From Alphaproteobacteria bacterium (GTDB lineage: Bacteria > Pseudomonadota > Alphaproteobacteria > SP197), in NCBI GenBank assembly GCA_965200215.1, contig OZ241369.1, forward strand, positions 1,027,787-1,091,786: a stretch of DNA of 64,000 nt, written 5' to 3'. The notes under the pieces were generated by a model, which saw only the letters and a program-made list of their open reading frames with translations, did not search any database and was not told where the DNA came from. Made by a program: the position numbers and the translations under genes. Positions 1 to 64,000 of this stretch are shown here, piece by piece; within the stretch, counting starts at the first letter, position 1; every line of letters starts with the position of its first letter.

Positions 1-527
1 GCCGTTCTCCATCTTGTCGGTCGCCGTCCCGATGGTCACGCCGCTCTTGACGTCCAGCATGGTCGTGGCGCCGTCCCCGTCGCGCTGAAGGACGAGGATG
101 CCGCGGTTGTTGTACCAGCTGCTGGCCCGCGTGCCGGACTGCGCGATGGCGACGAAGGTGCCCGAGCCGCCGACCGTGAGGTCGATGTTGCGGACCGGGG
201 ATGTGCGGGGCGAGGTCGTGTCATCGTCGGTGCGGATGGTGATGCCGTTGTGCAAGCTGTTGTTGGCGCCGGCCGTTACGGTCGCCGTGGTCGCCGTGCC
301 CGGAACGGTGAGCGTGACGGCGTTCGCCTGATCCCAATAGACGATGCCGGTATAGGCCGCACCCGGGCAGTTTTCGGTGAACGAGTTGCCCGCATTGAGC
401 GCCCCGCAGTCGTTGACCGCCTGCGCCGCCCCCGGCGCCAGCACGAACGCGGTCAGCAGGGCGGCGCCCGCCAGACGGAAACAGCTCTTCACGGACATAT
501 CGCGGATCGCGGAATACAGCATCGGTC
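1..527 (-). CDS. secreted protein, N-terminal part (signal peptide MLYSAIRDMSVKSCFRLAGAALLTAFVLAPGAAQA; T/G/A-rich repetitive sequence; continues beyond window start); possibly a large surface/autotransporter-like protein
   Basis: Own translation of the minus strand from an ATG (revcomp 525-527) preceded by GGAGG. Hydrophobic signal-like N-terminus. Not in the ORF track because it runs off the window edge. Confidence 0.5.
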
Positions 528-625
528 CCCTCCTTCGAACGACCACCGGCGGTGGAAGGGCGGCGTTTATCCCCCCCCCCCCCCGGCGGTGTCAACGGGG
601 GGCGGGCAGTTTTTTCGGGGGTGGG

Positions 626-780
626 GGGTAGTGGCCGGTGGCCGGTGGCCAGTGGCTAGTGGTTAGTGAGAGCGGGGGGTGGGGGCGGTGCCTGGCGGCG
701 GGGGACGGTGCGTCGGCGGGCCTTCGGCCCGTTGCCGGCGGGACGCCGGCGCTCCCAGGGGGGCGCGGTTGGTAGGGGGT
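626..780. repeat. composite GC-rich repeat element (heptamer (A/G)GTGGYN array + GAGAGCGGG...GGTGCCTGGCGG + hairpin core GACGGGCC-n-GGCCCGTT / GCCGGCG-GGA-CGCCGGC)
   Basis: Sequence motif recurs at least 25 times in the window with the same order of modules. Confidence 0.8.
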
Positions 781-801
781 AGTGCCTGGCGGTGGTGCCT
801 T

Positions 802-1092
802 TCAGTTGGCGGCGGTTTCGTCGGCGGGTGCCTGGGCCAGGCGGTCGGGGCGGGCCAGGGCGCCGGCAACCGTGCCTTCGATGCGCGCCATGCGCTCGCG
901 CAACTCCGCCTGCCCCGCCTCGATGCGGACGAGGCGTTCCTCGACGCCGGCAAACCGCGTTTCGATGCGGGTTTCCAGGGCGGCAAAGCGCGCTTCCAGG
1001 GCGGCCATGTCGGCGCGCTGCCAGCCGAACAAGACGACGTTCATGGCCGCGATGGCGAAGAACAGGGTGATGAAGGGGTTGACCTTCGGCAT
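802..1092 (-). CDS. small membrane protein, N-terminal TM helix (PFITLFFAIAAMNVVLFGW) + C-terminal coiled coil with ARFAALETRIE hendecad repeats; paralog 1 of 5
   Basis: ORF track. Five near-identical paralogs (96-115 aa) that differ in hendecad repeat number. Conserved upstream sequence. Confidence 0.7.
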   Translation of the reverse strand: MPKVNPFITLFFAIAAMNVVLFGWQRADMAALEARFAALETRIETRFAGVEERLVRIEAGQAELRERMARIEGTVAGALARPDRLAQAPADETAAN

Positions 1093-1149
1093 GACGGTTT
1101 CCGCCAGGTTCGTTCGTCACCTTAGCGCATGGGGCGCGGGTGGCGGCGA

Positions 1150-1340
1150 GCGGTGCCTGGGTGGGGGGTGGTGCGTTGACCTTGCGGCCCGTTGCCGGCG
1201 GAACGCCGGCGCTTTGGCCAGTGGTCAGTGGCTAGTGGTCAGTGAGAGCGGGTGGTGGGGGCGGTGCCTGGGTGTGGGGCGGTCGGTGCGTTGGCGGCGG
1301 GACGCCGGCGCTCCCAGGGGGCGTGTGGCGGGCAGTGTGC
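1150..1340. repeat. composite GC-rich repeat element (two core copies flanking a heptamer array)
   Basis: Core hairpin motifs ...CGTTGACCTTGCGGCCCGTTGCCGGCGGAACGCCGGCGC... and ...GGCGGCGGGACGCCGGCGCTCCCAGGGGG... Confidence 0.75.
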
Positions 1341-1448
1341 CAGGGGCGCCGGGTGGTGGGTGGCGGGCGAAGCGCTCTTGCTTTTCGGCTTGCTCACGCT
1401 GCTGCCACAGGCTAAGCTGTTGCGACCGTCCCGCATGGAGCCATCGCC

Positions 1449-1712
1449 ATGACCCTTGCCGCCTTCGACACCCTCGCCGCCACCCGCGACCTGGAAGCGG
1501 CCGGCATGGAGCGGCGCCAGGCGGAAGCCGTCGCCGAGGTCACGGCACAGGCGGCCGTCACCGGCCATGGCGAGCTGGCCACCAAGGCGGACCTCGCCAC
1601 CGGTCTCGCCGATCTCAAAACCGCCATGGCGCGGCAGGAAGCGCGTATCTATCTGGCGCTGGTCGGGGTGGTCTTCGCCATCCTCGCCGCCGACAGGTTG
1701 CTGCCTTCGTAG
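1449..1712 (+). CDS. DUF1640-family coiled-coil protein with C-terminal TM helix (FDT...RQAEA...TKADL...LKTAMARQEARIYLALVGVVFAILAA)
   Basis: ORF track. Pattern matches my recollection of the DUF1640 (CCDC90-like) family. Paralog at 2644..2922 and a third copy at 22985..23206. Confidence 0.7.
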   Translation: MTLAAFDTLAATRDLEAAGMERRQAEAVAEVTAQAAVTGHGELATKADLATGLADLKTAMARQEARIYLALVGVVFAILAADRLLPS

Positions 1713-1932
1713 CAGGCTGCACCGGGGCGGCCCGTGGCCGCCGCAATGGAGCCCGCCGCCTTCGATACCCTCGCCGCCAGCCGCGGCCTGGAAGCGCCGG
1801 CATGGGGCGGTGCGTCGGCGGGCCTTGCGGCCCGTTTGCCGGCGGGACGCCGGCGCTCGGGGAAACGGTGCGTGGGCGGGCCTGACGGCCCGCCGGGGGG
1901 CGTGACGCTCGGTCGGTACTGGGGGGCGCCTT

Positions 1933-2280
1933 TCAGTTGGCGGCTTCGGCTTCGTCGGCGGGTGCCTGGGCCAGGCGGTCGGGGCGGGCCAGGGCGCCGG
2001 CAACCGTGCCCTCGATGCGCGCCATGCGCTCGCGCAACTCCGCCTGCCCCGCCTCGATGCGGACGAGGCGTTCCTCGACGCCGGCAAACCGCGTTTCGAT
2101 GCGGGTTTCCAGGGCGGCAAAGCGCGCCTCGATGGCGGCGAAGCGCTCCTCGATGCGGGTTTCCAGGGCGGAGAAGCGCGCTTCCAGGGCGGCCATGTCG
2201 GCCCGCTGCCAGCCGAACAAGACGACGTTCATGGCCGCGATGGCGAAGAACAGGGTGATGAAGGGGTTGACCTTTGGCAT
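1933..2280 (-). CDS. small TM/coiled-coil protein, paralog 2 (115 aa, extra hendecad repeats)
   Basis: ORF track; paralogy to 802..1092. Confidence 0.7.
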   Translation of the reverse strand: MPKVNPFITLFFAIAAMNVVLFGWQRADMAALEARFSALETRIEERFAAIEARFAALETRIETRFAGVEERLVRIEAGQAELRERMARIEGTVAGALARPDRLAQAPADEAEAAN

Positions 2281-2329
2281 GGCGGTTTCCGCCGGACGCG
2301 TTCGCTACCTTAGCGCATGGGGCGCAGGT

Positions 2330-2570
2330 GGCCAAGCGCGGCGGGCGATGGCGAGCAGTGCCTGGGTGGGGGTGGTGCGTTGACCTGGCGGCCCGTTGCC
2401 GGCGGGACGCCGGCGCTTTGGCCGGTGGCCGGTGGCCAGTGAGAGCGGGTGGTGGGGGCGGTGCCTGGGTGGGGCGGTCGGTGCGTTGGCGGCGGGACGC
2501 CGGCGCTCCCAGGGGGCGTGTGGCGGGCGGTGTGCCAGGGGCGCCGGGTGGTGGGTGGCGGGCGAAGTGG
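2330..2570. repeat. composite GC-rich repeat element
   Basis: Same module order as 1150..1340. Region 2300-2650 is a near-duplicate of 1100-1450. Confidence 0.75.
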
Positions 2571-2643
2571 TCTTGCTTCTCGGCTTGCTCACGCCGCTGC
2601 CACAGGCTAAGCTGTCGCGACCGCTCCGCATGGAGCCATCGCC

Positions 2644-2922
2644 ATGACCCTTGCCGCCTTCGACACCCTCGCCGCCACCCGCGACCTGGAAGCGGCCGGC
2701 ATGGAGCGGCGCCAGGCGGAAGCCGTCGCCGAGGTGACGGCACAGGCGGCCGTCACCGGCCATGGCGAACTGGCCACCAAGGCGGACATCAAGGACTTCG
2801 CCACCAAAGCCGACCTCGCCGATCTCAAGGCCGCCATGGCGCGGCAGGAAGCGCGCCTCTATCTGGCGTTGGTCGGGGTGGTCTTCGCCATCCTCGCCGC
2901 CGACAGGTTGCTGCCGTCGTAG
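2644..2922 (+). CDS. DUF1640-family coiled-coil/TM protein (paralog)
   Basis: ORF track; about 90% identical to 1449..1712. Confidence 0.7.
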   Translation: MTLAAFDTLAATRDLEAAGMERRQAEAVAEVTAQAAVTGHGELATKADIKDFATKADLADLKAAMARQEARLYLALVGVVFAILAADRLLPS

Positions 2923-3143
2923 CAGGTCGCGCCGGGGCGGCCCGTGGCCGCCGCAATGGAGCCCGCCGCCTTCGATACCCTCGCCGCCAGCAGCGGCCTG
3001 GAAACGTCGGCGTGGGGCGGTGTGGCAGAGGTGGTGCCTGGCGGCCCGTTGCCGGCGGGACGCCGGCGCTCGGGGAGCGGTGTGTGGGCGGGCCTGGCGG
3101 CCCGCCGGGGGGCGTGACGCTCGGTCGGTACTGGGGGCGCCCT

Positions 3144-3476
3144 TCAGTTGGCGGCGGTTTCGTCGGCGGGTGCCTGGGCCAGGCGGTCGGGGCGGGCCAG
3201 GGCGCCGGCAACCGTGCCTTCGATGCGCGCCATGCGCTCGCGCAACTCCGCCTGACCGGCCTCGATGCGGACGAGGCGTTCCTCGACGCCGGCGAACCGC
3301 GTTTCGATGCGGACCATGCGCTCGCGCAGCTCCACCTGCCCGGCCTCGATGCGGTTGAAGCGCGCCTCGATGCGGGTTTCCAGGGCGGTCATGTCGGCCC
3401 GCTGCCAGCCGAACAGGCCGATGTTCATGGCCGCGATGGCGAGGAACAAGGTGACGAGGGGGTTGATCTTCGGCAT
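3144..3476 (-). CDS. small TM/coiled-coil protein, paralog 3 (divergent: MPKINPLVTLFLAIAAMNIGLFGW)
   Basis: ORF track. Confidence 0.7.
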   Translation of the reverse strand: MPKINPLVTLFLAIAAMNIGLFGWQRADMTALETRIEARFNRIEAGQVELRERMVRIETRFAGVEERLVRIEAGQAELRERMARIEGTVAGALARPDRLAQAPADETAAN

Positions 3477-3688
3477 GACGGTTTCCGCCGGGCGCGTTCG
3501 CTACCTTAGCGCATGGGGCGCGGGTGGCCAAGCGCGGCGGGTGGCGGCGAGCGGTGCCTGGGTGGGGGGTGGTGCGTTGACCTTGCGGCCCGTTGCCGGC
3601 GGGACGCCGGCGCTCGGGGAGCGGTGTGTGGGCGGGCCTGGCGGCCCGCCGGGGAGCGTGACGCTCGGTCGGTACTGGGGGGCGCCCT

Positions 3689-3982
3689 TCAGTTGGCGGC
3701 TTCGGCTTCGTCGGTGGGCGCCTGGGCCAGGCGGTCGGGGCGGGCTAGGGCGCCGGCAACCGTGCCCTCGATGCGCGCCATGCGCTCGCGCAACTCCGCC
3801 TGCCCTGCCTCGATGCGGACGAGGCGTTCCTCGACGCCGGCAAACCTCGTTTCGATGCGGGTTTCCAGGGCAATGAAGCGCGCTTTCAGGGCAGCCATGT
3901 CGGCCCGCTGCCAACCGAACAAGACGACGTTCATGGCCGCGATGGCGAAGAACAGGGTGATGAAGGGGTTGACCTTTGGCAT
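3689..3982 (-). CDS. small TM/coiled-coil protein, paralog 4
   Basis: ORF track. Confidence 0.7.
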   Translation of the reverse strand: MPKVNPFITLFFAIAAMNVVLFGWQRADMAALKARFIALETRIETRFAGVEERLVRIEAGQAELRERMARIEGTVAGALARPDRLAQAPTDEAEAAN

Positions 3983-4242
3983 GACGGTTTCCGCCGGGCG
4001 CGTTCGCTACCTTAGCGCATGGAGCGCGGGTGGCCAAGCGCGGCGGGTGACGGCCGGTGGCTAGTGGCTAGTGGTCGGTGAGAGCGGGAAACGGGGGCGG
4101 TGCCTGACGGCGGGCGTGTGGTGCGTTGGCGGGCCTGGCGGCCCGTTTGCCGGCGGGATGCCGGCGCTCGGGGAGCGGTGTGTGGGCGGGCCTGGCGGCC
4201 CGCCGGGGGGCGTGACGCTCGGTCGGTACTGGGGGGCGCCCT

Positions 4243-4566
4243 TCAGTTGGCGGCGGTTTCGTCGGCGGGTGCCTGGGCTAGGCGGTCGGGGCGGGCCAGG
4301 GCGCCGGCGACCGTGCCTTCGATGCGCGCCATGCGCTCGCGCAGTTCCGCCTGACCGGCCTCGATGCGGACGAGGCGTTCCTCGACGGCGGCAAACCGCG
4401 TTTCGATGCGGGTTTCCAGGGCGGCAAAGCGCGCCTCGATGGCGGCGAAGCGCTCCTCGATGCGGGTTTCCAGGGCGGCCATGTCGGCCCGCTGCCAGCC
4501 GAACAAGACGACGTTCATGGCCGCGATGGCGAAGAACAGGGTGATGAAGGGGTTGACCTTTGGCAT
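4243..4566 (-). CDS. small TM/coiled-coil protein, paralog 5
   Basis: ORF track. Confidence 0.7.
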   Translation of the reverse strand: MPKVNPFITLFFAIAAMNVVLFGWQRADMAALETRIEERFAAIEARFAALETRIETRFAAVEERLVRIEAGQAELRERMARIEGTVAGALARPDRLAQAPADETAAN

Positions 4567-4599
4567 GACGGTTTCCGCCGGGCGCGTTCGCTACCTTAG

Positions 4600-4830
4600 C
4601 GCATGGGGCGCGGGTGGCCAAGGGTGGCGGGTGGCGGCCGGTGGCTAGTGGTTAGTGGTTAGTGGGAGCGGGGGGTGGGGGGTGGGGGCGGTGCCTGGCG
4701 GCGGGATGCTCGGTCGGTGCCTGGAGGCGGGGCGCCGGCGCTCGGGGGGATGGTGTGTGGGCGGGCCGGACGGCCCGCCGGGGGACGTGTGGCTGACGGC
4801 GGTGCCCGGGGGTGCGCTGGGTGGTGGGTG
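4600..4830. repeat. composite GC-rich repeat element
   Basis: Heptamer array + core motifs. Confidence 0.7.
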
Positions 4831-4833
4831 GCT

Positions 4834-5997
4834 TTAGTCCTGGTGGAAATGCCTGGACAGCGCCAGCCCCTGGCCCTGGTAGTGGCTGCCGAGGGCGGCG
4901 CCGTAGAGCAGGTCGGGCCGGGCCAGCAGGCGCTCGTAGCGCAGGCGGCCCATGATCTGGCCGTGTTCCAGGAGGAAGGGCACCTCGTGGCTGCGCACCT
5001 CCAGGACGGCGCGGGAACCGGCGCTGCCGTCGGCGCTCCAGCCGAAGCCGGGGTCGAAAAAGCCGGCGTAGTGGGCGCGGAATTCGCCGACCAGGGTGTC
5101 GTAGGCGGCCATTTCGGCGGCGTGATCGGGCGGCACCTTGACCTGCTCGCGGGTGGCCAGGAGGTAGAACTCGCCGGGATCGAGGATGAGGCGGCCATCG
5201 GCGGGGGGCGGGATGGGGTCCCAGAAGGCCCGCCAGTCCAGCGCCCCCTTACGGTCGATATCGACGATGCCGGCGTGGCGCCGGGCGCGGTAGCCCACCG
5301 GCGCGCCCGGCGCGGCGCCGCGCAGATCGAGCGTGACGGCCAGCGAATCTTCGCGGATGGACGCCTCGCCCTCGGGGGTGTCGACCAGGCGGTGGCGCTG
5401 GTGGAGGCGCGCGAGCGTCACCTCGCCGAAAACCGGCTTGCCGCGCCGGAGCCGCAATTGCGCCAGCCTGGAACCCTGCCTGACGACGGCGCTGAAGGTG
5501 CGCGGCGAGACCTCGGCATAGAGGCGGCCGCGATAGCCGCGCGGCACGCGGTCGAACTCGGTGGCGTAATCGGCGATGACGCGGGTGAAGACGTCGAGCC
5601 GGCCGGTGGAGCTCCTGGGATTGGCGAGGCCGGCGGTCTCGCCCGCGAGCCGCAGCCTTTCCTGCAAGGCCACGACATAGACGCAGCCCTTTTCCAGGAC
5701 GGCGCCGGCGGCCAGGTCGATGCGGTGCATGCCCAGCTGGGAGAGCTTGCGCTCCACCGTGGCGCGCGGTCCCGGCAGAAAGGAGGAGCGCACCCGCCAG
5801 GCGGTCGCGCCCAGGCGGAGATCGATGCTGGCGGGCTGGATCTGGCCGGGAACGAGGGGGCGGTCGGCGAAGATGGCCCTGCCCGCCCCTTCCCGCCCCT
5901 CGCCCACCAGGGCGCGCAGGCGCTGCGAGGGCAGCACGCCGGTGGTGGAGGCGGCGCCGTCGTCGTCGATGAAGCCGAAATGGAACTGTGTCGCCAC
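4834..5997 (-). CDS. dcd: 2'-deoxycytidine 5'-triphosphate deaminase family protein (long two-domain form)
   Basis: ORF track. Motif PASIDLRLG typical of the dCTP deaminase/dUTPase fold. About 387 aa, like the long alphaproteobacterial dCTP deaminase-like proteins. Confidence 0.6.
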   Translation of the reverse strand: MATQFHFGFIDDDGAASTTGVLPSQRLRALVGEGREGAGRAIFADRPLVPGQIQPASIDLRLGATAWRVRSSFLPGPRATVERKLSQLGMHRIDLAAGAVLEKGCVYVVALQERLRLAGETAGLANPRSSTGRLDVFTRVIADYATEFDRVPRGYRGRLYAEVSPRTFSAVVRQGSRLAQLRLRRGKPVFGEVTLARLHQRHRLVDTPEGEASIREDSLAVTLDLRGAAPGAPVGYRARRHAGIVDIDRKGALDWRAFWDPIPPPADGRLILDPGEFYLLATREQVKVPPDHAAEMAAYDTLVGEFRAHYAGFFDPGFGWSADGSAGSRAVLEVRSHEVPFLLEHGQIMGRLRYERLLARPDLLYGAALGSHYQGQGLALSRHFHQD

Positions 5998-6059
5998 GGC
6001 TGCCGCCCCCGACGCCCGGCGGCGAAGCTAGCAGGGTGGGCGGGGGGTGGGCGAGTGGG

Positions 6060-6314
6060 GGGGTAGTGGATAGTGGATAGTGGCCAGTAGCCAGTGGTCG
6101 GTGGCCAGTGGGAGCGGGTGGTGGAGAGGGTGCCCGGCGGTGGGGGGAGTGCGTTGACGGGCCTACGGCCCGTTTGCCGGCGGGACGCCGGCGCTCCCAG
6201 GGGGCGGGACGCCTGGGGGTGGTGGCAAACGGTGCCTGGCCGTTTTCGAACCTAGGCGCTACCGCAAAGATCCAGCGCCACCCGCTCTCACCATCCACTA
6301 ACCACTAGCCACTA
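6060..6314. repeat. composite GC-rich repeat element (heptamer arrays + core + GGCAAACGG...TTCGAACC terminal module), interrupted by IS
   Basis: Motifs as elsewhere. The heptamer array continues at 7165-7200 on the other side of the IS. Confidence 0.7.
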
Positions 6315-7162
6315 GGCTCAGGACCCATAAACGGTCTTGAGTATTGTTGTGAGAAGTGGTTCAAGCTCTTCCAGATATAGAGGAGGCTATCATGTCTGAC
6401 CACCACTTCTGGTTATCGGATGCCCAGTTCGCCCGCATCCAGCCGCTGTTGCCCAACAAGGTGCGCGGTGTGCCCCGGGTCGATGACCGGCGCGTCATCT
6501 CGGGCATCATCCACGTCATTCGCAACGGGCTGAGGTGGCGTGACGCGCCGCCTGAATACGGTCCTCACAAGACCCTCTACAACCGCTTCGTGCGCTGGAG
6601 CAGGGCTGGCGTATTCGGACGCATCTTCGAGGCTCTGGCTGCCGACAGCCGGGCGTCGGGGACGGTGATGATCGACGCCACCTACCTGAAGGCTCACCGG
6701 ACTGCGGCCAGCCTGCTCAAAAAGGGGCTTTTCCGCGATGTATCGGGCGTAGCCGAGGCGGCTTGAACTCGAAGCTGCACGCGGTTTGCGACGGCGATGG
6801 CAAGCCCTTGATCCTGCTGCTGACCGAGGGGCAGGCCAGCGACTACCGGGGTGCCGAGGCCATCTTGCCGGCAGTGCCGGACGCCGATGTCCTGATCGCC
6901 GACAAGGGCTATGACAGCGACCGTTTCCGCCAAGCCCTGGCCGAACGGCGCATCGAGACATGCATCCCCGGACGGGCGAACCGCAAGAGGCCGGTAGAAT
7001 ATGACCCAAAGCTATACCAGCGGCGAAACCTCATCGAACGGATGTTCGGAAGGCTCAAGGACTGGAGGCGCATCGCCACACGATACGACCGATGCGCGCA
7101 CACCTTCTTTAGCGCTATCTGCATCGCCGCCACCGTCATCTTCTGGTTATGAGTCCTGAGCC
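6315..7162 (+). mobile_element. IS5-family insertion sequence (IS427-group-like), about 848 bp, imperfect terminal IRs GGCTCAGGACCCATAAACGG / GGCTCAGGACTCATAACCAG (rc), flanked by TA duplication, inserted into a heptamer array
   Basis: Terminal inverted repeats found by eye. Two overlapping transposase ORFs. Flanks ...CCACTA|IS|TAGCCACTGG. Confidence 0.8.
6392..7152 (+). CDS. IS5-family transposase, orfA (6392..6766) and orfB (to 7152) joined by a programmed -1 frameshift near CTC-AAA-AAG (about 6716-6724)
   Basis: ORF track (6356..6766 and 6763..7152). orfB frame is -1 relative to orfA and open back to the A-run. AGGAGG RBS directly before ATG 6392. DDE_Tnp_1-type sequence in orfB. Confidence 0.8.
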
Positions 7163-7236
7163 TAGCCACTGGCCAGTGGCGACCGGCCACCGGCGACTGT
7201 TGACAGGGCTGGCGGGGGCGGCCTAACCCCGGCGCC

Positions 7237-8595
7237 ATGGTGGAAGCTGTGCGCGTGATCGGCGGCGGGCTGGCCGGGACGGAGGCGGCCTGGCAGATCG
7301 CGCGCGCCGGGCTGCCGGTGGTGCTGGAGGAGATGCGCCCGCAACGCTCCACCCCCGCCCACCGGACCGGGCTGCTGGCGGAGCTGGTCTGTTCCAACTC
7401 CTTCCGTTCCGACGACGGCGACAACAACGCCGTCGGCCTGCTGCACGAGGAGCTGCGGCGGGCCGGTTCCGTCGTGATGGCGGCGGCCGACCGCCACCGG
7501 GTGCCGGCGGGAAGCGCGCTGGCGGTGGACCGGGAGGGCTTCGCGGCGGCGGTGGAGGCGGCGGTGGCGGGCGAGAGGTCGATCGCGGTGGCCCGGCGCG
7601 AGGCGCGGCGCCTGCCCGATGCCGGCCCGGCCATCGTCGCCACCGGGCCGCTGACCTCCGACGCGCTGGCGGCCGACATCCTCCGGGCCACGGGGGCGGA
7701 GGCGCTGGCCTTTTTCGACGCCATCGCGCCCATCGTGCACCGCGACAGCATCGATTTCGACGTCGCCTGGATGCAGTCGCGCTACGACAAGGCGGGGCGC
7801 CCCGGCGACGAGGCGGCCTATATCAATTGCCCGCTTTCGAGGGACGCCTACGACGCTTTCGTGGACGGGCTGGTGGCGGCCGAGGAGGCCGGGTTCCGGG
7901 AGTGGGAGCGGGAGACGCCCTATTTCGAGGGCTGCCTGCCGATCGAGACCATGGCCAGGCGCGGGCGCAACAGCCTGCGTTTCGGCCCCATGAAGCCGGT
8001 GGGCCTCACCGACCCCGGAAGCGGCGAGCGGCCCTTCGCCGTGGTGCAGCTGCGCCAGGACAACGCGCAGGGGACGCTGTTCAACATGGTGGGCTTTCAG
8101 ACCAAGCTGAAGCACGGCGAGCAGCTGCGCCTGTTTCGCACCGTGCCCGGCCTGGGCGAGGCCCGTTTCGCGCGGCTGGGCGGGATGCACCGCAACACCT
8201 TCATCAACAGCCCGGCGCTGCTGGATGGGGCGCTGCGGCTGCGGCGGCGCCCGCATCTGCGCTTCGCCGGCCAGATCGCTGGCGTCGAGGGCTATGTGGA
8301 AAGCGCCGCCATCGGCCTGCTGGCCGGGCGCTTCGCGGCGCTGGAACGGCAGGGGCGCGCCATCCATCCACCGCCGGCGACCACCGCCCTGGGGGCGCTG
8401 CTGAACCACATCACGGTGGGCGCCGACGCCAGCAGCTTTCAGCCCATGAACTGCAATTTCGGGCTGTTCCCGCCGCCGGACCCGCGCCTGCGCGGCAAGC
8501 AGCGGCGCGCCTCCTTCGCCATCCGCGCCCGCGCCGATCTCGGCGCCTGGCTGCAACGGCACGAAGGGCTGTTTGCGGGAGGGGCTGGGGGTTAG
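7237..8595 (+). CDS. trmFO: methylenetetrahydrofolate--tRNA-(uracil54-C5)-methyltransferase TrmFO
   Basis: ORF track. N-terminal FAD motif [12 protein letters not shown]. Conserved [14 protein letters not shown] region. Confidence 0.9.
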
Positions 8596-8599
8596 GGGC

Positions 8600-9135
8600 C
8601 GGTGGCCGGTGGCCAGTGGTTAGTGGTTAGTGGCTAGTGGTCAGTGGCTAGTGGTGCGGGTGGTGTGTGGCGGTGCCTGGCGGTGGGGTGTGGTGCGTTG
8701 ACGGGCCTTGCGGCCCGTTTGCCGGCGGGACGCCGGCGCTCCCAGGGGGCGCGTGTGGCTGACGATGGTGCCTGGGGCAGGTGGCTAGTGGTCAGTGGCC
8801 GGTGGCTAGTGGCCAGTGGTGCGGGTGGTGTGTGGCGGTGCCTGGCGGTGGGGTGTGGTGCGTTGACGGGCCTTGCGGCCCGTTTGCCGGCGGGACGCCG
8901 GCGCTCCCAGGGGGCGCGTGTGGCTGACGATGGTGCCTGGGGCAGGTGGCTAGTGGTCAGTGGCCGGTGGCTAATGGCCAGTGGTGCGGGTGGTGTGTGG
9001 TGGTGCCTGGCGGTGGGGACGGTGCGTGGGCGGGCCTTCGGCCCGTTTGCCGGCGGGACGCCGGCGCTCGGGGAAACGATGTGTGGGCGGGCCTGACGGC
9101 CCGCCGGGGGGCGTGACGCTGGCGGCGGTGCCTGG
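8600..9135. repeat. three tandem copies of the composite repeat element (about 178-bp units duplicated at 8644-8820 and 8822-9000, plus a third core)
   Basis: Near-identical tandem blocks, each ending in heptamer arrays. Confidence 0.75.
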
Positions 9136-9157
9136 GGGCGACGAGGCGGTGGGGCTT

Positions 9158-10123
9158 TCAGGAGGGGGCGGTGGCCAGCAGGCGATCGACGGTGGCCAGG
9201 GGCAGCACGGCCTCGCCCGCCAGCACGGCGCCGTAATCGGCCTCGATGGCTTCGAGCTGGCGGTCGTAGACCTCCGCCAGGGCGGACAGCAGCAGGCCGC
9301 GGCCGGCGGTCTCCCCGGCCAGGCGCGCCAGATCGCCGGCGCCGCGGGCGCGCCGCTCCCTGGCGCGGGCGGCGACGGCCGCCACCAGCGGCGCCAGCGC
9401 CGCCACGGCATCCCTGCCGCCGGCGCGGGCGGCGCGGCGCAGCGCGGCGCGGGTGAGGCCGTGGGCACGCAGCAGATCGGCCGGCAGCGTGAGGTGCTGC
9501 GGCGCCCGCCGGGCGTCGGCGCCGAGATCGCGCAGGATGTGGACCAGATAGCTGAAGACGGCCAGGTGACGCGCATAGTCGCTGCAGGGGCGCGACAGGG
9601 GGGCGGTGCCGTCCGGCCGGCAGGCCAGGATGAAGACGAACAGCGCCGCCGGGGCGACGGCCGCGCCCTCGGCATAGTCCAGGAAGTCGCCCCAGCTGGC
9701 CAGCGGCCGTTCCTCCACGTCGCGGCGCAGGGCCGCCGCCAGGGCGCGGAACGGCGCCGGTCCCATGGCGCTTCTGCCCAGCGTAGCGTCGATGGCGGCG
9801 AATACGGTGTCGTCGTCGCCCGTGGCGCCGCCGCGGTAGCGGCCGCCGGCGGCGGCTTCGGCATGGCGCTGCCAGGCGGCGAGGCGCGCCGCCATGGCCG
9901 GGCGGGCGGCGCGCCGCGCGGCGGCATCGAGGCGCAGGAAGCCCTCGTCGACCGCGTCGTCGATGGAGCGCATGGCGCAATAGGCCGGGAAGAAGAGGGC
10001 ACGGCGGAAGGGCGACAGGCGGGCGGCGAGCCGCGTGACGTTGCTGGGCCTGGCCGCGACGAAGGCGGCACACCAGGCCCCGGCCGCCTCGATGTCCACA
10101 CGCGCCATCGCCCGTCCCCGCAA
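9158..10123 (-). CDS. squalene/phytoene synthase family protein (HpnD/CrtB-like)
   Basis: ORF track. Asp-rich motif YCAMRSIDDAVDE. Size and Ala/Arg-rich helical pattern typical of trans-isoprenyl diphosphate synthase head-to-head enzymes. Confidence 0.6.
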   Translation of the reverse strand: MRGRAMARVDIEAAGAWCAAFVAARPSNVTRLAARLSPFRRALFFPAYCAMRSIDDAVDEGFLRLDAAARRAARPAMAARLAAWQRHAEAAAGGRYRGGATGDDDTVFAAIDATLGRSAMGPAPFRALAAALRRDVEERPLASWGDFLDYAEGAAVAPAALFVFILACRPDGTAPLSRPCSDYARHLAVFSYLVHILRDLGADARRAPQHLTLPADLLRAHGLTRAALRRAARAGGRDAVAALAPLVAAVAARARERRARGAGDLARLAGETAGRGLLLSALAEVYDRQLEAIEADYGAVLAGEAVLPLATVDRLLATAPS

Positions 10124-10194
10124 AGCCGCGCCCGTTTGTAGCCCGGCCGGCGGCGTTCTGGCGAGGGCCGGGCAGGGTTTAGGCGGGGGTGGGG

Positions 10195-10540
10195 GTGGTG
10201 GGGGTGTGCCTGGCGGTGGTTAGTGGCTAGTGGCTAGTGGCTAGTGGCCAGTAGCCAGTGGTCAGTGGCCAGGTGCCAGTGGTGCGAGCGGTGCCTGGCG
10301 GTGGGGGTGGGGCGTTGACGGGCCTTTGGCCCGTTTGCCGGCGGGACGCCGGCGCTCCCAGGGGGCGGGACGCTCGGTCGGTGCCTGGGGGCGGGACGCT
10401 GGCGGGGGTGCCTGGTGGTGGGCGGGGGTGCGTGGGCGGGCCGGACGGCCTGGCGGGGGCTTGTGGCTGGCGGCGGTGCCTGGGGGCGTGTGGCTGGCGA
10501 TGGTGGCTGGGGGTGGGTTTACTTCGCCTTTGGGGGCGGC
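10195..10540. repeat. composite GC-rich repeat element
   Basis: Heptamer array 10200-10290 + core. Confidence 0.7.
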
Positions 10541-10569
10541 GAGGCTGGCGGCCTCCTGGGCGAGCCGCC

Positions 10570-11244
10570 ATGAACGACGCTCCTCGCAGACCGGTCCGTC
10601 CGCGCGATGCCGCCAGCGTCGTGCTGCTGCGCGGCGACGGGCCCGAGGTGCTGATGGGCCGGCGGCGGCGGCGCGCCAGCTTTCTGCCGGAGATCTACGT
10701 CTTCCCCGGCGGCGGGGTGGAGGGCGCGGACCGCCTGGCGCCGGCGGGAATGCGGCCCGGGGCCGGGACCGAAAGGCTGCTGCGCCGCCACGGCGCCAGG
10801 GCGCCGGCGCTGGCGCTGACGCTGGCCGCCCTGCGCGAGACCTACGAGGAGAGCGGCTATCTGCTCGCCCGGCCGGGCGGCGGCCTCGACGGCGCGCCCG
10901 CCACCCCCTTCTGGCAGGCGCTGCGCCGGGCGCGGGCGCTGCCGGACCTGGAGCGGCTGGAGTTCATCGCCCGGGCGCTGACCCCGATCTCCTCGCCCAG
11001 GCGCTTCAACACCCGCTTCTTCCTGGCCGCCGGCGACGATCTGCGGGGAGCGCCGCTGGTCGGCGGCGAGCTGGAAGACCTGTGCTGGCGGCCGCTCGAC
11101 CAGGCCCTGCGGCTGCCGATCATCGACGTCACCCGCTTCGTCCTGGGCGAGGCGCTGCGGCGCCGGCGCCAGGGCGGCGGCCAGCGCCGCAGCGCGCCCT
11201 TCCTGCGCTATGTCGGCGACCGCCTGGTCGTCCGGCCCCTGTAG
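10570..11244 (+). CDS. NUDIX hydrolase
   Basis: ATG at 10570 within ORF 10258..11244. Nudix box ALRETYEESGY. Confidence 0.75.
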   Translation: MNDAPRRPVRPRDAASVVLLRGDGPEVLMGRRRRRASFLPEIYVFPGGGVEGADRLAPAGMRPGAGTERLLRRHGARAPALALTLAALRETYEESGYLLARPGGGLDGAPATPFWQALRRARALPDLERLEFIARALTPISSPRRFNTRFFLAAGDDLRGAPLVGGELEDLCWRPLDQALRLPIIDVTRFVLGEALRRRRQGGGQRRSAPFLRYVGDRLVVRPL

Positions 11245-11259
11245 GCGGCGTGCCCGGAC

Positions 11260-12477
11260 GTGTTCGATCAGGGCGTGACATCGCGCGAGCGGGTGCTGTG
11301 CCTGATCGCCCTGATCGGGGCGCTGTCGGTGGTGGCGACCACCAGCTCGCTGACCTGGCCGATCCTGGCCGAATCGCTGCGCAACCGGGGCTTCGGCGAG
11401 GCCGCCATCAGCCTCAACGCGGCCGCCCAGTTCGCCGGCATGGTGGTGGTGGCGCTGGCCGCCACGGCCGTCATCCCGCGGCTGGGCTTCTTCCGCTCCA
11501 TCGCGCTGGGGTGCGCCCTGGTGGCGGCGATGCTGATCCTGCTGCCGCTGTGGCGCGACTATCAGGCCTGGTTCGCGGTCCGCTTTCTGCTGGGGGTGGG
11601 CAATTCGCTGCTGTTCACCGCCGGCGATACCTGGATCAACCAGATCCTCGACGACCGGGTGCGTGGGCGCTGGCTCGGCATCTACAGCACCGTCGGCATG
11701 GCCGGCTGGGCGGTGGGGCCGATCATCGGCTCGCAGCTCGACCCGGAGACCTTCTGGCCCTTTCTGTGCGGGCTGGGCGCGGTGGCCATGGGCGTGGCGC
11801 TGCTGCTGCCGGCGCGGCGCATCCATGTCGGCTTCGCTGTCGAGGACAAGCGCGGCGCCGGGCCGGGGGCGCTGCTGCCGGTGTTCCTGGCCGCGCCCAC
11901 GGTGCTGCTGTCCTCGGCCATGTTCGGGATCCTGGAAGGGGGGATGCAGTCCTTCGCGCATCTCTACACCATGGACGTGCTGGGCCAGGAGTTCCGCCAG
12001 ACCGGCTATGCCGTCATCTGGGTGGGGTCGCTGGGGGCGGTCTTCTTCCAGTATCCGGCGGGCTGGCTGGCCGACAAGGTGGACCGGGGCTGGCTGCTGG
12101 TGGCCTGCGTGTTCGTGCTGGCGGCCGCCATCGCCGCCTTTCCGGCGCTGCTGGCCGGCGGCACGGGGCCGTGGTGGGCGCCGCAGGGCCTGCTGCTGTG
12201 GGGGCTGGTGTCGCTGTGGGGCGGCACCATGGGGGCGATCTTCACGGTCGGCATCACGCTGCTGGGCGAACGCTTCCGAGCCGTCGAGCTGGTGGCGGCC
12301 AACGCCGTGTTCTCGCTGCTGTTCGGCATCGGCGGCATGGCCGGGCCGGTGGCGGTGGGCACGGCGATGGACGGCTTCGGCCCGGCCGGCTTTCCGGCGA
12401 CGCTGGCAGCCGCCACCCTGCTCTACGGCGCCTTCGCCGCCTGGCGCCAGGCGACGCGGAGGCGGCGGGCTGGGTAG
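11260..12477 (+). CDS. MFS transporter
   Basis: ORF track. About 12 predicted TM segments. Typical MFS loop motif DRVRGRWLG. Confidence 0.8.
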   Translation: MFDQGVTSRERVLCLIALIGALSVVATTSSLTWPILAESLRNRGFGEAAISLNAAAQFAGMVVVALAATAVIPRLGFFRSIALGCALVAAMLILLPLWRDYQAWFAVRFLLGVGNSLLFTAGDTWINQILDDRVRGRWLGIYSTVGMAGWAVGPIIGSQLDPETFWPFLCGLGAVAMGVALLLPARRIHVGFAVEDKRGAGPGALLPVFLAAPTVLLSSAMFGILEGGMQSFAHLYTMDVLGQEFRQTGYAVIWVGSLGAVFFQYPAGWLADKVDRGWLLVACVFVLAAAIAAFPALLAGGTGPWWAPQGLLLWGLVSLWGGTMGAIFTVGITLLGERFRAVELVAANAVFSLLFGIGGMAGPVAVGTAMDGFGPAGFPATLAAATLLYGAFAAWRQATRRRRAG

Positions 12478-12800
12478 TGGGTGGCCGGTGGTCGGTGGTC
12501 AGTGGCTAGTGGTTAGTGAGAGCGGGTGGTGGGGGTGGTGCCTGGCGGTGGGGTGTGGTGCGTCGGCGGGCCTTCGGCCCGTTGCTGGCGGGACGCCGGC
12601 GCTCGGGGAACGGTGTGTGGGCGGGCCTGGCGGCCCGCCGGGGGGCGGGACGCTCGGTCGGTGCCTGGGGGCGATGGGTGGCTGGCGGTGGTGCCTGGGG
12701 GCGATGGGTGGCTGGCGGTGGTGCCTGGGGGCGATGGGTGGCTGGTGGCGGTGCCTGGGGGCGATGGGTGGCTGGTGGCGGTGCCTGGTGGTGAAGGGGG
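12478..12800. repeat. composite repeat element with internal 30-bp tandem repeat (GTGCCTGGGGGCGATGGGTGGCTGGCGGTG x4.3, 12661..12795)
   Basis: Direct inspection. Confidence 0.8.
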
Positions 12801-12813
12801 CGCTTGACAGTTT

Positions 12814-12841
12814 GGGTGGGGGCGCTATCGTTGGCCTTCGG
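12814..12841 (+). promoter_or_regulatory. putative sigma70-type promoter of rpmG (TTGACA-16-TATCGT)
   Basis: Hexamers found by eye about 20 nt upstream of the rpmG start. Confidence 0.4.
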
Positions 12842-12860
12842 GCCCTAGGCGGAGGCGGCT

Positions 12861-13028
12861 ATGGCGAAGCCCAATACCATTCTCATCAAGCTCGAAAGCA
12901 CCGCCGACAGCGGCTATTTCTACGTCACCCGGAAGAATCCGCGCACCCATAGCGGCAAGCTCTCCCTGCGCAAATACGACCCGCGCGCCCGCAAGCACGT
13001 GCTGTTCAAGGAAACGAAGCTGAAATAG
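12861..13028 (+). CDS. rpmG: 50S ribosomal protein L33
   Basis: Own translation [63 protein letters not shown]. Below the 60-aa cutoff of the ORF track. Confidence 0.9.
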
Positions 13029-13077
13029 GGCGGCCTTGACAGGCCGGCGGCGGCGCCCCTAGGGAAGGCCGGCGGGC

Positions 13078-13155
13078 GGTGGCTATAGCTCAGCAGGTTA
13101 GAGCGCCTGGTTGTGGTCCAGGAGGCCGTCGGTTCGAATCCGACTAGCCACCCCA
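13078..13155 (+). tRNA. tRNA-His (anticodon GTG) with encoded G-1 and CCA
   Basis: Cloverleaf by eye: GGTGGCTA / D-arm GCTCAGCAGGTTAGAGC / anticodon stem CCTGG-TTGTGGT-CCAGG / T-arm GTCGGTTCGAATCCGAC / TAGCCACC-CCA. Very similar to E. coli tRNA-His. Confidence 0.9.
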
Positions 13156-13209
13156 GCCCGCGGCGGCACGGCGGTTGCCTTGCGGGCGGCGGTCTGTTGT
13201 CATGGCGCC

Positions 13210-13701
13210 ATGCTGCGCCTCCTCGCCGCCGCCGTTCTCGCCACCCTGCCGCTGGCCGCCGGGCAGGCGGGCTGCACCGATCTGCCGGCGGCGGGCATCG
13301 ACTGGCGCGGCTGCAACCTCTCGGGCCGGGATTTTCCCGACGCCGTCATGGCCGGCGGCAATCTGCGCGGGGCAGCGCTGAGCAACGCCGATCTCTCGGG
13401 CAGCGATTTTTCCGACATCGACGGCTACCGGGTCCGCTTCGTCGAATCCGACCTTTCCCGCAGCCGGTTCGACGGCGCGACGCTGACCGACGCCCGTTTC
13501 GACCGGGCGCGGCTGGCCGGGGCCTCGCTGCGCGGCATCAAGGCGCGGGGCGCCAAATTCCTGTTCGCCGACCTTTCGGGGGTGGATCTGACCGGCGCCA
13601 ATCTGCGCGACGCCGACTTCACCGGCGCCGACCTCTCCGGGGCGCGGTGGACCGACGGCGCCAAGCTGTGCGCCGAAGGCTCGTTCGGCGTCTGCCACTG
13701 A
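13210..13701 (+). CDS. pentapeptide-repeat protein with signal peptide
   Basis: ATG 13210 (MLRLLAAAVLATLPLAAGQAG). Start is after the tRNA rather than the overlapping ORF-track start 13111. Many A(D/N)LSG pentapeptide repeats. Confidence 0.7.
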   Translation: MLRLLAAAVLATLPLAAGQAGCTDLPAAGIDWRGCNLSGRDFPDAVMAGGNLRGAALSNADLSGSDFSDIDGYRVRFVESDLSRSRFDGATLTDARFDRARLAGASLRGIKARGAKFLFADLSGVDLTGANLRDADFTGADLSGARWTDGAKLCAEGSFGVCH

Positions 13702-13756
13702 GGTGGTCGGTAGCCAGTGGTCGGTAGCCAGTGGTCGGTGACGGGAGGAGGGAAGG

Positions 13757-14932
13757 ATGACGCTGGCGGAACTGACGGGCGCGCTTCGCGCCCTGGCCGA
13801 AGGCCCCTTCGAGGAAGCCCGCGCGGCGCCGCCCGGCATCTACAGCTCGCCGCAATTCCTGGACCTGGAGCAGCGCCACATCTTCGCGAAGGAATGGATC
13901 TGCGCCGGGCGGGCCGAGACGCTGGCGAAGGCGGGCGACTATCTCACCATGGAGATCGCCGGGCAGCCGGTGCTGGTCGTCAAGGGGCGCGACGGCACCA
14001 TCCGCGCCTTCTCCAATGTCTGCCTGCACCGCATGAGCGTGCTGCTGGAAGGGCGCGGCAACCGCAGGACCGTCTCCTGCCCCTATCACGCCTGGAGCTA
14101 CGACCTCGACGGGCGGCTGCTGGCCGCCCCTCACATGGAGAAAAGCCCCGCCTTCCGCCGCCGCGACTACCGGCTGCCCCAACTGCGCTGCGAGCTGTGG
14201 GAGGGCTGGATCTACGTCTCGCTCGACCCCGACATCGAGCCGGTGGCAAGGCGCCTGCGGGCGGTGAAGGAGACGGTGACCGGCCGCTACCGTTTCGAGG
14301 ACTACCGGGAGGCGTGGCGCGAGGAGCGCGTCTGGAACGCCAACTGGAAGATCCTGGCCGAGAATTTCATGGAGAGCTACCACCTGTTCCGGCTTCACCG
14401 CGCCACGGTGGGGCCGCAATCGCGGGTGGACGAGATGCGGATGCCGGCCGGCGGGGCCGCCTTCAACCACCACTGGATCACCAAGGAATCGGATTTCACG
14501 CTGGCCAACGCCCATCCCGACTGCGGCTATCTGGAGGGCGAATGGCGGCGCACCACGGCGCTGATCACCATCTATCCCAGCCACATGATCACGCTGACGC
14601 CGGGCTATTTCTGGTATCTGGTGCTGCAACCCGACGGCAGCGAGCGGGTGCGGATCCTCTATGGCGGCGGCATGGCGCCCGACTTCGCCGCCGACGCCAG
14701 GGGCGCCGAGCATATCGGGGCCGCCAGGGCGCTGCTGGACGCGGTCAACGAGGAGGACCGGGTGGGCGTGGAGGCGGTCATGCGCGGCATGAAGGCCAGG
14801 CTCGCCCGCCCCGGCCATCTGAGCCATCTGGAGCGGCCCAATTTCGAGTTCTGGCAATATATCGCCCGCCGGGTGGCCGGCAGCGAGGCTGGGCCGGGGG
14901 CTAGTGGCCAGTGGCCGGGGGCTAGTGGTTAG
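13757..14932 (+). CDS. Rieske (2Fe-2S) ring-hydroxylating oxygenase alpha subunit family protein
   Basis: ORF track. Rieske motif CLHR...CPYHAW. Last approximately 7 codons and stop lie inside a heptamer array. Confidence 0.8.
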   Translation: MTLAELTGALRALAEGPFEEARAAPPGIYSSPQFLDLEQRHIFAKEWICAGRAETLAKAGDYLTMEIAGQPVLVVKGRDGTIRAFSNVCLHRMSVLLEGRGNRRTVSCPYHAWSYDLDGRLLAAPHMEKSPAFRRRDYRLPQLRCELWEGWIYVSLDPDIEPVARRLRAVKETVTGRYRFEDYREAWREERVWNANWKILAENFMESYHLFRLHRATVGPQSRVDEMRMPAGGAAFNHHWITKESDFTLANAHPDCGYLEGEWRRTTALITIYPSHMITLTPGYFWYLVLQPDGSERVRILYGGGMAPDFAADARGAEHIGAARALLDAVNEEDRVGVEAVMRGMKARLARPGHLSHLERPNFEFWQYIARRVAGSEAGPGASGQWPGASG

Positions 14933-15135
14933 TGGTTAGTGGTTAGTGGTTAGTGGTTAGTGGTTAGTGAGAGCGGGGGTGGGGGTGGTGCCTGGCGGTG
15001 GGCGGTGGTGCGTTGACGGGCCTGCGGCCCGTTGCCGGCGGGACGCCGGCGCTCCCAGGGGGCGTGACGCTGGCGGCGGTGCCTGGGGGGCGCGGGTGAC
15101 GGACGGCGGTGGCTGGGGGGCGCGGGTGGCCGGAT
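14880..15135. repeat. composite GC-rich repeat element
   Basis: Heptamer array (GGTTAGT x6) + core. Confidence 0.7.
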
Positions 15136-15157
15136 GGCGCGCTAGCGGTGGGGTGGG

Positions 15158-16126
15158 GTGACGAAGCCGGTGGTGTTCGTCACCCGCCGCCTGCCCGAAG
15201 CGGTGGAAGAGAGGCTGCGGCGCGACTGGCGGGCGCGCCTCAACGGCAGCGACCGCCTGCTGGGCGGCGACGAGATCGTGGCCGGCAGCCGCGGCGCCGA
15301 CGCCATCCTCGCCTGCCCCAGCGAGCGGCTGACGGGCGAGATCGTCCGCCGCCTCGACGCCAGCGTGAAGATCATCGCCACCTTTTCGGTGGGCTTCGAG
15401 CATATCGACATCGCGGCGGCGGGCGAGCGCGGCATCGTCGTCACCAACACCCCCGACGTGCTGACCGACGCCACGGCCGATATCGCCATGCTGCTGATCC
15501 TGGGGGCCGCCAGGCGCGCCCCCGAGGGCCAGGCGATGCTGCGCGAGGGGCGCTGGGGCGTCTGGACGCCCACCGCCCTGCGCGGCGTCCACGTCACCGG
15601 CAGCCGCCTGGGCATCCTGGGCATGGGCAGGATCGGCCAGGCGCTGGCGAGGCGGGCGCGCGGCTTCGCCATGGAGGTGCACTATCACAACCGCCGCCGC
15701 CTGGCGGCGGACCGGGAGGGGGGCGCCCGCTTCCACCCCAGCCTCGACGGCCTGCTGGCGGTCAGCGACATCCTCTCCATCCACTGCCCTTCGACGCCCG
15801 AGACCGCCGGCCTGATCGACCGGCGGCGCATCCGGCAGCTGCCGCAGGGGGCGATCGTGGTCAACACGGCGAGGGGCGACATCGTCTGCGACGAGGCGCT
15901 GATCGCGGCGCTGCGAGGCGGGCGGCTCAGCGCCGCCGGCCTCGACGTCTATGCCGGCGAGCCGGACCTGCATCCCGGCTATCTGGGGCTGGGCAACGCC
16001 TTCCTGCTGCCGCATATGGGCAGCGCCACGATGGCGACCCGCGACGCCATGGGCTTTCGCGCCCTGGACAATCTGGACGCCTTCTTTGCCGGGCGGGAGG
16101 CGTTGGATCGGGTGGGTGGGGGTTAG
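15158..16126 (+). CDS. D-isomer-specific 2-hydroxyacid dehydrogenase (glyoxylate/hydroxypyruvate reductase-like)
   Basis: ORF track (GTG start). NAD motif GILGMGRIGQA and catalytic region. Confidence 0.8.
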   Translation: MTKPVVFVTRRLPEAVEERLRRDWRARLNGSDRLLGGDEIVAGSRGADAILACPSERLTGEIVRRLDASVKIIATFSVGFEHIDIAAAGERGIVVTNTPDVLTDATADIAMLLILGAARRAPEGQAMLREGRWGVWTPTALRGVHVTGSRLGILGMGRIGQALARRARGFAMEVHYHNRRRLAADREGGARFHPSLDGLLAVSDILSIHCPSTPETAGLIDRRRIRQLPQGAIVVNTARGDIVCDEALIAALRGGRLSAAGLDVYAGEPDLHPGYLGLGNAFLLPHMGSATMATRDAMGFRALDNLDAFFAGREALDRVGGG

Positions 16127-16129
16127 TGG

Positions 16130-16460
16130 GTGGGGGTTAGTGGCTAGTGGTTAGTGGCCGGTGGCCGGTGGCTAGTGGTTAGTGGTTAGTGGGAGCGGGT
16201 GGTGGCGGCGGTGCCTGGCGGTGGGGGCGGTGCGTCGGCGGGCCTCCGGCGCTCCCAGGGGGGCGCGGGTGGCACCGGCGGTGCCTGGGGGCGGGCTTCG
16301 CCGGTGGTGCCTGGCGGCGGACGCCGGCGCTCGGGGGAATTTCGTGCGCGGGCGGGCCTTGCGGCCCGCCGGGGGGCGGGACGCTCGGGCGGTGCCTGGC
16401 GGCGGGATGCTGGCGCTCCCAGGGGGCGGTGGCACCGGCGGTGGCCGGGGGTGCCGCTAG
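16130..16460. repeat. composite GC-rich repeat element
   Basis: Heptamers + two cores. Confidence 0.7.
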
Positions 16461-17362
16461 TGTGGCGGTGGGGCGAAGCGGGCCATGGCGGCCGCCATGC
16501 GCTCCAGCAGCGCCTGCCTTTCCAGGTCCACGACCCTGCGGTGCGGCCCCCGGCCGGCGGCGATGACGGTGCGCCCGCGCTCGGCCCCCGTCAGCACCAC
16601 GTCGACGCCGCACGGCTCCAGGGTGAACAGTTCGGGCCACAGCAGCAGCGCCGTCACCACCGGGTCGTGGAGGGGAAGCGGCGCGGCGCGCCACATGGCG
16701 GCCAGCGCCCTGCCCGGCGCGCCGAAGGAAGCCATGGCCTCGAACCAGCCGGGCGCGGGCAGAAGGCTGCGGGTGACGTCGAGGGTGACGAGGGTGACGG
16801 GCGCGACGGACGCGAACACCCGCGCCGCGGCCTCGGGGTCGGCATGGATGTTGAACTCGGCATGGGGGGTGACGTTGCCCCGCCCGGCGGCGCCGCCCAT
16901 GGCGACCAGGCGGGCGATGGCGCCGGCGATGGCGGGGCTGCGCTCCAGGGCCGCGGCGAGGTTGGTGAGCGGCCCCAGCGCCGCCACGGCAAGCGGCGCC
17001 CCGGCGGCCGGCAGCAGGCGCGTCAGGGCCGCCACCGCATGGGGCGGCTGCGGCGGGCGGCGGGGCGCGGGAAGGCCCGAGGCGCCCAGCCCGTCGGCGC
17101 CGTGGACGTGCTCGGCCGTGACGGCGGCGCCCGCCAGCGGCCGCGCGCAGCCGGCATGGACCGGGATGTCGCCGCGCCCGGCCGCCTCGACGATGCGCCT
17201 GGCGTTGCGGGCGGTCTGCGCCACCGCCACATTGCCGGCGACGGCGGTGACGGCGAGAAGGCGCAGCGACTCCGGCATGGCCAGGGCCAGGAAGAGGGCG
17301 AAGGCGTCGTCCTTGCCGGGATCGCAGTCGAAGATGATTGGGAGGGGCGGGGTGGGCGGCAT
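16457..17362 (-). CDS. inosine-uridine preferring nucleoside hydrolase family protein
   Basis: ORF track. N-terminal DCDPGKDD motif. Confidence 0.8.
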   Translation of the reverse strand: MPPTPPLPIIFDCDPGKDDAFALFLALAMPESLRLLAVTAVAGNVAVAQTARNARRIVEAAGRGDIPVHAGCARPLAGAAVTAEHVHGADGLGASGLPAPRRPPQPPHAVAALTRLLPAAGAPLAVAALGPLTNLAAALERSPAIAGAIARLVAMGGAAGRGNVTPHAEFNIHADPEAAARVFASVAPVTLVTLDVTRSLLPAPGWFEAMASFGAPGRALAAMWRAAPLPLHDPVVTALLLWPELFTLEPCGVDVVLTGAERGRTVIAAGRGPHRRVVDLERQALLERMAAAMARFAPPPH

Positions 17363-17374
17363 GGGTGGTGGTTA

Positions 17375-17625
17375 GTGGATAGTGGGCGGTGGTCGGTGGC
17401 TAGTGGCCGGTGGCCGGTGGCTAGTGGTTAGTGGGAGCGGGTGGTGGCGGTGGTGCCTGGCGGTGGGCTTGTGGTGCGTTGACGGGCCTTCGGCCCGTTT
17501 GCCGGCGGGACGCCGGCGCTCCCAGGGGGCGGGACGCTCGGCCGGTGCTTGGGGGGTGGCGGGTGGCTGATGGTGGTGCCTGGCGGTGGGGGCGTTGGTG
17601 GTGCCGGGGGGTGGGGCGCTGAAAA
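17375..17625. repeat. composite GC-rich repeat element
   Basis: Motifs. Confidence 0.7.
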
Positions 17626-17668
17626 CCTTGGACGTGCTTCTCCCTGCTCGCCATCGTATGTCATTGCG

Positions 17669-18196
17669 ATGAGGCGCGCGATCATCGGTTTTCATCGCGA
17701 CGAGGACGGCGACTGGGTCGCGGAGCTCGATTGCGGTCACGGCCGGCACGCACGCCATCGGCCGCCCTTCGCGAACCGCCCGTGGGCCGTGGGCGATGCC
17801 GGGCGGGAGGCGATGCTCGGCGTCGAACTCGACTGCGGGCGCTGCGACCGGATGGAGTGGCCGGACGGGTATGCCGCCTATCGCCGGACGCCGGAGTTCG
17901 ACGAGACGACGGTGCCGGCCGGACTCACATCCGAACACGCCACGAAGCGCGGCATATGGGCGCGGATCCACGTGCTGTCCGGGGCGGTGCTCTATCACGC
18001 CGGCCCGCCGATCGGCCGCTCGTTGCGGGTCGATCCGGCGTCGAGCGCGGTCATCGTCCCGGAAGTGCGGCATCGGGTGGAGCCGGAAGGCCCGGTCCGG
18101 TTCTTCGTCGAGTTCTGGCGGGCGAAACGGGGGGCGGGGGGGGGGGGTGGCCGGTGGCCAGTAGCCGGTGGCCAGTGGTCGGTGGTTAGTGGTTAG
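17669..18196 (+). CDS. DUF3565 + DUF1971 (YeaR/TehB-N-terminal-like) fusion protein
   Basis: ATG 17669 in frame of ORF 17549..18196. GHGRHARHRPPF and TSEHATKRGIWARIHVLSGAVLYH resemble those DUF families (from memory). C-terminus runs into a heptamer array. Confidence 0.5.
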   Translation: MRRAIIGFHRDEDGDWVAELDCGHGRHARHRPPFANRPWAVGDAGREAMLGVELDCGRCDRMEWPDGYAAYRRTPEFDETTVPAGLTSEHATKRGIWARIHVLSGAVLYHAGPPIGRSLRVDPASSAVIVPEVRHRVEPEGPVRFFVEFWRAKRGAGGGGGRWPVAGGQWSVVSG

Positions 18197-18320
18197 TGAG
18201 AGCGGGGGGTGGGGGCGGTGCCTGGCGGTGGTGGGAGTGCGTTGACGGGCCTGCGGCCCGTTTGCCGGCGTGACGCCGGCGCTCCCAGGGGGCGCGGGTG
18301 CCTGGCGGTCTGTGGGCGGC

Positions 18321-19331
18321 TTACTTCCACACCGCTTCGGCTACGCGCATGAAGTTGCCGCCCATGACGCCGGCCACGTCGCCTTCGTCCCAGCCGCGCC
18401 GGATGAGCTCGGCGGCCAGTTCGATCAGCTGCGAGGGATGGGCGCAATCGACCCTGGGCCAGTCGTACTGGTCGGGCGGCCAGTATGCCGGGTTGCGCTG
18501 CGTCACCTGGGTCAGGTCGCCGCCGCCCTCGGTCTCGAAGGCGTAATCGAGGCCGATGCCGACATGGCGCGGCCCGATCAGATCGGCGTAGTAGGCGACG
18601 TGATCGGCCAGGGTGGCGGTGCGGATGTCGTTGGCGCCCAGGAAGATGCCGATGCCGACCACGCCCACCACGCCGCCGGTGGCGGCGCAGGCCCTGGCCT
18701 GGTCGTCGCGGATGTTGCGCTGGTGGTCGCACAGGGCGCGCGGGTTGGAATGGGAGAAGATGCAGGGGGCGCTGGAGAGTTCCATCGCCTCCATGGTGGT
18801 GGTGTAGGCGCTGTGCGAGCAATCGACGATCATGCCCAGCCGGTTCATCTCGCCGATGACGGCGCGCCCGAAATCGGTGAGGCCGGTATCCTGGTCGTGG
18901 CAGCCGCCGCCGGCCAGGTTGTTGCGGTTGTAGGCGAACAGCATCTGGCGGACGCCCAGCGCGTGATAGAGGGCGACCATATCGAGGGAGCCGTCGAGCG
19001 CGTTCATGCCCTCCAGGTCGAAGGTGACGGCGAGTTCGCCCGCCGCCTTCGCCCGGCGCACCCCGGCGACGCTGGAGACCAGCCGGTAGCCTTCGGCGGC
19101 GACGATCCAGCGTCGGAAGGCGGCCAGCGATTTGAGGGTGTCGCGCCAGTCCATGACGTCGTAGCCGACATCGACGCTGAGATAGTTCACGCCCGCCCGT
19201 TTCCAGATGGCGAGCTGCGAGAGATCGAGCGAGGGGTCGGGGCCGAAGCCGGCGTGGTCGTCCCAGATCACCTGCTGCTCGAAGAGCCGCCCGGCGGCGG
19301 CGCGCGCTTCGTCCGCTTTTTGCGCCATCAT
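18321..19331 (-). CDS. membrane dipeptidase (peptidase M19 family)
   Basis: ORF track; characteristic length and conserved His/Asp-containing blocks. Confidence 0.75.
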   Translation of the reverse strand: MMAQKADEARAAAGRLFEQQVIWDDHAGFGPDPSLDLSQLAIWKRAGVNYLSVDVGYDVMDWRDTLKSLAAFRRWIVAAEGYRLVSSVAGVRRAKAAGELAVTFDLEGMNALDGSLDMVALYHALGVRQMLFAYNRNNLAGGGCHDQDTGLTDFGRAVIGEMNRLGMIVDCSHSAYTTTMEAMELSSAPCIFSHSNPRALCDHQRNIRDDQARACAATGGVVGVVGIGIFLGANDIRTATLADHVAYYADLIGPRHVGIGLDYAFETEGGGDLTQVTQRNPAYWPPDQYDWPRVDCAHPSQLIELAAELIRRGWDEGDVAGVMGGNFMRVAEAVWK

Positions 19332-19384
19332 GCCCCCCTCCCCTGCGGCGGCCGGTGAGGATACGCATGGCGGCGGTGGGGCGC

Positions 19385-19560
19385 CAGGGTGGGGGTGGCC
19401 GGTGGCTAGTGGCTAGTGGCTAGTGGTTAGTGAGAGCGGGGGGTGGGGGTGGTGCCTGGCGGTGGGCGTGTGGTGCGTTGACAGGCCTTTGGCCCGTTTG
19501 CCGGCGGGACGCCGGCGCTCCCAGGGGGCAGGACGCTGGCGGCGGTGCCTGGGGCGTGGA
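19385..19560. repeat. composite GC-rich repeat element
   Basis: Motifs. Confidence 0.7.
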
Positions 19561-19629
19561 GCGCCGGATGGGGGCGTGTTAGCCTTGCCGGGCGCTGCCC
19601 AGTGGCGGCGGGAGAGCGGCGGTGGGGCG

Positions 19630-22600
19630 ATGAGTGGACGATTTTTCGAGCGCCCGATCCTGAACTCGCCCTATGAGCGTCCGCAGCGCTACTGGAAGCT
19701 GGACGAGCACGGCCAGCCCAGCGACCTGGTCGTGCCTTGCCGCCGGGAGGTCGATTTCATCACCCCGATCCCCCAACCCAGGAAGCGCAGGGGCGGCAGG
19801 GGGCAGCCGACGCTGGCCCTGGAAAACGAGGCGGCGCGGCGGCTGTCCAGCGAAGGGCAGCGATACGATCTGGCCACCGCCATCAACGCCATCCGCCAGC
19901 GGGTGGACCGCTGGCGGGCGCTGCCGGAGGCGCAATGGCGGGTGACGCCGGAAACCGCCCGTCTGCTCCGCCACTGGCGTGGCCATCGCTTCGCCGATTT
20001 CCGGCCCTTCTTCTGCCAGGTCGAGGCGGTGGAGACCGCAATCTGGCTGACCGAGGTCGCGCCGGCCATCGGCGGTACCGGGCGGGTGTTTCTCGACCAT
20101 CTGGCGACGGTCAACGACGAGGCCAATCCCGGCCTCGCCCGGCTGGCCCTGAAGCTGGCCACCGGGGCCGGCAAGACCACGGTGATGGCGATGCTGATCG
20201 CCTGGCAGACGGTCAACGCGGTGCGCCACCCGGGCAGCCGGCGCTTCACGCGCGGTTTTCTGGTGACGACGCCCGGCATCACCATCCGCGACCGGTTGCG
20301 CGTGCTCCAGCCCAACGACCCCGACAGCTACTATCGCAGCCGCGAACTGGTGCCCGCCGACATGCTGGCCGATCTGGAGCGGGCGAAGATCGTCATCACC
20401 AACTTCCACGCCTTCGGGCGGCGCGAGACGATGACGGTCTCCAAGGGCGGGCGGGCCCTGCTCCAGGGCCGCGGCGGGGCGCTGCCGTCGCTGGAGAGCG
20501 AAGGGCAGATGCTGCGGCGCGTCATGCCGGAACTGATGGGCATGAAGGGCGTCATGGCGCTGAACGACGAAGCCCATCACTGCTATCGGGAAAAGCCGGG
20601 CGAGGCGGACGAGGGCGAGCTGGCCGGCGACGAGCGCCGGGAAGCCGAAGACAACCGCGAGGCGGCCAGGCTCTGGATCTCCGGCCTGGAAGCGGTGGGG
20701 CGCAAGCTGGGGCTGGCCCGCGTCGTCGACCTTTCGGCGACGCCGTTCTTCCTGCGCGGTTCCGGCTATGCCGAAGGGACGCTGTTTCCCTGGACGGTGA
20801 GCGATTTCTCGCTGATGGACGCCATCGAATGCGGCATCGTCAAGCTGCCGCGGGTGCCGGTGGCCGACAACGACCCAAGCGCCGACGTCCCCAAATTCCG
20901 CAATCTGTGGGAGCATGTCGGCAAGCGGATGCCGAAGAAGGGCGCCGCCGGGGCGGGAAGCCTCGATCCCCTGAAGATCCCCGTCGAGCTGCAGACGGCG
21001 CTGGAAGCCCTCTATGGGCATTACGAGAGGACCTTCGAGCTGTGGCAGCAGGCCGGCATCGACGTGCCGCCCTGTTTCATCGTCGTGTGCAACAACACCG
21101 CCACCTCGAAGCTGCTGTTCGACTACATCGCCGGCTTCGAGCGCCGCCAGGGCGACGGCTCCACCGCGCCGGTGCCCGGGCGCCTGTCCCTGTTCCGCAA
21201 TTGGGACGAGAACGGCGTGCGCCTGGGGCGGCCCCGCACCGTCCTCATCGACAGCCGCCAGCTGGAGTCCGGCGAGGCCCTGGATCCGCGCTTCCGCGCC
21301 CTGGCCGCCGGCGAGATCGAACGCTTCCGCCGCGAGATCGTCGAACGCACCGGCGACCGCCGCCAGGCCGACAACCTTTCCGACCAGGAGCTGCTGCGCG
21401 AGGTTCTCAACACCGTCGGCAAGGCGGGGCGGCTGGGCGGCGACATTCGCTGCGTGGTCTCCGTCTCCATGCTGACCGAGGGCTGGGACGCCAACACCGT
21501 CACCCACATCCTGGGCGTGCGCGCCTTCGGGACGCAGCTTCTGTGCGAGCAGGTGGTGGGCCGCGCCCTGCGCCGCCATTGCTACGAGCTCAACGAAGAC
21601 GGCCTCTTCGACGCCGAATATGCCGACGTGTTCGGCATCCCCTTCGACTTCACGGCCAGGCCGGTGGCGGTGGCCCCGCAACCGCCGCGCAAGGTGGTGC
21701 AGGTGAAGGCCATCGCCGAGCGCGCCAGGCTGGAGATCCGCTTCCCGCGCGTCGCCGGCTACCGGGTGGAACTGCCCGAAGAACGCCTGGAAGCCCGTTT
21801 CGACGCCGATTCCACCCTGGTGCTGACGCCCGAATGTGTCGGCCCCTCCGTCACCCACAACGAGGGCATCGTCGGCGAAGGCGTGGACCTGCACATCAAG
21901 CACCTCGACGGCGTGCGCCGGGCCACCCTGCTCTTCCATCTCGCCAAGTATCTGCTGGAGACGAAATATCACGACGCCGACGAAGCGCCCAAGCAGCACC
22001 TGTTCGGCCAGCTGAAGTCGATCGCCGGCCAGTGGCTGGACCGCCATCTGGTCTGCAAAGGCGGCACCCGCCAGGCGCAGCTTCTCTACCGGCAGCTGGC
22101 CGACTTGGCCTGCGAGCGCATCGCGCGGGCCATCACCGTCCGCTATGCCGACCAGCGCCCGGTGACGGCGGTGCTCGACCCCTACAACCCGGAAGGCTCC
22201 ACCGCCTGGGTCCATTTCGCCACCTCAAAGGCCACCTGGCGCACCCATCCCGCCCGCTGCCACATCGACCACGTGGTCTGCGACAGCAATTGGGAGGCGG
22301 AGTTCTGCCGCGTCGCCGAGGGGCATCCGGCCGTCCTCGCCTATGCCAAGAACCAGGGCCTGGGACTGGAGATCCCCTGGAGCCAGGGGGCGGAGCCGCG
22401 CATCTATCTGCCCGATTTCGTGCTGCGCCTGGACGACGGGCGCGGAGCCGACGATCCGCTGCATCTGATCGTCGAGATCAAGGGCTGGCAAGGCGAGGAG
22501 GCCAAGGACAAGAAGGCGACGGTGGAGACCTACTGGATCCCCGGCGTCAACCGGCTGGCCCGCTTCGGGCGCTGGGCCTTCGCCGAGTTTCGCGACGTCT

Positions 22601-22665
22601 GGGAGATCGAGGACGGCTTTGCGCGGCTGGTGGCGGGGCTGCGGGGTGGGGGCGTTAGTGGATAG
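19630..22665 (+). CDS. type III restriction enzyme Res-like subunit (SF2 helicase with DEAH box LNDEAHHC + C-terminal endonuclease region)
   Basis: ATG 19630 within ORF 19423..22665. Walker A LATGAGKT. DEAH motif. 1011 aa. C-terminal stop inside a heptamer array. Confidence 0.75.
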   Translation: MSGRFFERPILNSPYERPQRYWKLDEHGQPSDLVVPCRREVDFITPIPQPRKRRGGRGQPTLALENEAARRLSSEGQRYDLATAINAIRQRVDRWRALPEAQWRVTPETARLLRHWRGHRFADFRPFFCQVEAVETAIWLTEVAPAIGGTGRVFLDHLATVNDEANPGLARLALKLATGAGKTTVMAMLIAWQTVNAVRHPGSRRFTRGFLVTTPGITIRDRLRVLQPNDPDSYYRSRELVPADMLADLERAKIVITNFHAFGRRETMTVSKGGRALLQGRGGALPSLESEGQMLRRVMPELMGMKGVMALNDEAHHCYREKPGEADEGELAGDERREAEDNREAARLWISGLEAVGRKLGLARVVDLSATPFFLRGSGYAEGTLFPWTVSDFSLMDAIECGIVKLPRVPVADNDPSADVPKFRNLWEHVGKRMPKKGAAGAGSLDPLKIPVELQTALEALYGHYERTFELWQQAGIDVPPCFIVVCNNTATSKLLFDYIAGFERRQGDGSTAPVPGRLSLFRNWDENGVRLGRPRTVLIDSRQLESGEALDPRFRALAAGEIERFRREIVERTGDRRQADNLSDQELLREVLNTVGKAGRLGGDIRCVVSVSMLTEGWDANTVTHILGVRAFGTQLLCEQVVGRALRRHCYELNEDGLFDAEYADVFGIPFDFTARPVAVAPQPPRKVVQVKAIAERARLEIRFPRVAGYRVELPEERLEARFDADSTLVLTPECVGPSVTHNEGIVGEGVDLHIKHLDGVRRATLLFHLAKYLLETKYHDADEAPKQHLFGQLKSIAGQWLDRHLVCKGGTRQAQLLYRQLADLACERIARAITVRYADQRPVTAVLDPYNPEGSTAWVHFATSKATWRTHPARCHIDHVVCDSNWEAEFCRVAEGHPAVLAYAKNQGLGLEIPWSQGAEPRIYLPDFVLRLDDGRGADDPLHLIVEIKGWQGEEAKDKKATVETYWIPGVNRLARFGRWAFAEFRDVWEIEDGFARLVAGLRGGGVSG

Positions 22666-22870
22666 TGGATAGTGGATAGTGGATAGTGGTTAGTGGCCGG
22701 TGGCCAGTAGCCAGTGGTCGGTGGGAGTGGGTGGCTGGTGGTGGTGCCTGGCGGCTGGGGGGTGGTGCGTTGACGGGCCTTTGGGCCGGTAGCCGGTGGC
22801 CGGTGGTCGGTGAGAGTGGGTGGCTGGCGGTGGTGCCTGGGGGTGGCTGACGGCGGCTGCCTGTTTTCAC
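22655..22870. repeat. composite GC-rich repeat element (heptamer arrays GGATAGT/GGTTAGT...)
   Basis: Motifs. Confidence 0.7.
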
Positions 22871-22984
22871 GCCGGGCGCTACCCTCTCGAGCGTTTCTTG
22901 ACGTATGCTGGAGCCCTGTCGGACGATGATTGCGATTTTGTCCGCTCTCATGGGCATGGACAGGGATTCGGGGAGGTTCTCTGG

Positions 22985-23206
22985 ATGTCCGATCCCGTCG
23001 TATTCGACACGCTCGCCTATGCGCGCCGCCTGAAAGAGGCGGGGGTCGACGACAAGCAGGCCGAAGCTCATGCGGAGGCGGCCCGCGACTCCATGATGGG
23101 GAGCGTCGCCACCAGAAGCGACCTTCTCAAGATGGAGAACAGCTTGACCTGGAAACTGCTTGGCGTCGCGGGCCTGCTGTTTGCCGCGCTCAAGCTTGTT
23201 CCTTGA
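22985..23206 (+). CDS. DUF1640-family coiled-coil/TM protein (third copy in window)
   Basis: ATG 22985 (MSDPVVFDTLAYARRLKEAG...TRSDL...WKLLGVAGLLFAALKLVP). Confidence 0.65.
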   Translation: MSDPVVFDTLAYARRLKEAGVDDKQAEAHAEAARDSMMGSVATRSDLLKMENSLTWKLLGVAGLLFAALKLVP

Positions 23207-23408
23207 GTGTCCCTGGATAGTGGCCGGTGGCCGGTGGCCAGTGGTCGGTGGGAGTGGGTGGCTGGCGGTGGTGCCTGGCGGCTGGGGAGTGGGGCGTTGA
23301 CGGGCCTTTGGGCCGTTTGCCGGTGGGGTGGCGGTGCTCCCAGGGGGCGGTGGCACCGGCGGTGCCTGCCTGTTTTCATGCCGGGGCGCTGCCCGATGAA
23401 AACACGTG

Positions 23409-23437
23409 TTGACGACGCCTGCCGCGCGTGGGACAAT
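23409..23437 (+). promoter_or_regulatory. putative sigma70-type promoter (TTGACG-17-GACAAT) in an AT-richer stretch upstream of the hypothetical/protease genes
   Basis: By eye; about 190 nt upstream of ATG 23627. Confidence 0.3.
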
Positions 23438-23626
23438 GCGATGTGTTGGCATCCGCCCCAAGCGAGTGGCCCGCTTACCTGCCGGGGGCGTGCGCCGAGA
23501 GCTTGGGGCTTCGTTTGTTCCTTTTTGCAACCCATATCCGGAGGGATCTTTCCTGAAGAGATCGCACCCCACCTGGGCCAAACGACATTTGACACCATGG
23601 AACAACCGCAAACGGGGAGGACGGAC

Positions 23627-23908
23627 ATGAGACCACAGAAGACGGCGGCAGCCGACAGCCAGCAGCAGGAGGTCGACCGCAATTACAAGGCCTTCAAGAC
23701 GATGCTTCCCGAACTCATCAAGAGCGACGCCGGCAGAACGGCCCTGATGCGCGACGGAAAGGTCGTGGCCTGCTTCGATACGGATCGCGACGCCATCCAG
23801 GCCGGCCGCACGATGTTCGAGGATCAGCGCTTCTCGATTCAGGAAGTCACCAATCGCGCCGTCGATCTTGGGTATTTCTCCCGTGTCGGCGTTCTCGGGG
23901 CGGTTTGA
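23627..23908 (+). CDS. hypothetical protein (93 aa)
   Basis: ORF with GGGGAGGA RBS 7 nt upstream; no recognisable family. Confidence 0.45.
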   Translation: MRPQKTAAADSQQQEVDRNYKAFKTMLPELIKSDAGRTALMRDGKVVACFDTDRDAIQAGRTMFEDQRFSIQEVTNRAVDLGYFSRVGVLGAV

Positions 23909-24332
23909 CTGGAACGCCGGCCTGATCTGGCAGGTCGGCTTCGTTTCTGGAGCCACCCCAGTGGCGGCTGCGGGCACTCCCGGCGCGCTTCATGTCTGCC
24001 CAGCACTCGTCGACACCGGTGCGACACGGACTTGTATTGCAAAATCCGTTGTCGAAGCCCTTGGCCTGCACTCCATCGGAAGAACAAGCATGGACACTGC
24101 TGGAGGAGCGGCCAATGCCAATATCTACGACACGCATATCGTTCTATTGACGGATCATGCGCAGAACCCAGACGGGACCGTCGATGTACAAGCTCAATTA
24201 TTTCATAATATCAGGGTGCTGGAATTCGTCGCCGATGGGAATACGCCCTATCAGGCCTTGATCGGGCGTGACATTCTGCGCATCGGTATGCTCACGATGT
24301 CGCGGGATGGCTATTTTTCCTTTGCGTTTTGA
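23868..24332 (+). CDS. retropepsin-like (clan AA) aspartic protease family protein; start uncertain (TTG 23868 or GTG about 23883, or frameshift fusion with the upstream ORF)
   Basis: Motifs ALVDTGATRTCI (D-T/S-G-A active site) and ALIGRDIL flap/helix region. Confidence 0.55.
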   Translation: MGISPVSAFSGRFDWNAGLIWQVGFVSGATPVAAAGTPGALHVCPALVDTGATRTCIAKSVVEALGLHSIGRTSMDTAGGAANANIYDTHIVLLTDHAQNPDGTVDVQAQLFHNIRVLEFVADGNTPYQALIGRDILRIGMLTMSRDGYFSFAF

Positions 24333-24389
24333 GCTACGACACGAACAGGGGACTCCCGCTCCTGAGCGCCGTCGAGCCAGGCTGAGCCT

Positions 24390-25208
24390 ATGGCGAAGAA
24401 GCCCGGTGGAAAGGGCGAGAGCATCGCAACCCTCGATCCCGACGCGCTCCAGAAGCTCCTGTGCGAGCGTCTGTGCGAGGACGTAAGGGTCGAACGCCGT
24501 CCCGACGGCGCGCTGATGCTGCGCGCCCATTTCCGCTTCCCGGACGGCGATGGCTACCCCATCCATCTTTGCCAGGCGCCCGCCGGCGGGCTGCGGCTGT
24601 CGGATCGCGGCCACACCCTCATGCATCTGAGCTATGAGCACGACGTCGACATGTTCATGGACGGCACCCGCGCCATGCTGCTCGAACGCATCCTGACGGA
24701 GAGCGGTTTGCAGTGGGAGGGCGGCGCCTTGTGCCTGGACACCGCCCCGGAACGGCTGCCGGAGGCGCTGTTCCGCTTCGGCCAGGCGCTCACCAGGGTA
24801 TACGACCTGACCTTCCTCTCCCGTTCCAATGTCGGTTCCACCTTTTACGACGATCTCGCCGACCTTCTCCGCCAGCTGGTGGACGAGGACAAGATGCAGC
24901 GCGATTACCGGCCGGACGTGCCCAATGCCGACGCCTATCCGGTGGATTACCGCATCGAGGGCAAGGACGGCGTGCCGCTGTTCCTCTACGGCGTGCCCAA
25001 TCGCGACAAGGCGCGGCTAACGACCGTCATGTTGTCGCACTTCCATCGCCACGCGCTCGATTTCGAGTCCATCGTCGTGTTCGAGGACCAGGCCGAGATG
25101 CCCAGGATGGACCTGGCCCGCCTTTCGGACGTCGGCGGGGAGATGGTCGCATCGCTGGAATCGCGGGAGGATCTCGCACGCAAGCTGCGGTGGCGGATTG
25201 CGGCGTGA
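24390..25208 (+). CDS. hypothetical protein (DUF1828/DUF1829-like two-domain protein; assignment tentative)
   Basis: ORF track; codon usage typical of the host GC. Confidence 0.5.
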   Translation: MAKKPGGKGESIATLDPDALQKLLCERLCEDVRVERRPDGALMLRAHFRFPDGDGYPIHLCQAPAGGLRLSDRGHTLMHLSYEHDVDMFMDGTRAMLLERILTESGLQWEGGALCLDTAPERLPEALFRFGQALTRVYDLTFLSRSNVGSTFYDDLADLLRQLVDEDKMQRDYRPDVPNADAYPVDYRIEGKDGVPLFLYGVPNRDKARLTTVMLSHFHRHALDFESIVVFEDQAEMPRMDLARLSDVGGEMVASLESREDLARKLRWRIAA

Positions 25209-25214
25209 TGGCGC

Positions 25215-25600
25215 GGTGGGGGGTAGTGGCTGGTGGGTAGTGGATAGTGGATAGTGGATAGTGGTTAGTGGCCGGTAGCCAGTGGCCGGTGGTCGGTGGG
25301 AGTGGGTGGCTGGTGGCGGTGCCTAGCGGCTGGGGGGTGGTGTGTCGACGGGGCTTTGGGCCGTTTGCCGGTGGGGTGGCGGCGCTCGGGGGAATTTCGT
25401 GCGCGGGCGGGCCGGACGGCCCGCCGGGGGGCGGGACGCTGGCGGCGGTGCCTGGGGGTGGTGGCTGGCGGTGGCTGCCTGTTTTCATGCCGGGGCGCTG
25501 CCCCTCTCCTCCAGGTGCGCCCGTTCCCACTGGCCACTGGCCACCGGCCACCGGCTACTGGCCACCGGCCACTAACCACTAACCACTAGCCACTGGCCCC
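25215..25600. repeat. composite GC-rich repeat element (two heptamer arrays in inverted orientation flanking core)
   Basis: Motifs. Confidence 0.7.
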
Positions 25601-25665
25601 GCCCGGCGTATCGACGGTTTGGCTTTTCCGGGCCACACTGCGGGTGTGGCGTGGGGGTGGATTTC

Positions 25666-28600
25666 ATGGTGGGGAAGCGCAGGGGGGCGAAGAGCAAGGG
25701 GGTTGCCGCCTTTACCCATGAGGGGGCGCGGCGGGCGAACATTCCCACCGCCGAGCTCGACGCGGTGATGGCCGAGGGCGAGAAGGCGGCGGTTCGCATC
25801 GCCTATGAGCGCCGCAACCGAGATCTGGACCCGCAGCTGGTCTGGCGCGGCAAGGACGAGCAGGACCAGGCCGATCTGGTGGTCCAGGCGCCGCCGCTCT
25901 ACATCCAGGAGAAGGTGCACCCCAAGGCGCTGATCGACGACCTGCTGCGCCAGTCGAAGCGGCGGCGCGACGAGGCGGCCGAAGAGGCCCCGGACCTGTT
26001 CGCCGATTTCAACGGCCTGCCCGAAGGCGCCGCCCGAACCGAGTTCTACCGCCACGACGCCAACTGGTCGAACCGCATGATCCTGGGCGACGCGCTGCGG
26101 GTGATGGCCTCGCTGGCCGAGCGCGAGGGCCTGCGCGGCAAGGTGCAGGCGATCTATATCGACCCGCCCTACGGCATCCGCTTCAACTCCAACTTCCAGT
26201 GGTCCACCGGCAGCCGCGACGTGAAGGACGGCAAGGCGGCGCATATCACCCGCGAGCCGGAGCAGGTGAAGGCCTTTCGCGACACCTGGCGCGACGGCAT
26301 CCATTCCTATCTCTCCTATCTGCGCGACCGGCTGACGGTGGCCCGCGAGCTGCTGGCCCCGAGCGGCTCGGTATTCGTGCAGATCGGCGACGAGAACGTC
26401 CACCGGGTGCGGGCGGTGATGGACGAGGTGTTCGGGGAGGGGAATTTCGTCAACCAGATCAACTGCCGCACGAATAGCGGAACCACAAGAGGCGACTCAC
26501 TCAAGCGAACGAACGACTACCTGCTTTGGTACGCAAAGAATATCGAAAGCAAGAAGTTTCGGCGATTGCTGGTTGAGCGAGACGTCGAAACAAACATGTA
26601 TAGTCAGCTCCTTTTTGAGGATTTGTCAGTTCGTCCCATGACTCAGGAAGAGAAGAAAAAGCCAACGCTAATTCCCGACACGGCTAGAGCATATAGGAAA
26701 TTACCACTCCACTCGATGAACGCCGGAGACCATACACCGCGGAAAGCATTCGGAAGGTATTGGAAAATACCATCTAACCGCAGTTGGCGCCATTCCCTGG
26801 CCGGTTTCGACCGGCTCTTGCGGTCATCTCGAATACAAGCAGACCTGAGTGCTCTTAGCAGCCGCTATTTCCACAGCGACTATATCGCCTCCGAGCTAAC
26901 CGAGACTTGGGTGGATACAGGCCCCGAAGTGGACAAGTCCTACGTAGTCCAGACGTCCGAGCGGATTGTCCAACGCTGCCTGCTGATGACCACCGACCCC
27001 GGCGACCTGGTGCTGGACCCGACCTGCGGTTCCGGCACCACCGCCTATGTCGCCGAGCAATGGGGCCGGCGCTGGATCACCATCGACACCTCGCGGGTGG
27101 CGCTGGCGCTGGCCCGGGCGCGGATCATGGGCGCGCGCTATCCCTGGTATATCCTGGCCGACAGCCCGGAAGGGCAGAGGAAGGAAGCGGAACTGGACCG
27201 GCGCGCGCCTTCCGAGGCGGCGACCGGCGGCGATGTCCGCCAGGGCTTCGTCTATCGGCGGGTGCCGCATGTGACGCTGAAATCGATCGCCAACAATGCG
27301 GAGATCGATGCGATCTGGGAGAGGTGGGAGGGGGTGTTGGGGGCGTTGCGGAGTCAACTATCAGTTGCCAGTGGCCAGTCGCCAGTGGCCAGTGACCGGC
27401 AACCGGCGACTGGCGACCGGCCACCGGCCACCGGCAACCGGCCACTGGAGGAATGGCAGATTCCCCGCGAGGCTGGCGCCGGCTGGCCCGACGAGGCGAA
27501 GGCGGCGCATGCCGAGTTCTGGCAGGCGCGCATCGGACGGCAGAAGGAGATCGACGCCTCCATCGCCGCCAGGGCCGACAGCGAATATCTCTACGACAAG
27601 CCCTATGAGGACAGGGAGCGCATCCGCGTCGCCGGCCCGTTCACGGTGGAAAGCCTGGCGCCGCACCGCACCGTGGCCAGCGAGGGGGAAGGCGCCGCCG
27701 AAGACGGCCACGGATACCACGGCGGCGGGGCCTTCCCGGAACGCGATTTCACCGCCCTGGTGCTGGAGCAGCTGCGGGCTGCCGGCGTGCAGCAGGCCCG
27801 CAAGGACGACCGCATCGACATCGCCTCCATCGAGGGCTGGCCGGGGCGTTCCATCTGCGCCACGGGGCGCTTTCGCGAAGGCGGGGCCGAACGCCGGGCC
27901 GGCATCCTGATCGGCCCCGAATTCGGCACCGTTTCCAAGCCCGACCTGACCGCCGCCGCCCGCGAGGCGGCCGAGGCCGGTTTCGACGCGCTGATCGCCT
28001 GCGCCTTCAGCTACGACGCCCATGCCAGCGAGTTCGACCGCCTGGGCCGGGTGCCGGTGCTGAAGGCGCGCATGAACGCCGATCTGCACATGGCCGGCGA
28101 GCTGAAGAACACCGGCAAGGGGAACCTGTTCGTGGTGTTCGGGGAGCCTGATATAGAAGTGGCCGGTGGCCGGTGGCTAGTGGCCAGAAACGGGAAGATG
28201 ATCGCGCGTTATGAGCACGTCAAAGAGCTATCAGGACTTGGAAGTCTGGAAGAAATCAATGGAGCTGGCGGAAGAGGTCTATCGGCTCTCTGCCGGGTGG
28301 CCGGCGGAGGAGCGATTCGGTCTGACCGGTCAGATGCGCCGCGCGACGGTGTCCATCCCGGCGAACATCGCGGAGGGAGCGGAGCGGCACGGAACGCGGG
28401 AGTTTCTCCACTTTCTGGGGATAGCGAGCGGCTCCCTGGCGGAAACGGAGACCCTTCTGATTCTGGCCCGGAGGCTGGGGATGTCTCCGCCCGAACGGAT
28501 TTCACCGCTTCTGGAACGAGCCGGGGAGATCGGACGGATGCTCAACGGCCTCAAGCGATCGCTGCGATCGAGGCATTGAACGACGGCGACTTCCCGCTTT

Positions 28601-28944
28601 CACTGACCACCGGCCACTGGCTACAGGTCGCCATTCGCGGTATCGACATTTATCGCCCCGACACGGGTCAGATTCACAGCGACGGTCCCGACGGCATCGC
28701 GCTGTGGTTCGTGGACAGCGACTACAACGAGGAGAGCTTTTTCGTTCGCCAGGCCTATTTCCTGGGCGCCAACGACCCCTACAAGGCGCTGAAGACGACG
28801 CTGAAGGCCGAGATCGACCCGCAGGCCTGGGCGAGCCTGAACAGCGACACCTCCCGCCCCTTCCCCGCCCCCGCCTCGGGCCGCATCGCCGTCAAGGTCA
28901 TCAACCACCTGGGCGACGAGGCGATGAAGGTGTTCCGGGTGTGA
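25666..28944 (+). CDS. type III-like Mod DNA methyltransferase (beta-class N6A/N4C MTase: motif IV IYIDPPYG precedes motif I DPTCGSGTT), mosaic ORF with AT-richer TRD (about 26460-26900) and two repeat-associated insertions; integrity uncertain
   Basis: ORF track 25651..28944 (ATG 25666 alternative). MTase motifs. Conserved C-terminal module ...RIAVKVINHLGDEAMKVFRV. Confidence 0.65.
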   Translation: MVGKRRGAKSKGVAAFTHEGARRANIPTAELDAVMAEGEKAAVRIAYERRNRDLDPQLVWRGKDEQDQADLVVQAPPLYIQEKVHPKALIDDLLRQSKRRRDEAAEEAPDLFADFNGLPEGAARTEFYRHDANWSNRMILGDALRVMASLAEREGLRGKVQAIYIDPPYGIRFNSNFQWSTGSRDVKDGKAAHITREPEQVKAFRDTWRDGIHSYLSYLRDRLTVARELLAPSGSVFVQIGDENVHRVRAVMDEVFGEGNFVNQINCRTNSGTTRGDSLKRTNDYLLWYAKNIESKKFRRLLVERDVETNMYSQLLFEDLSVRPMTQEEKKKPTLIPDTARAYRKLPLHSMNAGDHTPRKAFGRYWKIPSNRSWRHSLAGFDRLLRSSRIQADLSALSSRYFHSDYIASELTETWVDTGPEVDKSYVVQTSERIVQRCLLMTTDPGDLVLDPTCGSGTTAYVAEQWGRRWITIDTSRVALALARARIMGARYPWYILADSPEGQRKEAELDRRAPSEAATGGDVRQGFVYRRVPHVTLKSIANNAEIDAIWERWEGVLGALRSQLSVASGQSPVASDRQPATGDRPPATGNRPLEEWQIPREAGAGWPDEAKAAHAEFWQARIGRQKEIDASIAARADSEYLYDKPYEDRERIRVAGPFTVESLAPHRTVASEGEGAAEDGHGYHGGGAFPERDFTALVLEQLRAAGVQQARKDDRIDIASIEGWPGRSICATGRFREGGAERRAGILIGPEFGTVSKPDLTAAAREAAEAGFDALIACAFSYDAHASEFDRLGRVPVLKARMNADLHMAGELKNTGKGNLFVVFGEPDIEVAGGRWLVARNGKMIARYEHVKELSGLGSLEEINGAGGRGLSALCRVAGGGAIRSDRSDAPRDGVHPGEHRGGSGAARNAGVSPLSGDSERLPGGNGDPSDSGPEAGDVSARTDFTASGTSRGDRTDAQRPQAIAAIEALNDGDFPLSLTTGHWLQVAIRGIDIYRPDTGQIHSDGPDGIALWFVDSDYNEESFFVRQAYFLGANDPYKALKTTLKAEIDPQAWASLNSDTSRPFPAPASGRIAVKVINHLGDEAMKVFRV
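27355..27450. repeat. palindromic heptamer-repeat array inserted in-frame inside the Mod coding region
   Basis: GCCAGTG/GCCAGTC units followed by their inverse (CCGGCAA/CCGGCGA...); translates as VASGQSPVASDRQPATGDRPPATGNRP. Confidence 0.75.
28211..28579 (+). CDS. four-helix-bundle protein (23S rRNA intervening-sequence protein family-like), nested inside the Mod ORF in a different frame
   Basis: ORF track. Sequence MSTSKSYQDLEVWKKSMELAEEVYRLS...IPANIAEG...ETETLLILARRLG matches my recollection of that family. Flanked by heptamer repeats at about 28160-28195 and 28595-28625. Confidence 0.6.
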   Translation: MSTSKSYQDLEVWKKSMELAEEVYRLSAGWPAEERFGLTGQMRRATVSIPANIAEGAERHGTREFLHFLGIASGSLAETETLLILARRLGMSPPERISPLLERAGEIGRMLNGLKRSLRSRH

Positions 28945-28948
28945 GGCC

Positions 28949-30079
28949 ATGGCGGGGCTGGACTGGATCACCATCGAGGGTTTCAAGAGCATCGCCTCCA
29001 TCGAGAGGCTGCCGCTGCGCCCGATCAACGTGCTGATCGGCGCCAACGGTTCGGGGAAGTCGAATTTCGTCGAGGCCTTTTCGTTTCTGCACGCGATACG
29101 GTCCAGGAAGCATCACGACCATGTCATGCGCGCGGGGGGCGGCGACAGGATTCTTCATTTCGGCGCGCGAACGACGCCCCAGTTGAAGCTTCACATCTCT
29201 TTCGAAGAACAAGTGTATCAATATGAGATAGCACTGGCGCCGGACGATGGAGATCACCTCTTTCCGTCGGGGGAATGTACCTATTTCTGGAACAAACATG
29301 TGTATGAACCTTACATCGAGCCCCTTATGGGAAGCCATGGCCATGCGGGCATCAGCCGCCCGTATTTCAAGCCAACAACACCCACAGCGAATTATGTCCA
29401 GAAGCACCTGGACAGCTGGCGCCTGTATCACTTCCCGGATACCGGCGCCGCATCGCCGCTGAAGAAGACGGGCGACGTAAACGACAACCGCTTTCTGCGG
29501 CCCGACGGCTCCAACCTGGCGGCGTTCCTGTATCGGCTGCGCGAGACGGAGCAGGACCGCTACCGGCTGATACGGGACACGGTGCGCCTGGCGGCGCCGT
29601 TCTTCGAGGATTTCGCGCTCGAACCCCTGGTCCTGCACGAGGACAAGATCCCCCTGGAGTGGAAGCACCGGGGGAAAGACGCCTATTTCGACGCCTCCTC
29701 CCTTTCGGACGGCACCCTGCGCTTCATGGCGCTGGCGACGCTGCTGCTTCAGCCGCAGACGCTGCGGCCCTCGGCCATCCTCCTGGACGAGCCGGAACTG
29801 GGCCTGCACCCCTATGCCATCGCGCTTCTCGCCTCGCTGATCGGGCAGGCTTCGGCCGAGACCCAGGTGATTCTGGCCACCCAGTCCTCGCTGCTGCTGG
29901 ACCATTTCAGCCCCGAAGACGTGCTGGTGGCGGAGCGGGCGCGCGGGGCCACCACGCTGACCCGGCTGAAGCCCGAAGAGCTGAAGGAATGGCTGGACGA
30001 CTACAGCCTGGGCCAGCTGTGGGAGAAGAACGAGTTCGGCGGGCGCCCCTCACCCGAAGAGGCGGGCGAGAGGGGATGA
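28949..30079 (+). CDS. AAA_21/ABC-type ATPase (OLD/abortive-infection-like ATPase; Walker A GANGSGKSN, Walker B LLDEPELGLHP)
   Basis: ORF track; start immediately after the Mod stop. Confidence 0.7.
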   Translation: MAGLDWITIEGFKSIASIERLPLRPINVLIGANGSGKSNFVEAFSFLHAIRSRKHHDHVMRAGGGDRILHFGARTTPQLKLHISFEEQVYQYEIALAPDDGDHLFPSGECTYFWNKHVYEPYIEPLMGSHGHAGISRPYFKPTTPTANYVQKHLDSWRLYHFPDTGAASPLKKTGDVNDNRFLRPDGSNLAAFLYRLRETEQDRYRLIRDTVRLAAPFFEDFALEPLVLHEDKIPLEWKHRGKDAYFDASSLSDGTLRFMALATLLLQPQTLRPSAILLDEPELGLHPYAIALLASLIGQASAETQVILATQSSLLLDHFSPEDVLVAERARGATTLTRLKPEELKEWLDDYSLGQLWEKNEFGGRPSPEEAGERG

Positions 30080-30321
30080 CGCGCCTGCTCGTGCATGTGG
30101 AAGGCCAGACGGAGGAGAGTTTCGTCGACCGGATTCTGGCGCCTCACCTTTACCGGCGCGGCTTTTCTTCGATCGGCGCCCGCCTGCTCGGCAACGCCCG
30201 CCAGCGCGAGCGGCGCGGCGGCATCAAGCCCTGGCACGCGGCCCGCAGGGACATCCTGGGCCATCTGCGGCAGGACCGCGAGGCCGTGGCCAGTGGCCGG
30301 TGGCTAGTGGTTAGTGGCTAG
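30076..30321 (+). pseudogene. DUF4276-like gene remnant (N-terminal about 80 aa: MTRLLVHVEGQTEESFVDRILAPHLY...), truncated by insertion of a repeat element
   Basis: ATGA start/stop overlap with the ATPase. Family members are about 200 aa (from memory). ORF ends inside a long heptamer array. Confidence 0.5.
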
Positions 30322-30560
30322 TGGTTAGTGGCTAGTGGTTAGTGGCTAGTGGTTAGTGGCTAGTGGTTAGTGGTCGGTGGGCGGTGGCCAGTAGCCGGTG
30401 GCTAGTGGTTAGTGGTTAGTGGGAGCGGGTGGTGGGGGTGGTGCCTGGCGGTGGGGTGTGGTGCGTTGACGGGCCTGCGGCCCGTTTGCCGGCGGGACGC
30501 CGGCGCTCCCAGGGGGGCGCCGGGTGGCGGGGGCGCGGTAAGGGCGGCAACCATGGCGAG
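30290..30560. repeat. composite GC-rich repeat element with long heptamer array ((GGCTAGT GGTTAGT) x7)
   Basis: Direct inspection. Confidence 0.8.
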
Positions 30561-30640
30561 GAGGCGATGCGAGGTGTTTCGGGTGTGACGGCGACTCCAA
30601 CATCCAGTATCGTATGCGACACGGCTTGGGGGGATTGAGC

Positions 30641-32116
30641 ATGAGCGGACCTGCCAGCGATTCTTCGCCCAATCGGTCGCCGAAGGCTCCCGATGTGCGC
30701 ATCTCCGTCAGCAATTTCGGCCCCATCGCGAAGGGAAGCATCGACCTTCGGCCCATGAACATCTTCGTCGGGCCGAGCAACACGGGCAAGACCTATTTTG
30801 CCACCTTGATCTATGCAATTCATCGAATCACGAGGGGTTTTCCGCGACTCCCTCCAACTATGAGCTACATTTTCAACGATGTTGAAAATTTTGCGGGGGT
30901 GATTTACCAGATTGTTAAGAATTTTGACTCTGGACAAAGAAATCATCCTGGATCCGGGCGCGACCGGATTCAGCCCACGCTTATCGATCACAATCCCGTG
31001 GCCCATGACTGGGAAATTGAATTAGAGCGTTGCTTCGATGTCGGTGCTCTTTCCGAACTGATTCAGACTCAAAGCGAATCAACCGGAGCAAAGATCGATC
31101 TGTCAATCGAGGATAAAAAGAGCCTCCTTTGGAATTTTCATGTAAAGGTGCCGACTCACGGTATTCGGGGCGATGGAAAGATAGGGAATTTCAAAATTGA
31201 GCACATATTTCCTGATTTCGAAAAGAAAGCTGAAAAAGTATTCTCGGCCAATTCAATAATAGAGGCTATAACCAACCTACAGAAACTGTTCGAATTCGAG
31301 AAATCAAACGAATCCGACGTGTACTACCTGCCATCCGACAGAGGCGGTCTCATACATAGCCACCCCGCTATCGCAATATCTTTGCTTAAACGTGCAACTC
31401 GACTGAACACCAAGCGCCATTCGGAGATCCCCACTTTCTCCGGGGTTATGACCGATTTCATGCGGCATATCATCGCCTATGAGGATTCCGAACTGCGTGA
31501 CGAAAAGCCGGAGAACGAGTTGGCGAAAATCGCGAGCGAATTGGAAAGCCGGGTGCTCGATGGAAGGATCGAGACTGTCCGGGCAGCGTCCCGCGGCTAT
31601 CCTGACGTGGTGTATCGGCCGGAGGGAATGGAAAAGGGCATGCGGTTGAATCGCGCCTCGTCCATGGTATCCGAACTCGCGCCGGTGGTCCTCTTCATCC
31701 GTGGCCATGTTCGCGTCGGCGACACCGTAATCATCGACGAGCCGGAAGCCCATCTTCATCCCGCCGCGCAGACCGAGATGGCGACGGCGCTGGCGCGTCT
31801 GGTGCGGGCCGGCGTTCGGGTGGTGATGACCACGCACAGCGAATGGCTGCTCCAGGAGATCGGCAACCTGATGCGGGAGGGGGAGTTGGGGGAAGGGAAT
31901 GGCGACTCTCCGAGTCTTCATCCTCGCGACGTCGGCGCCTGGCTATTCAAGAAGAAAGGATCGGAGGGCTCCAACGTGGAGGAGATTCGATTCGACCGCA
32001 TCGAAGGCATCGGGCCGCCGGATTACGAAGACGTCGCCGAAAGCCTCTATAACCGCTCGGCAGAGCTGCAGAACCGCCTCGCAGAGACGGACGGCGGCGG
32101 CGAGTCGGGGGCATGA
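30641..32116 (+). CDS. AAA-type ATPase (AAA_15/21-like; Walker A VGPSNTGKTYF, Walker B VIIDEPEAHLHP), AT-richer gene
   Basis: ATG 30641 (GGGGGA RBS) within ORF 30614..32116. Confidence 0.7.
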   Translation: MSGPASDSSPNRSPKAPDVRISVSNFGPIAKGSIDLRPMNIFVGPSNTGKTYFATLIYAIHRITRGFPRLPPTMSYIFNDVENFAGVIYQIVKNFDSGQRNHPGSGRDRIQPTLIDHNPVAHDWEIELERCFDVGALSELIQTQSESTGAKIDLSIEDKKSLLWNFHVKVPTHGIRGDGKIGNFKIEHIFPDFEKKAEKVFSANSIIEAITNLQKLFEFEKSNESDVYYLPSDRGGLIHSHPAIAISLLKRATRLNTKRHSEIPTFSGVMTDFMRHIIAYEDSELRDEKPENELAKIASELESRVLDGRIETVRAASRGYPDVVYRPEGMEKGMRLNRASSMVSELAPVVLFIRGHVRVGDTVIIDEPEAHLHPAAQTEMATALARLVRAGVRVVMTTHSEWLLQEIGNLMREGELGEGNGDSPSLHPRDVGAWLFKKKGSEGSNVEEIRFDRIEGIGPPDYEDVAESLYNRSAELQNRLAETDGGGESGA

Positions 32117-32589
32117 GCGCCGCCCTTGCGCGCATCCGCTCGAAGGTGGGGGAAAACAGTCTCTCCAAGTCGTGCGGGCGGGATGGTTGCCGCGCGTATA
32201 TGAAGGGCATACCGGCTTGCAGGGTCATCGTCGATATGGATAAAGCCCCCGCCGCCCGACATGCGGGAGGTAAGCGATGCGATTTCGTTCTTTTCTTTAT
32301 CCAGGAAAGCGGAAAGCTCATCGTGGCGCCTATCGAGCTCAAGAGCGGCCATGTCGACGGCTCCGAGGCGGCGGAACAATTGCGCAATGGAACGGGGTTT
32401 GCAGACCGCGCCTCGCCGGCAAAGCCCGAGCCTCATTGCCGTCCGATTCTGTTCCACGGCAAGGGCATACATCCACAACAACGCAAGGCGCTCAACCGCA
32501 GCAAGATCACCTTTCGCGGCAGCAAGCTTACCATAATGACGGCCCGCTGCAACCGGCCGCGCAATCTGGCTGGCGTTCTGGGCATGTGA
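32113..32589 (+). CDS. small protein with putative PD-(D/E)xK nuclease-like motif (D in CDFVLFF ... IELKSG), translationally coupled (ATGA) to the upstream ATPase
   Basis: ORF track; motif spotted by eye, not verified by profile search. Confidence 0.5.
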   Translation: MSAALARIRSKVGENSLSKSCGRDGCRAYMKGIPACRVIVDMDKAPAARHAGGKRCDFVLFFIQESGKLIVAPIELKSGHVDGSEAAEQLRNGTGFADRASPAKPEPHCRPILFHGKGIHPQQRKALNRSKITFRGSKLTIMTARCNRPRNLAGVLGM

Positions 32590-32619
32590 TCGGCCGAAGC
32601 GGCGTGCGCGCGGATCCGC

Positions 32620-32990
32620 AGGCCGGGGGCGGCGGTGGCCAGTGGTCAGTCGCGGGTGGTGGGGGTGGTGCCTGGCGGTGGGGTCGGTGCGTTGACGGGC
32701 CTTTGGCCCGTTTGCCGGCGGGACGCCGGCGCTCCCAGGGGGCGGGACGCTCGGTCAGTGGTTAGTGGCTAGTGGTCAGTGGCCGGGCGCCAGTGGTGCG
32801 GGTGGTGTGTGGCGGTGCCTGGCGGTGGGGACGGTGCGTTGACGGGCCTTTGGCCCGCTTGCCGGCGGGACGCCGGCGCTCGGGGGATGGTGTATGGGCG
32901 GGCCTGACGGCCCGCCGGGGGGCGTGACGCTGGCGGCGGTGGCTGGGGGCGCGGGTGGTAGGGGCGGTACCTGAAGGTGGGGGGTGGCTT
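32620..32990. repeat. composite GC-rich repeat element (two cores)
   Basis: Motifs. Confidence 0.7.
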
Positions 32991-33012
32991 GGTGGGGGGT
33001 GCTGGTTTTGAG

Positions 33013-34917
33013 ATGAGGGGGGTGGCGCCTGCGGATGTTGCTCTCTGGCCGGCCTGGCGGGAGGGGTTGCGGCGCTGGCGGGCGGGCATGGGCGAGAGGC
33101 TGGGGGACGCGCCTGCCGACCCGGCCCAGGACTGGGCGGCCGAGTGCGTCACCGGCCACAAGATCCTGCTCTGGGACCAGCGCTTCTTCGACCGCCGGCG
33201 CCATCGCTGGCGGGTGGATGCCTATGTCGATGCCTTCACGGCCCGCTTCGGCCCCATGGACGCCGCCATCCTGTGGCACGCCTATCCCAATCTGGGCTTC
33301 GACCGGCGCAACCAGTTCGACTTCTATCGCCGGATGCCCGGCGGGCTGGCCGGCCTGGCCGAAGCGGTGGGCGGCCTGCGCGAGCGCGGCGTGCGCGTCT
33401 TTCTGGCGCTCCACCCCTGGGACCGGGCGACGCGCCCGGAAGCGCAGCACGAGGCCATCGCCGAGCTGGTGGCGGTTCTGGACGCCGACGGCCTCTATCT
33501 CGACACCCTGGCGGAAGGCGCCGGCGAGCTGCGGGCGGCGCTGGACCGGGCCCGGGCGGGCGTGGCGTTGCAATCGCAGATGCCGCCGCCGGCGGGGCGC
33601 CTGCGCGAGCACGCCATGAGCTGGACCGAGCTGTGGCCGGACGGAGAGGCGCCGGCGGTGCTGCCCCATCGCTGGCTGCACCGCCGCCACATGACGCATG
33701 TCGTCCGCCGCTGGGCGGCCGACCGGCGCCCGGCCCTGCAGCTGGCCTGGATGAACGGCGCCGGCGTGGCGGTGTGGGAGAACGTGTTCGGCTCCTGGAA
33801 CGGCTGCTGCCCGCGCGACGCCTGCTGGCTGCGCCTTACGAGCGCGGCGCGGCGCCGCTTCCGGCGCCATTTCAGCGACGGCGCATGGCTGCCGCTGGCG
33901 GCCGCGCCGGGCGACGGCGTCTTCGCCTCGCGCTGGACGTGGCGGGGCACGGCGCTGTGGACGCTGGTCAACCGCCGCGACGCCTGGCGCCGCGCGGTGC
34001 CGCTGGCCGTGGCCGCGCCGACGGCCGCCAGCCTGCTGGAAGGGCGGGCGCTGGAGGTCCGCGGCGGGCGGGTCCGCCTCGACCTGCCGCCGCTGGGCAT
34101 GGCGGCCGTGCTGGAAGGCGAGGCGCCGGCCTCCTTCCTGTCCGCCCAGAGGGAGGCGTGGCAGGCGCTGGTGCACGCCGCCGACGACGCGCCGGCGCGG
34201 GCCGTCAGGGCCGCCAGGCCGCCGGCCGCCAAGCCACCCGCCGGGGCCGGCGAGCCGCCCGACGGCATGGCGGCGATCGCCGGCGGGCGGGCGCGGCGGC
34301 GGGTCGCCTGGCGGCGGCGGGAATGCGGCCTGTATCGATCCGAGCGGGCGCCGCAATGGGCCGGCAACGCGCTGCCGGGCCTGCACGCCATGGCCCGGGC
34401 CGAGATCGCCGAACGGCTGGCGCCCTTCGCCATCGACCGGCGCCCGGTCTCCAACGGCGACTTCGCCCGCTTTCTGGCGGCCAGCGGCTGGCGCCCGCGC
34501 CACGGCGCGGCCTTTCTGGAGCACTGGCGCGGCGGATGCCCGCCGGCGGGCGAGGAGGAGGCGCCGGCGGTGTGGCTGGATCTCGACGACGCCCGCGCCT
34601 ATGCCGCCTGGCTGGGGCGGCGTCTGCCGCGGGAAGGCGAATGGCAGCGGGCGGCGGAGCTGGGGCTGCTGGAAGGCGGCGGGGTGTGGAACTGGACCGA
34701 GCCGGTGCGCAGCGACGGGGCGACCCGCTTCTGCATCCTCAAGGGCGGCTGCGACTTCGCCGCCGGCGGGACGCCCTGGTATGCGGATGGCGGGCGCCGG
34801 GGGCCGGACTTCGCCGCCCGGTATCTGCTGCTGTGGGCGGGGCTGGACCGCTGCGGCACCATCGGTTTTCGCACCGCCGTGGATGTGGAGGGGAGTGGGG
34901 GAGTGGATAGTGGATAG
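33013..34917 (+). CDS. formylglycine-generating enzyme (SUMF1/FGE) domain protein with uncharacterised N-terminal about 400-aa domain
   Basis: ATG 33013 in ORF 32977..34917. C-terminal RLPREGEWQRAAELG...GGVWNWTEP typical of the FGE-sulfatase domain. Confidence 0.65.
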   Translation: MRGVAPADVALWPAWREGLRRWRAGMGERLGDAPADPAQDWAAECVTGHKILLWDQRFFDRRRHRWRVDAYVDAFTARFGPMDAAILWHAYPNLGFDRRNQFDFYRRMPGGLAGLAEAVGGLRERGVRVFLALHPWDRATRPEAQHEAIAELVAVLDADGLYLDTLAEGAGELRAALDRARAGVALQSQMPPPAGRLREHAMSWTELWPDGEAPAVLPHRWLHRRHMTHVVRRWAADRRPALQLAWMNGAGVAVWENVFGSWNGCCPRDACWLRLTSAARRRFRRHFSDGAWLPLAAAPGDGVFASRWTWRGTALWTLVNRRDAWRRAVPLAVAAPTAASLLEGRALEVRGGRVRLDLPPLGMAAVLEGEAPASFLSAQREAWQALVHAADDAPARAVRAARPPAAKPPAGAGEPPDGMAAIAGGRARRRVAWRRRECGLYRSERAPQWAGNALPGLHAMARAEIAERLAPFAIDRRPVSNGDFARFLAASGWRPRHGAAFLEHWRGGCPPAGEEEAPAVWLDLDDARAYAAWLGRRLPREGEWQRAAELGLLEGGGVWNWTEPVRSDGATRFCILKGGCDFAAGGTPWYADGGRRGPDFAARYLLLWAGLDRCGTIGFRTAVDVEGSGGVDSG

Positions 34918-35180
34918 TGGCCGGTGGCCGGTGGTCAGTGATCAGTGTAGAGCGGGAAATGGTGGCGGTGCCTGACGGCGGGAAGCGGTGCGTTGACGGG
35001 CCTTTGGCCCGTTTGCCGGCGGGACGCCGGCGCTCCCAGGGGGCGTGTGGCGGCGAGCGGTGCCTGGGGGCGGGGGAGTGGTTAGTGGATAGTGGCCGGT
35101 GGCCGGTCACCGGGAGCGGTGCCGGGGGGCGGGGCGCCTGGGGTGGTGGCTGGGGGCGGGTGACACGGGAGAGGGGCGCC
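34895..35180. repeat. composite GC-rich repeat element
   Basis: Motifs. Confidence 0.7.
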
Positions 35181-35183
35181 CCT

Positions 35184-36035
35184 TCAGGCGTGGGCGTCGG
35201 CGTGGTCGGCCATGTGGTCGGCGATCATGGGGCCCAGGGCGCCTTCCAGATCGTGCCCCATGCCTTCGATCTCGACCAGGCGGGCGGCGGGGATGCGGGC
35301 GGCGGTGTCGCGCCCGTGCTCGACCGACAGCAGGGGGTCGTCGCGGCCGTGGACGACCAGGGTGGGGGCGGAGACGGTCTCCAGCAGCCCCGCCCGCGAG
35401 CCGCTGGCCAGGATGGCGGCATATTGCCGTTTGACGCCCTGCGGCGCCCAGCAGCGATCGTAGGCGCGGGCGATCAGCCGGGCGCGGCGGGCCTCGTCGA
35501 AGGGGAAGCCGGGGCTCCCCCAGGCGCGATCGCAGCGCAGCGTGAAGGCGATGGCCCGGCGGCGCCCGGTGGGCGGGTCCGCCAGCAGCAGCCGGCGCAG
35601 GCGGGGCGCGGCCCGGGGCAGGCCCGGCGCGCCCGACGACGACATCACCGAGGCCAGGGTGAGCACGCGGCCGGGCCAGCGGGCCGCCACGATCTGCGCC
35701 ACCATGCCGCCCATGGAGATGCCCAGCACATGGGCCCGCGCGATGCCCAGGGCATCGAGCACGCCGACATGGTCGCGGGCGAGGTCCTCGAGGCGATAGG
35801 GCGCGGCGCCCTCGCCCCCGCCCTCGAACTTCTGGGAGAGGCCGGCGTCGCGGTTGTCGGGCGTGACCACGAAGAAGCCCCGCTCGACCAGGCGGTCCAG
35901 CAGCGGCGGCGGCCAGTGGACGATCTGGCTGCCCAGGCCGCGCAGCAGCAGCAGCGGGCGGGCGGCCTTATCGCCGCGGGTCTCGACGTAGATGTCGACG
36001 CCGCCGGCGTTGACGTGGGGCATGGCGGGGGCCAT
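35184..36035 (-). CDS. alpha/beta hydrolase fold protein
   Basis: ORF track; nucleophile elbow GISMGG. Confidence 0.8.
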   Translation of the reverse strand: MAPAMPHVNAGGVDIYVETRGDKAARPLLLLRGLGSQIVHWPPPLLDRLVERGFFVVTPDNRDAGLSQKFEGGGEGAAPYRLEDLARDHVGVLDALGIARAHVLGISMGGMVAQIVAARWPGRVLTLASVMSSSGAPGLPRAAPRLRRLLLADPPTGRRRAIAFTLRCDRAWGSPGFPFDEARRARLIARAYDRCWAPQGVKRQYAAILASGSRAGLLETVSAPTLVVHGRDDPLLSVEHGRDTAARIPAARLVEIEGMGHDLEGALGPMIADHMADHADAHA

Positions 36036-36088
36036 CCTGTGCCATGGGCGGCGCGGCCGCCGGCAACATTCCCGGAGACGGCAGCGCC

Positions 36089-36724
36089 ATGTATCGCCTC
36101 TACGGCAAGCCCTACACGATGTCGATGGTGCCGGAAGGCACGCTGGACGAGATCGGCGCCGAGTACGAAGCCATCGAGCTGCCGGACGGGCGTTCCACCG
36201 ACCCCGATTACCTGAAGCTGCGCCCCGACGGGCTGGTGCCCACCCTGGTCGATGGCGAGCTGGTGGTGATCGAAGGCTCGGCCATCGCCATGCACCTGGC
36301 CGACCGCCACCCGGAGGCCGGCCTGGCGCCGGCGCCGGGAAGCCCGGAGCGGGGCCTCTGGTATCAGTGGATGCTGTACCTGAACTCCATGGTGCACCCG
36401 GCCGTCGCCAACGAATACCACGCCGACTGGTTCACGGACGAGGAGAGCGGCGTCGAAGGCGTCCGCCGCCAGGCGCGGCGCAATCTGGAAGGCCTGTGGG
36501 CCGGCATCGACGGCCTGGTCGCCGGACGGACATGGCTGGTCGGCGAGCGCTTCGGGACGGCCGACATCCTGTTCCTGGCCGAGGCCTATATGCCGGACGA
36601 CCACGCCGCCCTGCTCGCCCGCCACCGCCATGTGGCGGCCCTGGTGGCGCGCATCCAGGCGCGGCCGAAGATGGCGGCGCTGCTCGAACGCCACGGCGTT
36701 CGGCCCCTGGAGCTGGGCTGCTGA
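36089..36724 (+). CDS. glutathione S-transferase
   Basis: ATG 36089 (MYRLYGKPYTMS...). GST N-terminal thioredoxin-like and C-terminal helical pattern. Confidence 0.75.
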   Translation: MYRLYGKPYTMSMVPEGTLDEIGAEYEAIELPDGRSTDPDYLKLRPDGLVPTLVDGELVVIEGSAIAMHLADRHPEAGLAPAPGSPERGLWYQWMLYLNSMVHPAVANEYHADWFTDEESGVEGVRRQARRNLEGLWAGIDGLVAGRTWLVGERFGTADILFLAEAYMPDDHAALLARHRHVAALVARIQARPKMAALLERHGVRPLELGC

Positions 36725-36729
36725 TGGGG

Positions 36730-36850
36730 CTTTGGCCAGTGGCTGGTGGCCGGTGGCCAGTGGCTAGTGGTCAGTGAGAGCGGGTGGTGGCGGAGGTGCC
36801 TGGCGGCAGGGGGGTGGCGGCGAGCGGGGGCTGGCCATTTTCAAACCGGG
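36730..36850. repeat. partial composite repeat element (heptamers + GAGAGCGGG module + TTTTCAAACCGGGGTG terminal module, no hairpin core)
   Basis: Motifs. Confidence 0.6.
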
Positions 36851-36961
36851 GTGGCGGCAACTTTTCGCTTGCCAGCGGGCGCGATTGAGTCACGATGGCG
36901 AGCGAGTCACGATGCCGGGGTGCCCGGCCCCGGGCGCGCATCGCATGGAGTCTGCTGCCGA

Positions 36962-37522
36962 ATGTCCGACGAGCATCAGCCGGCGCCGACCGGCGAACGC
37001 ACCCATATCACCGCCAGGGTCAAGTGGTTCAACCCCATCAAGGGTTTCGGGTTCATCCAGATCACGCCCGAGGAACCCGACGTCTTCATCCACGTCTCGG
37101 CGCTGGCCCGGCCCGACATTCCGGGCCTGCCCAACGGCGCCCAGGGCGGCCTGCCCAACGGCGCCACCGTCGAATGCGACATCGCCAGGGCCGAACGCGG
37201 CCTTCAGGTCTCGCATGTGCACCGGGTGGACCTTTCGACGGCGGAACAGCCCTCCTTCGCCGGCGGCCAGCGCGGCACGCAGCGGCCGCCGCGCGAGCAG
37301 CCGACGGGCGAGGAGCACGGGGCGGAAGGGCAGGTGAAGTTCTTCGACAGCAACAAGGGCTTCGGCTTCATCCTGCCCGACGACGGCGGGCGCGACATCT
37401 TCCTGCCCGGGCGCGTGCTGTCGAAGACCGCCATCGTCCGCCTGGAACCCGGCCAGCGCGTGCGCGTGCGCTGGCGCGAGGGCGACCGCGGGCCGCTGGC
37501 GGTGTGGGTGGAGCTGGCCTGA
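36962..37522 (+). CDS. cold-shock DNA-binding protein with two tandem CSD domains
   Basis: ATG 36962. KWFNPIKGFGFI and KFFDSNKGFGFI RNP-1-like motifs. Confidence 0.85.
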   Translation: MSDEHQPAPTGERTHITARVKWFNPIKGFGFIQITPEEPDVFIHVSALARPDIPGLPNGAQGGLPNGATVECDIARAERGLQVSHVHRVDLSTAEQPSFAGGQRGTQRPPREQPTGEEHGAEGQVKFFDSNKGFGFILPDDGGRDIFLPGRVLSKTAIVRLEPGQRVRVRWREGDRGPLAVWVELA

Positions 37523-37610
37523 CGGCGCGGGTGGCGGGCGCGGCCGGGGCCTCTATACTCGCCCCACAACGCCGCTCCCTCGAAGGGGCGTCAACCAAGG
37601 GAGGCAGACC

Positions 37611-38735
37611 ATGCACGTTCTCAGACAACCCAATGTGGAGAAGCTGCACAACCGGCTGATCCACGGCCATATCGACCGGCGGCAGTTCATGCGGGCCACC
37701 GCCGCCGCCGGCCTGGTGCCGGTGGCGACCGCCATGGCGCCCGGCTCCGTCCGCGCGGCGGCCGAAGACCTCAGCTATTTCACCTGGTCGGGCTACGAGG
37801 TGCCGGAGCTCTACCAGCCCTATATCGAAAAGTATGGCGGCGAGCCTTCCTGGTCGGTGTTCGCCTCGGCCGAGGACGGGTTGCAGAAGGTGCGGGCCGG
37901 CTTCTCGCCGGACCTGATGCACCCCTGCGTGGACAACGCGCCGAAGTGGAAGGAGGCCGGGGTTCTGCAGCCACTGGACACCTCGCGCATCTCCAACTGG
38001 GACGACATGTTCCCTGCGCTCCACAGCATGACCGGGGCGGTGATCGACGGCGACGTCTATATGGCGATCACCGATTTCGGCCTGTCTTCGATCATCTACC
38101 GCACCGATCTCTACGAGGGCGAGGAAAGCTGGATGATGCTGTTCGACGAGCGCTTCGCCGGCCGCATCTGCGCGCGCGGAACCGTCGCCAACATCTTCAT
38201 CGCCCTCAAGATCCTGGGCTACGACCCCATGAACCCGACCATGGAGCAGATCGAGGAGGCCGGCGCGCTGGCGCGCGAGCAGCGCCCGCTGGTGCGCTTC
38301 TACTGGGACAGCCAGACCGACATGGAACAGGCCATCGCCTCGGGCGAATGCGTCGCCGGCTATGCCTGGAACGAGGCGCTGGTGAACCTCACCGAACAGG
38401 GCGTGCCGGTGGCCTTCGCGGCGCCCAAGGAAGGCGCCTTCGGCTGGGCCTGCGGCCTGGTGCGGGGCGCCAACTCCACGGCCGACGACCAGATGGCCCA
38501 CGACTTCATCGACGCCTGGCTGTCGCCGGAAGCGGGCAAGTTCCTGATCGAGGCCTATGGCTACGGCCACGGCAACCAGAAATCCTTCGACCTGGTGGAC
38601 CCGGCGACGCTGGAAGCGCTGGGCTACGGGGACCCGGTGGCGCTGATGGACGGCACCAACTTCTGGGTGCCGATGTCGCCGGAGATCGACGCCGCCATGC
38701 TGGAGCTGTGGGAAGACATCCAGGCCGGGCTGTGA
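37611..38735 (+). CDS. ABC transporter substrate-binding protein (polyamine PotD/PotF-like), Tat-type signal RRQFMRATAAAGL
   Basis: ORF track. Confidence 0.75.
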   Translation: MHVLRQPNVEKLHNRLIHGHIDRRQFMRATAAAGLVPVATAMAPGSVRAAAEDLSYFTWSGYEVPELYQPYIEKYGGEPSWSVFASAEDGLQKVRAGFSPDLMHPCVDNAPKWKEAGVLQPLDTSRISNWDDMFPALHSMTGAVIDGDVYMAITDFGLSSIIYRTDLYEGEESWMMLFDERFAGRICARGTVANIFIALKILGYDPMNPTMEQIEEAGALAREQRPLVRFYWDSQTDMEQAIASGECVAGYAWNEALVNLTEQGVPVAFAAPKEGAFGWACGLVRGANSTADDQMAHDFIDAWLSPEAGKFLIEAYGYGHGNQKSFDLVDPATLEALGYGDPVALMDGTNFWVPMSPEIDAAMLELWEDIQAGL

Positions 38736-38790
38736 CGGGGCGCGACGGAAAACGGGGCCGCAGCGCCCCGAAGCCAAGGGAGGCACGACC

Positions 38791-39912
38791 ATGCACGTTC
38801 TCAGACGACCCAGTGTGGAGAAGCTGCACAACCGGCTGATCCACGGCCGCATCGACCGGCGGCAGTTCATGCGGGCCACCGCCGCCGCCGGCCTGGTGCC
38901 GGTGGCGATGGCGCCCGGTGCCGCCCGCGCGGCGGCCGAAGACCTCACCTACTTCACCTGGTCGGGCTACGAGGTGCCGGACCTCTACCAGTCCTATGTC
39001 GACAAATATGGCGGCGAGCCTTCCTGGTCGGTGTTCGCATCGGCCGAGGACGGGTTGCAGAAGGTGCGCGCCGGCTTCAACCCGGACCTCTCCCATCCCT
39101 GCGTGGACAACGTGCCGAGATGGCAGGAAGCGGGCGTGATCCAGCCGCTGGACACCTCGCGCATCGCCGCCTGGGACGACATGTTCCCCTCGCTCCACAG
39201 CATGACCGGGGCGGTGATCGACGGCGACGTCTATATGGCGATCGCCGATTTCGGCCTGTCTTCGATCATCTACCGCACCGACATCTACGAGGGCGAGGAA
39301 AGCTGGAAGATGCTGTTCGACGAACGCTACGAAGGGCGCATCTGCCCGCGCGGCGGCGACGCGATCCCCATCTACATCGCCCTCAAGATCCTGGGCTACG
39401 ACCCCATGGGGCCGACCAGCGAGCAGATCGCCGAGGCGGCCGACATGGTGCGCAAGCAACGCCCGCTGGCCCGTTTCTACTGGGAAAGCCAGACCGACAT
39501 GGAACAGGCCATCGCCTCGGGCGAATGCGTGGTGGGCTATGCCTGGAACGAGGCGCTGGTGAACCTCACCGAACAGGGCGTGCCGGTGGCCTTCGCCGCG
39601 CCCAAGGAAGGCGCCTTCGGCTGGGCCTGCGGCCTAGTGTGGGGGGCCAACTCCACGGCCGACGAGGCCATGATCTACGACTTCATCGACGCCTGGCTGG
39701 CGCCGGAGACCGGCAAGTTCCTGATCGAGGAATACGGTTACGGCCACGGCAACCAGAAATCCTTCGACCTGGTGGACCCGGCGAGGCTGGCGGCGCTGGG
39801 CTACGAGGATCCGGTGGCGCTGATGGACGGCACCAGCTTCTGGGTGCCGCTGACGCCGCAGATCGAAGAGGAGATGATGCGGACCTGGGACGAGGTGCAG
39901 ATGGGCCTCTGA
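38791..39912 (+). CDS. ABC transporter substrate-binding protein (paralog of 37611..38735)
   Basis: ORF track. About 80% identical, with conserved 5' leader AAGGGAGGCAGACCATGCACGTTCTCAGAC. Confidence 0.75.
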   Translation: MHVLRRPSVEKLHNRLIHGRIDRRQFMRATAAAGLVPVAMAPGAARAAAEDLTYFTWSGYEVPDLYQSYVDKYGGEPSWSVFASAEDGLQKVRAGFNPDLSHPCVDNVPRWQEAGVIQPLDTSRIAAWDDMFPSLHSMTGAVIDGDVYMAIADFGLSSIIYRTDIYEGEESWKMLFDERYEGRICPRGGDAIPIYIALKILGYDPMGPTSEQIAEAADMVRKQRPLARFYWESQTDMEQAIASGECVVGYAWNEALVNLTEQGVPVAFAAPKEGAFGWACGLVWGANSTADEAMIYDFIDAWLAPETGKFLIEEYGYGHGNQKSFDLVDPARLAALGYEDPVALMDGTSFWVPLTPQIEEEMMRTWDEVQMGL

Positions 39913-39932
39913 CCTCCGGGGCCGGTCGTTCG

Positions 39933-39964
39933 AAAAGGGCGCGGGTTCCCCCCGCGCCCTTTTT
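39933..39964 (+). terminator. intrinsic terminator (stem GGGCGCGGG/CCCGCGCCC, loop TTCCC, then TTTTT; AAAA upstream makes it potentially bidirectional)
   Basis: Hairpin by eye between convergent genes. Confidence 0.6.
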
Positions 39965-40001
39965 GCGCCCGGCGCCCGTCGATGCGAAGCGCCGCCGCCC
40001 C

Positions 40002-41126
40002 CTAGCGCTCGCCCATGGCCGCCAGCCATTTGCGCTGGAAGTCGTGGACGGCGTGCTCGCTGATCTCGCTGCGATCGGCATCGACCACGAAGCGGCCCTG
40101 GCGATAGCCCAGGCTGTGGAGGCCCTTCTGCACGCTCTCGCACAGCGGGATGTCCTCCAGCCTCACCGCGTGCACGAAGTCGATCACCTCGCGCTCCCCG
40201 GCGGTGGGCGCCTCGTGGTGGAAGTACCATTCGCAGCGCTGCACGGTGCGCTCCGGCGCGACGGCGTCGTGGTGGAAGACGGTCAGATTGCCGCCGGGAT
40301 AGGCCTCCAGCACCCAATTGGGCCACAGCAGCCAGCTGGCGAAGCTTTCCGGGCGGGCGGCGCCTTCGGTGGCGGTGGCATAGGAGACGTTCCTGCCGCT
40401 GCTGTAATGGGCGTGGTGGTGCTCATGGGTGTGGATGCGGTAGCTCTGCCAGTCGAGCGCCTCCTCGATCAGCGTGCGGTGGCGGTTGGGGCAGTGGAAA
40501 CATTCGTCGTAGTTCTCGACCGAGTTCTTCCAGTTGGCCTCGAGCGCATATTCGCTGCGATCGGCGCATTTCAGCGCCGCGGCATGGGGCGAGAAGGCGG
40601 CGACTTCCTCCTTCAGCGCCCCGGAGACCCGCTCGAACGGCGGCGCCCGCCCGTCCAGATTCACGAACAGGAAGCCCAGCATCTCGCCCAGCCGCACGCT
40701 CTCCAGGCCGTAGCGGGAGGCGTCGAAGCCGCTCATGCGCTCGCTGCCCCTGGCCGTGCGCAGCCCCCCATCGAGGCCATAGGCCCAGCTGTGATAGGGG
40801 CAGACCACGACCGGCCCCAGCCGGCCCTCGCCTTCCAGCAGCCGGTGGGCGCGATGCTGGCAGACGTTGAAGAAGGCCCTGACGGTGCCGCCGCCGTCGC
40901 GCAGCAGCAGCACGCTCTGGTCCAGGATGTCGCGCACGATGTAGGAGCCAGCCTGCGGCAGCATGGAGACGTGGCCGGCATATTGCCAGCTGTTGTAGAA
41001 GACGGCGGCCTTCTCGCGCTCGAAGACCGCCGGGTCCCAATAGAAGGACGCGTTCATGGTCTGCGAGCGCTCGGGGTCGTCGTGGAAGCCGGCACGGGGC
41101 AGGGTGGCGATGCGGGCCATGGCCAT
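40002..41126 (-). CDS. Rieske (2Fe-2S) oxygenase alpha subunit family protein
   Basis: ATG at 41124-41126 (MAMARIATLPRAG...) within long ORF 40002..41990. Rieske motif CQHRAHR...CPYHSW. Confidence 0.8.
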   Translation of the reverse strand: MAMARIATLPRAGFHDDPERSQTMNASFYWDPAVFEREKAAVFYNSWQYAGHVSMLPQAGSYIVRDILDQSVLLLRDGGGTVRAFFNVCQHRAHRLLEGEGRLGPVVVCPYHSWAYGLDGGLRTARGSERMSGFDASRYGLESVRLGEMLGFLFVNLDGRAPPFERVSGALKEEVAAFSPHAAALKCADRSEYALEANWKNSVENYDECFHCPNRHRTLIEEALDWQSYRIHTHEHHHAHYSSGRNVSYATATEGAARPESFASWLLWPNWVLEAYPGGNLTVFHHDAVAPERTVQRCEWYFHHEAPTAGEREVIDFVHAVRLEDIPLCESVQKGLHSLGYRQGRFVVDADRSEISEHAVHDFQRKWLAAMGER

Positions 41127-41187
41127 ATCCTCATTGCGGGACGACGGAATGGGCGAACAGACTACCCGCGGCGCCGGCGGCGGCACA

Positions 41188-42567
41188 ATGGCGACGGGGG
41201 CGGCGGGGGCGGCGGCGGGGCGCATGGCGGCGTCGATGCCGACCGCCGCCACGGCGCCGCGTTTTTGCGACCGGCTGCCGGCGGCAGTCGATGTGGCGGT
41301 GATCGGCGCCGGCATCGCGGGCACCGCCACCGCCTGGTTCCTGGCCCGCCGCGGCTGGAAGGTGCTGCTGGCCGAGAAGGGCCGGGTGGCGGGCGAGCAA
41401 TCGAGCCGCAATTGGGGCTGGGTGCGCCAGCAGGGCCGCGACGCGGCCGAGCTGCCCATCGCCATGGAAGCCAACCGCATCTGGCGCCGCCTGGCGCGGG
41501 AGACCGGCGAAGCGGGGCTGGCCTTCACCGCCTCGGCCTGCATCAAGCTGGCCGGCGACGCGCGCGCCCTGGCGGCGATGGAAGGCTGGCGCCAGCTGGC
41601 CGCGGCCTGCCAGCTCGACACCCGGATGCTGTCGCCGGGCGAGATCGCCGACCTGCTGCCGGCGCTTCGCGGCCGCTTCGCCGGCGGCATGACCACCGCC
41701 TCCGACGGGCGCGCCGAACCCTGGGAGGCGGTGCCGGCGCTGGCCCGCGCCGCGCAGGCGGAGGGCGCGGCCGTGATCGAGGACTGCGCCGTCCGCTGCC
41801 TGGACCTGGCGGGCGGGCGCATCGCCGGCGCGGTGACGGAACGCGGGCGCGTGGCCTGCGAGCGGGCGGTGCTGGCGGGCGGCGCCTGGTCTGGCCTTTT
41901 CGCCGCCAATGCCGGCATCCGGCTGCCGCAGCTGGCCGTGCGCTCGACGGCGGCGGCGACCGGGCCGGCGGAAGGCGAGGTGGCGTTCAACCTGTCGCTG
42001 CCGGGGCTGGCGGTGCGCCGCCGCGACGACGGCCGCTATACGGTCTCCACCGGCGACATCGCCGAGCATTACCTGGCGCCCGAATCCCTGCGCCACGCCC
42101 GCCGCTTCGTGCCGCTGATCCGCCGCTCGGCGCGCGACCTGCGCCTGAAGCCGGCGGCCCCGACCGGCTATCCCGGCAGCTGGCGCATCGCGCGGCGCTG
42201 GCACGGGGACGAGGAGAGCCCTTTCGAGCGGCTGCGCGTCCTCCACCCGGCGCCTTCGCCGACGGTGCTGCGGCGGCTGCGGCGGCGCCTGCCCCGCCAC
42301 CTGCCCTTCCTGAAGGGCGCCGGACTGGCCGAGGCCTGGGCGGGCATGATCGACGTGACCCCCGACGCCGTGCCCATGCTGGGCGAGATCGGGCCGCCGG
42401 GCCTGTTGGTCGCCACCGGCTTCTCCGGCCACGGTTTCGGCATCGGCCCGGCGATCGGGCGCATCCTGGCCGACCTGATCGCCGGCCGCGACCCGGGCCA
42501 CGACCTCGCCCGCTTCCGCCCGCAGCGCTTCCACGACGGCACGCCCATCGTGCCGGGACCCTATTGA
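41188..42567 (+). CDS. FAD-dependent oxidoreductase (DAO family); start uncertain (41188 or 41224)
   Basis: ORF 41056..42567. FAD motif DVAVIGAGIAGTATAW. Confidence 0.7.
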   Translation: MATGAAGAAAGRMAASMPTAATAPRFCDRLPAAVDVAVIGAGIAGTATAWFLARRGWKVLLAEKGRVAGEQSSRNWGWVRQQGRDAAELPIAMEANRIWRRLARETGEAGLAFTASACIKLAGDARALAAMEGWRQLAAACQLDTRMLSPGEIADLLPALRGRFAGGMTTASDGRAEPWEAVPALARAAQAEGAAVIEDCAVRCLDLAGGRIAGAVTERGRVACERAVLAGGAWSGLFAANAGIRLPQLAVRSTAAATGPAEGEVAFNLSLPGLAVRRRDDGRYTVSTGDIAEHYLAPESLRHARRFVPLIRRSARDLRLKPAAPTGYPGSWRIARRWHGDEESPFERLRVLHPAPSPTVLRRLRRRLPRHLPFLKGAGLAEAWAGMIDVTPDAVPMLGEIGPPGLLVATGFSGHGFGIGPAIGRILADLIAGRDPGHDLARFRPQRFHDGTPIVPGPY

Positions 42568-42599
42568 GCGCCGCCCGGAGCCCTGGACGGGACGCCGCT

Positions 42600-44108
42600 A
42601 TGCCCGACCGCCCCAACATCCTGATTTTCTGCACCGACCAGCAGCGGGCCGACAGCCTGGGCTGCTACGGCAACGCCCTGGCGCGCACCCCGCATCTGGA
42701 CGCCCTGGCGGCGCGCGGCATGCGCTTCGACGACCACCTCACGCCCAACCAGATCTGCAGCCCCAGCCGCGCCACCGCGATCACCGGCCTGTATCCGCGC
42801 CACCACGGCATGACCACCAACGGGCGCCGCATGAAGGACGGCCTGGCCACCCTGCCCGGCCGGCTGGCGGCGGCCGGCTACGACACCCACGCCGTGGGCA
42901 AGCTGCATTTGCAACCGATCATGGCCGGCGAGCGCTTCGGCTGCCCCGAATCGGTGCCGTTCTGGCAGGCGGGGCGCGGGGATGGCTGGAACGGCCCCTA
43001 TTGCGGCTATCGCAGCGTCGATCTGGTCATCGGCGAGTCGCTGCTGGCGACGGAAGGCGGCCATTACGCCCGCTGGCTGCGCGAGAGGCGGCCGCAGGCG
43101 GTGCCGCTCTACCGGCCCGAAGCGGCGCTGGAAGGGCCGGTGGACGGCCTCGACGAGGCCTGGACCTCGGCCGTGCCGGAAAGCCTGCACTACAACAGCT
43201 GGATCGCCGAGCGGGCCATGGCCTTCCTGGAACGGGCGGGCGAACCCTTCATGCTGTTCGTCTCGACGCCCGACCCCCACCATCCCTTCAGCCCGCCCCG
43301 CCCCTGGGCCGACCTGTTCGACGCCGCCGCCATGCCGGTGCCGAAGGCGGTGGCGGGCGAGCTCGACCTCATGCCGGACTATGTGCGCGCCCGCCTGGGC
43401 ACGGGCTGGATCGACAACCACGCGCCGGCCGTCGAACAGGGCGGCATGACCACCACCGCCCACATCCCGCGCGGGGCCCTGGCGCGCGCCATCGCCCTGA
43501 CGCGGGGCATGGAGGCGCAGATCGACTTCTGCTTCGGGCGCGTGCTGGCGAAGCTGGAGGCGCTCGCCATGGACGGGCGCACGGTGGTCGTCTTCACCTC
43601 CGACCACGGCGAGTTCCTGGGCCATCACGGCCTGCTGCACAAGGGGCCGCCGCCCTATCGCGACCTCACGCGCGTGGGCTTCGTGATGGCCGGCCCCGGC
43701 GTGCCGCAGGGCCGGGCGAGCGGGGCCGCCAGCAGCCATCTCGACCTCATGCCGACCCTGTTGGATATGGCCGGCTTCGACGCCGACGGGCTGGACGGCG
43801 AAAGCCTGCGCCCGCTGCTGGCGGGCGGCACCCCGAAGCGCCGCGCCCGTTTCCTGGAGTTTCACCCGCGCCTCGACCGGCGCCTCTACAACCACTCCAT
43901 CGTCGCCGGGCGCTGGCGCCTCACCCTTTATCCCGAAGGCGAGGAGGGCTGGGGCGAGCTCTTCGACCTCGGCAGCGAGGCGGGCGAGCATCGCAACCTC
44001 TTCCACGAACCCGGTTTTCGGGCGCAGCGCGACCGCCTGGCCGCCGCGCTGCAGGAGGCCTTCCCCGCCCGCCCCGACGCCGGCACCGAACTGATCGCCA
44101 AATGGTAG
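42600..44108 (+). CDS. sulfatase (arylsulfatase/choline-sulfatase family; Cys-type C-S-P-S-R formylglycine site)
   Basis: ATG 42600 inside spurious 1662-aa ORF. Motif FCTDQQRADSLGCYGN...CSPSRATAITG. Confidence 0.85.
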   Translation: MPDRPNILIFCTDQQRADSLGCYGNALARTPHLDALAARGMRFDDHLTPNQICSPSRATAITGLYPRHHGMTTNGRRMKDGLATLPGRLAAAGYDTHAVGKLHLQPIMAGERFGCPESVPFWQAGRGDGWNGPYCGYRSVDLVIGESLLATEGGHYARWLRERRPQAVPLYRPEAALEGPVDGLDEAWTSAVPESLHYNSWIAERAMAFLERAGEPFMLFVSTPDPHHPFSPPRPWADLFDAAAMPVPKAVAGELDLMPDYVRARLGTGWIDNHAPAVEQGGMTTTAHIPRGALARAIALTRGMEAQIDFCFGRVLAKLEALAMDGRTVVVFTSDHGEFLGHHGLLHKGPPPYRDLTRVGFVMAGPGVPQGRASGAASSHLDLMPTLLDMAGFDADGLDGESLRPLLAGGTPKRRARFLEFHPRLDRRLYNHSIVAGRWRLTLYPEGEEGWGELFDLGSEAGEHRNLFHEPGFRAQRDRLAAALQEAFPARPDAGTELIAKW

Positions 44109-44373
44109 CGGGCGCGGCGCCCGCGGCGGCACTCGTCCCGGCGCGGCGCCAGGCTGGCGCCGACGACGCGGGGGCGGGGCTTCGACACGCCGGCCTTTGC
44201 GCGGCACCTGGAAGCGGCCGGCGTGGAACGGGCGCAAGCCGAGGCGCGTGCGGGCGCAGTGCGCGATGCGGTGGCGGCGGCGACCGGGGCGGCGTTGGCG
44301 GCCGGCGTCGGCGAAATGCGGGCGGCGCTGGCGGCGCCATAGCCTTTCGCCCGCCCCCGTCGCCTGCGGGCGC

Positions 44374-45558
44374 TCAGCCGGCGGCAGGCGGCGCCGTTCG
44401 CTCCAGAAAGGCGTCGAACATCGGCACGGTAAAGGCCGTGTCGCCGTGCGCCGGACCGTAGATCATGCCCTTCGCGATCAGCTGGTTGCGCAGGGGAGCG
44501 ACGCTGGTGACGCCGCGGCCGAGGGCGCAGGCGATATCGCCCGACCGGTGCGGGCCCGGCCCCAGCTGCGCCATGGCGCGCAGATAGCCCCTTTCCCTCG
44601 GCGTGCAGCGGTCGTAGCGGACCCGGAAGAACCCGGCATCCAGCGTTGCCAGGGTGAGTTCCGTCGCCCGCTCCACATCCGCGACGGTGATCGGCGAGGC
44701 CGCCGCCGCCTCCCACGCATGGGAGCCCCATTCCTGAAGGAAATAGGGGTAGCCTTCGGTGCGATCCAGGATCCGTTCGAGCGCCGCCGCATCGAAGCGA
44801 ACGCCCGCCCGTTCCGCCGGTGCCTGGATGGCGCGCCAGGCGGCTTCCCGGTCGAGCCTCCCGATCTCCAGGAACTCGAAGAGCCGTTCCGCATAGGATT
44901 TCGCCCGCCCGCTCCTGCCGACCAGCTGCGGCAGCCCGGCCCCGACCAGCGCCACGGGGAGCTGGCGCTGCTGGCAGCCGTGCAGGGCCACGATCAGCGC
45001 GGCGAACTCCTCCTTTCCCACATATTGGAGTTCGTCGACGAACAGCGCGACCGCCCGGCCCCTCTCCCGCGCCGCCTCGCCGACGATGCGGAACAGGTCG
45101 GCCAGGTCGGCTTCGAGATCGCCCGTATCGGCGAGGCCGGGTTCGGGCTCCGCATCGATGCGGATTTCCACGTCCCGGTATCGGAGCCGGATCGCGGCGA
45201 CGAAACCCGCCAGACCGCGCCACGCCCGATGCAGGCGCTCCTTCGCCGCCTCGATGCGGTCGAGCCGGAGCAGGGCGCGGTGGAGCGCCGGCACCAGCAG
45301 CACCGGCAGCGAGCGGCGCTCGGGCTCCTCGATCCGCAGGCAGACGAGGCCGCGCCCTTCGGCGCCATCGGCGACGCGGTTGAGAAGCACGGTCTTGCCG
45401 ACGCCGCGCAGGCCGACGAACAGGATGCTCTTGCCGTGCAGCCCGCCCGCGATACGGTCGAGATGGACGGCGGCGGATTCCAGGATGTCGTTGCGGCCCG
45501 CCAATTCCGGGGGAGGGCTGCCGGCGCCGGGTGCGTAGGGGTTTTGTCGCGGGTCCAT
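44374..45558 (-). CDS. ATP-binding protein (AAA/ORC-type ATPase with C-terminal wHTH-like region)
   Basis: ORF track. Walker A GLRGVGKT, Walker B LFVDELQ. Confidence 0.65.
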   Translation of the reverse strand: MDPRQNPYAPGAGSPPPELAGRNDILESAAVHLDRIAGGLHGKSILFVGLRGVGKTVLLNRVADGAEGRGLVCLRIEEPERRSLPVLLVPALHRALLRLDRIEAAKERLHRAWRGLAGFVAAIRLRYRDVEIRIDAEPEPGLADTGDLEADLADLFRIVGEAARERGRAVALFVDELQYVGKEEFAALIVALHGCQQRQLPVALVGAGLPQLVGRSGRAKSYAERLFEFLEIGRLDREAAWRAIQAPAERAGVRFDAAALERILDRTEGYPYFLQEWGSHAWEAAAASPITVADVERATELTLATLDAGFFRVRYDRCTPRERGYLRAMAQLGPGPHRSGDIACALGRGVTSVAPLRNQLIAKGMIYGPAHGDTAFTVPMFDAFLERTAPPAAG

Positions 45559-45915
45559 GTATAGGGATCTTATCTGGGTTTATGGGGTTTCGATAAGGTG
45601 GAGTAAACTTGCTATAGATGATGGCGGGCTTCAAGACGCCCCCTGCCCATGCCGGAGGAAGGATCGCCGGCACGGGGTGCACAGGGGTTTCGCCGCGGGT
45701 CCATGTATAGGGATCTTATCCGGGTTTATGGGGTTTCGATAAGGCGGGGTAAACTTGCTATAGATGATGGTGGGCTTCAAGACGCCCCCCTGCCCGTGCC
45801 GGGGGAGGATCGCCGGCACGGGGTGCACAGGGGTTTCGCCGCGGGTCCATGTATAGGGATCTTATCTGGGTTTATGGGGTTTCGATAAGGCGGGATAAAC
45901 TTGCTAGGATCGTGT
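45551..45915. repeat. 146-bp tandem repeat, about 2.4 copies (units start 45551, 45697, 45843), each containing the ATG and first codons of the upstream-reading ATPase gene plus an AT-richer segment
   Basis: Direct comparison of the units (about 90% identity). Confidence 0.85.
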
Positions 45916-46080
45916 TGCCGGCCCCTGCCGGGGGTGTGGCGCTGGCCGCCGACCTCGCCTGCCCCGATGCCGTGAACCCGTGCGCTGCGAAGGGTATTGA
46001 TTTCGCGCCATGGCGGGCGTTGTGTTTTCCTTCGGCTTCGCGCCGGCCCCGGCCGGGCGCCGGACATGGGAGGGCAGACG

Positions 46081-46926
46081 ATGGCCGCACAGGCTCCGGC
46101 AAACGGCGGCACCCTCGCCGAACGCTTCCAGCGCGACGGTTACGTCTTTCCGCTCCAGGTCATGCCGGCGGCGGAGGCGCTCGCCTGGCGCGCCCATTTC
46201 GAGACGCTGAGCGAGCGCATCGCCGCCCGCAGGCTGGGCAACAAGGGCCAGATCAACCTGGCGCACGTCGTCTTCCCCTTCGTCGCCGGGATCGCGCGCC
46301 TGCCGACCGTCCTCGATGCCGTCGAAGCCGTCCTGGGGCCCGACATCCTGCTCTGGGACTCGACCTTCTTCACCAAGGAAGCGGGCACGGCGTCCTATGT
46401 CAGCTGGCACCAGGACCTGCGCTATTGGGGGCTTTCCGGCGACGCCGAGGTCGCCGTCTGGGTGGCGCTGGGGCCGGCGCGCGAAGAGCATGGCTGCATG
46501 CGCTTCCTCCCCGGCTCCCACAAGCAGGGGCTGCTGGCCCATCGCGACACCTTCGAGGCCGACAACTTCCTTACCCGCGGCCAGGAGGCGGAAGCCGCCA
46601 TCGACGAAGCGAGCGCGGTGGCGGTGGAGCTGGAGCCGGGCCAGGCTTCGCTGCATCACGGGCATCTGCTGCACGCCTCGAGCCCCAACCGCTCGCGGGT
46701 CCGGCGCGTCGGCCTGGTCATCAACTACATCGCACCTTCCATGCGCCAGACGGTGGCGGCCGAAAGCTTCGCCGTGCCGGTGAGGGGCGAGGACCGCCGC
46801 GGGCATTTCCAGCGCGTGCCGCTGCCCGAAGACGACATGAGCGAGGCCGCCATGGCCTGGCACCGGCGCATCCTGGCGGCCCGCAACGAGGCGCTCTACG
46901 CGGGCGCCGGCGTCCGGGAAACCTGA
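46081..46926 (+). CDS. phytanoyl-CoA dioxygenase (PhyH) family protein
   Basis: ATG 46081 within ORF 45997..46926. 2OG-Fe(II) oxygenase motifs WHQD...H. Confidence 0.75.
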   Translation: MAAQAPANGGTLAERFQRDGYVFPLQVMPAAEALAWRAHFETLSERIAARRLGNKGQINLAHVVFPFVAGIARLPTVLDAVEAVLGPDILLWDSTFFTKEAGTASYVSWHQDLRYWGLSGDAEVAVWVALGPAREEHGCMRFLPGSHKQGLLAHRDTFEADNFLTRGQEAEAAIDEASAVAVELEPGQASLHHGHLLHASSPNRSRVRRVGLVINYIAPSMRQTVAAESFAVPVRGEDRRGHFQRVPLPEDDMSEAAMAWHRRILAARNEALYAGAGVRET

Positions 46927-46969
46927 AGGGCGGCGGGCCCCCGCCGGCGGGAGCGCCGCCGCCCGGCGA

Positions 46970-48565
46970 TCAGGCCTGGTCGTCGCTCCAGCGGAAGTGC
47001 TGGACCTGCCAGATATAGCCGTTGGGGGTGATCACCGGCTCCAGCCCCTGGCGATAGATGACGCCGTTGGGCGGGAACACCAGCCAGACATAGGCGCCGG
47101 TGTCCTCCATGATCTCCTGCATGCGGATATAGATGGCGTGGCGCTTGTCCGGGTCGGTCTCGCCCAGGCCGGCCGCGAACAGCTGGTCGAATTCGGGGTC
47201 GGACCAGCGCTCCCAATTCCACACGCCCACCTGGTCGGAGACGTACCACTGGGTCATCTGGCTGGGATCGGGCGAGTCGAGATAGGAGATGATCCACAAC
47301 TCCAGATCCTTCCAGTCGTCGCCCTCCGATTCCAGGCCCAGGTTCCAGAACGGGCCGGCATCCATCGGCACCACCTCCACCTCGATGCCGACATCGGCGA
47401 GATTGGCCTGGACGATGGTCGCCGCCGCCATGCGGTCGGCCTGGTTCTCGGTCTTCAGGGTGAGCTTCAGGCCCTCCGCGCCCGCCTCGGCGAGCAGGGC
47501 GCGGGCGGCATCCGGGTCCGGGCGGGCGTATTTGCCTTCGGTGCGATGGCCGATCAGCCCCGGCGGCACGATGCCGTGGGCGCGGGTGCCGACGCCGGCG
47601 AAGGCGCCGGCGATCACCGTCTCGACATCGACGGCATGCTGGATGGCCCTGCGCACCCGGATGTCCTGCAGATTGGGATGATCGACGTTCATGCCCATCC
47701 AGAACCACTGGGTGCCGGCATATTCCTTCACGATGCCCCCTTCCGGCGGGCTGGCCAGCAGGCGCGGGATCGATTCGGTGGAGATGTGGGTGATGTCGAC
47801 CTCGCCGGCCTCGAAGGCGATCTCGGCCGTCTTGTGGTCGTCGATGACGATGAACTTCACGTCGGCGATGCCGGGCGGCGTGCCCGGCCACCGGGGGTTG
47901 GGTTCCAGCGTATAGCTCTGCTTCTGCACCCACTCCCTGACGCGGTAATAGCCGCAGTAGAAGTCGAAGATGCCGTCGAATTTGCCGCCGGCCGCCTCCA
48001 CCGCCTTCTTCGAAAGAATGGTGCCGGTGCCGTCGCAGAGCCAGGTGAGCCAGACCGGCGCGAAGGGCTGGTTCAGGCGGATGACGCCGGAATGGCTGCC
48101 GGTGACGTCGACGCGATCGAGCGCCACGGCCTTGTCCTTCCACTCGGAGACCTTCATGCGCTCCAGCGAATACTTCACGTCTTCGGCGTCGAGCTCGCCG
48201 ATGGCCTCGCCGCTGCTGGAGCCATACCACATGATCCCCTTCTTCAGCTCGAAGGAGATGGTCTGCGCGTCCGTCTGCTCCAGCGACTCCACGAACTCGC
48301 TGGGCTCCCAGTCCCAGGAATCGGAGCTGTTGGTGTATTTCGCCAGCCTGGCCAGGCAGGCATATTGCAGCACCATCTCGAAGCCGCCGATCATGTAGCC
48401 CGGATCGGTGGAGATGATGGAGCGGTTGGCGCGCACCCGCAGCGGCTTGCCGGATTGCGCCCAGGCGCTCGACGCATCCAGCAGGCCGTCGACGAAGCCG
48501 GCAGCGGCGGCCGCCGCGGCGGAAGCCTGTAACACGGTCCGCCTGGTCAATTTCGCATGTGTCAT
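46970..48565 (-). CDS. ABC transporter substrate-binding protein, family 5 (peptide/nickel type), Tat signal
   Basis: ORF track. Confidence 0.8.
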   Translation of the reverse strand: MTHAKLTRRTVLQASAAAAAAAGFVDGLLDASSAWAQSGKPLRVRANRSIISTDPGYMIGGFEMVLQYACLARLAKYTNSSDSWDWEPSEFVESLEQTDAQTISFELKKGIMWYGSSSGEAIGELDAEDVKYSLERMKVSEWKDKAVALDRVDVTGSHSGVIRLNQPFAPVWLTWLCDGTGTILSKKAVEAAGGKFDGIFDFYCGYYRVREWVQKQSYTLEPNPRWPGTPPGIADVKFIVIDDHKTAEIAFEAGEVDITHISTESIPRLLASPPEGGIVKEYAGTQWFWMGMNVDHPNLQDIRVRRAIQHAVDVETVIAGAFAGVGTRAHGIVPPGLIGHRTEGKYARPDPDAARALLAEAGAEGLKLTLKTENQADRMAAATIVQANLADVGIEVEVVPMDAGPFWNLGLESEGDDWKDLELWIISYLDSPDPSQMTQWYVSDQVGVWNWERWSDPEFDQLFAAGLGETDPDKRHAIYIRMQEIMEDTGAYVWLVFPPNGVIYRQGLEPVITPNGYIWQVQHFRWSDDQA

Positions 48566-48578
48566 GGCGATGTCCCCC

Positions 48579-50114
48579 TCATCGTTCCCTGTCGCCGTCT
48601 CGTGCGACGGCCGTCATTATCGCCGCCGGGCGCGGGCGGGTCAACCGCCGCAGCACGCGGCCCGGGCGGGCGCCGGTGGGGCCGCCGCGCGGCGCGCAAG
48701 GCGCCGTCCTGGCGCCGGTCCACACCTCGACGCCGTTCACCAGCACCCGCTCGATGCCGGTGGCGGGGCGCTCCGGACAGGCGAAGGTGGCGGCATCGGC
48801 GACGGTGGCGGGGTCGAAGACCACCAGATCGGCGGCCTGGCCCGGCGCCACCAGGCCCCGGCCGCCCTCTCCGGCCAGGCCGAAGGTCGCGGCCGGGGCC
48901 GCCGTCATGCGATGGATGGCGGCTTCCATCGTCATCAGGCCCAGCTCGCGGACATAGCGGCCCAGCACGCGCGCAAAGGTGCCCCACAGGCGCGGGTGGG
49001 GATGGCGGCAGAGCGGGATGCCGTCGGAACCGATCAGGATGGCGGGATGCGCCATCAGCCGCTCCACGTTCTCCTCCGGGCGCCCGAAATAGATGGCCCC
49101 GCCCGGGGCCAGCCTCGCGGCCGCCGCCAGCCGGTCGATCCCCCATTCGGCGGCGACGTCGTCGAGAAAGCGCCCGCCGGCCTGCGGATGGGGCTTCGAC
49201 CAGGCGATCAGCACCCGGGCCCGGCGCTCGATGAACTGCGGCAGGATCGCGGTGCTGGACGCCGCATAGGGATAGGCGTCGGCGGCGATCTCCAGGCCGG
49301 CGGCCCGCGCCGCCTCCAGCCAGGCCAGCGCCTCGCCGCAGAGCGCCGGGCGGGAGGCCTCGTGGCAGTGGAAATGGGAGATCACCACCGCCAGGCCCGC
49401 CTCGCGCCCGATGCGGCAGGCCTCGTCGAAGGCGCTGCGGGCGCCAGCGCCATAGCTCCTCATATGGGTGGCATAGATGCCCCCAGCAGCGGCCGCGGCC
49501 GCCGCCAACTCCACCACCTCGCCGGTCTCGGCCCGGGCGCCCTGGGGATATTCCAGGCCGGTGGAAAGCCCGATGGCGCCGGCCGCCATCGCCTCCGCCA
49601 CGGCCGCCCGCATGGCCTGCCTCTCCCGCGCCGTCGCCGGGCGGTCGACATCGCCCATGGCGGCGAGCCGCAAGGTGCCGTGGCCCACCAGCAGCGCGGC
49701 GTTGCAGGCGGGCGGGGCGCGCTCCAGCTCGGCGACATAGGCGGCGAAGGTGGCATAGCGGAAATCCCCTTCCTCCCCCACCAGGTCCAGGGGCGGCGGC
49801 GGGCGTTCCCGCGCCACCAGAGGGGCGAGGCTGATGCCGCAATTGCCGGCCACCACGGTGGTCACCCCCTGGCTGGCCTTGGGCGCCATGTCGCCGCCGT
49901 CGCGCAGCAGGCGGTCGTCGTGGGTGTGGGCGTCGATGAACCCCGGACAGACGATGCGCCCGCCGGCCTCGATCTCCCGTTCGGCGCGCGCCCCCGCCAG
50001 CCGGCCCACGGCCGCGATGCGGTCGTCGTCGATCGCCACATCGGCCCGGAAGCGCGGGCGCCCGCTGCCGTCGATCACCTCGCCACCGCGGATGACGATG
50101 CCGTGTTCCGCCAT
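48579..50114 (-). CDS. N-acyl-D-amino-acid deacylase (D-aminoacylase) family amidohydrolase
   Basis: ORF track. Metal-binding motifs PGFIDAHTHDD and HxH. Confidence 0.75.
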   Translation of the reverse strand: MAEHGIVIRGGEVIDGSGRPRFRADVAIDDDRIAAVGRLAGARAEREIEAGGRIVCPGFIDAHTHDDRLLRDGGDMAPKASQGVTTVVAGNCGISLAPLVARERPPPPLDLVGEEGDFRYATFAAYVAELERAPPACNAALLVGHGTLRLAAMGDVDRPATARERQAMRAAVAEAMAAGAIGLSTGLEYPQGARAETGEVVELAAAAAAAGGIYATHMRSYGAGARSAFDEACRIGREAGLAVVISHFHCHEASRPALCGEALAWLEAARAAGLEIAADAYPYAASSTAILPQFIERRARVLIAWSKPHPQAGGRFLDDVAAEWGIDRLAAAARLAPGGAIYFGRPEENVERLMAHPAILIGSDGIPLCRHPHPRLWGTFARVLGRYVRELGLMTMEAAIHRMTAAPAATFGLAGEGGRGLVAPGQAADLVVFDPATVADAATFACPERPATGIERVLVNGVEVWTGARTAPCAPRGGPTGARPGRVLRRLTRPRPAAIMTAVARDGDRER

Positions 50115-50255
50115 GCCCGCCGCCCTTCCCGGCTGCCGGCGGCAGGGTAGGGCAGTCCCGTGCCCGCTGTCACCGCGCCCTGCCCCGCGCTATGGTTCGC
50201 GCCGCCCGCCGCTGCGCGGAACGACGGCGCTGCGCGGGCCGCCCGAGGAGGCGCC

Positions 50256-52658
50256 ATGTCGCAGCAGGGCCCCGGCGCGCGGGTCGCCAGAAGGGAAGAC
50301 CGGCGCTTCGTCACCGGCAAGGGCCGCTATGTCGGCGACCTGGTGGCCGCCGATGCCCTGCGCGCCGTCTTCCTGCGCTCGCCCCACGCCCATGCCGGCC
50401 TGGGCGGCGTGGACGGGCGGGCGGCGGAACGGCTGCCGGGCGTGGTGGCCGTGCTGACCGGCCGCGACATGGCGGCGGACGGCCTCGCCCCCATGCCGCT
50501 GCAATGGGAGATCCCGAACGCCGACGGCAGCCCGCTCTTCAAGCCGCCCATGCCGGCCCTGGCGGCGGACGCGCTGCGCTTCGTCGGCCAGCCCTACGCC
50601 ATGGTGATCGCCGAAAGCGAGGCCCGCGCCCGCGACGGCGCCGAGCTGGTGGAGGCCGAATTCGAGGAACGCCCGGCGGCGGCGACGCTGGCCGACGCGA
50701 TGCGCCCCGGCGCCCCGGCGGTCTGGCCCCGCGGCCCCGGCACACCGCCGCAGGCCGCCAACCTCTGCCTGCACTGGACCCTCGGCGACCGCGAGGCCTG
50801 CGAGGCCGCCTTCGCCGGCGCCCGCCACGTCGTGGAGCTGGAGCTGGTCAATCAGCGGCTGGCCGCCATGCCCATCGAGCCGCGCCTGGCGGCCGCCCGC
50901 TACGACGAGGGCGCCGACCGCCTGCTGCTGCTGACCGCCAATCAATGCCCCCACGAGCTGCAACGACTGCTGTGCCAGGTGTTCGGTCTGCCGGAGACCC
51001 GGCTCGAGGTGGTGGCGCCCGACATCGGCGGCGGCTTCGGCATGAAGGCCTATGCCTATCCCGAGGAGGTGGCGCTGCTGTGGGCGGCGCGGCGCCTGGG
51101 CGGCCAGATCGCCTGGACGGGCGACCGCTCCGAGGGCTTCCTGGCCGACAGCGGCGGGCGCGACCAGGCCGCCGGCGTTCGCCTGGCGCTGGACGGCGAC
51201 GGCTGCTTCCTGGCGCTGGCGGTGGAGATCGCGGCCAATATGGGCGCCTATCTCAGCCAGCACGCGCCGGCGGTGCCGACCGTCTATTGCACCTATTCGC
51301 TGCCCGGCCCCTATCGCTTCGGCGCCGTCTTCGCCGAGGTGCGCTGCTTCTTCTCCCATTCGGCGCCCATCGACGCCTATCGCGGCGCCGGGCGCTCGGA
51401 GGCGGTCTTCGTCACCGAACGGGCGATCGACGAAGCCGCCCGCCGGCTCGGCATCGACGCCGCCACCCTGCGGCGGCGCAATCTGGTCGCCGCCGCCGAC
51501 CTGCCCTACACCACCGCCACCGGCAGCGTGCTGGAGAGCGGCGACGCGCCGGGCCTGCTGCAACGGGCGCTGCGGCGCGCCGATGCGGCGGGCTTCGCGG
51601 CCAGGCGCCGCCGGGCGCGAGGCGAAGGCCAGCTGCGCGGGCTGGGCATCGCCATGTATGCGGCCGCCTGCGGCGGCTGCGCATCGGGCAGCGCCATGGC
51701 GGCCGGGGCCACCGGCGGCAGCTGGGAGAGCGCCCGGCTGCAGGTGCACCCCTCCGGGGCGGCGACGCTGTTCATCGGCAGCCACAACCACGGCCAGGGC
51801 CACGAGACGGTCTTCGCCCAGGTGGTCGCCGGGCGGACCGGCATCGCCCTCGAGCGCATCGAGGTGGCGTTCGGCGACACCAGGCGCGGGCCGCGCGGCA
51901 TGGGCAGCTTCGCCTCGCGCTCGGCCGCCATCTGCGGCCCGGCCGTAGCGCTGGCCTGCCAGCGGGTGGTGGCGCGGGCCAGGCGCATCGCCGCCCATCT
52001 GCTGGACGCGGAGGAAGGCGAGGTGGAGTTCCGCGACGGCATCTTCACGGTCGCCGGCAGCAACCGCCACGCCGCCTTCGACCAGGTGGCGCTGGCCGCC
52101 CACACCGCCGGCGGCTTCGGCAGGCAGGGCCGCGAGCCGGGCCTCGACGAGACCGGCTTCTACGATCCGCAGGACTTCACCTGGCCCTTCGGCGCCCACA
52201 TCGCCGAAGTGGAGATCGACCCGGAGACGGGCGCCGCGCGGCTGCTGCGCTATGTGGCGGTGGACGATTTCGGCGCCGAGATCAACCCCATGATCGTCGA
52301 CGGCCAGCTCCACGGCGGCATCGCGCAGGGCGCCGGCCAGGCGCTGATGGAAGCCGTCCGCTACGATCCGGCCTCGGGCCAGCTTCTGACCGGCAGCTTC
52401 ATGGACTACGCCATGCCGCGCGCGGCCGCCCTGTGCGCCTTCGAGACCGAGCGCCTCGCCAGCCCCTGTTCCACCAATCCGCTGGGCGCCAAAGGGGCGG
52501 GCGAGGCCGGCACCTTCGCCGCCCCGGCCGCCATCGCCAACGCCTGCGCCGACGCCCTGGCCCAGGCCGGCGGCGGCCGTTTCGACATGCCCGCCTCGCC
52601 GCTCGCCCTGTGGCAGGCGCTGCGGCGGGCGGCGCGCCCGCCCGCTCAGGGGCGCTGA
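50256..52658 (+). CDS. xanthine dehydrogenase family molybdopterin-binding subunit (CoxL/form-II-like large subunit), orphan (no adjacent M/S subunits in window)
   Basis: ATG 50256 (GAGGAGG RBS). Conserved GGGFG and molybdopterin-binding blocks. Confidence 0.8.
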   Translation: MSQQGPGARVARREDRRFVTGKGRYVGDLVAADALRAVFLRSPHAHAGLGGVDGRAAERLPGVVAVLTGRDMAADGLAPMPLQWEIPNADGSPLFKPPMPALAADALRFVGQPYAMVIAESEARARDGAELVEAEFEERPAAATLADAMRPGAPAVWPRGPGTPPQAANLCLHWTLGDREACEAAFAGARHVVELELVNQRLAAMPIEPRLAAARYDEGADRLLLLTANQCPHELQRLLCQVFGLPETRLEVVAPDIGGGFGMKAYAYPEEVALLWAARRLGGQIAWTGDRSEGFLADSGGRDQAAGVRLALDGDGCFLALAVEIAANMGAYLSQHAPAVPTVYCTYSLPGPYRFGAVFAEVRCFFSHSAPIDAYRGAGRSEAVFVTERAIDEAARRLGIDAATLRRRNLVAAADLPYTTATGSVLESGDAPGLLQRALRRADAAGFAARRRRARGEGQLRGLGIAMYAAACGGCASGSAMAAGATGGSWESARLQVHPSGAATLFIGSHNHGQGHETVFAQVVAGRTGIALERIEVAFGDTRRGPRGMGSFASRSAAICGPAVALACQRVVARARRIAAHLLDAEEGEVEFRDGIFTVAGSNRHAAFDQVALAAHTAGGFGRQGREPGLDETGFYDPQDFTWPFGAHIAEVEIDPETGAARLLRYVAVDDFGAEINPMIVDGQLHGGIAQGAGQALMEAVRYDPASGQLLTGSFMDYAMPRAAALCAFETERLASPCSTNPLGAKGAGEAGTFAAPAAIANACADALAQAGGGRFDMPASPLALWQALRRAARPPAQGR

Positions 52659-53146
52659 GCGAGCAGGCGGCGAAGGCAGGCGGCGCGCCAGGCGGCATCG
52701 TCGCCGTGGATTTCCACATGGCCCACGCGCCCGTCGTGGAGGAAGGCGAACAAGGCGCAGCGCGCGCCGTCATAGCGCCACATGGCGGCGCCGGACTGCT
52801 CCCAGGCGAAGTCGGGCCGGCCCATCAGCGCCCGCAGCGCCGCCGCGTCGAGGCCCATGAGGTCCGGCGGCGCCTGCTCGTCCGGCGGCGCTTCCCGCTC
52901 CCCGGCATCGGGCGCCAGAGCGGCCATGGCGGCATCCTCCGGCCGGCCCCCGGCGGCGGCCGCCGCCGGCGGGCGCCTCGTGCCGCCGTCCGTGGCCGCG
53001 CCGGCCGGCGCCGCGCCCTGCTCTACGATCGCCGCCGGCGGCGGGGCGTCTTCGGCGGCGCAGGCCGCCAGCGCCAGGGCGCAGGCCAGCAGGGCCGCGC
53101 CCCTGGCCGCCCGCTCAGCCCTGCCGCTGGCTGCCATGGCAGACAT
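52646..53146 (-). CDS. putative lipoprotein (signal/lipobox LLACALALAAC)
   Basis: ORF track. Ala/Pro-rich; could be partly an artefact. Confidence 0.35.
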   Translation of the reverse strand: MSAMAASGRAERAARGAALLACALALAACAAEDAPPPAAIVEQGAAPAGAATDGGTRRPPAAAAAGGRPEDAAMAALAPDAGEREAPPDEQAPPDLMGLDAAALRALMGRPDFAWEQSGAAMWRYDGARCALFAFLHDGRVGHVEIHGDDAAWRAACLRRLLAQRP

Positions 53147-53846
53147 GGGTCATGAAGACGGCGGCGGCCACCGGCCCCAGCAGGTTGAGGACCGGCAGCG
53201 TCATGGCGAAGGCGATCGCCGCCCCGGCGAGCCACAGGCGCCCGCGCCGCGCGCGCCGCCAGGCGGCCGCCTCGGCCGGCGGCAGGCGGCGCCCGATCAC
53301 GGCATCGGCATATTCGCGCCCGAACAGATAGCCGTTCACCAGATAGAAGGCCGCGACGGCGACCGGGGGCAGCGCCAGCCCCACCAGATAGAACGGCAGC
53401 GCGGCGGCGTTGAGCGCCAGCAGCAGGACGAAAAAGCGCAGCGCCGCCACCGCCTCCCGCAGCGGACCGCCGCCCCGCCCCGGCCCCAGCTGCGGATAGT
53501 GGCGCCGCTCCACGCAGGCGACGACGGCATCAAGATGGAAGGAGGCCACGGCCTGCGCCACGGCCGCGAAGGCGAGCCAGGCCAGGGCCACGAAGACGGC
53601 GGCCGCGAGCACCAGGGCCAGCGCATCGGCCAGCCAGGCGGGCGCCCAGGCCAGCCGGGCCGCCGCCCAGGCGCCGGGGGCGGCAAAGCCGGCGAACAGC
53701 GCCACGGCGGCGAGCGCGAAGAGGCCACCGCTCCAGCCCGCGACCGCCAGCAGCACGGGCCGCAGCTGCGGATCCAGCAGGTCGCGCGGCGTCCTGATCA
53801 GCGCGTCGAGCACGCTTCCCCGCCGCCGGCCCGCCTCAGCGGCCAT
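53115..53846 (-). CDS. CysZ/EI24-like inner membrane protein
   Basis: Internal ATG (53844-53846) of ORF 53115..54089; multiple TM helices. Confidence 0.55.
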   Translation of the reverse strand: MAAEAGRRRGSVLDALIRTPRDLLDPQLRPVLLAVAGWSGGLFALAAVALFAGFAAPGAWAAARLAWAPAWLADALALVLAAAVFVALAWLAFAAVAQAVASFHLDAVVACVERRHYPQLGPGRGGGPLREAVAALRFFVLLLALNAAALPFYLVGLALPPVAVAAFYLVNGYLFGREYADAVIGRRLPPAEAAAWRRARRGRLWLAGAAIAFAMTLPVLNLLGPVAAAVFMTHVCHGSQRQG

Positions 53847-55311
53847 GCGGAACCGGTTCCGGGCCGGGGGCGCGGCCGGGCGCGCCCCTGGGCTCGATGG
53901 GCAGCCTGTCGGCGATGGCGAACAGCCTTTCGGCGCAGGCCGCCCAGGCCAGCAGCTCGCCGTCGCCATGGGAGGGCGCGACCAGCTGCAGGCCCACCGG
54001 CAGCCCGGAGGCGGTGAAGCCGCAGGGAATCGAGATCGCCGGGCAGGAGGTGAGCGTGACCAGGGCGGTGACGAGCATCCAGTCCACATAGTTGCCGAAG
54101 CGGTGGCCGGCGAGCTCCTTCGGATAGCGCTCGTGCATGGGGAAGGCGGGCAGGACGGTCGCCGGCAGGGCCAGCAGGTCGCATTCGGCGAAGAAGGCGC
54201 ACAGCCTGCGATAGAGCGCCGCCCGCCGGCGCCGGGCGCGCAGCACGTCGGCCACCGACAGCCGCAACCCCCGCTCGATGTTCCACACGCATTCGGGCTT
54301 CAGCAGGTCGCGATGGCGGCGCAGATCGTCCTCGTGGCTCTCGGCGAAGCCCAGCGCGCGCAGGGTGTGGAAGGCCTCCACGCCGTCGGAGAGATCCAGC
54401 CCCGCCTCGCGCAGCTCGCCGCCCTCGCCGGCCAGGCGGCGGCAGGCGTCGCGGCAGATGCGGTCCGTCTCCGCGTCCACCGGCGGCACCCCGAGATGGG
54501 AGGAATAGCCGATCGTAAGCGGCGGCGGGCCGTCTTCGAGGGCGCGCAGCACGCGGTCGAGGCAGGGGCGCGCGGGGCGCGAGAGGGGATCGCGGCGGTC
54601 GCTGCCGGCCATGGCGTCCAGCATCAGGGCCGCGTCCGGCACGTTGCGCGCCATCGGCCCCCTGACCGAAAGGTCGTCGAAGCAGGTGTCGTCCGGCCCC
54701 CTGGCGACCGCGCCGGGGCTGGGGCGCAGGCCCACCACGGCGCAGAAGCTGGCCGGGATGCGCAGGCTGCCGCCGAGATCGGAGCCGGTCGCCAGCGGCA
54801 CCTGGCCGGCCGCCAGCGCCGCCGCCGACCCGCCCGAGGAACCGCCGGGGCTCCTCTGCCGGTCCCATGGATTGGCGCTGGCGCCCAGCACCTCGTTGAA
54901 GCTGTGGCCGCCGGCCCCGAACTCGGGCGTGTTCGATTTGCCCATGACGATGGCGCCTCGCGCCTCCAGCCGCTCCACCGCGATGTCGGAGCGTTGCGGC
55001 ACGTGGTCGGCCCAGATGGGCGAGCCGTAGGTGGTGCGCACGCCGGCTACGTCCTCCAGGTCCTTCACCGCCAGCGGCAGGCCGTGGAGCGCCCCCGGCC
55101 CCCGGTAGCGGCGGTCGGGGGCGGCCATCAGGCGGCGCGCATGGGCGCGGGCGCGCTCGAAGCAGCGCGTCGGCATGGCGTTGAGGCCGCCGTCGGTCGC
55201 CTCGATTCGCGCCGCCGAGGCCTCGACCATCTCCAGCGGCGAGACCTCGCCCCTGCGCAACAGATCGACCGCCTGGCGCGCCGTAAGCCGCCACAGTTCC
55301 GTCATCGCCAC
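53836..55311 (-). CDS. amidase (amidase signature family)
   Basis: ORF track. Signature GGSSGGSAAALAAG and catalytic Ser/Lys blocks. Confidence 0.85.
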   Translation of the reverse strand: MAMTELWRLTARQAVDLLRRGEVSPLEMVEASAARIEATDGGLNAMPTRCFERARAHARRLMAAPDRRYRGPGALHGLPLAVKDLEDVAGVRTTYGSPIWADHVPQRSDIAVERLEARGAIVMGKSNTPEFGAGGHSFNEVLGASANPWDRQRSPGGSSGGSAAALAAGQVPLATGSDLGGSLRIPASFCAVVGLRPSPGAVARGPDDTCFDDLSVRGPMARNVPDAALMLDAMAGSDRRDPLSRPARPCLDRVLRALEDGPPPLTIGYSSHLGVPPVDAETDRICRDACRRLAGEGGELREAGLDLSDGVEAFHTLRALGFAESHEDDLRRHRDLLKPECVWNIERGLRLSVADVLRARRRRAALYRRLCAFFAECDLLALPATVLPAFPMHERYPKELAGHRFGNYVDWMLVTALVTLTSCPAISIPCGFTASGLPVGLQLVAPSHGDGELLAWAACAERLFAIADRLPIEPRGAPGRAPGPEPVPHGR

Positions 55312-55439
55312 CGCCCGTCGCCCCCGGCAGTATGGCGCCGCCGCCGGACGGACGGCAAGGCGGGCGCGGCATGGGAAAGCCCGGCGGGCGGCGCCGGTCG
55401 AGGATGTGGCAGTGCCTGGCGACGAGGGGCGGTGCGTCG

Positions 55440-55640
55440 ACCTTCGGCCCGTTTGCCGGCGGGACGCCGGCGCTTTGACTAGTGGCCAGTGGTTAGTGGC
55501 TAGTGGTCAGTGAGAGCGGGAAACAGGGGGTGGTGCCTGGCGGCGGGCGTGTGGTGCGTTGGCGGGCCTGCGGCCCGCCGGGGGCGTGTGGCTGGCGATG
55601 GTGCCCGGGGGTGGCGGCGAACGGCACCTGCCCATCCTCG
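55440..55640. repeat. composite GC-rich repeat element
   Basis: Motifs. Confidence 0.7.
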
Positions 55641-55764
55641 AACCGAGACACCGCCCGCTCCTGCGGCGGCTTGCCGGGCGGGCGGGGCCTGCCTATGCTT
55701 GCGGGCGCGGAGGCCGCGGTGCGGCAGCCGCCGTCTTCCCATGCCATCAGCTCCCAACCGGCCC

Positions 55765-56832
55765 ATGACCGAAACCCGCTTCGACGTCCTCGCCATCGGC
55801 CATGCCCTCGTCGATGTCACCGTCCGCTGCGACGATGCCTTCCTCGCCGAACGGGGCATCGCCAAGGGCGCCATGCGCCTGGTCGACGAAGAGGAGGCCG
55901 AGGCGCTGCGGCAGGCTACAGCGACTCCCGCGAAGCGTTGCAGTCGCCACGGAGAGTCGACTCCCGCGCAGCGTGGCAGTCGCCACGGAGAGTCGACTCC
56001 CGCCGAGGCCTCCGGCGGTTCGGCCGCCAACACCGCCGTCGGCATCGCCGCCCTGGGCGGGCGCGCCTGCTTCGTGGGCATGGTGGCCGACGACGCCCTG
56101 GGGCGCGCCTTCGCCCGCGACATCCGCGCCCGGGGCGTGGCCTTCGCGACGCCTGCCGCCGCCGCCGGGCCGGCGACCGGCCGCTCGCTGGTGCTGGTGA
56201 CGCCCGACGGCGAGCGCAGCATGAGCACCTATCTGGGCGCGGCGGCCCATCTGATCGGCGACGATCTCGACCCCGCCGATGTCGCCGCCGCCAGCGCCCT
56301 CTATCTGGAGGGCTATCTGTGGGACGCGCCCGGCGGCCCGGCGCTGTTCGAGGCGGCGAGGCGGGCGGCGCGGCGCGCCTCGCGCGATGTGGCGATGACG
56401 CTCTCCGATCCCCTGTGCGTCGAGCGCCACCGCGACGCCTTCCTCTCCTTCATCCGCTCGGGCGTCGACATCGTCTTCGCCAACGAGGAGGAGGCCGCCG
56501 CCCTCTATCGCACCGGCAGCCTCGCCGCCACCGCCAGGGCCATGGCGGGCGATGTCCGCCTCGCCGTGCTCACCCGCGGCGAGAAGGGCTGCCTGATCGC
56601 GCGCGGCAGCGAGCGCATCGCCATCGAGGCCACCGCCGCTCCCGTCGACGTGGTGGACACCACCGGCGCCGGCGACCTGCACGCCGCCGGCTTCCTCTAC
56701 GGCTGGACCCAGGGCACCAGCCTGGAGCGGGCGGGCCGCATCGCCGCCATCTGCGCCGGCGAGGTGGTCTGCCATACCGGCACCCGCCCCCGGACCGCCC
56801 TGCGCACCCTGGTGGCGGACAAGCTGGGCTGA
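55765..56832 (+). CDS. PfkB-family carbohydrate/nucleoside kinase (adenosine kinase-like) carrying an in-frame 30-bp tandem duplication (55915-55990)
   Basis: ATG 55765 in ORF 55510..56832. Motifs DTTGAGD and NxxE. Confidence 0.75.
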   Translation: MTETRFDVLAIGHALVDVTVRCDDAFLAERGIAKGAMRLVDEEEAEALRQATATPAKRCSRHGESTPAQRGSRHGESTPAEASGGSAANTAVGIAALGGRACFVGMVADDALGRAFARDIRARGVAFATPAAAAGPATGRSLVLVTPDGERSMSTYLGAAAHLIGDDLDPADVAAASALYLEGYLWDAPGGPALFEAARRAARRASRDVAMTLSDPLCVERHRDAFLSFIRSGVDIVFANEEEAAALYRTGSLAATARAMAGDVRLAVLTRGEKGCLIARGSERIAIEATAAPVDVVDTTGAGDLHAAGFLYGWTQGTSLERAGRIAAICAGEVVCHTGTRPRTALRTLVADKLG

Positions 56833-56958
56833 GCCCCCGCCGGCACCGGCCCTGCGAGTTGATTTCGGCCCTGCGACGTGGTTTCTAGCCCCCGATCCCC
56901 CGATGGCGGGGGATCGTCATCCGGCGACGGGCCAAAGCGCCGCGTGGGGGGATTGGCA

Positions 56959-58071
56959 ATGCTTCTCGGCGTTCCCAGGGAAATCAAGAACCACGAATAT
57001 CGCGTCGGCATGACGCCCGCCGCCGTCCACGAGCTGACGGATGCCGGCCACCGCGTCCTCGTGCAGCGGGGGGCGGGGCGCGCCATCGGCCTCGACGACC
57101 GCATGTATGCCAGGGCCGGAGCCGAGATCGTCGAAGAGGCGGCGGAGATCTACGCCCGCGCCGAGACGATCGTGAAGGTGAAGGAACCGCAGCCGGAAGA
57201 ATGCCGCATGCTGCACCCGGGCCAGGTGCTGTTCACCTATCTGCACCTGGCGCCCGACCCGGAGCAGACCCGGCTGCTGGTCGCCTCCGGCTGCACCGCC
57301 ATCGCCTACGAGACCGTCACCGCCCCCGGCGGCGGCCTGCCGCTGCTGGCGCCGATGAGCGAGGTGGCCGGGCGCATGTCGATCCAGGCGGCCGCCCATT
57401 GCCTGGAGAAGGCGCAGCACGGCTCCGGCGTGCTGCTGGGCGGCGTGCCGGGGGTGGCCCCCGGCAAGGTGGTGGTGATCGGCGGCGGCGTGGTCGGCAC
57501 CCATGCCGCGCGCATGGCGGTCGGCCTGGGGGCGGAGGTGACGGTCTTCGACCGCTCCATCCCGCGCCTGCGCCAGCTGGACGAGCTGTTCCAGGGCCGG
57601 GCGCGCCTGCTCTATGCCACCGGCGACGCGCTGCAGGAGCAGGTCGAGGACGCCGACGCGGTGATCGGCGCCGTGCTGATCCCCGGCGCCGCCGCGCCCA
57701 AGCTGGTGAGCGAGGCGCAGGTGCGGCGGATGCGGCGCGGCTCGGTGCTGGTGGACGTGGCCATCGACCAGGGCGGCTGCTTCGAGACCAGCCGCGCCAC
57801 CACCCACGCCAGGCCGACCTACCGGGTGGGCGGCGTGGTGCATTACTGCGTGGCCAACATGCCCGGCGCCGTGGCCCGCACCTCCACCTTCGCGCTGGGC
57901 GAGGCGACCCTGCCCTTCATCGCCACCCTGGCCGACAAGGGCTGGCGCCAGGCCTGCCGCGACGATCCCCACTTCCTCCAGGGCCTCAACGTCCACGACG
58001 GCAGGATCGTCTACAAGGCGGTGGCCGACGCCCTGGGCTACGACCGCACGGAGCCCGAAGATGTGCTCTAG
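56959..58071 (+). CDS. ald: alanine dehydrogenase
   Basis: ATG 56959. [20 protein letters not shown]... and NAD motif VIGGGVVG. Confidence 0.9.
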
Positions 58072-59065
58072 CGCCCTGCGCCGCACGGCGGCGCTGCTGG
58101 CGGCGCTGGCCCTTCCCGCCTGCGAGGCGGCGCCGCCGGCCGCCGGGTGCGCCCGGGCGGATTTCGGGGCGGCCATCGTCTACGACGGCGACAAGTTCGA
58201 CGAATCCTTCAACCAGGCCGCCTGGGACGGGGCCGAGCGCTTCCGCCGCGAGACCGGCAACGGCTATCTGGAGATCGAGGTCGCCGCCGCCGACCGGCGC
58301 GAGGAGGCGGTTCGCGCCATGGCCGAAGCCGGGGCGACGATGATCGCCGCCCTGGGCATCGCCCAGAGCGAGGCGGTGGCGGCCGTCGCCCGCGAGCGGC
58401 CGGGCGTGGACTTCGTGCTGATCGACGGCGCGCTCGACCTGCCCAATGTGCGCTCGGTGGCCTTCAAGGAGCATGAGGGCGCCTTTCTGGCCGGGATGGC
58501 GGCGGCGATGGCCTCGCAGAGCGGCAGGCTGGGCTTCATCGGCGGCATGGACGTGCCGGCGGTGCGCAACTTCGCGGCCGGCTATCGCCAGGGCGCGCGC
58601 CATGTGAACCCGGAGATCGAGGTGGCGGACGCCATGGTGGGCACGACCCCCGCCGCCTGGCACGACCCCGGCGCCGCCGCCACCCTGGCCCGCGAGCAGT
58701 TCGCCGCCGGGGCCGATGTGGTGTTCGCGGCGGCCGGCGGCAGCGGCCTGGGCGTCTATCGGGCGGCAGCGGCGGCCGGCCGGCTGGCCATCGGCGTCGA
58801 CTCCAACCAGAACCGGCTCCATCCGGGCACCATGCTGACCTCGGCGGTCAAGCGGGTGGATGTGGCCGTCCATCGCGCCTTCATGGACGCCTGCGAAGGC
58901 CGCTTCACCGCCGGGCGCCAGCTGCTGGGCCTCGCCGAGGGCGGCGTCGACTGGGCGCTCGACGAGCACAACCGCCCGCTGATCGACGCCGCCATGGAGG
59001 CCCGGATCGAGCGGGCGCGTGCCGACATCGTCGCCGGCCGCCTCATCGTCGAGGACGGCGGCTAG
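58061..59065 (+). CDS. BMP-family ABC transporter substrate-binding lipoprotein (PnrA/Med-like)
   Basis: ORF track. Confidence 0.75.
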
Positions 59066-59115
59066 CGGCAGCGCGCCGTGAACGGCCCGCCCGGCCGTGA
59101 ACGATCCGGCGCGGC

Positions 59116-60030
59116 TCAGTCCTGCGGCGGCGGCTTCAGGCCATCCAGCAGCACCGCCAGGTTTTCGTCGCGCCAGCGTTCCAGCTCGTCCATGGTCAGA
59201 TGGCCGTACATGGCCTCCACCTCGCCGATCAGCCGCTGCCGGGCCTCCTCGCCGCGCCGCCAGCCGAAATGGTCGATCATGTGGCGGATGCCGCCCTTGC
59301 CGCCGCCCAGATGGTAGCAGGTCGCCGGCCCGGCGAAGGCCCAGCGCAGGCCGGGGCCGCTGGCGATGGCGGTGTCGATGTCGCGCCAGTCGCAGATGCC
59401 GCCCGCGACCAGGGCGGCCGCCTCCTCGAAAACGACGTGCTGCAGGCGGTTGGCGACATAGGATTCGATCTCCTTCTTCAGGCGCAGCACCCGGCGCCCC
59501 AGGCTCTCGTAGAAGGCGCAGGTCCAGTCCAGGACCGCGGGATCGGTGGCCTCGCCGCCCACCACCTCGACCAGCGGCAGCAGATAGCTGGGCGCGAAGG
59601 GATGGCCGATCGCCACCCGCTCGGGATGGCGGCAGCCGGATTGCAGGCGCGACGGCAGGAAGGTGGACGACGAGCTGGCCAGCACGGTGTCGGCGGGGCA
59701 GGCGGCGTCCAGGCGGGCGAACAGCTCGATCTTCAGCTCCTCCCTGTCGGGCGCGCTCTCCTGCACGAACTGGGCGCCCGCCACCGCCTCCTCCGGGCCG
59801 GCGGCAAAGCGCAGGCGCCGGCGGCTGGCGCCGGGGGCCAGCCCCAGCCTTTGCAGCCACGGCCAGGCCTGGTCGACGATGGCGCGCGCCTGCCGCTCGG
59901 CGTCGGGGGCGGGGTCGCTGATCGCCACCTCCTTGCCCGCCGCCAGGAACACCGCCGCCCAGCCGGCGCCGATGGTGCCGCCGCCCACGCAGGCGACGCG
60001 CTCAACCTCGTCCGCTCGCGGTCTCGCCAT
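59116..60030 (-). CDS. 3-hydroxyacyl-CoA dehydrogenase family protein (L-carnitine dehydrogenase-like)
   Basis: Internal ATG (60028-60030) of ORF 59116..60075. NAD motif VGGGTIGAGWA. Confidence 0.7.
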   Translation of the reverse strand: MARPRADEVERVACVGGGTIGAGWAAVFLAAGKEVAISDPAPDAERQARAIVDQAWPWLQRLGLAPGASRRRLRFAAGPEEAVAGAQFVQESAPDREELKIELFARLDAACPADTVLASSSSTFLPSRLQSGCRHPERVAIGHPFAPSYLLPLVEVVGGEATDPAVLDWTCAFYESLGRRVLRLKKEIESYVANRLQHVVFEEAAALVAGGICDWRDIDTAIASGPGLRWAFAGPATCYHLGGGKGGIRHMIDHFGWRRGEEARQRLIGEVEAMYGHLTMDELERWRDENLAVLLDGLKPPPQD

Positions 60031-61015
60031 GGCTCTCCTCCTCCGCCAGCCGCCGCAGCAGATGGCCCTGAACATAATCCGCCACGCCCTCTTCCAGGCC
60101 GGTGAAGGGCCGCCGGTAGCCCGCGCGGCGCAGGCGCGCCATCCCGGCCTGGGTGAAATACTGATAGCGCCCCTTCAGCGCCGCCGGCATGTCGATGAAG
60201 TCGATGGCGGGCGGGCGGCCCAGGGCGGCGAAGACGGCATGGGCCAGCTCCAGCCAGCTGCGGGCGCGGCCGGTGCCCAGGTTGAAGATGCCGGCGACAT
60301 CCGGGCGCCCCAGCAGCCACAGCACGGCGGCGACGCAATCTTCGACGTGGACGAAATCGCGCTTCTGCCCGCCATCGGCGATCCCGGGCCGTTCCGAGCG
60401 GAACAGCCGCAGCGCCCCGCCCGCCCGCAGCGCCGGAACGCTCTTGGCGATGACGCTGCGCATCTCGCCCTTGTGGTCCTCCCAGGGGCCGTAGACGTTG
60501 AAGAAGCGCAGCCCGGCCCAGTGCGGCGGGGTGGGGCGGCCGGCGTCGCGCTCGCGCACCGCCAGGCGGTCGAACAGCAGCTTGCCGGCGCCGTAGGGCG
60601 TGATGGGGCGCAGCCTGGCCATGGCCTGCTGCGAGGGGTCGTCATCGAAGCCCTGGCCGCCGTCGCCATAGACCTGGGCCGAGGAGGCCCAGATCAGCGG
60701 CACGCCGGCCCCGGCGCACCAGTCCCACAGCATCAGCGGCAGCCAGACATTGGTGCGCAGGACCAGGTCGACATCGGTCTCGGAGGTGGAGGTGACGGCG
60801 CCCATGTGGATCACCGCCTCCAGGCCCCGCCGGCCCCGCAGCCAGGCCATGAGCTCTTCGGCCGGCAGCCGGTGGGCGATGGCCGCCGGTGGGATCGGGG
60901 CGCCCCGCGCGGCCTCGGGATGGCGGTCGCACAGGGCGAGGCGGGCGCCCCGGCGGGCCAGGGCGGCGGCGATGTTGGAGCCGATGAAGCCGCCGGCGCC
61001 GGTCACCAGGATCAA
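60002..61015 (-). CDS. hldD: ADP-L-glycero-D-manno-heptose-6-epimerase
   Basis: Strong similarity to E. coli HldD blocks (RFFNVYGPWEDHKG, GIFNLGTGRARSW, LKGRYQYFTQA). Proposed TTG start overlapping the gmhA stop (TTGA) with GGAGG RBS. The ORF-track GTG start at 61063 is the alternative. Confidence 0.8.
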   Translation of the reverse strand: MILVTGAGGFIGSNIAAALARRGARLALCDRHPEAARGAPIPPAAIAHRLPAEELMAWLRGRRGLEAVIHMGAVTSTSETDVDLVLRTNVWLPLMLWDWCAGAGVPLIWASSAQVYGDGGQGFDDDPSQQAMARLRPITPYGAGKLLFDRLAVRERDAGRPTPPHWAGLRFFNVYGPWEDHKGEMRSVIAKSVPALRAGGALRLFRSERPGIADGGQKRDFVHVEDCVAAVLWLLGRPDVAGIFNLGTGRARSWLELAHAVFAALGRPPAIDFIDMPAALKGRYQYFTQAGMARLRRAGYRRPFTGLEEGVADYVQGHLLRRLAEEESHGETASGRG

Positions 61016-61605
61016 GGCGCGGCCTCCGCCACCAGGCCCAGCTCGATCTCGATGGCGGCGCACAGCATCTGCCCCAGCAGCAGGTGCATCTCCTGGATGC
61101 GGGCGGTGGCGTGGTCGGGGACGATCAGCAGCGGCCGGGCGAGGCCAGTCAAGGCGCCACCATCGCGCCCGGCCAGCGCCGCCGCCACCATGCCGTTCTC
61201 GCGGGCGAAGCGCAGGGCGGCCAGCACGTTGGCGCTTCTGCCGGAGGTGGTGAGGCCCAGGGCCACATCGCCCGGCCGCCCCAGCGCCTCCAGCTGGCGG
61301 GCGAAGACGCGCTCGAAGCCCAGGTCGTTGCCCGCCGCCGTCAGGGCCGAGGCGTCGGCGGTCAGCGCCAGGGCGGCGATGGCCCGCCGGTCGCGGGCGT
61401 AGCGCACGCTGAGCTCGCTCGCCAGGTGCTGGGCGTCGCCGGCGCTGCCGCCATTGCCGAAGAAGAACAGCCGCCCGCCCGCCTTCAGGCTGCCGACGCA
61501 GACCTCGACCAGGCGGCAGAACGGCGCCAGCAGCGCCTGCCTGGTGGCCCGCAGCGCCGCCTCGTGGCGGTCGAACTCGGCGGCGTAGAAACGGGCGAGG
61601 TCCAT
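61012..61605 (-). CDS. gmhA: D-sedoheptulose 7-phosphate isomerase (SIS domain)
   Basis: Internal ATG (61603-61605) of ORF 61012..62493; GNGGSAGDAQH and SGRSANV blocks like E. coli GmhA. Confidence 0.85.
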   Translation of the reverse strand: MDLARFYAAEFDRHEAALRATRQALLAPFCRLVEVCVGSLKAGGRLFFFGNGGSAGDAQHLASELSVRYARDRRAIAALALTADASALTAAGNDLGFERVFARQLEALGRPGDVALGLTTSGRSANVLAALRFARENGMVAAALAGRDGGALTGLARPLLIVPDHATARIQEMHLLLGQMLCAAIEIELGLVAEAAP

Positions 61606-61689
61606 GGCGCTTCCCGGCGGCGTCCCCGCATAGCCCGCGCGCCGGGACCGTTCAAGCCGGGAAGGGGCAGTGTCCCGGTTTGAAGTTTC

Positions 61690-61960
61690 GAGGCTGCGGG
61701 CCGGCGCTTTGGCTTGTGGCCGGTGGTCAGTGGTCGGTAGCCAGTGGCCAGTAGTCGGTGGTCGGTGGGAGCGGGAAATGGCGGTGGTGCCTGGCGGTGG
61801 GGGGCGGTGCGTCGGCGGGCCTTGCGGCCCGTTGCCGGCGGGACGCCGGCGCTCGGGGAACGGTGTGTGGGCGGGCCGGACGGCCCGCCGGGGGCGGGAC
61901 GCTCGGTCGGTGCCTGGTGGCGGCAAACGGCACCTGCCCATGTTCAAACCGGGGTGCCGG
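61690..61960. repeat. composite GC-rich repeat element (most complete copy: heptamers + GAGCGGG module + three stem-loops + GGCAAACGGCACCTGCCCATGTTCAAACC terminal module)
   Basis: Motifs. Confidence 0.75.
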
Positions 61961-62573
61961 CCAGGAAGGGCAGCAGGCGGCGCGCCGCGCCCGGCGTGGC
62001 GGCCCGCAGCACCCGGAAGCCCGCGCCCGCCTGCGCCAGGGCGGCGGCCACGTCGTCGCTGCCGCAGCCTTCGCCGACCAGGATGCCGCCCTGGGCGCCG
62101 GCGCGCCGGGCCGCCTCCATGTCGGAGGCGCGGTCGCCCAGCATCCAGGAGGCGGCGACGTCCAGCGCCAGGGCCTGGGCGGCGGCCAGCAGCATCCCCG
62201 GGGCCGGCTTGCGCATCCGCTCCTCGCCCGGCGCGAAGGGGGCGGCGAGGACGGCATCCCAGCGCGCCGGCGCCAGTTCGGCGGCGATGGCGCGCTGGAC
62301 GGCATCGAACTGCCGCCAGCCGAAGAGGCCGCGCCCGATGCCCGACTGGTTGGTGACCACCGCCACCGCCACGCCCGCCCGGTTGGCGGCGGCGATCAGG
62401 GCGGCGATGCCGGGCAGCAGGCGCACATCCTCCGCCCGCCGCAGCCAGCCCACCTCCTCCACCACCACGCCGTCGCGGTCGAGGAACAGGCACGGCCGGC
62501 CCGGCAGCGGCGGCGAGGCGATCTGGCGCCAGAGGCCGTCGCCGTCCAGCGGCCAGCGGGCCCCGGCGCTCAC
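61944..62573 (-). CDS. gmhB: D,D-heptose 1,7-bisphosphate phosphatase (HAD-IIIA)
   Basis: HAD motif CLFLDRDGVVVEE. Proposed GTG start overlapping upstream stop (GTGA). Start uncertain. Confidence 0.65.
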   Translation of the reverse strand: MSAGARWPLDGDGLWRQIASPPLPGRPCLFLDRDGVVVEEVGWLRRAEDVRLLPGIAALIAAANRAGVAVAVVTNQSGIGRGLFGWRQFDAVQRAIAAELAPARWDAVLAAPFAPGEERMRKPAPGMLLAAAQALALDVAASWMLGDRASDMEAARRAGAQGGILVGEGCGSDDVAAALAQAGAGFRVLRAATPGAARRLLPFLAGTPV

Positions 62574-63316
62574 CGGGCCTGGAGGAAGCGGCGCGAGGCC
62601 CCGGCCAGCGCCAGGCAGGTCAGGGTGCCGAAATGCCAGGCGCCGGTATCGATGCCGATGCGGTGGCGGCGCACCGCCGGGCGGGGGTGGATGGAATGGC
62701 CGTGCACCACCGTTCTGGGCAGGGCGCCCTGCCAGTCCAGGAACTCGTGGCGGATCCACATCATGTCTTCGGCCGTCTGGCTGGCCAGCGCCACGCCGGG
62801 GCGGATGCCGGCATGGACGAACAGATAATCGCCCTCCTCGTGGCAGAGCGCCAGGTTCTCCAGGAAGGCGCGGTGGGCGCCGGGCAGGCGCCGGCAGAGT
62901 TCGCCATGGACGCGGGCGGCTGGCTGGGCGGTATCGACGCCGTAGGAGGCCAGAGTGGCGGCCCCGCCCATATCGGGGCCGATCCACCAGCGCCCGGCCT
63001 GCCCATCCTCCAGGAAGCGCAGCATGGCGTCCTCGTGGTTGCCCTTCAGATGCACGCGCTCGAAGCCGTCGCCGGGCGGAGCGGTCAGCAGGTCGAGGAC
63101 GCGGCGCGAATCGGGGCCCCGGTCGACATAGTCGCCCAGGAAGACCAACAGCCGGCGCGGTTCGGGGCGGGAGGCGGCATCGGCGCGGATCGAGGCCAGC
63201 AGCCGGGCCAGCAGATCGGCCCGCCCGTGGACGTCGCCGACGGCATAGACCAGCCTGCCCTCGCCGACGTGCGCTGCCTGCGATCCGTTCCGCGCCACGG
63301 CCCCCTCCCCGGCCAT
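62570..63316 (-). CDS. serine/threonine protein phosphatase (calcineurin-like metallophosphoesterase, ApaH-like)
   Basis: ORF track. GDVHG...GDYVDRG...GNHE motifs. Confidence 0.8.
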   Translation of the reverse strand: MAGEGAVARNGSQAAHVGEGRLVYAVGDVHGRADLLARLLASIRADAASRPEPRRLLVFLGDYVDRGPDSRRVLDLLTAPPGDGFERVHLKGNHEDAMLRFLEDGQAGRWWIGPDMGGAATLASYGVDTAQPAARVHGELCRRLPGAHRAFLENLALCHEEGDYLFVHAGIRPGVALASQTAEDMMWIRHEFLDWQGALPRTVVHGHSIHPRPAVRRHRIGIDTGAWHFGTLTCLALAGASRRFLQAR

Positions 63317-63776
63317 AGACGTGAGTCAAGGTGCTTCGCAGCACTATAGACGTGAACGACAACGACACTAAGAGATTCACGAGAAAGTGAGAGATCGCTC
63401 AACAATGCTGAAAATGCCACCCAAACCAAGAACTGTAAATGAAGCAGTTAGTCAATATATTTGGCATTACTAACGTTCTAGGAAAACAAGAACTGTAAAT
63501 ATGGAGTAATGAAATATGACTGAATTTGAAATTTCTAGTATTGCTCTTCAGAGAAAAAATTTATGGGCTATCATTATCACAATTATTGCCACTATCTCAA
63601 TAGAAGTTTGGCAATGCCCTTGTCTTTTGAGTGGCTCCGGTGTCGATGGGGGCTGCTCCCGCCAAGCATCGCACGGAGCGCACCCTACCGCCACCCACAT
63701 GGAGGCGAAGCAGGCCGCCGACAGCGTGGGGGCGGCAGAGGTCCCGCGTCAAGCCGGCCCGATGGGGCGGCGGCCG

Positions 63777-63804
63777 TTGACAGCCCCGCTTCGCCGCCTA
63801 TAGT
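63777..63804 (+). promoter_or_regulatory. near-consensus sigma70-type promoter for rplU (TTGACA-16-TATAGT)
   Basis: By eye, about 50 nt upstream of the rplU start. Confidence 0.5.
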
Positions 63805-63856
63805 CGCCGTCCCTCGTGGCCGCCCCGGCGGCGGGGGCAGAGGGGAGCGTTGGGCG

Positions 63857-64000
63857 GTGTTCGCAGTCATCCAGACCGGCGGCAAGCAGTATCGGGTGGC
63901 CCAGGGCGACATCCTGGCCGTGGAGCGGCTGGCGGGCGAGGTGGGCGAACGCATCGCCTTCGAGCGCGTGCTGATGGTCGCCGACGGCGGCGATCTCGGC
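63857..64000 (+). CDS. rplU: 50S ribosomal protein L21 (5' part; continues beyond window)
   Basis: GTG 63857: (M)[30 protein letters not shown]... Confidence 0.85.

Follow-up and report, generated by a model that had tools for sequence, protein, structure and literature searches.

A dense, one-directional repeat of probable REP-type hairpins and 7-base microsatellites in a 64-kb bacterial window

The repeat that occupies the intergenic DNA of the window (the whole 64-kb stretch analysed here) is real, but it is made of two separable components and is not a single novel element. It belongs to a known bacterial class, REP-type hairpins plus 7-base microsatellites, in an unusually dense and one-directional form. 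We put at roughly 70% the probability that the GC-rich core is a REP/BIME-type mosaic of cognate repeats of a RAYT (a Y1 HUH enzyme) and that the heptamers are a separable STRR-like layer. The first-pass annotation had found no named family to match, but the core is of the REP/BIME–RAYT kind and the arrays are like cyanobacterial STRR heptamers.

Runs of three RGTGGYH units, one mismatch allowed, occur at 126 sites, against 0.00 in 100 dinucleotide shuffles. The module map contains 28 heptamer-led units and 3 core-only clusters, in keeping with the earlier count of at least 25 copies, and motif searches recovered every module named before, at the coordinates given and far above chance. Together the repeats make up 9 kb, or 14% of the window and 24% of its first 37 kb (chance expectation about 0). 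Heptamer arrays number 31 on the + strand and 5 on the − strand, with 2 to 20 units each; the window also holds 54 occurrences of GGTGCCTGG, which is carried by G-rich linker motifs of the core, 17 exact copies of hairpin 2 (GCCGGCGGGACGCCGGCGCTC), 29 stems of the hairpin 1/3 type, 12 of GGCGGGCC-loop-GGCCCGCC and 2 exact (4 loose) terminal modules. Cores do have up to three hairpins, although all three are together in only 12 copies. Between 600 and 37000 almost all intergenic gaps are indeed occupied: about 25 of some 31, including all those above about 100 bp, carry a copy. This does not extend to 37–64 kb, which has two copies only (55408-55644 and 61715-61950).

Hairpin 1 reads GT[T/C/G]G followed by (A/G)CGGGCC-loop-GGCCCG(T), hairpin 2 reads GCCGGCG-GGA-CGCCGGC followed by GCTCCCAG, and hairpin 3 reads GTGG followed by GCGGGCC-loop-GGCCCGC. 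The canonical REP tag is GTAG or GTGG, 0–2 nt 5′ of the hairpin (PMC6006769), and GTGG stands directly 5′ of the stem in hairpin 3 and in some copies of hairpin 1. Right past the GCT that follows hairpin 2, the copies split into three continuations: CCCAGGGGG (16), CGGGGA leading to hairpin 3 (7) and TTGGCC-heptamers (3). The known cleavage site of RAYTs is a CT dinucleotide on either the 5′ or the 3′ side of the REP (PMC8266576). Such an enzyme would bind the folded hairpins in single-stranded DNA, cleave the CT immediately 3′ of hairpin 2 and rejoin the ends, and in doing so would copy, stack and reshuffle modules.

The copies are given below as module strings (H with its number of heptamer units, J for the junction, hp1–hp3 for the hairpins, B, b and T for further modules, a prime for inversion), on the + strand unless noted. 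H5-J-B-hp1-hp2-B-b (630-835) lies between two − strand genes. At 1152-1313 (b-hp2 / TTTGGCC-H3-J-B-hp2) a heptamer-led unit is joined right after the GCT of an older hairpin 2, and 2398-2508 (hp2 / TTTGGCC-H2-J-b-hp2) is its segmental duplicate. Core-only clusters, with heptamers absent, are hp1-hp2-hp3-b (1812-1969), B-hp2-hp3-b (3030-3177) and b-hp2-hp3 (3553-3654); beyond them stand H3-J-B-hp1-hp2-hp3-b (4056-4276) and H5-J-B-B-hp3-B (4633-4813). The tandem duplicates reported at 8600-9135 proved to be a triplication at 8580-9139 (H11-B-hp1-hp2-b, H6-B-hp1-hp2-b and H6-B-hp1-hp2-hp3-B; TRF period 165, 2.8 copies, 94% matches). A divergent promoter gap contains B-H8-B-J-hp1-hp2-B-B-hp3-B (10202-10487), and the copy at 12480-12792 (H5-J-B-hp1-hp2-hp3-B) includes a 30-nt subrepeat (×4.4). 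Further copies are H10-J-B-hp1-hp2-B (14896-15090), H12-J-B-B-B-hp3-B (16111-16403), H10-J-B-hp1-hp2-B-B (17367-17612), H7-J-B-hp1-hp2-B (18146-18309) and H5-J-B-hp1-hp2-b (19394-19552); a divergent island subfamily comprises H10-J-B-hp1 / H3-J-B (22657-22844) and H5-J-B-hp1-(degenerate hp2)-B (23219-23373). Back-to-back inverted arrays, H5 and H7′ (27363-27446, 84 nt, no single strand), run in frame within a long methylase ORF and are nearly stop-codon-free. A lone array of 4 units (28158-28185) is followed by the longest array (H20-J-B-hp1-hp2, 30285-30508), by two tandem units (H2-B-hp1-hp2, then H4-B-hp1-hp2-hp3-B-B, 32634-32978) and by H6-B-hp1-hp2-B with H4-B (34902-35157). The partial version reported at 36730-36850 was found at 36738-36847 (H5-J-B-T). 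A horizontally acquired island (19384-33045) also holds elements.

Elements overwrite the 3′ ends of genes, and almost any frame that runs into an array meets a stop codon there. An array provides the stop codon of seven genes: those for TrmFO (8593-8595, within the triplication), the MFS protein (in the leading degenerate unit at 12480-12792), the Rieske protein (14896-15090), the 2-hydroxyacid dehydrogenase (16111-16403), the DUF3565 protein (at the array/J boundary, 18146-18309), Res (22657-22844) and the FGE-sulfatase (34902-35157). The arrays also make most CTAG sites of the window, one of which was struck by an IS5-family element.

Comparison of strains separates the two components. In 99%-identical strains the arrays are long and differ in every strain, and in some of these strains they stand without any hairpins; in 96% relatives the hairpins are accompanied by just 2–4 degenerate heptamer units. 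At 13702-13736 (+ strand) a pure 5-unit array without hairpin core replaces a 40-nt native spacer; it has 5–13 units in other 99% strains and is missing from the 96% strains. These observations do not sustain the description of a single composite element. Across 21 syntenic kb the 88% relative L116 has no modules and spacers of 16–250 bp, against 280–1240 bp in the window, and its site orthologous to 8580-9139 measures 26 bp. The spread of the elements is recent and lineage-specific. Hairpin-content differences between strains resemble microhomology deletions (TGACGG repeats), not clean excisions.

The heptamer arrays, (A/G)GTGG(C/T)(C/T/A), resemble STRR-like microsatellites separable from the core. 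Unrelated metagenome contigs carry them too, at least 120 in all, and neither a RAYT nor a REP tag lies close to them there. At REP sites they may have been seeded by two heptamer-like units at the left end of the element (GGTGGAT-AGTGGGA-GCGGG), and in this sub-lineage their growth and turnover would have been very rapid, with slipped-strand mispairing and array-to-array conversion as the simplest route. Slippage alone explains neither the replacement of the native spacer nor the invariance of GTGG while three unit positions vary. Hairpin 2, for its part, is not confined to the window: its exact 21-mer, GCTCCCAG tail included, occurs in more than 115 MAG contigs of many phyla, and its relatives show compensatory stem changes with the loop (GGA/AGA) and the 3′ GCTCC kept.

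The suggested search for a RAYT/IS200-like transposase found none in the window (tblastn, 64 kb) and module-flanked genes in two sister strains. In L120 (96% nt relative) a 202-aa Y1_Tnp gene occupies the MFS/rpmG spacer, the site of window element 12480-12792, with J-B-hp1-hp2 on its left and H-J-B-hp1-hp2 on its right in identical orientation. Its product matches Pfam Y1_Tnp and the NCBIfam model NF047646, ‘REP-associated tyrosine transposase’ (86.4 bits, cutoff 80), and its best PDB match is 4ER8, E. coli TnpAREP, in an alignment spanning the NHVH (HUH) and YIHENP motifs. L249 has a second RAYT (86% aa) at a different locus with flanks as in L120, and L121 retains a deleted pseudogene at the L120 site. 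A RAYT between two element copies, as in these sister strains, is a ‘REPtron’. By tblastn, homologues 37–79% identical directly adjoin hairpin 2-type hairpins in L085, L039, L080 and L024, so that the adjacency recurs at six independent loci of several phyla. We infer that the window's own strain has a RAYT as well.

Three core-motif counts in the window fall on the + strand at 54:0, 17:0 and 19:1, and the 54:0 bias spans four gene contexts (++ 9, −− 5, −+ 6, +− 5). Copies had been described in both orientations, which is correct only for heptamer arrays with GTGAGAGC and not for the core. The inverted parts consist of such arrays with their short junction and form the right arms of 2–3 foldback copies (6293-6313 with 7164-7198; 25525-25594; 27398-27446). 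Most of the local GC skew stems from the elements; once they are masked it is only +0.03 in 1–37 kb and about 0 beyond, and does not fix the direction of replication. The substrate of Y1 enzymes is the lagging-strand template in single-stranded form (PMC6006769). All copies would lie on the same strand because a RAYT would use a single strand as its substrate and single-stranded DNA at the fork would be exposed mainly on one template; the substrate strand could be either, since hairpin 2 has no 5′ GTAG and its conserved flank (GCTCCCAG) is 3′. Among the window REPs we found no inverted doublets (REPINs) and no BIME-type alternating orientation, which counts against the REP reading.

A uniform orientation independent of transcription would also suit immobile cis-acting DNA or RNA signals selected by the host, the bias then reflecting selection relative to replication. 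Candidates are polar, Chi/KOPS-like chromosome-organising or recombination signals, nucleoid-protein or gyrase arrays, terminators and mRNA stabilisers. Polar G-rich motifs are indeed strongly skewed (GNTGGTGG 51:12, GCTGGTGG 18:4), G4-type motifs stand at 17:5, and known REPs/BIMEs bind host proteins and influence mRNA (PMC2817692). We nevertheless regard this explanation as unlikely: the 88% relative, whose genes are the same, lacks the elements in the corresponding spacers; they vary extremely from one 99% strain to another and overwrite gene ends; T-tract terminators occur at 6 sites in the window (4.9 expected), none in elements; Rfam returned no family match to the elements; and KOPS-type GGGNAGGG is unskewed (8:13).

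We consider it very unlikely that the composite as a whole represents a single MITE or foldback transposon that a DDE transposase moves in trans, with most copies truncated. Its ends would be either inverted heptamer+GTGAGAGC arms or T/T′ ends (GGTTTGAA...TTCAAACC). Inverted heptamer/J arms and long-hairpin folds characterise H7-J-hp1-hp2-T-b-J′-H3′ (6065-6315, z = −5.6), whose right arm is split by an IS5-family element and resumes as H5′ on the − strand (7162-7198), and H11-J-B-hp1-hp3-B-J′-H10′ (25225-25594, z = −8.1). Inverted repeats of 10–11 nt bound B-hp2 / TTTGACT-H4-J-B-hp3-T (55395-55645; imperfect, GGTCGAGGATG ... CATCCTCGAACC) and T′-(partial hp2)-TTTGGCT-H8-J-B-hp1-hp2-hp3-B-T (61675-61953; CCGGTTTGAA ... 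TTCAAACCGG), and among 120 metagenome heptamer loci, 15 are likewise paired with an array in inverse orientation. Only 4–5 of about 31 copies, however, have any inverted end, no target-site duplications are visible, modules occur independently of each other in close relatives, and uniform orientation is unexpected under cut-and-paste DDE transposition; the sole DDE element of the window, an IS5-family copy at 6316-7161, ends in unrelated sequence (GCTCAGGAC) and has itself landed inside an array. Of the earlier label ‘MITE/REP-like’ we therefore keep REP, on the strength of the RAYT-flanking copies in sister strains, and drop MITE. Highly improbable are relics with no dedicated enzyme today, spread or homogenised by local duplication, unequal crossing-over and gene conversion with the RAYT as passenger: tandem units (8580-9139; 3 × 117 bp in L119), segmental duplicates (1100-1420 and 2330-2620), strain differences explicable by microhomology deletion and a RAYT that is a pseudogene in L121 and missing from that site in the window all fit, but the copies are spread over more than 25 separate sites between genes, some inside the acquired island, the hairpins are near-identical across sites, and the RAYT adjacency recurs.

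The REP/BIME–RAYT reading with a separable heptamer layer can be set beside four known systems. Like MITEs and foldback elements, the copies are non-autonomous, intergenic and 100–400 bp long, and a few have inverted ends and long-hairpin folds; unlike MITEs, they mostly have no inverted ends or target-site duplications, consist of independent modules and share one orientation. As in IS200/IS605 elements (IS608, ISDra2), to whose Y1 HUH enzyme the RAYT is related, subterminal hairpins would be recognised as single-stranded DNA and strand-specific, replication-coupled behaviour would lead to orientation bias; unlike those, the repeated units contain no transposase, and the enzyme has Y---NP (RAYT type), not Y---Q, with NCBIfam IS200 reaching only 23 bits (cutoff 55). 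Cyanobacterial STRR units reportedly include CCCCAGT, TTGGTCA and CAACAGT (Mazel et al. 1990). STRRs are tandem intergenic 7-bp units of unknown function, often hairpin-forming with an inverted array (PMC2670836); the window arrays are likewise tandem 7-bp units in intergenic DNA, and some metagenome matches (33–45% GC) juxtapose several distinct heptamers, much as cyanobacteria do. Unlike STRRs, the window unit has its own sequence with an invariant GTGG core, the host is 72% GC and apparently alphaproteobacterial, and the arrays mix unit variants, abut REP clusters and supply gene stop codons. As in REP/BIME/REPIN–RAYT systems (E. coli REP-BIME, Pseudomonas REPINs, Stenotrophomonas SMAG), there are short, high-copy, GC-rich extragenic hairpins, mosaics of several hairpin types with linker motifs, repeats flanking a Y1 HUH transposase gene (REPtron), a GTGG tag directly 5′ of hairpin 3, a CT just 3′ of hairpin 2 as the divergence point, and lineage-specific, strain-variable content. 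Unlike them, the window hairpins all follow one another head-to-tail on a single strand, neither forming inverted doublets nor alternating, hairpin 2 has the conserved 3′ tail GCTCCCAG in place of a 5′ GTAG and recurs across phyla rather than being species-specific, heptamer microsatellites are joined at the left end, and the density is 14–24% of the DNA, compared with no more than about 1% for REPs in the chromosome of E. coli (PMC6006769).

Every module named in the first-pass annotation was found in the window, and the repeat element that it described is real. Three consecutive (A/G)GTGG(C/T)(C/T/A) units with at most 1 mismatch occurred 126 times in this sequence of 72% G+C, as against 0 occurrences in 100 dinucleotide-preserving shuffles, and the heptamers (H) form arrays of 2 to 20 units, 31 of them on the + strand and 5 on the - strand. 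The window further contains the junction AGTG(A/G)GAGCGGG (J; n = 15), the motif GGTGCCTGG (n = 54), 17 exact copies of hairpin 2 (GCCGGCGGGACGCCGGCGCTC; hp2) and 29 CGGGCC-loop-GGCCCG hairpins, including 12 of the GGCGGGCC...GGCCCGCC form (hairpin 3; hp3). In the module map, the canonical order is heptamers, junction, G-rich box (B) with GGTGCCTGG, hairpin 1 (hp1), hairpin 2, box, hairpin 3, box, an optional terminal module (T) and an optional inverted J'-H' arm. The 28 heptamer-led units and 3 core-only clusters occupy ~9.05 kb (14% of the window; 24% of its first 37 kb). An element in nearly every intergenic gap, as originally reported, is what we see from 600 to 37000 but not from 37 to 64 kb, where there are 2 copies. 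The tandem copies at 8580-9139 proved to be a triplication (period 165), and a partial copy was confirmed at 36738-36847.

The three hairpins have perfect stems of 6-8 bp and loops of 3-4 nt, and recur in ~60 intergenic instances, a count that covers the window and its relatives only. Because the core alone folded no better than shuffled sequence (z = -0.88), fold energy is no evidence for such short hairpins; the evidence is their exact recurrence. Long DNA hairpins were predicted for two copies with inverted heptamer arms (z = -5.6 and -8.1). The two copies that lie in the window's second half each run between inverted repeats of 10-11 nt, GGTCGAGGATG...CATCCTCGAACC at 55395-55405 and 55632-55643 and CCGGTTTGAA...TTCAAACCGG at 61675-61684 and 61944-61953, which suggests a MITE-like shell of which the terminal module forms one end. 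One element carries, at its right end, 4.4 copies (97% identity) of a 30-nt subrepeat, CGGTGGTGCCTGGGGGCGATGGGTGGCTGG, at 12655-12788; this subrepeat is missing from the same site in two sister loci (L119 and L122). A Dcm-type methylation site, CCWGG, lies inside both recurrent motifs, GGTGCCTGG and CTCCCAGG, throughout the window.

The window's TrmFO is not on record in identical form. A short metagenome scaffold encodes a homologue at 99% identity, and a 2.82-Mb circular MAG contig one at 87%; the 21-kb syntenic locus of this contig (L116, ~88% nucleotide identity) carries none of the modules and has spacers of 16-250 bp, compared with 280-1240 bp in the window. Ten further syntenic loci were found by exact look-up of ribosomal protein L33; the sister loci fall into a 99% clade (L117, L119, L122, L124, L127 and L128) and a 96% clade (L120, L121, L123, L125 and L126). 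Given that the modules are absent from L116 and elements are present in the closer relatives, the family is young and lineage-specific. Also missing from L116 is a genomic island at 19384-33045 (58-69% G+C), which holds type III Res and methylase genes (restriction-modification), two AAA ATPases, a retropepsin-like ORF and a small ORF whose translation, inspected by eye, looks four-helix bundle-like. The element copies in this island form a divergent subfamily with a degenerate, non-palindromic hairpin 2.

In two of the 99% strains, other DNA (L124:3186-3645 and L128:2277-3378) lies 3' of the Rieske gene in place of the window's 2-hydroxyacid dehydrogenase gene. The breakpoint past the Rieske gene falls at the heptamer/J junction, so the element appears to mark a point of rearrangement or insertion in both strains. 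At 800-4600, the window has seven small coiled-coil ORFs on both strands, with weak CCDC90-like/DUF1640 matches, internal 42/84-nt repeats (3203-3370), a segmental duplication (1100-1420 versus 2330-2620) and an element in each gap between the ORFs.

Nearly all of the six reading frames through the arrays are interrupted by stop codons, and seven genes terminate at a TAG that lies within an array or on its border, with C-termini unlike those of their L116 orthologues: TrmFO (TAG at 8593-8595), an MFS transporter (12475-12477), the Rieske oxygenase (14930-14932), the 2-hydroxyacid dehydrogenase (16124-16126), a DUF3565 protein (18194-18196), the Res subunit (22663-22665) and an FGE-sulfatase-domain protein (34915-34917). 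Unlike the other arrays, a back-to-back inverted array of 84 nt at 27363-27446 has almost no stop codons and lies in frame within a long DNA-methylase ORF (25651-28944). The arrays hold 38 of the window's 57 CTAG sites in 2.5% of its sequence. One such CTAG, in an inverted array, is occupied by an 846-bp IS5-family element (6316-7161) with DUF4096 and DDE_Tnp_1 ORFs and 9-bp ends (GCTCAGGAC); the CTAG is duplicated, and the insertion is missing at that site in L117 and L119.

The search for an associated RAYT/IS200-like transposase that had been suggested yielded a REP-associated tyrosine transposase (RAYT) gene flanked by the modules at two sister-strain loci, L120 and L249, and none inside the window itself (tblastn). 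In L120, the MFS/rpmG spacer, which is the site of window element 12480-12792, holds a 202-aa RAYT gene with J-B-hp1-hp2 on its left and H-J-B-hp1-hp2-hp3 on its right, in a single orientation. The protein scored 86.4 bits against NCBIfam NF047646 'REP-associated tyrosine transposase' (curated cutoff, 80) and matched Pfam Y1_Tnp; its sole PDB relative is E. coli TnpAREP (4ER8), in an alignment that spans the NHVH and YIHENP motifs. A search at an E-value below 1e-20 returned more than 7,700 homologues, and for many of these the source gives the name 'REP element-mobilizing transposase RayT'. L121 carries a RAYT pseudogene with a deletion at the same place, and L249 is another locus, with a second RAYT (86% identical to that of L120) in the same flanking arrangement. 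In both L120 and L249 the stop codon of the RAYT gene lies inside heptamers.

The hairpin 2 21-mer, GCCGGCG-GGA-CGCCGGC, was found exactly in at least 115 MAG contigs in a scan of a genome collection. The matches listed come from Acidobacteriota/Thermoanaerobaculia, Verrucomicrobiota, Planctomycetota, Proteobacteria and other phyla; conservation among them extends to the 3' flank, GCTCC(C)AG, but not to the 5' flank, and in other phyla the hairpin often occurs in inverted pairs. A tblastn search with the L120 RAYT returned homologues at 79, 53, 39 and 37% identity directly adjoining hairpin 2 in four loci (L024:1100-2000, L039:100-1200, L080:2700-3687 and L085:200-1200). A REPtron, a RAYT with Y---NP flanked by the same repeats, is present in L120, L249, L085, L039, L080 and L024, and not in the window. 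The stem varies with compensatory change (GCCGGCG, GGCGGCG, GCGGGCG, GCCGGC-AAGAT), with loop and tail unchanged. Together, the RAYT adjacency and the conserved loop and tail across phyla indicate that hairpin 2 is the cognate REP of a phylum-spanning RAYT clade. As hairpin 2 with the GCTCCCAG tail adjoins RAYT homologues in Acidobacteriota, Verrucomicrobiota and Proteobacteria, its sequence context suggests a REP type that is shared widely across phyla and tagged on the 3' side in place of the 5' side, of which we found no description in the literature searched.

Whole elements had no match in the plasmid collection in near or distant mode, the hp1-hp2 junction had 0 matches in the metagenome scan, Rfam gave tRNA and noise only on the window at gathering and E-value thresholds, and literature queries with the repeat strings and STRR (short tandemly repeated repetitive) unit strings returned nothing relevant. 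The single match of the heptamer/J junction in viral contigs was dismissed as chance, lying in DNA of 44% GC with no other module.

Copies in both orientations had been noted at first; this applies to the heptamer arms only, and not to the core, whose motifs are distributed 54:0, 17:0 and 19:1 between the strands. Core copies lie on the + strand whether the neighbouring genes are co-directional (9 + 5), divergent (6) or convergent (5), so core orientation is independent of transcription. A terminator role was dropped, as an intrinsic-terminator scan showed no T-tract terminators at the element hairpins, and KOPS-like skew is absent from the window. Y1 enzymes act on single-stranded DNA of the lagging-strand template (PMC6006769), and with the uniform strand a strand-specific, fork-coupled process would be the simplest cause of the one-strand orientation. 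Because the conserved tag of hairpin 2 is 3', either strand may be the substrate of the RAYT. With a GC skew of +0.34, the elements are the source of most local skew: from 1 to 37 kb it is +0.10 raw versus +0.03 with elements masked, and beyond 37 kb ~0 (masked).

The heptamers are a layer separate from the hairpin core. At its left end, the element has 2-4 degenerate units (GGTGGAT-AGTGGGA-GCGGG) in the 96% clade versus long arrays in the 99% clade. The spacer between the pentapeptide and Rieske genes is 40 nt of native sequence in the 96% strains, and in all of the 99% strains it is pure array, of 5, 7, 7, 10, 10 and 13 units in differing order, with no hairpin. At other spacers, the hp1-hp2 block is present or missing among the 99% strains, with deletion endpoints at short direct repeats such as TGACGG. 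Unit variants are mixed within arrays: all share GTGG and they differ at three positions, and their A+T content is higher closer to the junction. A comparison of heptamer copy number between strains, proposed at the outset, showed arrays that differ in every 99% strain.

A metagenome scan for GTGGYYR x 4.5 found such arrays in at least 120 unrelated contigs, whose G+C content spans 33-70%. Among those listed, the arrays share no gene neighbour and none has a RAYT; a REP tag lies near 2 of 140 arrays and an inverted partner array at 15 of 120 loci. The GTGG(C/T)(C/T)(A/G) arrays among the listed matches often begin at a stop codon.

We consider it very unlikely that the arrays are made or maintained by a dedicated activity and are not passive products of slippage. 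The idea draws on three observations: RAYTs use as their guide or tag the same tetranucleotide, GTGG (variant GTAG), that is invariant in the heptamers, the RAYT gene ends within a heptamer array in both the L120 and the L249 REPtron, and arrays arise de novo in place of native spacers within <1% divergence. On one reading of it, the arrays would be RAYT guide sequences iterated through cycles of cleavage and rejoining, or landing pads that receive REP modules; on a broader one, the GTGG-heptamer arrays of contigs with 33-70% GC would be an unrecognised pan-bacterial, strand-polar repeat class with its own machinery.

In the usual description of REP/RAYT systems, inverted doublets account for ~1% of a genome, whereas here a RAYT-linked repeat family takes up a quarter of 37 kb, lies wholly on a single strand and is absent from the lineage's 88% relative. 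This is a natural experiment on how fast such repeats invade, whether their spread is coupled to the replication fork and how they rewrite gene ends (seven stop codons). The elements also disrupt short-read assemblies, the relatives being mostly scaffolds of 3-11 kb, and their dominance of local GC skew could mislead the prediction of origins.

Among known repeat classes, REPs are palindromes of 20-40 nt whose stem is preceded, at 0-2 nt on its 5' side, by a GTAG or GTGG tag (PMC6006769). They often form inverted doublets (BIME/REPIN), account for up to ~1% of the E. coli chromosome and flank a single RAYT (PMC6006769; PMC2817692; PMC3733652). Hairpins 1, 2 and 3 are likewise short, GC-rich, palindromic, extragenic and high-copy. 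In the window, GTGG abuts the stem of hairpin 3, hairpin 1 is preceded by GTTG, GTCG or GTGG and hairpin 2 by GTT(T)G; across phyla, hairpin 2 has a conserved 3' GCTCCCAG instead of a conserved 5' flank. Binding by RAYTs is confined to the single-stranded REP and does not extend to the complementary strand; cleavage falls at a CT 5' or 3' of the REP (PMC8266576). In the window, three sequences part right after the GCT 3' of hairpin 2, GCT|CCCAGGGGG (n = 16), GCT|CGGGGA...hp3 (n = 7) and GCT|TTGGCC-heptamers (n = 3), from which we infer that this CT may be a joining point.

The alternating orientation of BIMEs is absent from the window; their mosaic of REP types and linkers is present, uniformly oriented. 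The REPIN, with two inverted REPs in a long hairpin, finds its like in the inverted hairpin 2 pairs of other phyla but not in the window, where the inverted core motif occurs nowhere (54:0, 17:0). The element had also been compared to a MITE/REP-like family, of which the REP half stands and the MITE half does not: inverted ends bound no more than 4-5 copies, a comparison of filled with empty sites showed no duplications, and no IS matched. An IS200/IS605 element does not fit either, the repeated units having no ORF and the IS200 model scoring under its cutoff. We thus class the core as functioning in the manner of a REP/RAYT system, to which it is linked, and not as a REPIN, because the inverted or alternating REPs that define REPIN and BIME are missing.

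Published cyanobacterial STRR units differ in sequence from the window heptamer. The arrays of the window and the metagenomes fit the description of cyanobacterial STRRs, hairpin-forming 7-bp tandem repeats of unknown function (PMC2670836): those of the window are intergenic tandem arrays of 2-20 7-bp units that differ in every 99%-identical strain and include three inverted pairs. We explain the core as a mosaic of REP/BIME type linked to a RAYT, with STRR-like heptamer microsatellites as an overlay. This assignment of core and arrays to known kinds reduces the novelty of the element; unusual for these kinds are the strict co-orientation, the head-to-tail layout, the extreme density of a family that spread very recently, and its fusion to hypervariable heptamers.

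Follow-up and report, generated by a model that had tools for sequence, protein, structure and literature searches.

Which kind of genes make up a locus where small membrane proteins stand in tandem beside copies of a second coiled-coil gene, and by what process does the number of these genes change? This question is raised by an array in the analysed window (the whole stretch of DNA, 64,000 nucleotides, from an Alphaproteobacteria bacterium), which lies between the genes for a dCTP deaminase and an autotransporter and had been described in the original prediction as a rapidly evolving, possibly phase- or copy-variable family. The explanation that we prefer, and hold to be moderately probable, is a family of inner-membrane proteins with coiled-coil stalks, shaped by recombination and possibly acting as partners of DUF1640 proteins.

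Genes of the array and their proteins

The five minus-strand paralogs of 96–115 aa that had been predicted, hereafter mini-proteins, are all found as open reading frames (ORFs). The gene m1 (802..1092, 96 aa) encodes an N-terminal transmembrane (TM) segment, a coiled coil, the motif ERMARIEGTVAGAL and a disordered tail; on the same strand are m2 (1933..2280, 115 aa), in which 54 nt (18 aa) are duplicated internally as compared with m1, m3 (3144..3476, 110 aa), whose TM variant is divergent and whose internal duplication measures 42 nt (14 aa), m4 (3689..3982, 97 aa) and m5 (4243..4566, 107 aa), with a 33-nt (11-aa) internal duplication. Their mutual identity is 74–95% and, as anticipated, they differ mainly by in-frame repeat indels, outside which the sequence is strongly conserved. 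The ORF positions confirm that two short DUF1640/CCDC90-like genes on the plus strand are interleaved with m1 and m2, namely d1 (1449..1712, 87 aa), divergent from m1, and d2 (2644..2922, 92 aa), divergent from m2. Moreover, a DUF1640 N-terminus on the plus strand (MEPAAFDTLAASRGLEA; 1746..1796; tblastn, 76% over 17 aa) is probably the remnant of a truncated tandem copy, and a second such N-terminus remnant is seen in the sequence at 2956..3003 (plus strand), within repeat family D7. The third DUF1640 copy that had been noticed is also present on the plus strand (22985..23206, approximately 73 aa from MSDPVVFDTL...), diverged to 33–35% identity and with no mini partner nearby.

All of m1–m5, d1 and d2 look coding, since the GC content of third codon positions (GC3) is 0.85–0.92 as compared with approximately 0.49 at second positions (GC2), dN/dS is low (in the conserved C-terminal half, m1 and m5 differ by 6/41 synonymous versus 1/109 nonsynonymous changes) and mini-protein homologs exist in other species at 40–50% identity, with different DNA and repeats. 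These homologs reach down to approximately 40% identity, the TM segment and the C-terminal motifs being invariant.

Each mini-protein starts with a hydrophobic segment (approximately residues 4–24), followed by a helical heptad-like region, and the AlphaFold2 model consists of a single continuous helix (residues 6–98, mean pLDDT 87), in agreement with the N-terminal TM helix and C-terminal coiled coil that had been proposed. The mini-protein is thus shown, as modelled, to be an N-terminal membrane anchor running unbroken into a long alpha-helical coiled-coil stalk, which extends approximately 55–75 residues beyond the membrane in the window copies and ends in a ERMARIEGTVAGAL cap, invariant and C-terminal to the variable repeats, and a disordered tail. 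The description of these repeats as hendecads is only partly right, as the step is of 11 aa (33 nt) in m5, 42 nt in m3 and 54 nt in m2, the three lengths being those of the internal duplications derived from the spacings of repeat family D1. TRF reports approximately two imperfect, in-frame copies of 21–84 nt in the mini ORFs, with periods of 21, 42 and 84 nt, and 33 is not among them; self-identity of the proteins is alike at lags 7, 11, 14 and 18, and their hydrophobic periodicity peaks at 3.5–3.6, versus 3.67. In a simple positive-inside count, 18 members of the mini superfamily are C-in, 4 are N-in and 20 are ties, including the window copies with two positive charges per side. Charge counts would place the stalks of both protein types in the cytoplasm, although weakly for the mini-protein.

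The DUF1640 label of the plus-strand genes is justified at the level of motifs (the head, ATK[polar][DE] and the C-terminal TM segment) but not by the Pfam score, which falls below the gathering threshold: d1/d2 match PF07798 (CCDC90-like) with E = 2e-5 and 24.9 bits versus a gathering score of 33.5, and only over profile positions 1–70 of 175. PF07798 is matched by 18/19 of the DUF1640-type homologs (best E = 8e-8). The beta-layer motif [aliphatic]-A-T-K-[polar]-[D/E] described at the start of the DUF1640 stalk (Hartmann et al. 2016, PMC4786415) occurs as LATKADL in d1 and twice, with nonad spacing, in d2 (LATKADIKD and FATKADLAD), which also aligns to the beta-layer protein 7o92. The head motif FDTL..xR.LE.AG....QAEA aligns weakly (E = 0.18) to the head of CCDC90B in PDB 6h9m, the hydrophobic C-terminus of the d-type protein is LALVGVVFAILAA, and both d1 and d2 have the architecture of head, stalk and single C-terminal TM segment; the AlphaFold2 monomer model, of low pLDDT (61), contains a helix-turn-helix (8–38) and a C-terminal helix (58–88). 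Head motif, beta-layer motif at the stalk start and C-terminal TM segment are common to d1, d2, the copy at approximately 22985 and the prokaryotic short forms of CCDC90B/MCUR1 (PF07798, formerly DUF1640). However, the three proteins measure only 73–92 aa, whereas the model has 175 positions, and the d genes are paired with an unrelated mini gene, a pairing absent from the Pfam description and the cited papers. As to a possible kinship between the two opposite topologies, no homology was detected by hhalign (probability 0.2%).

Rearrangement of the array

The copy number of mini and DUF1640 genes varies, as had been suspected, since the counts differ at the syntenic locus of all four related strains compared: five mini and two DUF1640 genes in the window, four and four in L002, at least three and two in L020, and one and none in L001. 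Errors of assembly could affect individual array structures, since the strains compared are represented by metagenome contigs, of which two have low coverage (5.7x and 7x). In L001 and L002, the flanking sequence is approximately 90–96% identical to that of the window. No counterpart of m1 exists among the four array copies of L002, m2 matches 114-aa copies of both L001 and L002, and m3, m4 and m5 match L002 copies of 110, 97 and 108 aa, respectively. The coil repeat structure is kept in three of the four matched pairs (115/114, 110/110 and 97/97 aa), and the fourth (107/108 aa) differs at most in the length of the C-terminal tail; no difference in coil repeat number was found for the same gene between related strains, and it is gene copy number that varies instead. 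N-terminal and C-tail variants are combined in mosaic fashion, which accords with the recombination that had been proposed and indicates that the mini copies recombine or undergo gene conversion.

The duplication of a unit of approximately 1.2 kb is real, with 97% identity between 1274–1573 and 2469–2768, 91% between 1600–1821 and 2810–3031, and a spacing of 1195–1210 bp. The d2 segment is flanked on the plus strand by two copies of a 31-nt direct repeat, GGCGGCCCGTTGCCGGCGGGACGCCGGCGCT (left copy, 2387..2417; right copy, 3040..3070). The spacer 3477..3688, which has no DUF1640 gene, is made up of the left and right parts of the spacer 2281–3143, joined inside a single direct-repeat copy (3585–3614), and it has the structure that loss of 653 bp by deletion between the 31-nt repeats would create. 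With regard to the composite repeat element said to separate the genes, intergenic repeat families do lie between all of them, but the element itself recurs in intergenic regions throughout the genome in this species group, and the same-family arrays of three species-representative MAGs (loci L006–L019) lack it.

Alignment of the five upstream regions reveals a conserved 5' region (4567..4631, minus strand; also 2281–2345, 3477–3541 and 3983–4047), which carries TTGGCC-N17-TAAGGT approximately 35 nt upstream of the ATG, a weak candidate promoter. A sigma-70 consensus scan of the upstream regions found no strong site, and the upstream region of m1 lacks 17 nt bearing the TTGGCC -35-like box. 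Upstream of this candidate promoter sit heptamer (GTGGYYR)n arrays, present at m1, m2, m4 and m5.

These heptamers could indicate a contingency or phase-variable locus, in which slippage in the coil repeats or in nearby simple sequence repeats (SSRs) would frequently resize or switch the proteins within a population, and the different gene copy number in the four strains, the varying number of heptamer units between strains at a site upstream of the autotransporter gene, and a variable poly-G tract in the promoter of this neighbour would agree with it. Nevertheless, the heptamer arrays are genome-wide and, thus, not locus-specific, every mini copy is an intact ORF, none being frameshifted into an "off" version, and the internal coil repeats comprise only a couple of imperfect copies. 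Phase variation or fast slippage, as contemplated in the original prediction, is not supported, because the repeat structure is retained in 3/4 of the matches, even though the flanks differ by 4–10%, and neither the ORFs nor the stretch from the candidate -35 box to the -10 box contain a homopolymer or short SSR; a contingency locus is, on this evidence, unlikely.

Autotransporters, phages and chance frames

The mini-proteins might instead serve the neighbouring autotransporters as accessory factors (for biogenesis, anchoring or co-regulated surface variation), which seems quite unlikely. Autotransporter genes have mini arrays beside them, on one side or both, in the window and in L001, L002 and L020, and in a second species (OZ241350) the order is array, autotransporter, array at L007/L012 and autotransporter, array, autotransporter at L014. 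However, there is no autotransporter within 6 kb of L006, L008–L011, L013, L015–L019 and L021–L023, which include arrays and singletons, the charge bias leans to a cytoplasmic mini stalk, and the autotransporter gene is served by a promoter of its own together with a strong ribosome-binding site.

A descent from phage lysis-type membrane proteins (i-spanin, Mu gp25 releasin/DUF2730 or XhlA-like), as prophage remnants or in domesticated form, would account for the shared architecture of an N-terminal TM segment and a helical domain in approximately 100 aa, but we judge it to be very unlikely. Phage Mu gp25 releasin (DUF2730, PF10805) is indeed small, with an N-terminal TM segment and then a helical domain, and Rz-like i-spanins are bitopic, with an N-terminal TM segment and a coiled coil. 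Furthermore, there are weak PHROG matches (phrog_12015, E ~1e-5; an Rz-like spanin, E = 0.005), weak PF10805 matches, below or near threshold, are precomputed for a few distant family members (one marked "faint"), and the N-out/C-in topology predicted for DUF2730 proteins (PMC9239132) would agree with the C-in lean of the mini superfamily. Yet PF10805 is unmatched by the window proteins at E ≤ 1, none of the five giving a whole-length match, and whereas the releasin gene lies within approximately five genes downstream of the endolysin in transposable Mu-like phage (PMC9239132), the mini genes are arrayed in the chromosome. No endolysin, o-spanin, holin or other phage gene is found nearby, the flanks hold the dCTP deaminase, autotransporter and housekeeping genes in synteny with L001, relatives were not found in 2.9 million viral contigs, and tandem arrays of up to six copies are unlike lysis cassettes. 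The mini genes differ from those of i-spanins in being multi-copy, without an o-spanin partner or lysis cassette, and their stalk would probably be cytoplasmic. For a two-component spanin (Rz/Rz1), the alternative-frame ORFs lack coding GC3 and signal or lipobox-like N-termini, and haemolysin XhlA (PF10779) scores 13–14.5 bits versus a cutoff of 34.7.

Finally, chance open frames are hardly credible even in repetitive DNA of 72% GC with long ORFs in every frame, given that the coding GC3/GC2 pattern is confined to the proposed frames, synonymous changes greatly exceed nonsynonymous ones, and the distant homologs keep the TM segment and ERMARIEGTVAGAL.

Distribution and possible role of the family

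No curated family in Pfam, NCBIfam, PHROGs or PADLOC matches the mini-proteins, which give only sub-threshold coiled-coil hits. The homolog search returned 84 clusters and, among 185,579 species genomes, three MAG species carry the family, at 14 loci that are mostly arrays of 2–6 copies; judged from these searches, it is restricted to a few uncultured alphaproteobacterial MAG species. L010, in another species, contains four or five of the divergent mini/DUF1640 pairs, and most arrays elsewhere (L006–L009, L011, L012 and L014–L018) have no DUF1640 gene, so that the partnership would be at best facultative. In addition, no co-variation of stalk length is seen between an m gene and the d gene paired with it.

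Bacterial tandem paralog families evolve by unequal crossing-over and gene conversion, and the mini array resembles them in its gain and loss of units, in its mosaic copies and in internal repeat indels that keep the reading frame, but shows no sign of surface exposure, of immune or phage selection, or of programmed switching. The recombination-shaped family that we prefer would result from tandem amplification of a lineage-restricted group of small bitopic inner-membrane proteins, whose ancestral unit was most likely the divergent pair of a mini gene and a short gene for a DUF1640/CCDC90-like tail-anchored coiled-coil protein, since this pair is kept in a second species at approximately 45% identity. 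Close relatives have gained or lost units, in-frame duplication of 33–54-nt coil segments has altered the stalk length, and exchange of segments among copies has generated the mosaics. The DUF1640-less unit has exactly the spacer that deletion between the two 31-nt direct repeats would produce. Thus conceived, the variation would arise by homologous recombination on an evolutionary time scale, not by a programmed phase switch. As both stalks would be cytoplasmic by charge counts, the mini paralogs could be read as isoforms, differing in length, of a membrane-anchored oligomeric stalk or scaffold, which may associate with the DUF1640 proteins.

Array organization and coding status

The array lies between two minus-strand genes, on one side an autotransporter gene (ATG at 520-522), with 94% identity to the autotransporter of the related-strain metagenome contig L001, and on the other a 2'-deoxycytidine 5'-triphosphate deaminase gene (4834-5997; E=4.5e-158). 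The GC content of the window is ~72%, so that ORFs are called in every frame of the region, and a coding signature (GC3 0.85-0.92, GC2 ~0.49) is found in only seven small ORFs of 600-4650. These are the minus-strand mini-protein genes m1 (802-1092, 96 aa), m2 (1933-2280, 115 aa), m3 (3144-3476, 110 aa), m4 (3689-3982, 97 aa), and m5 (4243-4566, 107 aa), and the plus-strand DUF1640/CCDC90-like genes d1 (1449-1712, 87 aa) and d2 (2644-2922, 92 aa). Pairwise identity among m1-m5 is 74-95%, and synonymous differences far outnumber nonsynonymous ones in their conserved C-terminal half (6/41 synonymous and 1/109 nonsynonymous for m1 versus m5; 3/41 and 0/109 for m1 versus m3). Chance open frames are excluded by this excess and by the GC3/GC2 pattern in the proposed frames, and m1-m5 are real genes on which purifying selection acts. 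The array of the original prediction is confirmed, with the exception of its hendecad label.

The m proteins begin with MPK(V/I)NP, followed by ~19 hydrophobic residues, FGWQRADM, a variable coil, an invariant block with RLVRIEAGQAELRERMARIEGTVAGALARPDRLAQAP, and a short acidic tail. In an AlphaFold2 model of m2, based on a 20-sequence alignment, residues 6-98 form one unbroken helix (mean pLDDT 87) and the tail is disordered. The 33-nt hendecad repeat originally assigned to the coil stands for m5, whose length difference reflects an in-frame internal duplication of 33 nt. However, this is only one of three length variants, the duplications in m2 and m3 being of 54 and 42 nt, respectively (sizes read from the spacings of repeat family D1), and the hydrophobic moment has its maximum at 3.5-3.6 residues versus the hendecad value of 3.67. 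Moreover, coil self-identity is about equal at lags 7, 11, 14, and 18, which, together with this periodicity and the three duplication sizes, indicates that the coil is a mixture of heptad and hendecad segments. TRF periods in the mini genes are 21, 42, and 84 nt.

A conserved ~65-nt 5' region of m2-m5 contains TTGGCC-N17-TAAGGT ~35 nt upstream of the ATG, and in m1 a 17-nt deletion removes the -35-like box. This motif is only a candidate promoter, because a scan with the strict sigma-70 consensus found none; terminator-like sites were no commoner than in shuffled sequence. Downstream of each m stop codon are two stable GC hairpins, which were rejected as terminators on account of their modest z-scores (-1 to -2.4) and the absence of a U-tract.

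Remodelling of the locus among related strains

The same interval was compared in three related contigs of a single metagenome (L001, L002, and L020, which starts inside the array). The flanks of L001 and L002 have 90-96% identity to the window, with coverage of only 5.7x and 7x for two of the comparison contigs. The window carries five mini genes and two DUF1640 genes; L001 has one mini gene (114 aa) and no DUF1640 gene, L002 four mini genes (114, 110, 97, and 108 aa) and four DUF1640 genes, and L020 at least three mini genes (108, 83, and 114 aa) and two DUF1640 genes. Beyond the autotransporter gene lies a second array, with 2+2, 3+2, and 2 + at least 3 copies among strains; counts differ at both arrays and, therefore, gene copy number varies. 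Copies can be matched between strains (m2 with the 114-aa, m3 with the 110-aa, m4 with the 97-aa, and m5 with the 108-aa protein), and the first three pairs keep their coil repeat structure, length differences being confined to the C-terminal tail (ETAAN versus EAEAAN). All four possible combinations of two N-terminal and two tail variants are found, which points to segment exchange between m copies. Four window m proteins are identical to proteins of one 2.76-Mb NCBI contig, and m2 has the length of a member of protein cluster P0001 from this contig. Exact look-ups with m2 and with protein P0006 gave no recorded contig.

The m plus d unit of ~1.2 kb is duplicated at 91-97% identity, and the d gene is missing from the m3-m4 and m4-m5 spacers. 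The m3-m4 spacer (3477-3688) consists of the m2-m3 spacer's left 137 nt and right 74 nt, joined inside a single copy of the 31-nt element GGCGGCCCGTTGCCGGCGGGACGCCGGCGCT. In the full unit, direct repeats of this element stand on either side of the d segment (2387-2417 and 3040-3070). The m3-m4 spacer is, thus, the expected product of a 653-bp deletion between the two repeats, through which the unit without a d gene would have arisen, and the junction is directly legible in the sequence. In addition, each d gene is followed by a 17-codon remnant of a d N-terminus (1746-1796 and 2956-3003), which fits an earlier arrangement of d genes in tandem, still seen in L002. The copy-variable paralog family shaped by recombination that had been proposed is borne out by the strain counts and the mosaic variants. 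If this reading holds, the locus documents remodelling between close relatives via short dispersed and gene-sized repeats. Elsewhere in the window, 25 residues encoded at 44178-44252, in a region of overlapping long ORFs, have 68% identity to the d1/d2 DUF1640 head and are probably another gene fragment.

Two intergenic repeats recur across the 64 kb. For tandem heptamer arrays (GTGGYYR)n, 154 overlapping matches were counted, nearly all in + orientation and spread over >30 intergenic sites (e.g., 630-668, 8595-8653, 14897-14969, and 30286-30421), and the 20-nt hairpin element GCCGGCGGGACGCCGGCGCT occurs at 25 sites (e.g., 734-753, 8721-8740, and 61834-61853), all on the + strand regardless of neighbouring gene orientation; chance expectation is 0.02 for the heptamer matches and ~0.03 each for the heptamer and hairpin elements. 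The hairpin element often lies beside heptamer arrays, in the manner of a REP/BIME-type composite. With Rfam, tRNA-His was the only match in the window, the intergenic repeats matching no known RNA family. Within the window's species group, both elements occur in L001, L002, L020, and L021, and the hairpin element also in L003 and L005; the mini arrays of three species-representative MAGs (L006-L019) contain neither. These repeats, considered at first to be part of the system, are instead a genome-wide feature supplying short homologies and do not belong to the gene family. Just past the deaminase gene, an ORF at 6356-7009 presumably encodes an IS5-family transposase, as judged from its sequence, and heptamer arrays in opposite orientations, 6064-6111 (+) and 6295-6315 (-), lie on its deaminase-proximal side.

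Phase variation of the mini genes, also part of the original prediction, is not supported, since their ORFs and promoter spacer are SSR-free, three of the four matched copies retain their repeat structure between strains, and the heptamer and hairpin repeats lie genome-wide, outside the gene family; the locus provides no evidence for a new switching mechanism. The number of heptamer units upstream of the autotransporter gene differs among strains. In the autotransporter promoter (565-595, minus), a perfect TTGACA (590-595, reverse complement) is separated from a GATAAA/ATAAAC -10-like box by a homopolymer at 571-584 (C14 on the plus strand, G14 on the minus). Such an arrangement is typical of promoters that phase-vary by slipped-strand mispairing. 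Tract length is G14 for the window, ~G12 for L001, and G9 for L002, in long-read assemblies prone to homopolymer error.

Distribution and genomic settings of the mini family

The mini-proteins have no significant model in Pfam, NCBIfam, PHROGs, or PADLOC, where only sub-threshold coiled-coil noise was obtained, and the same is true of the wider superfamily. Of 5.8 billion protein clusters searched, only 84 matched, nearly all of them metagenomic, and among 185,579 species (one genome each) the family was found in three chromosomes named 'MAG: Alphaproteobacteria bacterium', at 14 loci, the majority of them tandem arrays of 2-6 copies. When 1.8 billion representatives were searched in full with an HMM, 39 matches reached E<=1e-10, several of which are long repetitive proteins aligned in the coil only. 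The small full-length matches form a looser superfamily sharing the plan of the mini-proteins: an N-terminal TM, a coil varying in repeat type and number, and a C-terminal (E)RMAR(I/L)EG motif. The mini family is uncurated and lineage-restricted. If the proposed reading holds, it lies in no curated library, though recognisable by its TM anchor and ERMARIEGTVAGAL cap, and would be part of a wider set of small proteins with an N-terminal TM, a variable coil, and an 'RMARxEG' motif. As for a PDB homolog, a sequence search with the family profile gave generic coiled coils only.

The mini genes could derive from phage lysis-type genes, such as i-spanins or the Mu gp25 releasin/DUF2730 (PMC9239132), with which they share architecture and weak matches; the genomic context contradicts this origin, as does a scan of 2.9 million viral contigs, in which the mini family had zero relatives. 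A link between the arrays and autotransporters is improbable; autotransporter genes of two species have arrays beside them, but many mini loci have no autotransporter. Large autotransporter genes flanked on one or both sides by arrays are seen in L007/L012 and L014 (OZ241350.1, the second species) and in L001, L002, and L020, in the orders array, autotransporter, array and autotransporter, array, autotransporter.

In another setting, L022 (ERZ23495669 scaffold_434, 5646-7541), a run of four small genes, two or more of which belong to the mini family (proteins P0080 and P0081), interrupts a cluster resembling a defence island, with DUF499 on one side and DUF1156/AAA/SNF2-helicase genes on the other. 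A parallel is offered by the third DUF1640 gene of the window (~22985-23206), initially placed in a restriction-modification island, whose presence is corroborated by its d1/d2 layout and 33-35% identity.

Divergent pairing with DUF1640-like genes

The DUF1640 label of d1 and d2 holds in part. Against PF07798 (CCDC90-like, formerly DUF1640) they reach E=2e-5 and 24.9 bits versus a gathering score of 33.5, over profile positions 1-70 only; 18 of 19 aligned d homologs match this profile. However, the d head motif aligns to the CCDC90B head (PDB 6h9m), both proteins have a C-terminal TM, and both contain the beta-layer motif [aliphatic]-A-T-K-[polar]-[D/E] described for the point where the DUF1640 stalk begins (Hartmann et al., PMC4786415), as LATKADL in d1 and as two nonads, LATKADIKD and FATKADLAD, in d2. 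Thus, motifs, and not the Pfam threshold, support d1 and d2 as short DUF1640-like proteins. As to whether the two topologies are related, comparing the m profile with the d profile detected no relationship (probability 0.2%).

In L010, a locus of a different species with m and d proteins at ~45% and ~40-49% identity to those of the window, four m genes each lie divergently beside a d gene with ~200 bp between starts, the m/d unit being repeated four or five times. The geometry in the window is the same, with m1/d1 and m2/d2 starts 357-364 bp apart. This pairing, kept across species, suggests co-regulation of m and d and, possibly, physical partnership. Against partnership, the majority of arrays elsewhere are without a d gene, and no length matching was found between paired m and d stalks. 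Among DUF1640-like paralogs (L010, OZ251461.1, 2962-7627; proteins P0095, P0096, P0106, and P0147), stalk repeat number likewise varies, the repeats being DAQDAKL heptads in L010 and LEGRLT(D/H) and ADIKALE in others; change in coil length is, therefore, a mode of evolution common to both partner families.

A simple positive-inside count for 42 proteins of the family and superfamily gave 18 C-in, 4 N-in, and 20 ties, the window's own m copies being among the ties. The d proteins have more positive charge before the C-terminal TM, as expected for a tail-anchored protein with a cytoplasmic body. The best inference is that m and d stalks would both project from the inner membrane into the cytoplasm and form oligomeric coiled coils, with the m paralogs acting as length isoforms of the stalk. 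That both are obligate partners, anchored in the inner membrane by opposite ends and forming an antiparallel hetero-oligomeric coiled-coil scaffold on its cytoplasmic face, with paralogs giving different stalk lengths, we consider improbable. In mitochondria, MCUR1/CCDC90B is a membrane scaffold. Were such an obligate partnership true, prokaryotic DUF1640 proteins would gain their first functional partner, and in a bacterial class related to mitochondria. The recurrent pairing with DUF1640 genes is the most useful lead of the locus and, if the best inference above holds, would offer a concrete, testable path to the role of prokaryotic DUF1640 proteins.

Follow-up and report, generated by a model that had tools for sequence, protein, structure and literature searches.

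The island between a Peptidase_M19 gene and a gene for an FGE-sulfatase-domain protein, in a 64,000-nucleotide stretch of the alphaproteobacterial contig OZ241369.1 (the window), raises the question of whether a restriction-modification (R-M) system whose two genes stand apart was assembled piece by piece or moves as one unit. A first-pass annotation had read it as a mosaic of separately acquired parts, and every feature that it listed was found at or near its position. The GC content of the island is 0.65-0.72 outside AT-richer patches, below that of the flanks (0.72-0.82), which supports the view that the region is foreign DNA. We consider it quite probable that the region as a whole is best explained as a single horizontally mobile type III-like R-M unit of the BPTD_3080 family. 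Recombination would have swapped its specificity segments (the Mod recognition domain and parts of both ABC ATPases), and a heptamer-repeat element specific to the host would have colonised the spacers; these two processes would account for the mosaic look. All features below lie on the forward strand unless stated otherwise.

The Res and Mod enzymes

The res gene (19630..22665) encodes a restriction endonuclease of the BPTD_3080 family; its start agrees with that of the called gene in a 99%-identical relative and the open reading frame ends at 22665. The protein scored 1285.9 bits against NCBIfam NF046055 (the BPTD_3080 family, cut-off 800), and a Walker A (ATGAGKT), a DEAH box (NDEAHH), a motif VI (QVVGRALRR) and a C-terminal PD...EIK motif can be read from its translation. 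The Res-like DEAH helicase/endonuclease proposed earlier is thus borne out, both by the SF2 helicase and PD-ExK motifs and by a profile match to a restriction-endonuclease family. Pfam ResIII gave 22.3 bits, just under its cut-off of 22.5, the NCBIfam type III endonuclease model only 13.9 bits, and no solved structure resembling Res by sequence was found. As an SF2 ATPase fused to a PD-ExK nuclease, Res would cut unmodified DNA.

The mod gene (25666..28944) encodes a large beta-class N6-adenine methyltransferase of the type III class, as also proposed before: DPPY lies upstream of an FxGxG-type motif, as in the beta class, and profile and PADLOC searches matched it to Pfam N6_N4_Mtase (112.9 bits) and MTase_III PDLC03632 (1233 bits). 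It also matched the EcoP15I Mod structure (E 2.4e-12). These assignments support res and mod as a type III-like pair. The site at which Mod would methylate adenine would be recognised by its central target-recognition domain (26416..26940, residues ~251-425), which corresponds to the first AT-rich patch. This domain is hypervariable, with an identity across the family of 0.18-0.48 vs 0.77-0.98 on either side; that of the window is non-homologous to those of loci L001, L013 and L049 and is the same allele as in L002. Further downstream, an in-frame heptamer-array mini-hairpin (27331..27448, net +63 nt = 9 x 7) is present only in the window and L001. The full-length Mod structure model is poor (pLDDT 51), and Mod, with two lineage-specific insertions, could be impaired.

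Layout of the locus and of the family

Four genes and three repeat copies had been reported between res and mod; all were found, the genes on the same strand. A 73-aa coiled-coil/TM protein (22985..23206), whose CCDC90/DUF1640-like match is weak and under the Pfam cut-off, is encoded between repeat copies 1 and 2. It is followed by a 93-aa protein (23629..23908) with no family matches, a retropepsin-like protein (23868..24332; clan AA, DTGA; Pfam gag-asp_proteas 32.7 bits) and a DUF1828 protein (24390..25208; Pfam DUF1828 60.1 bits; PADLOC PDC-M24B E 4.9e-13). The retropepsin-like gene sits in an AT-richer block, and L002 holds a C-terminal remnant of it. The three copies of a ~170-nt repeat family, D6 (22630-22799, 23157-23326 and 25205-25374), belong to longer elements: copy 1 (22630..22850) has a heptamer array of 10 units at 22656-22725, copy 2 (23157..23400) an array at 23218-23252, and copy 3 faces an inverted array (25205..25605; arrays at 25224-25300 on the forward and 25526-25595 on the reverse strand), forming a hairpin-type element without open reading frames, with 54-nt arms that are 91% complementary. 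A host-specific intergenic repeat element also lies upstream of res (19390..19560; heptamer array 19393-19427, G-rich tail).

Classical type III operons have the order mod then res, and the first-pass annotation pointed to the reversed order and to the split by unrelated genes. Neither is peculiar to this locus. In a sample made of the best 80 matches of one scan and a few others, mostly from metagenome-assembled genomes, 83 of the 85 loci that encode a BPTD_3080-family Res, from many phyla, have mod on the same strand and downstream of res. The gap between the two genes has a median of 892 nt and a maximum of 8.2 kb; it reaches 500 nt or more in 63 of these 83 loci, and the genes are adjacent (<150 nt) in only 13. 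Mechanical calling of open reading frames in the gaps gave 160, in 103 clusters, and the cargo includes DUF1828, MNT/HepT, PIN, Bro-N, DUF4062/HATPase_c_4, NYN and Fic as well as YhcG, GmrSD, OLD, ImmA, DUF3800 and HEC-01. DUF1828 is the commonest recurring cargo (8 loci); together with the 93-aa gene it recurs in the slot of several relatives, the latter in L001, L002, L013 and L049. In other loci, IetA/IetS and UvrD-type helicase genes lie downstream of mod. These arrangements show a normal family layout of res, an open cargo slot and mod, with predicted toxin-antitoxin/defence genes as accessory cargo in the slot and downstream of mod.

Modules downstream of mod

The first module downstream of mod consists of a HEC-01A-type ABC ATPase (AAA_21; 28949..30079; PDLC04175 439 bits, E 2.4e-132) and an 81-aa stub of HEC-01B (DUF4276/TOPRIM-like; 30076..30321), in agreement with the AAA_21-like ATPase and truncated DUF4276 partner described earlier. 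Full-length relatives of the stub have 196-228 aa; a heptamer array of 19 units (30291..30423) replaces the 3' two thirds of the gene, and the cut-off point is the exact start of this host-specific array. The truncation of its TOPRIM-like partner probably leaves HEC-01 inactive here; the only published test of HEC-01 found no protection against phage (10.1101/2024.01.29.577857). The second module comprises an ABC ATPase (AAA_15; 30614..32116) that is PD-T4-4_A/PDC-M47A-like by Pfam and PADLOC matches, and a 158-aa partner (32113..32589) with a weak PDC-M47B match. Both genes of the proposed pair are present, but the PD-(D/E)xK label of the smaller protein, a putative nuclease, derives solely from its D57...E75-x-K77 pattern, which is invariant across four orthologues; a profile search of the PDB with this protein gave nothing significant. 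The matches support both modules as ATPase-based defence candidates.

An intervening-sequence-type element nested in mod

A 477-nt element inside mod (28158..28634), bounded by inverted heptamer-like ends (28157-28184 and 28601-28632), was missed by the first-pass annotation. It holds a gene (28211..28579) for a four-helix-bundle protein of the 23S rRNA intervening-sequence protein family (PF05635 132.6 bits; TIGR02436 128.6 bits), displaced one base from the mod frame. Variation in the nested gene is concentrated at the third codon position of its own frame, and it appears to be under purifying selection. In none of the 6 loci compared does a stop codon interrupt the mod frame over the length of the nested gene, against 4-10 stops in the third frame; after synonymous-codon shuffles the mod frame was open in only 0.5-25% of trials. 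Among 8 four-helix-bundle genes that lie outside mod, 7 are interrupted by stops when read in the corresponding frame. Of 102 close homologues of Mod, 73 contain an insert that matches in length, and in nearly all of these the anchor motifs are separated by exactly 162 residues; in the locus sample, ~91% of the family's Mods lack the element. Its terminal stem spans 25 bp, is 88.7% paired and shows compensatory change at 5 pairs. A genuine 23S rRNA intervening sequence of Azospirillum also has an open reading frame between inverted heptamer arrays, and such arrays bracket 7 of the 8 family genes outside mod (one of the seven with 8-nt units), the eighth having direct repeats instead. Heptamer repeats and RNase III excision have been described for the Coxiella element (PMC4990558). 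By its architecture, the element in mod resembles a 23S rRNA intervening sequence, and the mod frame is seemingly kept open across it.

Alternative explanations

Had a classical res/mod pair been broken by independent insertions, the island would be a gene-by-gene patchwork and its R-M enzymes possibly uncoupled. HEC-01 is missing from L002 and L013 and would therefore be an addition in the window's lineage; a retropepsin-like gene occupies the place of an unrelated 157-aa gene in the sister strain L001; and most genes are kept apart by host repeats. The family rule of order and gap argues against this reading, as does L002 (Res 80% identical), where the neighbouring genes are unrelated to those of the window: its block contains Res, a 157-aa gene, DUF1828, the 93-aa gene, Mod, AAA_15 and the 158-aa gene. 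As largely the same set of genes occupies another genomic site there, most of it would travel together. The AT-richer patches are real (GC 0.51-0.53 at 26400-27000, 0.44-0.53 at 30600-31600 and ~0.60 at 32200-32600), but most are intragenic variable segments rather than joins between acquired genes. The flanks of L001 are 94.6-97.8% identical to those of the window, and homology is lost at 23892-24429, 26451-26968, 29101-29393 and 30592-31639; two of these breaks match the first two AT-rich patches, and the other two, at 23892-24429 and 29101-29393, match blocks of low GC. The differing segments are the Mod target-recognition domain, parts of two ABC ATPases (an AT-rich insert in the HEC-01A-type enzyme and the AT-rich N-terminal half of the AAA_15 enzyme) and one replaced gene, retropepsin-like in the window and the unrelated 157-aa gene in L001. 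The patch at 32150-32560 lies outside these blocks and is ~82% identical to L001 until the fetched locus nears its end. The patchwork is thus rather improbable, and of the claim of acquisition in pieces what stands is that HEC-01 and the retropepsin-like gene, by locus comparison, are apparent lineage-specific additions or replacements.

It might also be supposed that the R-M genes are decaying remnants, the insertions of 477 nt and 63 nt having inactivated Mod, whose frame would be open only by chance in GC-rich DNA. The window's own synonymous shuffles do leave the frame open in 25% of trials, the island also holds a clearly truncated HEC-01B, and the Mods of L086 and L087 are split and IS-damaged. 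Yet lower-GC relatives, in which chance would leave the frame open in 0.5-3% of trials, have it open as well, and the 162-residue spacing is fixed in most of the 73 homologue clusters. The catalytic motifs of Res and Mod are all intact, the flanking Mod residues are 70-98% conserved, and a model of the C-terminal region folds both ends of the insert into confident strands and helices (pLDDT 83-95), only its centre being disordered. We therefore give decay little credence. Less far-fetched, if still unlikely, is an action at the RNA level, in which RNase III would cut the terminal stem, split the mod mRNA and free the four-helix-bundle message, so that Mod dosage would be regulated or Mod would be made in two pieces. 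The conserved 25-bp stem with some compensatory changes and the likeness to RNase III-excised 23S rRNA elements (PMC4990558) speak for it. However, cleavage would leave a stopless 5' mod fragment, and the conservation of the open frame argues for the importance of read-through; the covariation is modest (with only six sequences, 17 of 500 shuffles score at least as high as was observed), and the stem signal could reflect inverted repeats in the DNA rather than RNA pairing.

Comparison with known systems

Read as a single mobile unit, the locus resembles the type III systems EcoP15I and EcoP1I in having two subunits, a beta-class N6-adenine Mod with a central recognition domain and a Res that, here by its motifs, is an SF2 ATPase with a C-terminal PD-(D/E)xK nuclease. 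Unlike them, the BPTD_3080 family has the order res then mod with genes that are usually not adjacent, and its Mods, of 900-1100 aa, have a large extra C-terminal region that matched no known fold. Defence and toxin-antitoxin cassettes between the genes of a multi-gene system recall the "guilt by embedding" study, which covered Hma, BREX, DISARM and type I R-M (Payne et al. 2024, bioRxiv 10.1101/2024.01.29.577857) and shares HEC-01, PDC-M24B-like, PDC-M47-like, GmrSD and OLD cargo with the present family; in our case the host system is type III-like and one cargo gene lies within a host gene. PrrC in the type Ic EcoprrI locus is likewise an accessory gene housed in an R-M locus, an arrangement that suggests functional coupling (PMC12707154). 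By position alone, the cargo described here may be functionally linked to the R-M enzymes; its families differ from PrrC, and cargo sensing of R-M inhibition is without support at the window locus. Finally, the element in mod shares with the 23S rRNA intervening sequences of Coxiella, Leptospira and others a PF05635 open reading frame, tandem-heptamer terminal inverted repeats and a possible long stem (PMC4990558). It differs in sitting in a protein-coding gene whose frame is preserved, and whereas the Coxiella reading frame was reported to be decaying (PMC4990558), the one nested in mod is apparently maintained by purifying selection.

Identity of the restriction and modification genes

The res gene (19630-22665, plus strand) encodes a restriction endonuclease of the BPTD_3080 family, since its product scores 1285.9 bits against NCBIfam NF046055 (cut-off 800), residues 75-1068 of the long ORF aligning with positions 1-968 of the 970 in the model. 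The first-pass annotation had called it a Res-like helicase/endonuclease, a call that agrees with this score and with the Walker A, DEAH, motif VI and C-terminal PD...EIK motifs in the sequence. Res reaches 22.3 on Pfam ResIII (cut-off 22.5) and 13.9 against 564 on the type III endonuclease equivalog of NCBIfam, and a sequence search of the PDB with Res returned no match. The gene at 25666-28944 (plus strand), taken from the outset for a beta-class Mod methyltransferase, is indeed one: (i) it scores 112.9 bits on N6_N4_Mtase and 1233 bits on the PADLOC model MTase_III (PDLC03632), (ii) it resembles EcoP15I (E 2.4e-12) and the H. pylori Mod structures and, (iii) its DPPY lies 5' of the AdoMet-binding FxGxG-type motif, giving the beta-class order of motif IV, recognition domain and motif I. 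The motifs of both proteins are intact; a full-length Mod is presumably produced, and Mod would methylate while Res would restrict.

Two other systems were considered and rejected. For Hma, PADLOC gave Res only REase_III and REase_I (weak), and no Hma model stood among the best 25 of the 51 Mod matches; for MADS, the MAD3 ATPase model NF047739 reached 107.4 bits (cut-off 420).

Loci L086 and L087 (7517-10380) carry a split Mod, an N-terminal methylase ORF followed by a 459-aa C-terminal ORF, with an IS element (DDE_3) between the two halves in L087; these are decay examples of the same system.

The island and its flanks

The island is a single run of same-strand genes delimited by codon-position GC, with a GC content of 65-72% and lower patches in a genome of ~72-82%, and lies between a Peptidase_M19 gene (18321-19331, minus strand) and a gene with an FGE-sulfatase domain (32977-34917). 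All the features first listed (Res, Mod, slot genes, repeats and ATPase modules) were found again. The slot, i.e. the DNA between res and mod, contains four small genes, encoding a 73-aa protein (22985-23206), a 93-aa protein (23629-23908), a retropepsin-like protein (23868-24332) and a DUF1828 protein (24390-25208), together with three copies of a ~170-nt repeat. Downstream of mod follow a HEC-01A-type ATPase (28949-30079), an 81-aa DUF4276 stub (30076-30321), an AAA_15 ATPase (30614-32116) and a 158-aa protein (32113-32589). The island itself is a typical, if instructive, representative of an established restriction-modification family with embedded cargo. Rfam found no known RNA family over 17-36 kb, no tRNA was found at the island borders, no integrase or other recombinase family matched among the island proteins scanned, and the promoter and terminator scan yielded no more sites than shuffled sequence. 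The sole tRNA of the window, tRNA-His (13079-13155), lies ~6 kb from the island, away from the border. A promoter-like TTGACG-17-GACAAT stands at 23409-23437, 5' of the 93-aa gene. The 73-aa gene, with a weak CCDC90/DUF1640-like match, is flanked by two of the ~170-nt host-repeat copies, one on either side (22630-23400), an arrangement resembling a small cassette framed by repeats. On the 3' side of the 93-aa gene lies the retropepsin-like gene (23629-24332 for the two), and C-terminal retropepsin-like remnants occur in L002, a related locus in another chromosomal context (14803-15179), and in L013 (14331-14759); the two genes may form one module.

The HEC-01A ATPase matches its PADLOC model (PDLC04175, E 2.4e-132) over its full length, and the start of the DUF4276 gene, HEC-01B, at 30076 overlaps the stop codon of HEC-01A. 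We rejected a complete HEC-01, however, because the TOPRIM-like DUF4276 partner is not full length: ~70 conserved codons run directly into a 19-unit heptamer array (30291-30423), leaving 81 aa vs 196-228 aa in relatives and a profile match restricted to positions 9-81 of 230. Judging from this truncation, HEC-01 is probably inactive in the window; in a published test it gave no phage protection (10.1101/2024.01.29.577857). The AAA_15 ATPase matches PD-T4-4_A (E 3.2e-34) and PDC-M47A (1.5e-24), the best stretch covering only residues ~302-420. The 158-aa protein matches PDC-M47B weakly (E 0.0045; 2.9e-5 for the L002 orthologue) and not PD-T4-4_B, and its profile found nothing significant in the PDB. 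A PDC-M24 system was also discarded, only its B component (the DUF1828 protein, E 4.9e-13) being matched; no PADLOC model matched the DUF1828 neighbour of the window or the 157-aa partners found in L001 (the sister strain), L002 and L004.

A conserved res-slot-mod layout with variable cargo

The first-pass annotation regarded the res-mod pair as anomalous, reversed and split. This is in fact the standard design of the family. The Res homologue search scored at least 8000 proteins, the 120 best listed being 71-99% identical, and 85 loci were fetched from Alphaproteobacteria, Nitrospirales, Latescibacterota, Spirochaetia, Acidobacteriota, Chloroflexota and others. In 83 of the 85, res is followed on its own strand by a Mod homologue, and the window conforms. 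The res-mod distance has a median of 892 nt and a maximum of 8206 nt (<150 nt in 13 loci, 150-500 nt in 7, 500-1500 nt in 38, 1500-3000 nt in 18 and >3000 nt in 7). The 160 ORFs called mechanically in these gaps fall into 103 clusters, and the cargo types recur: toxin-antitoxin types (MNT with HepT, PIN, Fic), nuclease or defence types (GmrSD, OLD-family nuclease, HEC-01, NYN, YhcG/DUF1016) and others (DUF1828 in 8 loci, Bro-N, DUF4062 with HATPase_c_4, ImmA/IrrE, DUF3800). Such cargo would act in defence or as toxin-antitoxin modules. Other loci have IetA/IetS, UvrD-type helicases, or the same pair of AAA_15 and 158-aa genes on the 3' side of mod. This very widespread type III-like family, with relatives in many phyla, can be annotated as a single unit, and its slot is a natural hunting ground for new defence genes.

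In L088, another locus of the family, a 290-aa copy of the Mod C-terminus including a read-through of the insert described below (9001-9873) lies ~4 kb 3' of the full-length Mod, and an AAA_21 gene and a Schlafen/AlbA_2 gene lie between the two. This duplicate suggests that cargo can enter via recombination at the mod 3' end.

Co-transfer and exchange of variable segments

The restriction-modification unit travels together: in L002 Res is 80% identical and the flanking genes are completely different, and the locus contains Res, 157-aa, DUF1828, 93-aa, Mod, AAA_15 and 158-aa genes with 67-89% nucleotide identity to the window. The sister strain, L001, has the same flanks (94.6% identity in the flanking DNA, 97.8% in the dipeptidase-res segment), and homology breaks at 23892-24429, 26451-26968, 29101-29393 and 30592-31639. 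The first is the retropepsin-like gene, in place of which L001 has an unrelated 157-aa gene, the usual DUF1828 partner in L002 and L004, where the two frames overlap or abut. The second is the target-recognition domain of Mod; when 47 complete Mods of the family are compared with the window, identity drops from 0.77-0.98 in the catalytic blocks to 0.18-0.48 at residues 251-425, and the window allele matches L002 and differs from the sister strain. In beta-class methylases the variable domain of Mod is the specificity segment. The last two breaks lie inside the two ABC ATPases, whose swapped segments may likewise set specificity. Segments have been replaced between strains, and the mosaic look of the island mainly results from allelic exchange of variable segments. 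Three AT-rich patches had been read as signs of acquisition in pieces; the first two coincide with the breaks at 26451-26968 and 30592-31639, but the third (32150-32560) still aligns with L001 at ~82%, and the breaks at 23892-24429 and 29101-29393, also of low GC (0.55-0.59), were absent from the list. AT-rich patches in such islands can be exchangeable specificity segments rather than gene boundaries.

A four-helix-bundle gene nested in mod

The mod of the window has a stretch of 477 nt (28158-28634) that ~91% of the Mods in the sampled loci of the family lack. This stretch contains an ORF of 122 aa (28211-28579), one base off the mod frame, that matches PF05635 (23S rRNA intervening-sequence protein, 132.6 bits) and TIGR02436 (four helix bundle protein, 128.6 bits). 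Six fetched loci carry the insert (the window, L001, L003, L014, L016 and L084), their hosts including Alphaproteobacteria, Nitrospirales and Desulfobacteraceae, with four-helix-bundle proteins 52-70% identical to that of the window. Both anchor motifs were present in 102 of the best 120 Mod homologues, the insert being found in 73 and lacking in 16, and almost all insert-bearing homologues have exactly 162 residues between the anchors.

The mod frame is open across the nested ORF, with no stop in any of the six loci; the remaining frame has 4-10. When synonymous codons were shuffled with the small protein kept, the mod frame was open in 25%, 2.8%, 0.95%, 18%, 0.5% and 21% of trials for the six loci, and 7 of 8 PF05635-family genes outside mod have 2-19 stops in the equivalent frame. 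Strong selection on the mod-frame peptide of the insert might be invoked, but nucleotide variation in the insert peaks at the third position of the small-gene frame (0.43-0.50 vs 0.21-0.30). We therefore rejected it: the small protein is the main selection target, and the mod frame seems mostly constrained to remain free of stops. A full-length Mod model built with 57 close homologues was poor (pLDDT 51, pTM 0.29) and was left out of the fold search. The model of the C-terminal region (pLDDT 67.7, pTM 0.62) places the insert ends in confident strands and helices with ~75 central residues disordered, which fits an insertion that a hairpin turn could accommodate; against PDB folds it gave no significant match (best E 0.09).

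The nested gene offers a conserved bacterial gene overlap that is amenable to experiment, and places the 23S intervening-sequence protein family in a genetically testable context, this S23p family having been described as without known function (PMC4990558). For the specialist, the surprise is a conserved intervening-sequence-type gene lying out of frame within mod and tied to heptamer repeats. A literature search found no relevant paper on four-helix-bundle genes in restriction-modification loci.

Heptamer arrays at the insert ends and in the host genome

The insert ends in inverted heptamer-like arrays in every host, able to pair into a terminal stem of 25 bp in which 88.7% of cells are paired across the six loci and five pairs are changed on both sides, a covariation that is modest with six sequences. 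Similar ends were found elsewhere. A copy from Azospirillum lipoferum, obtained by tblastn of plasmids with the small protein, has flanks that read as 23S rRNA and inverted GAGGACR heptamers on both sides. Inverted short tandem-repeat arrays bracket 7 of the 8 PF05635 genes outside mod (L089, NC_016586.1 ~14398-14745, and L090-L096), six with 7-nt units whose sequence varies by species and one with 8-nt units; the eighth gene has direct repeats. One of these genes lies in a true 23S rRNA gene and several lie in operons, for instance between cas6 and cas4 in type I-D CRISPR loci and between ribonucleotide reductase genes on cyanobacterial plasmids.

The heptamer unit at the insert ends (e.g. 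GTGGTTAGTG and GTGGATAGT in Desulfobacteraceae and Alphaproteobacteria copies) is also the unit of the genome-wide arrays of the window's host. Counting as an array at least four units of YRGTRGN (typically TAGTGGN, CGGTGGC or CAGTGGC), the 64-kb window contains 25 on the plus strand and 1 on the minus strand, and shuffled sequence contains none. The sister strain shares these arrays, and the other taxa checked have almost none (1 array in 5 loci); the arrays belong to the host genome and have invaded the spacers of the island. They occupy almost every intergenic spacer at 600-37000, and a TAG every 7 nt places a stop codon in all three frames. No four-helix-bundle remnant was found between the inverted arrays at 25300-25526, nor any other copy in the window. 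A causal link between the mod element and the host arrays would be purely hypothetical.

Heptamer units also build an in-frame 63-nt (9 x 7) hairpin at mod 27331-27448 in the window and L001. Other Mods of the family (L048, L050 and L070) have unrelated insertions of ~50-80 aa at the same linker, so that this linker is a second place in Mod where insertions accumulate.

Comparison with known systems

Classical type III restriction-modification systems are operons in which mod precedes an adjacent res; they recognise an asymmetric site that is hemimethylated, and ATP-dependent cleavage needs two inversely oriented sites. Their Mod is a beta-class N6A methylase, as is that of the window, but here res comes before mod, with a gap of 3.0 kb. 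Classical Res has SF2 helicase motifs and a C-terminal PD-(D/E)xK nuclease; in the window's Res such motifs can be read from the sequence, but the ResIII and type III endonuclease scores lie below their cut-offs.

The slot cargo follows the same pattern as the embedding of defence genes in Hma, BREX, DISARM and type I restriction-modification systems described by Payne et al. (bioRxiv 10.1101/2024.01.29.577857), whose study left type III-like systems aside. The BPTD_3080 family adds another carrier to this approach; literature searches found no account of embedding for its type III-like systems and no relevant paper on BPTD_3080 or DUF1828.

The closest parallel to the mod element is with 23S intervening sequences, which have an S23p ORF and a heptamer-built terminal stem. 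The mod element has both. In Coxiella, for example, the 23S element has a 28-bp terminal stem, tandem heptamers 5' of the S23p ORF and is excised by RNase III (PMC4990558). By its ORF family and inverted heptamer ends, the mod element is of the intervening-sequence kind. It is tempting to speculate, though we consider it rather unlikely as a whole, that ribosomal intervening-sequence-type elements, each a four-helix-bundle ORF framed by inverted heptamer arrays, are mobile and can settle in protein-coding genes without breaking them; that one of them became a stable dual-coding insert in this methylase family across many phyla, its protein serving the restriction system or the element's own spread; and that the genome-wide, strand-biased YAGTGGN arrays of the host are either targets of this element type or derivatives of it that lack an ORF, perhaps by the same relationship that links heptamer repeats with the many four-helix-bundle genes of cyanobacteria. 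A literature search found no description of such an element inside a protein-coding gene with the frame preserved. The two kinds of element differ in location: 23S intervening sequences lie in helix 25 or 45 of the 23S rRNA gene, whereas the mod element lies in a protein-coding sequence and preserves the frame of its host.
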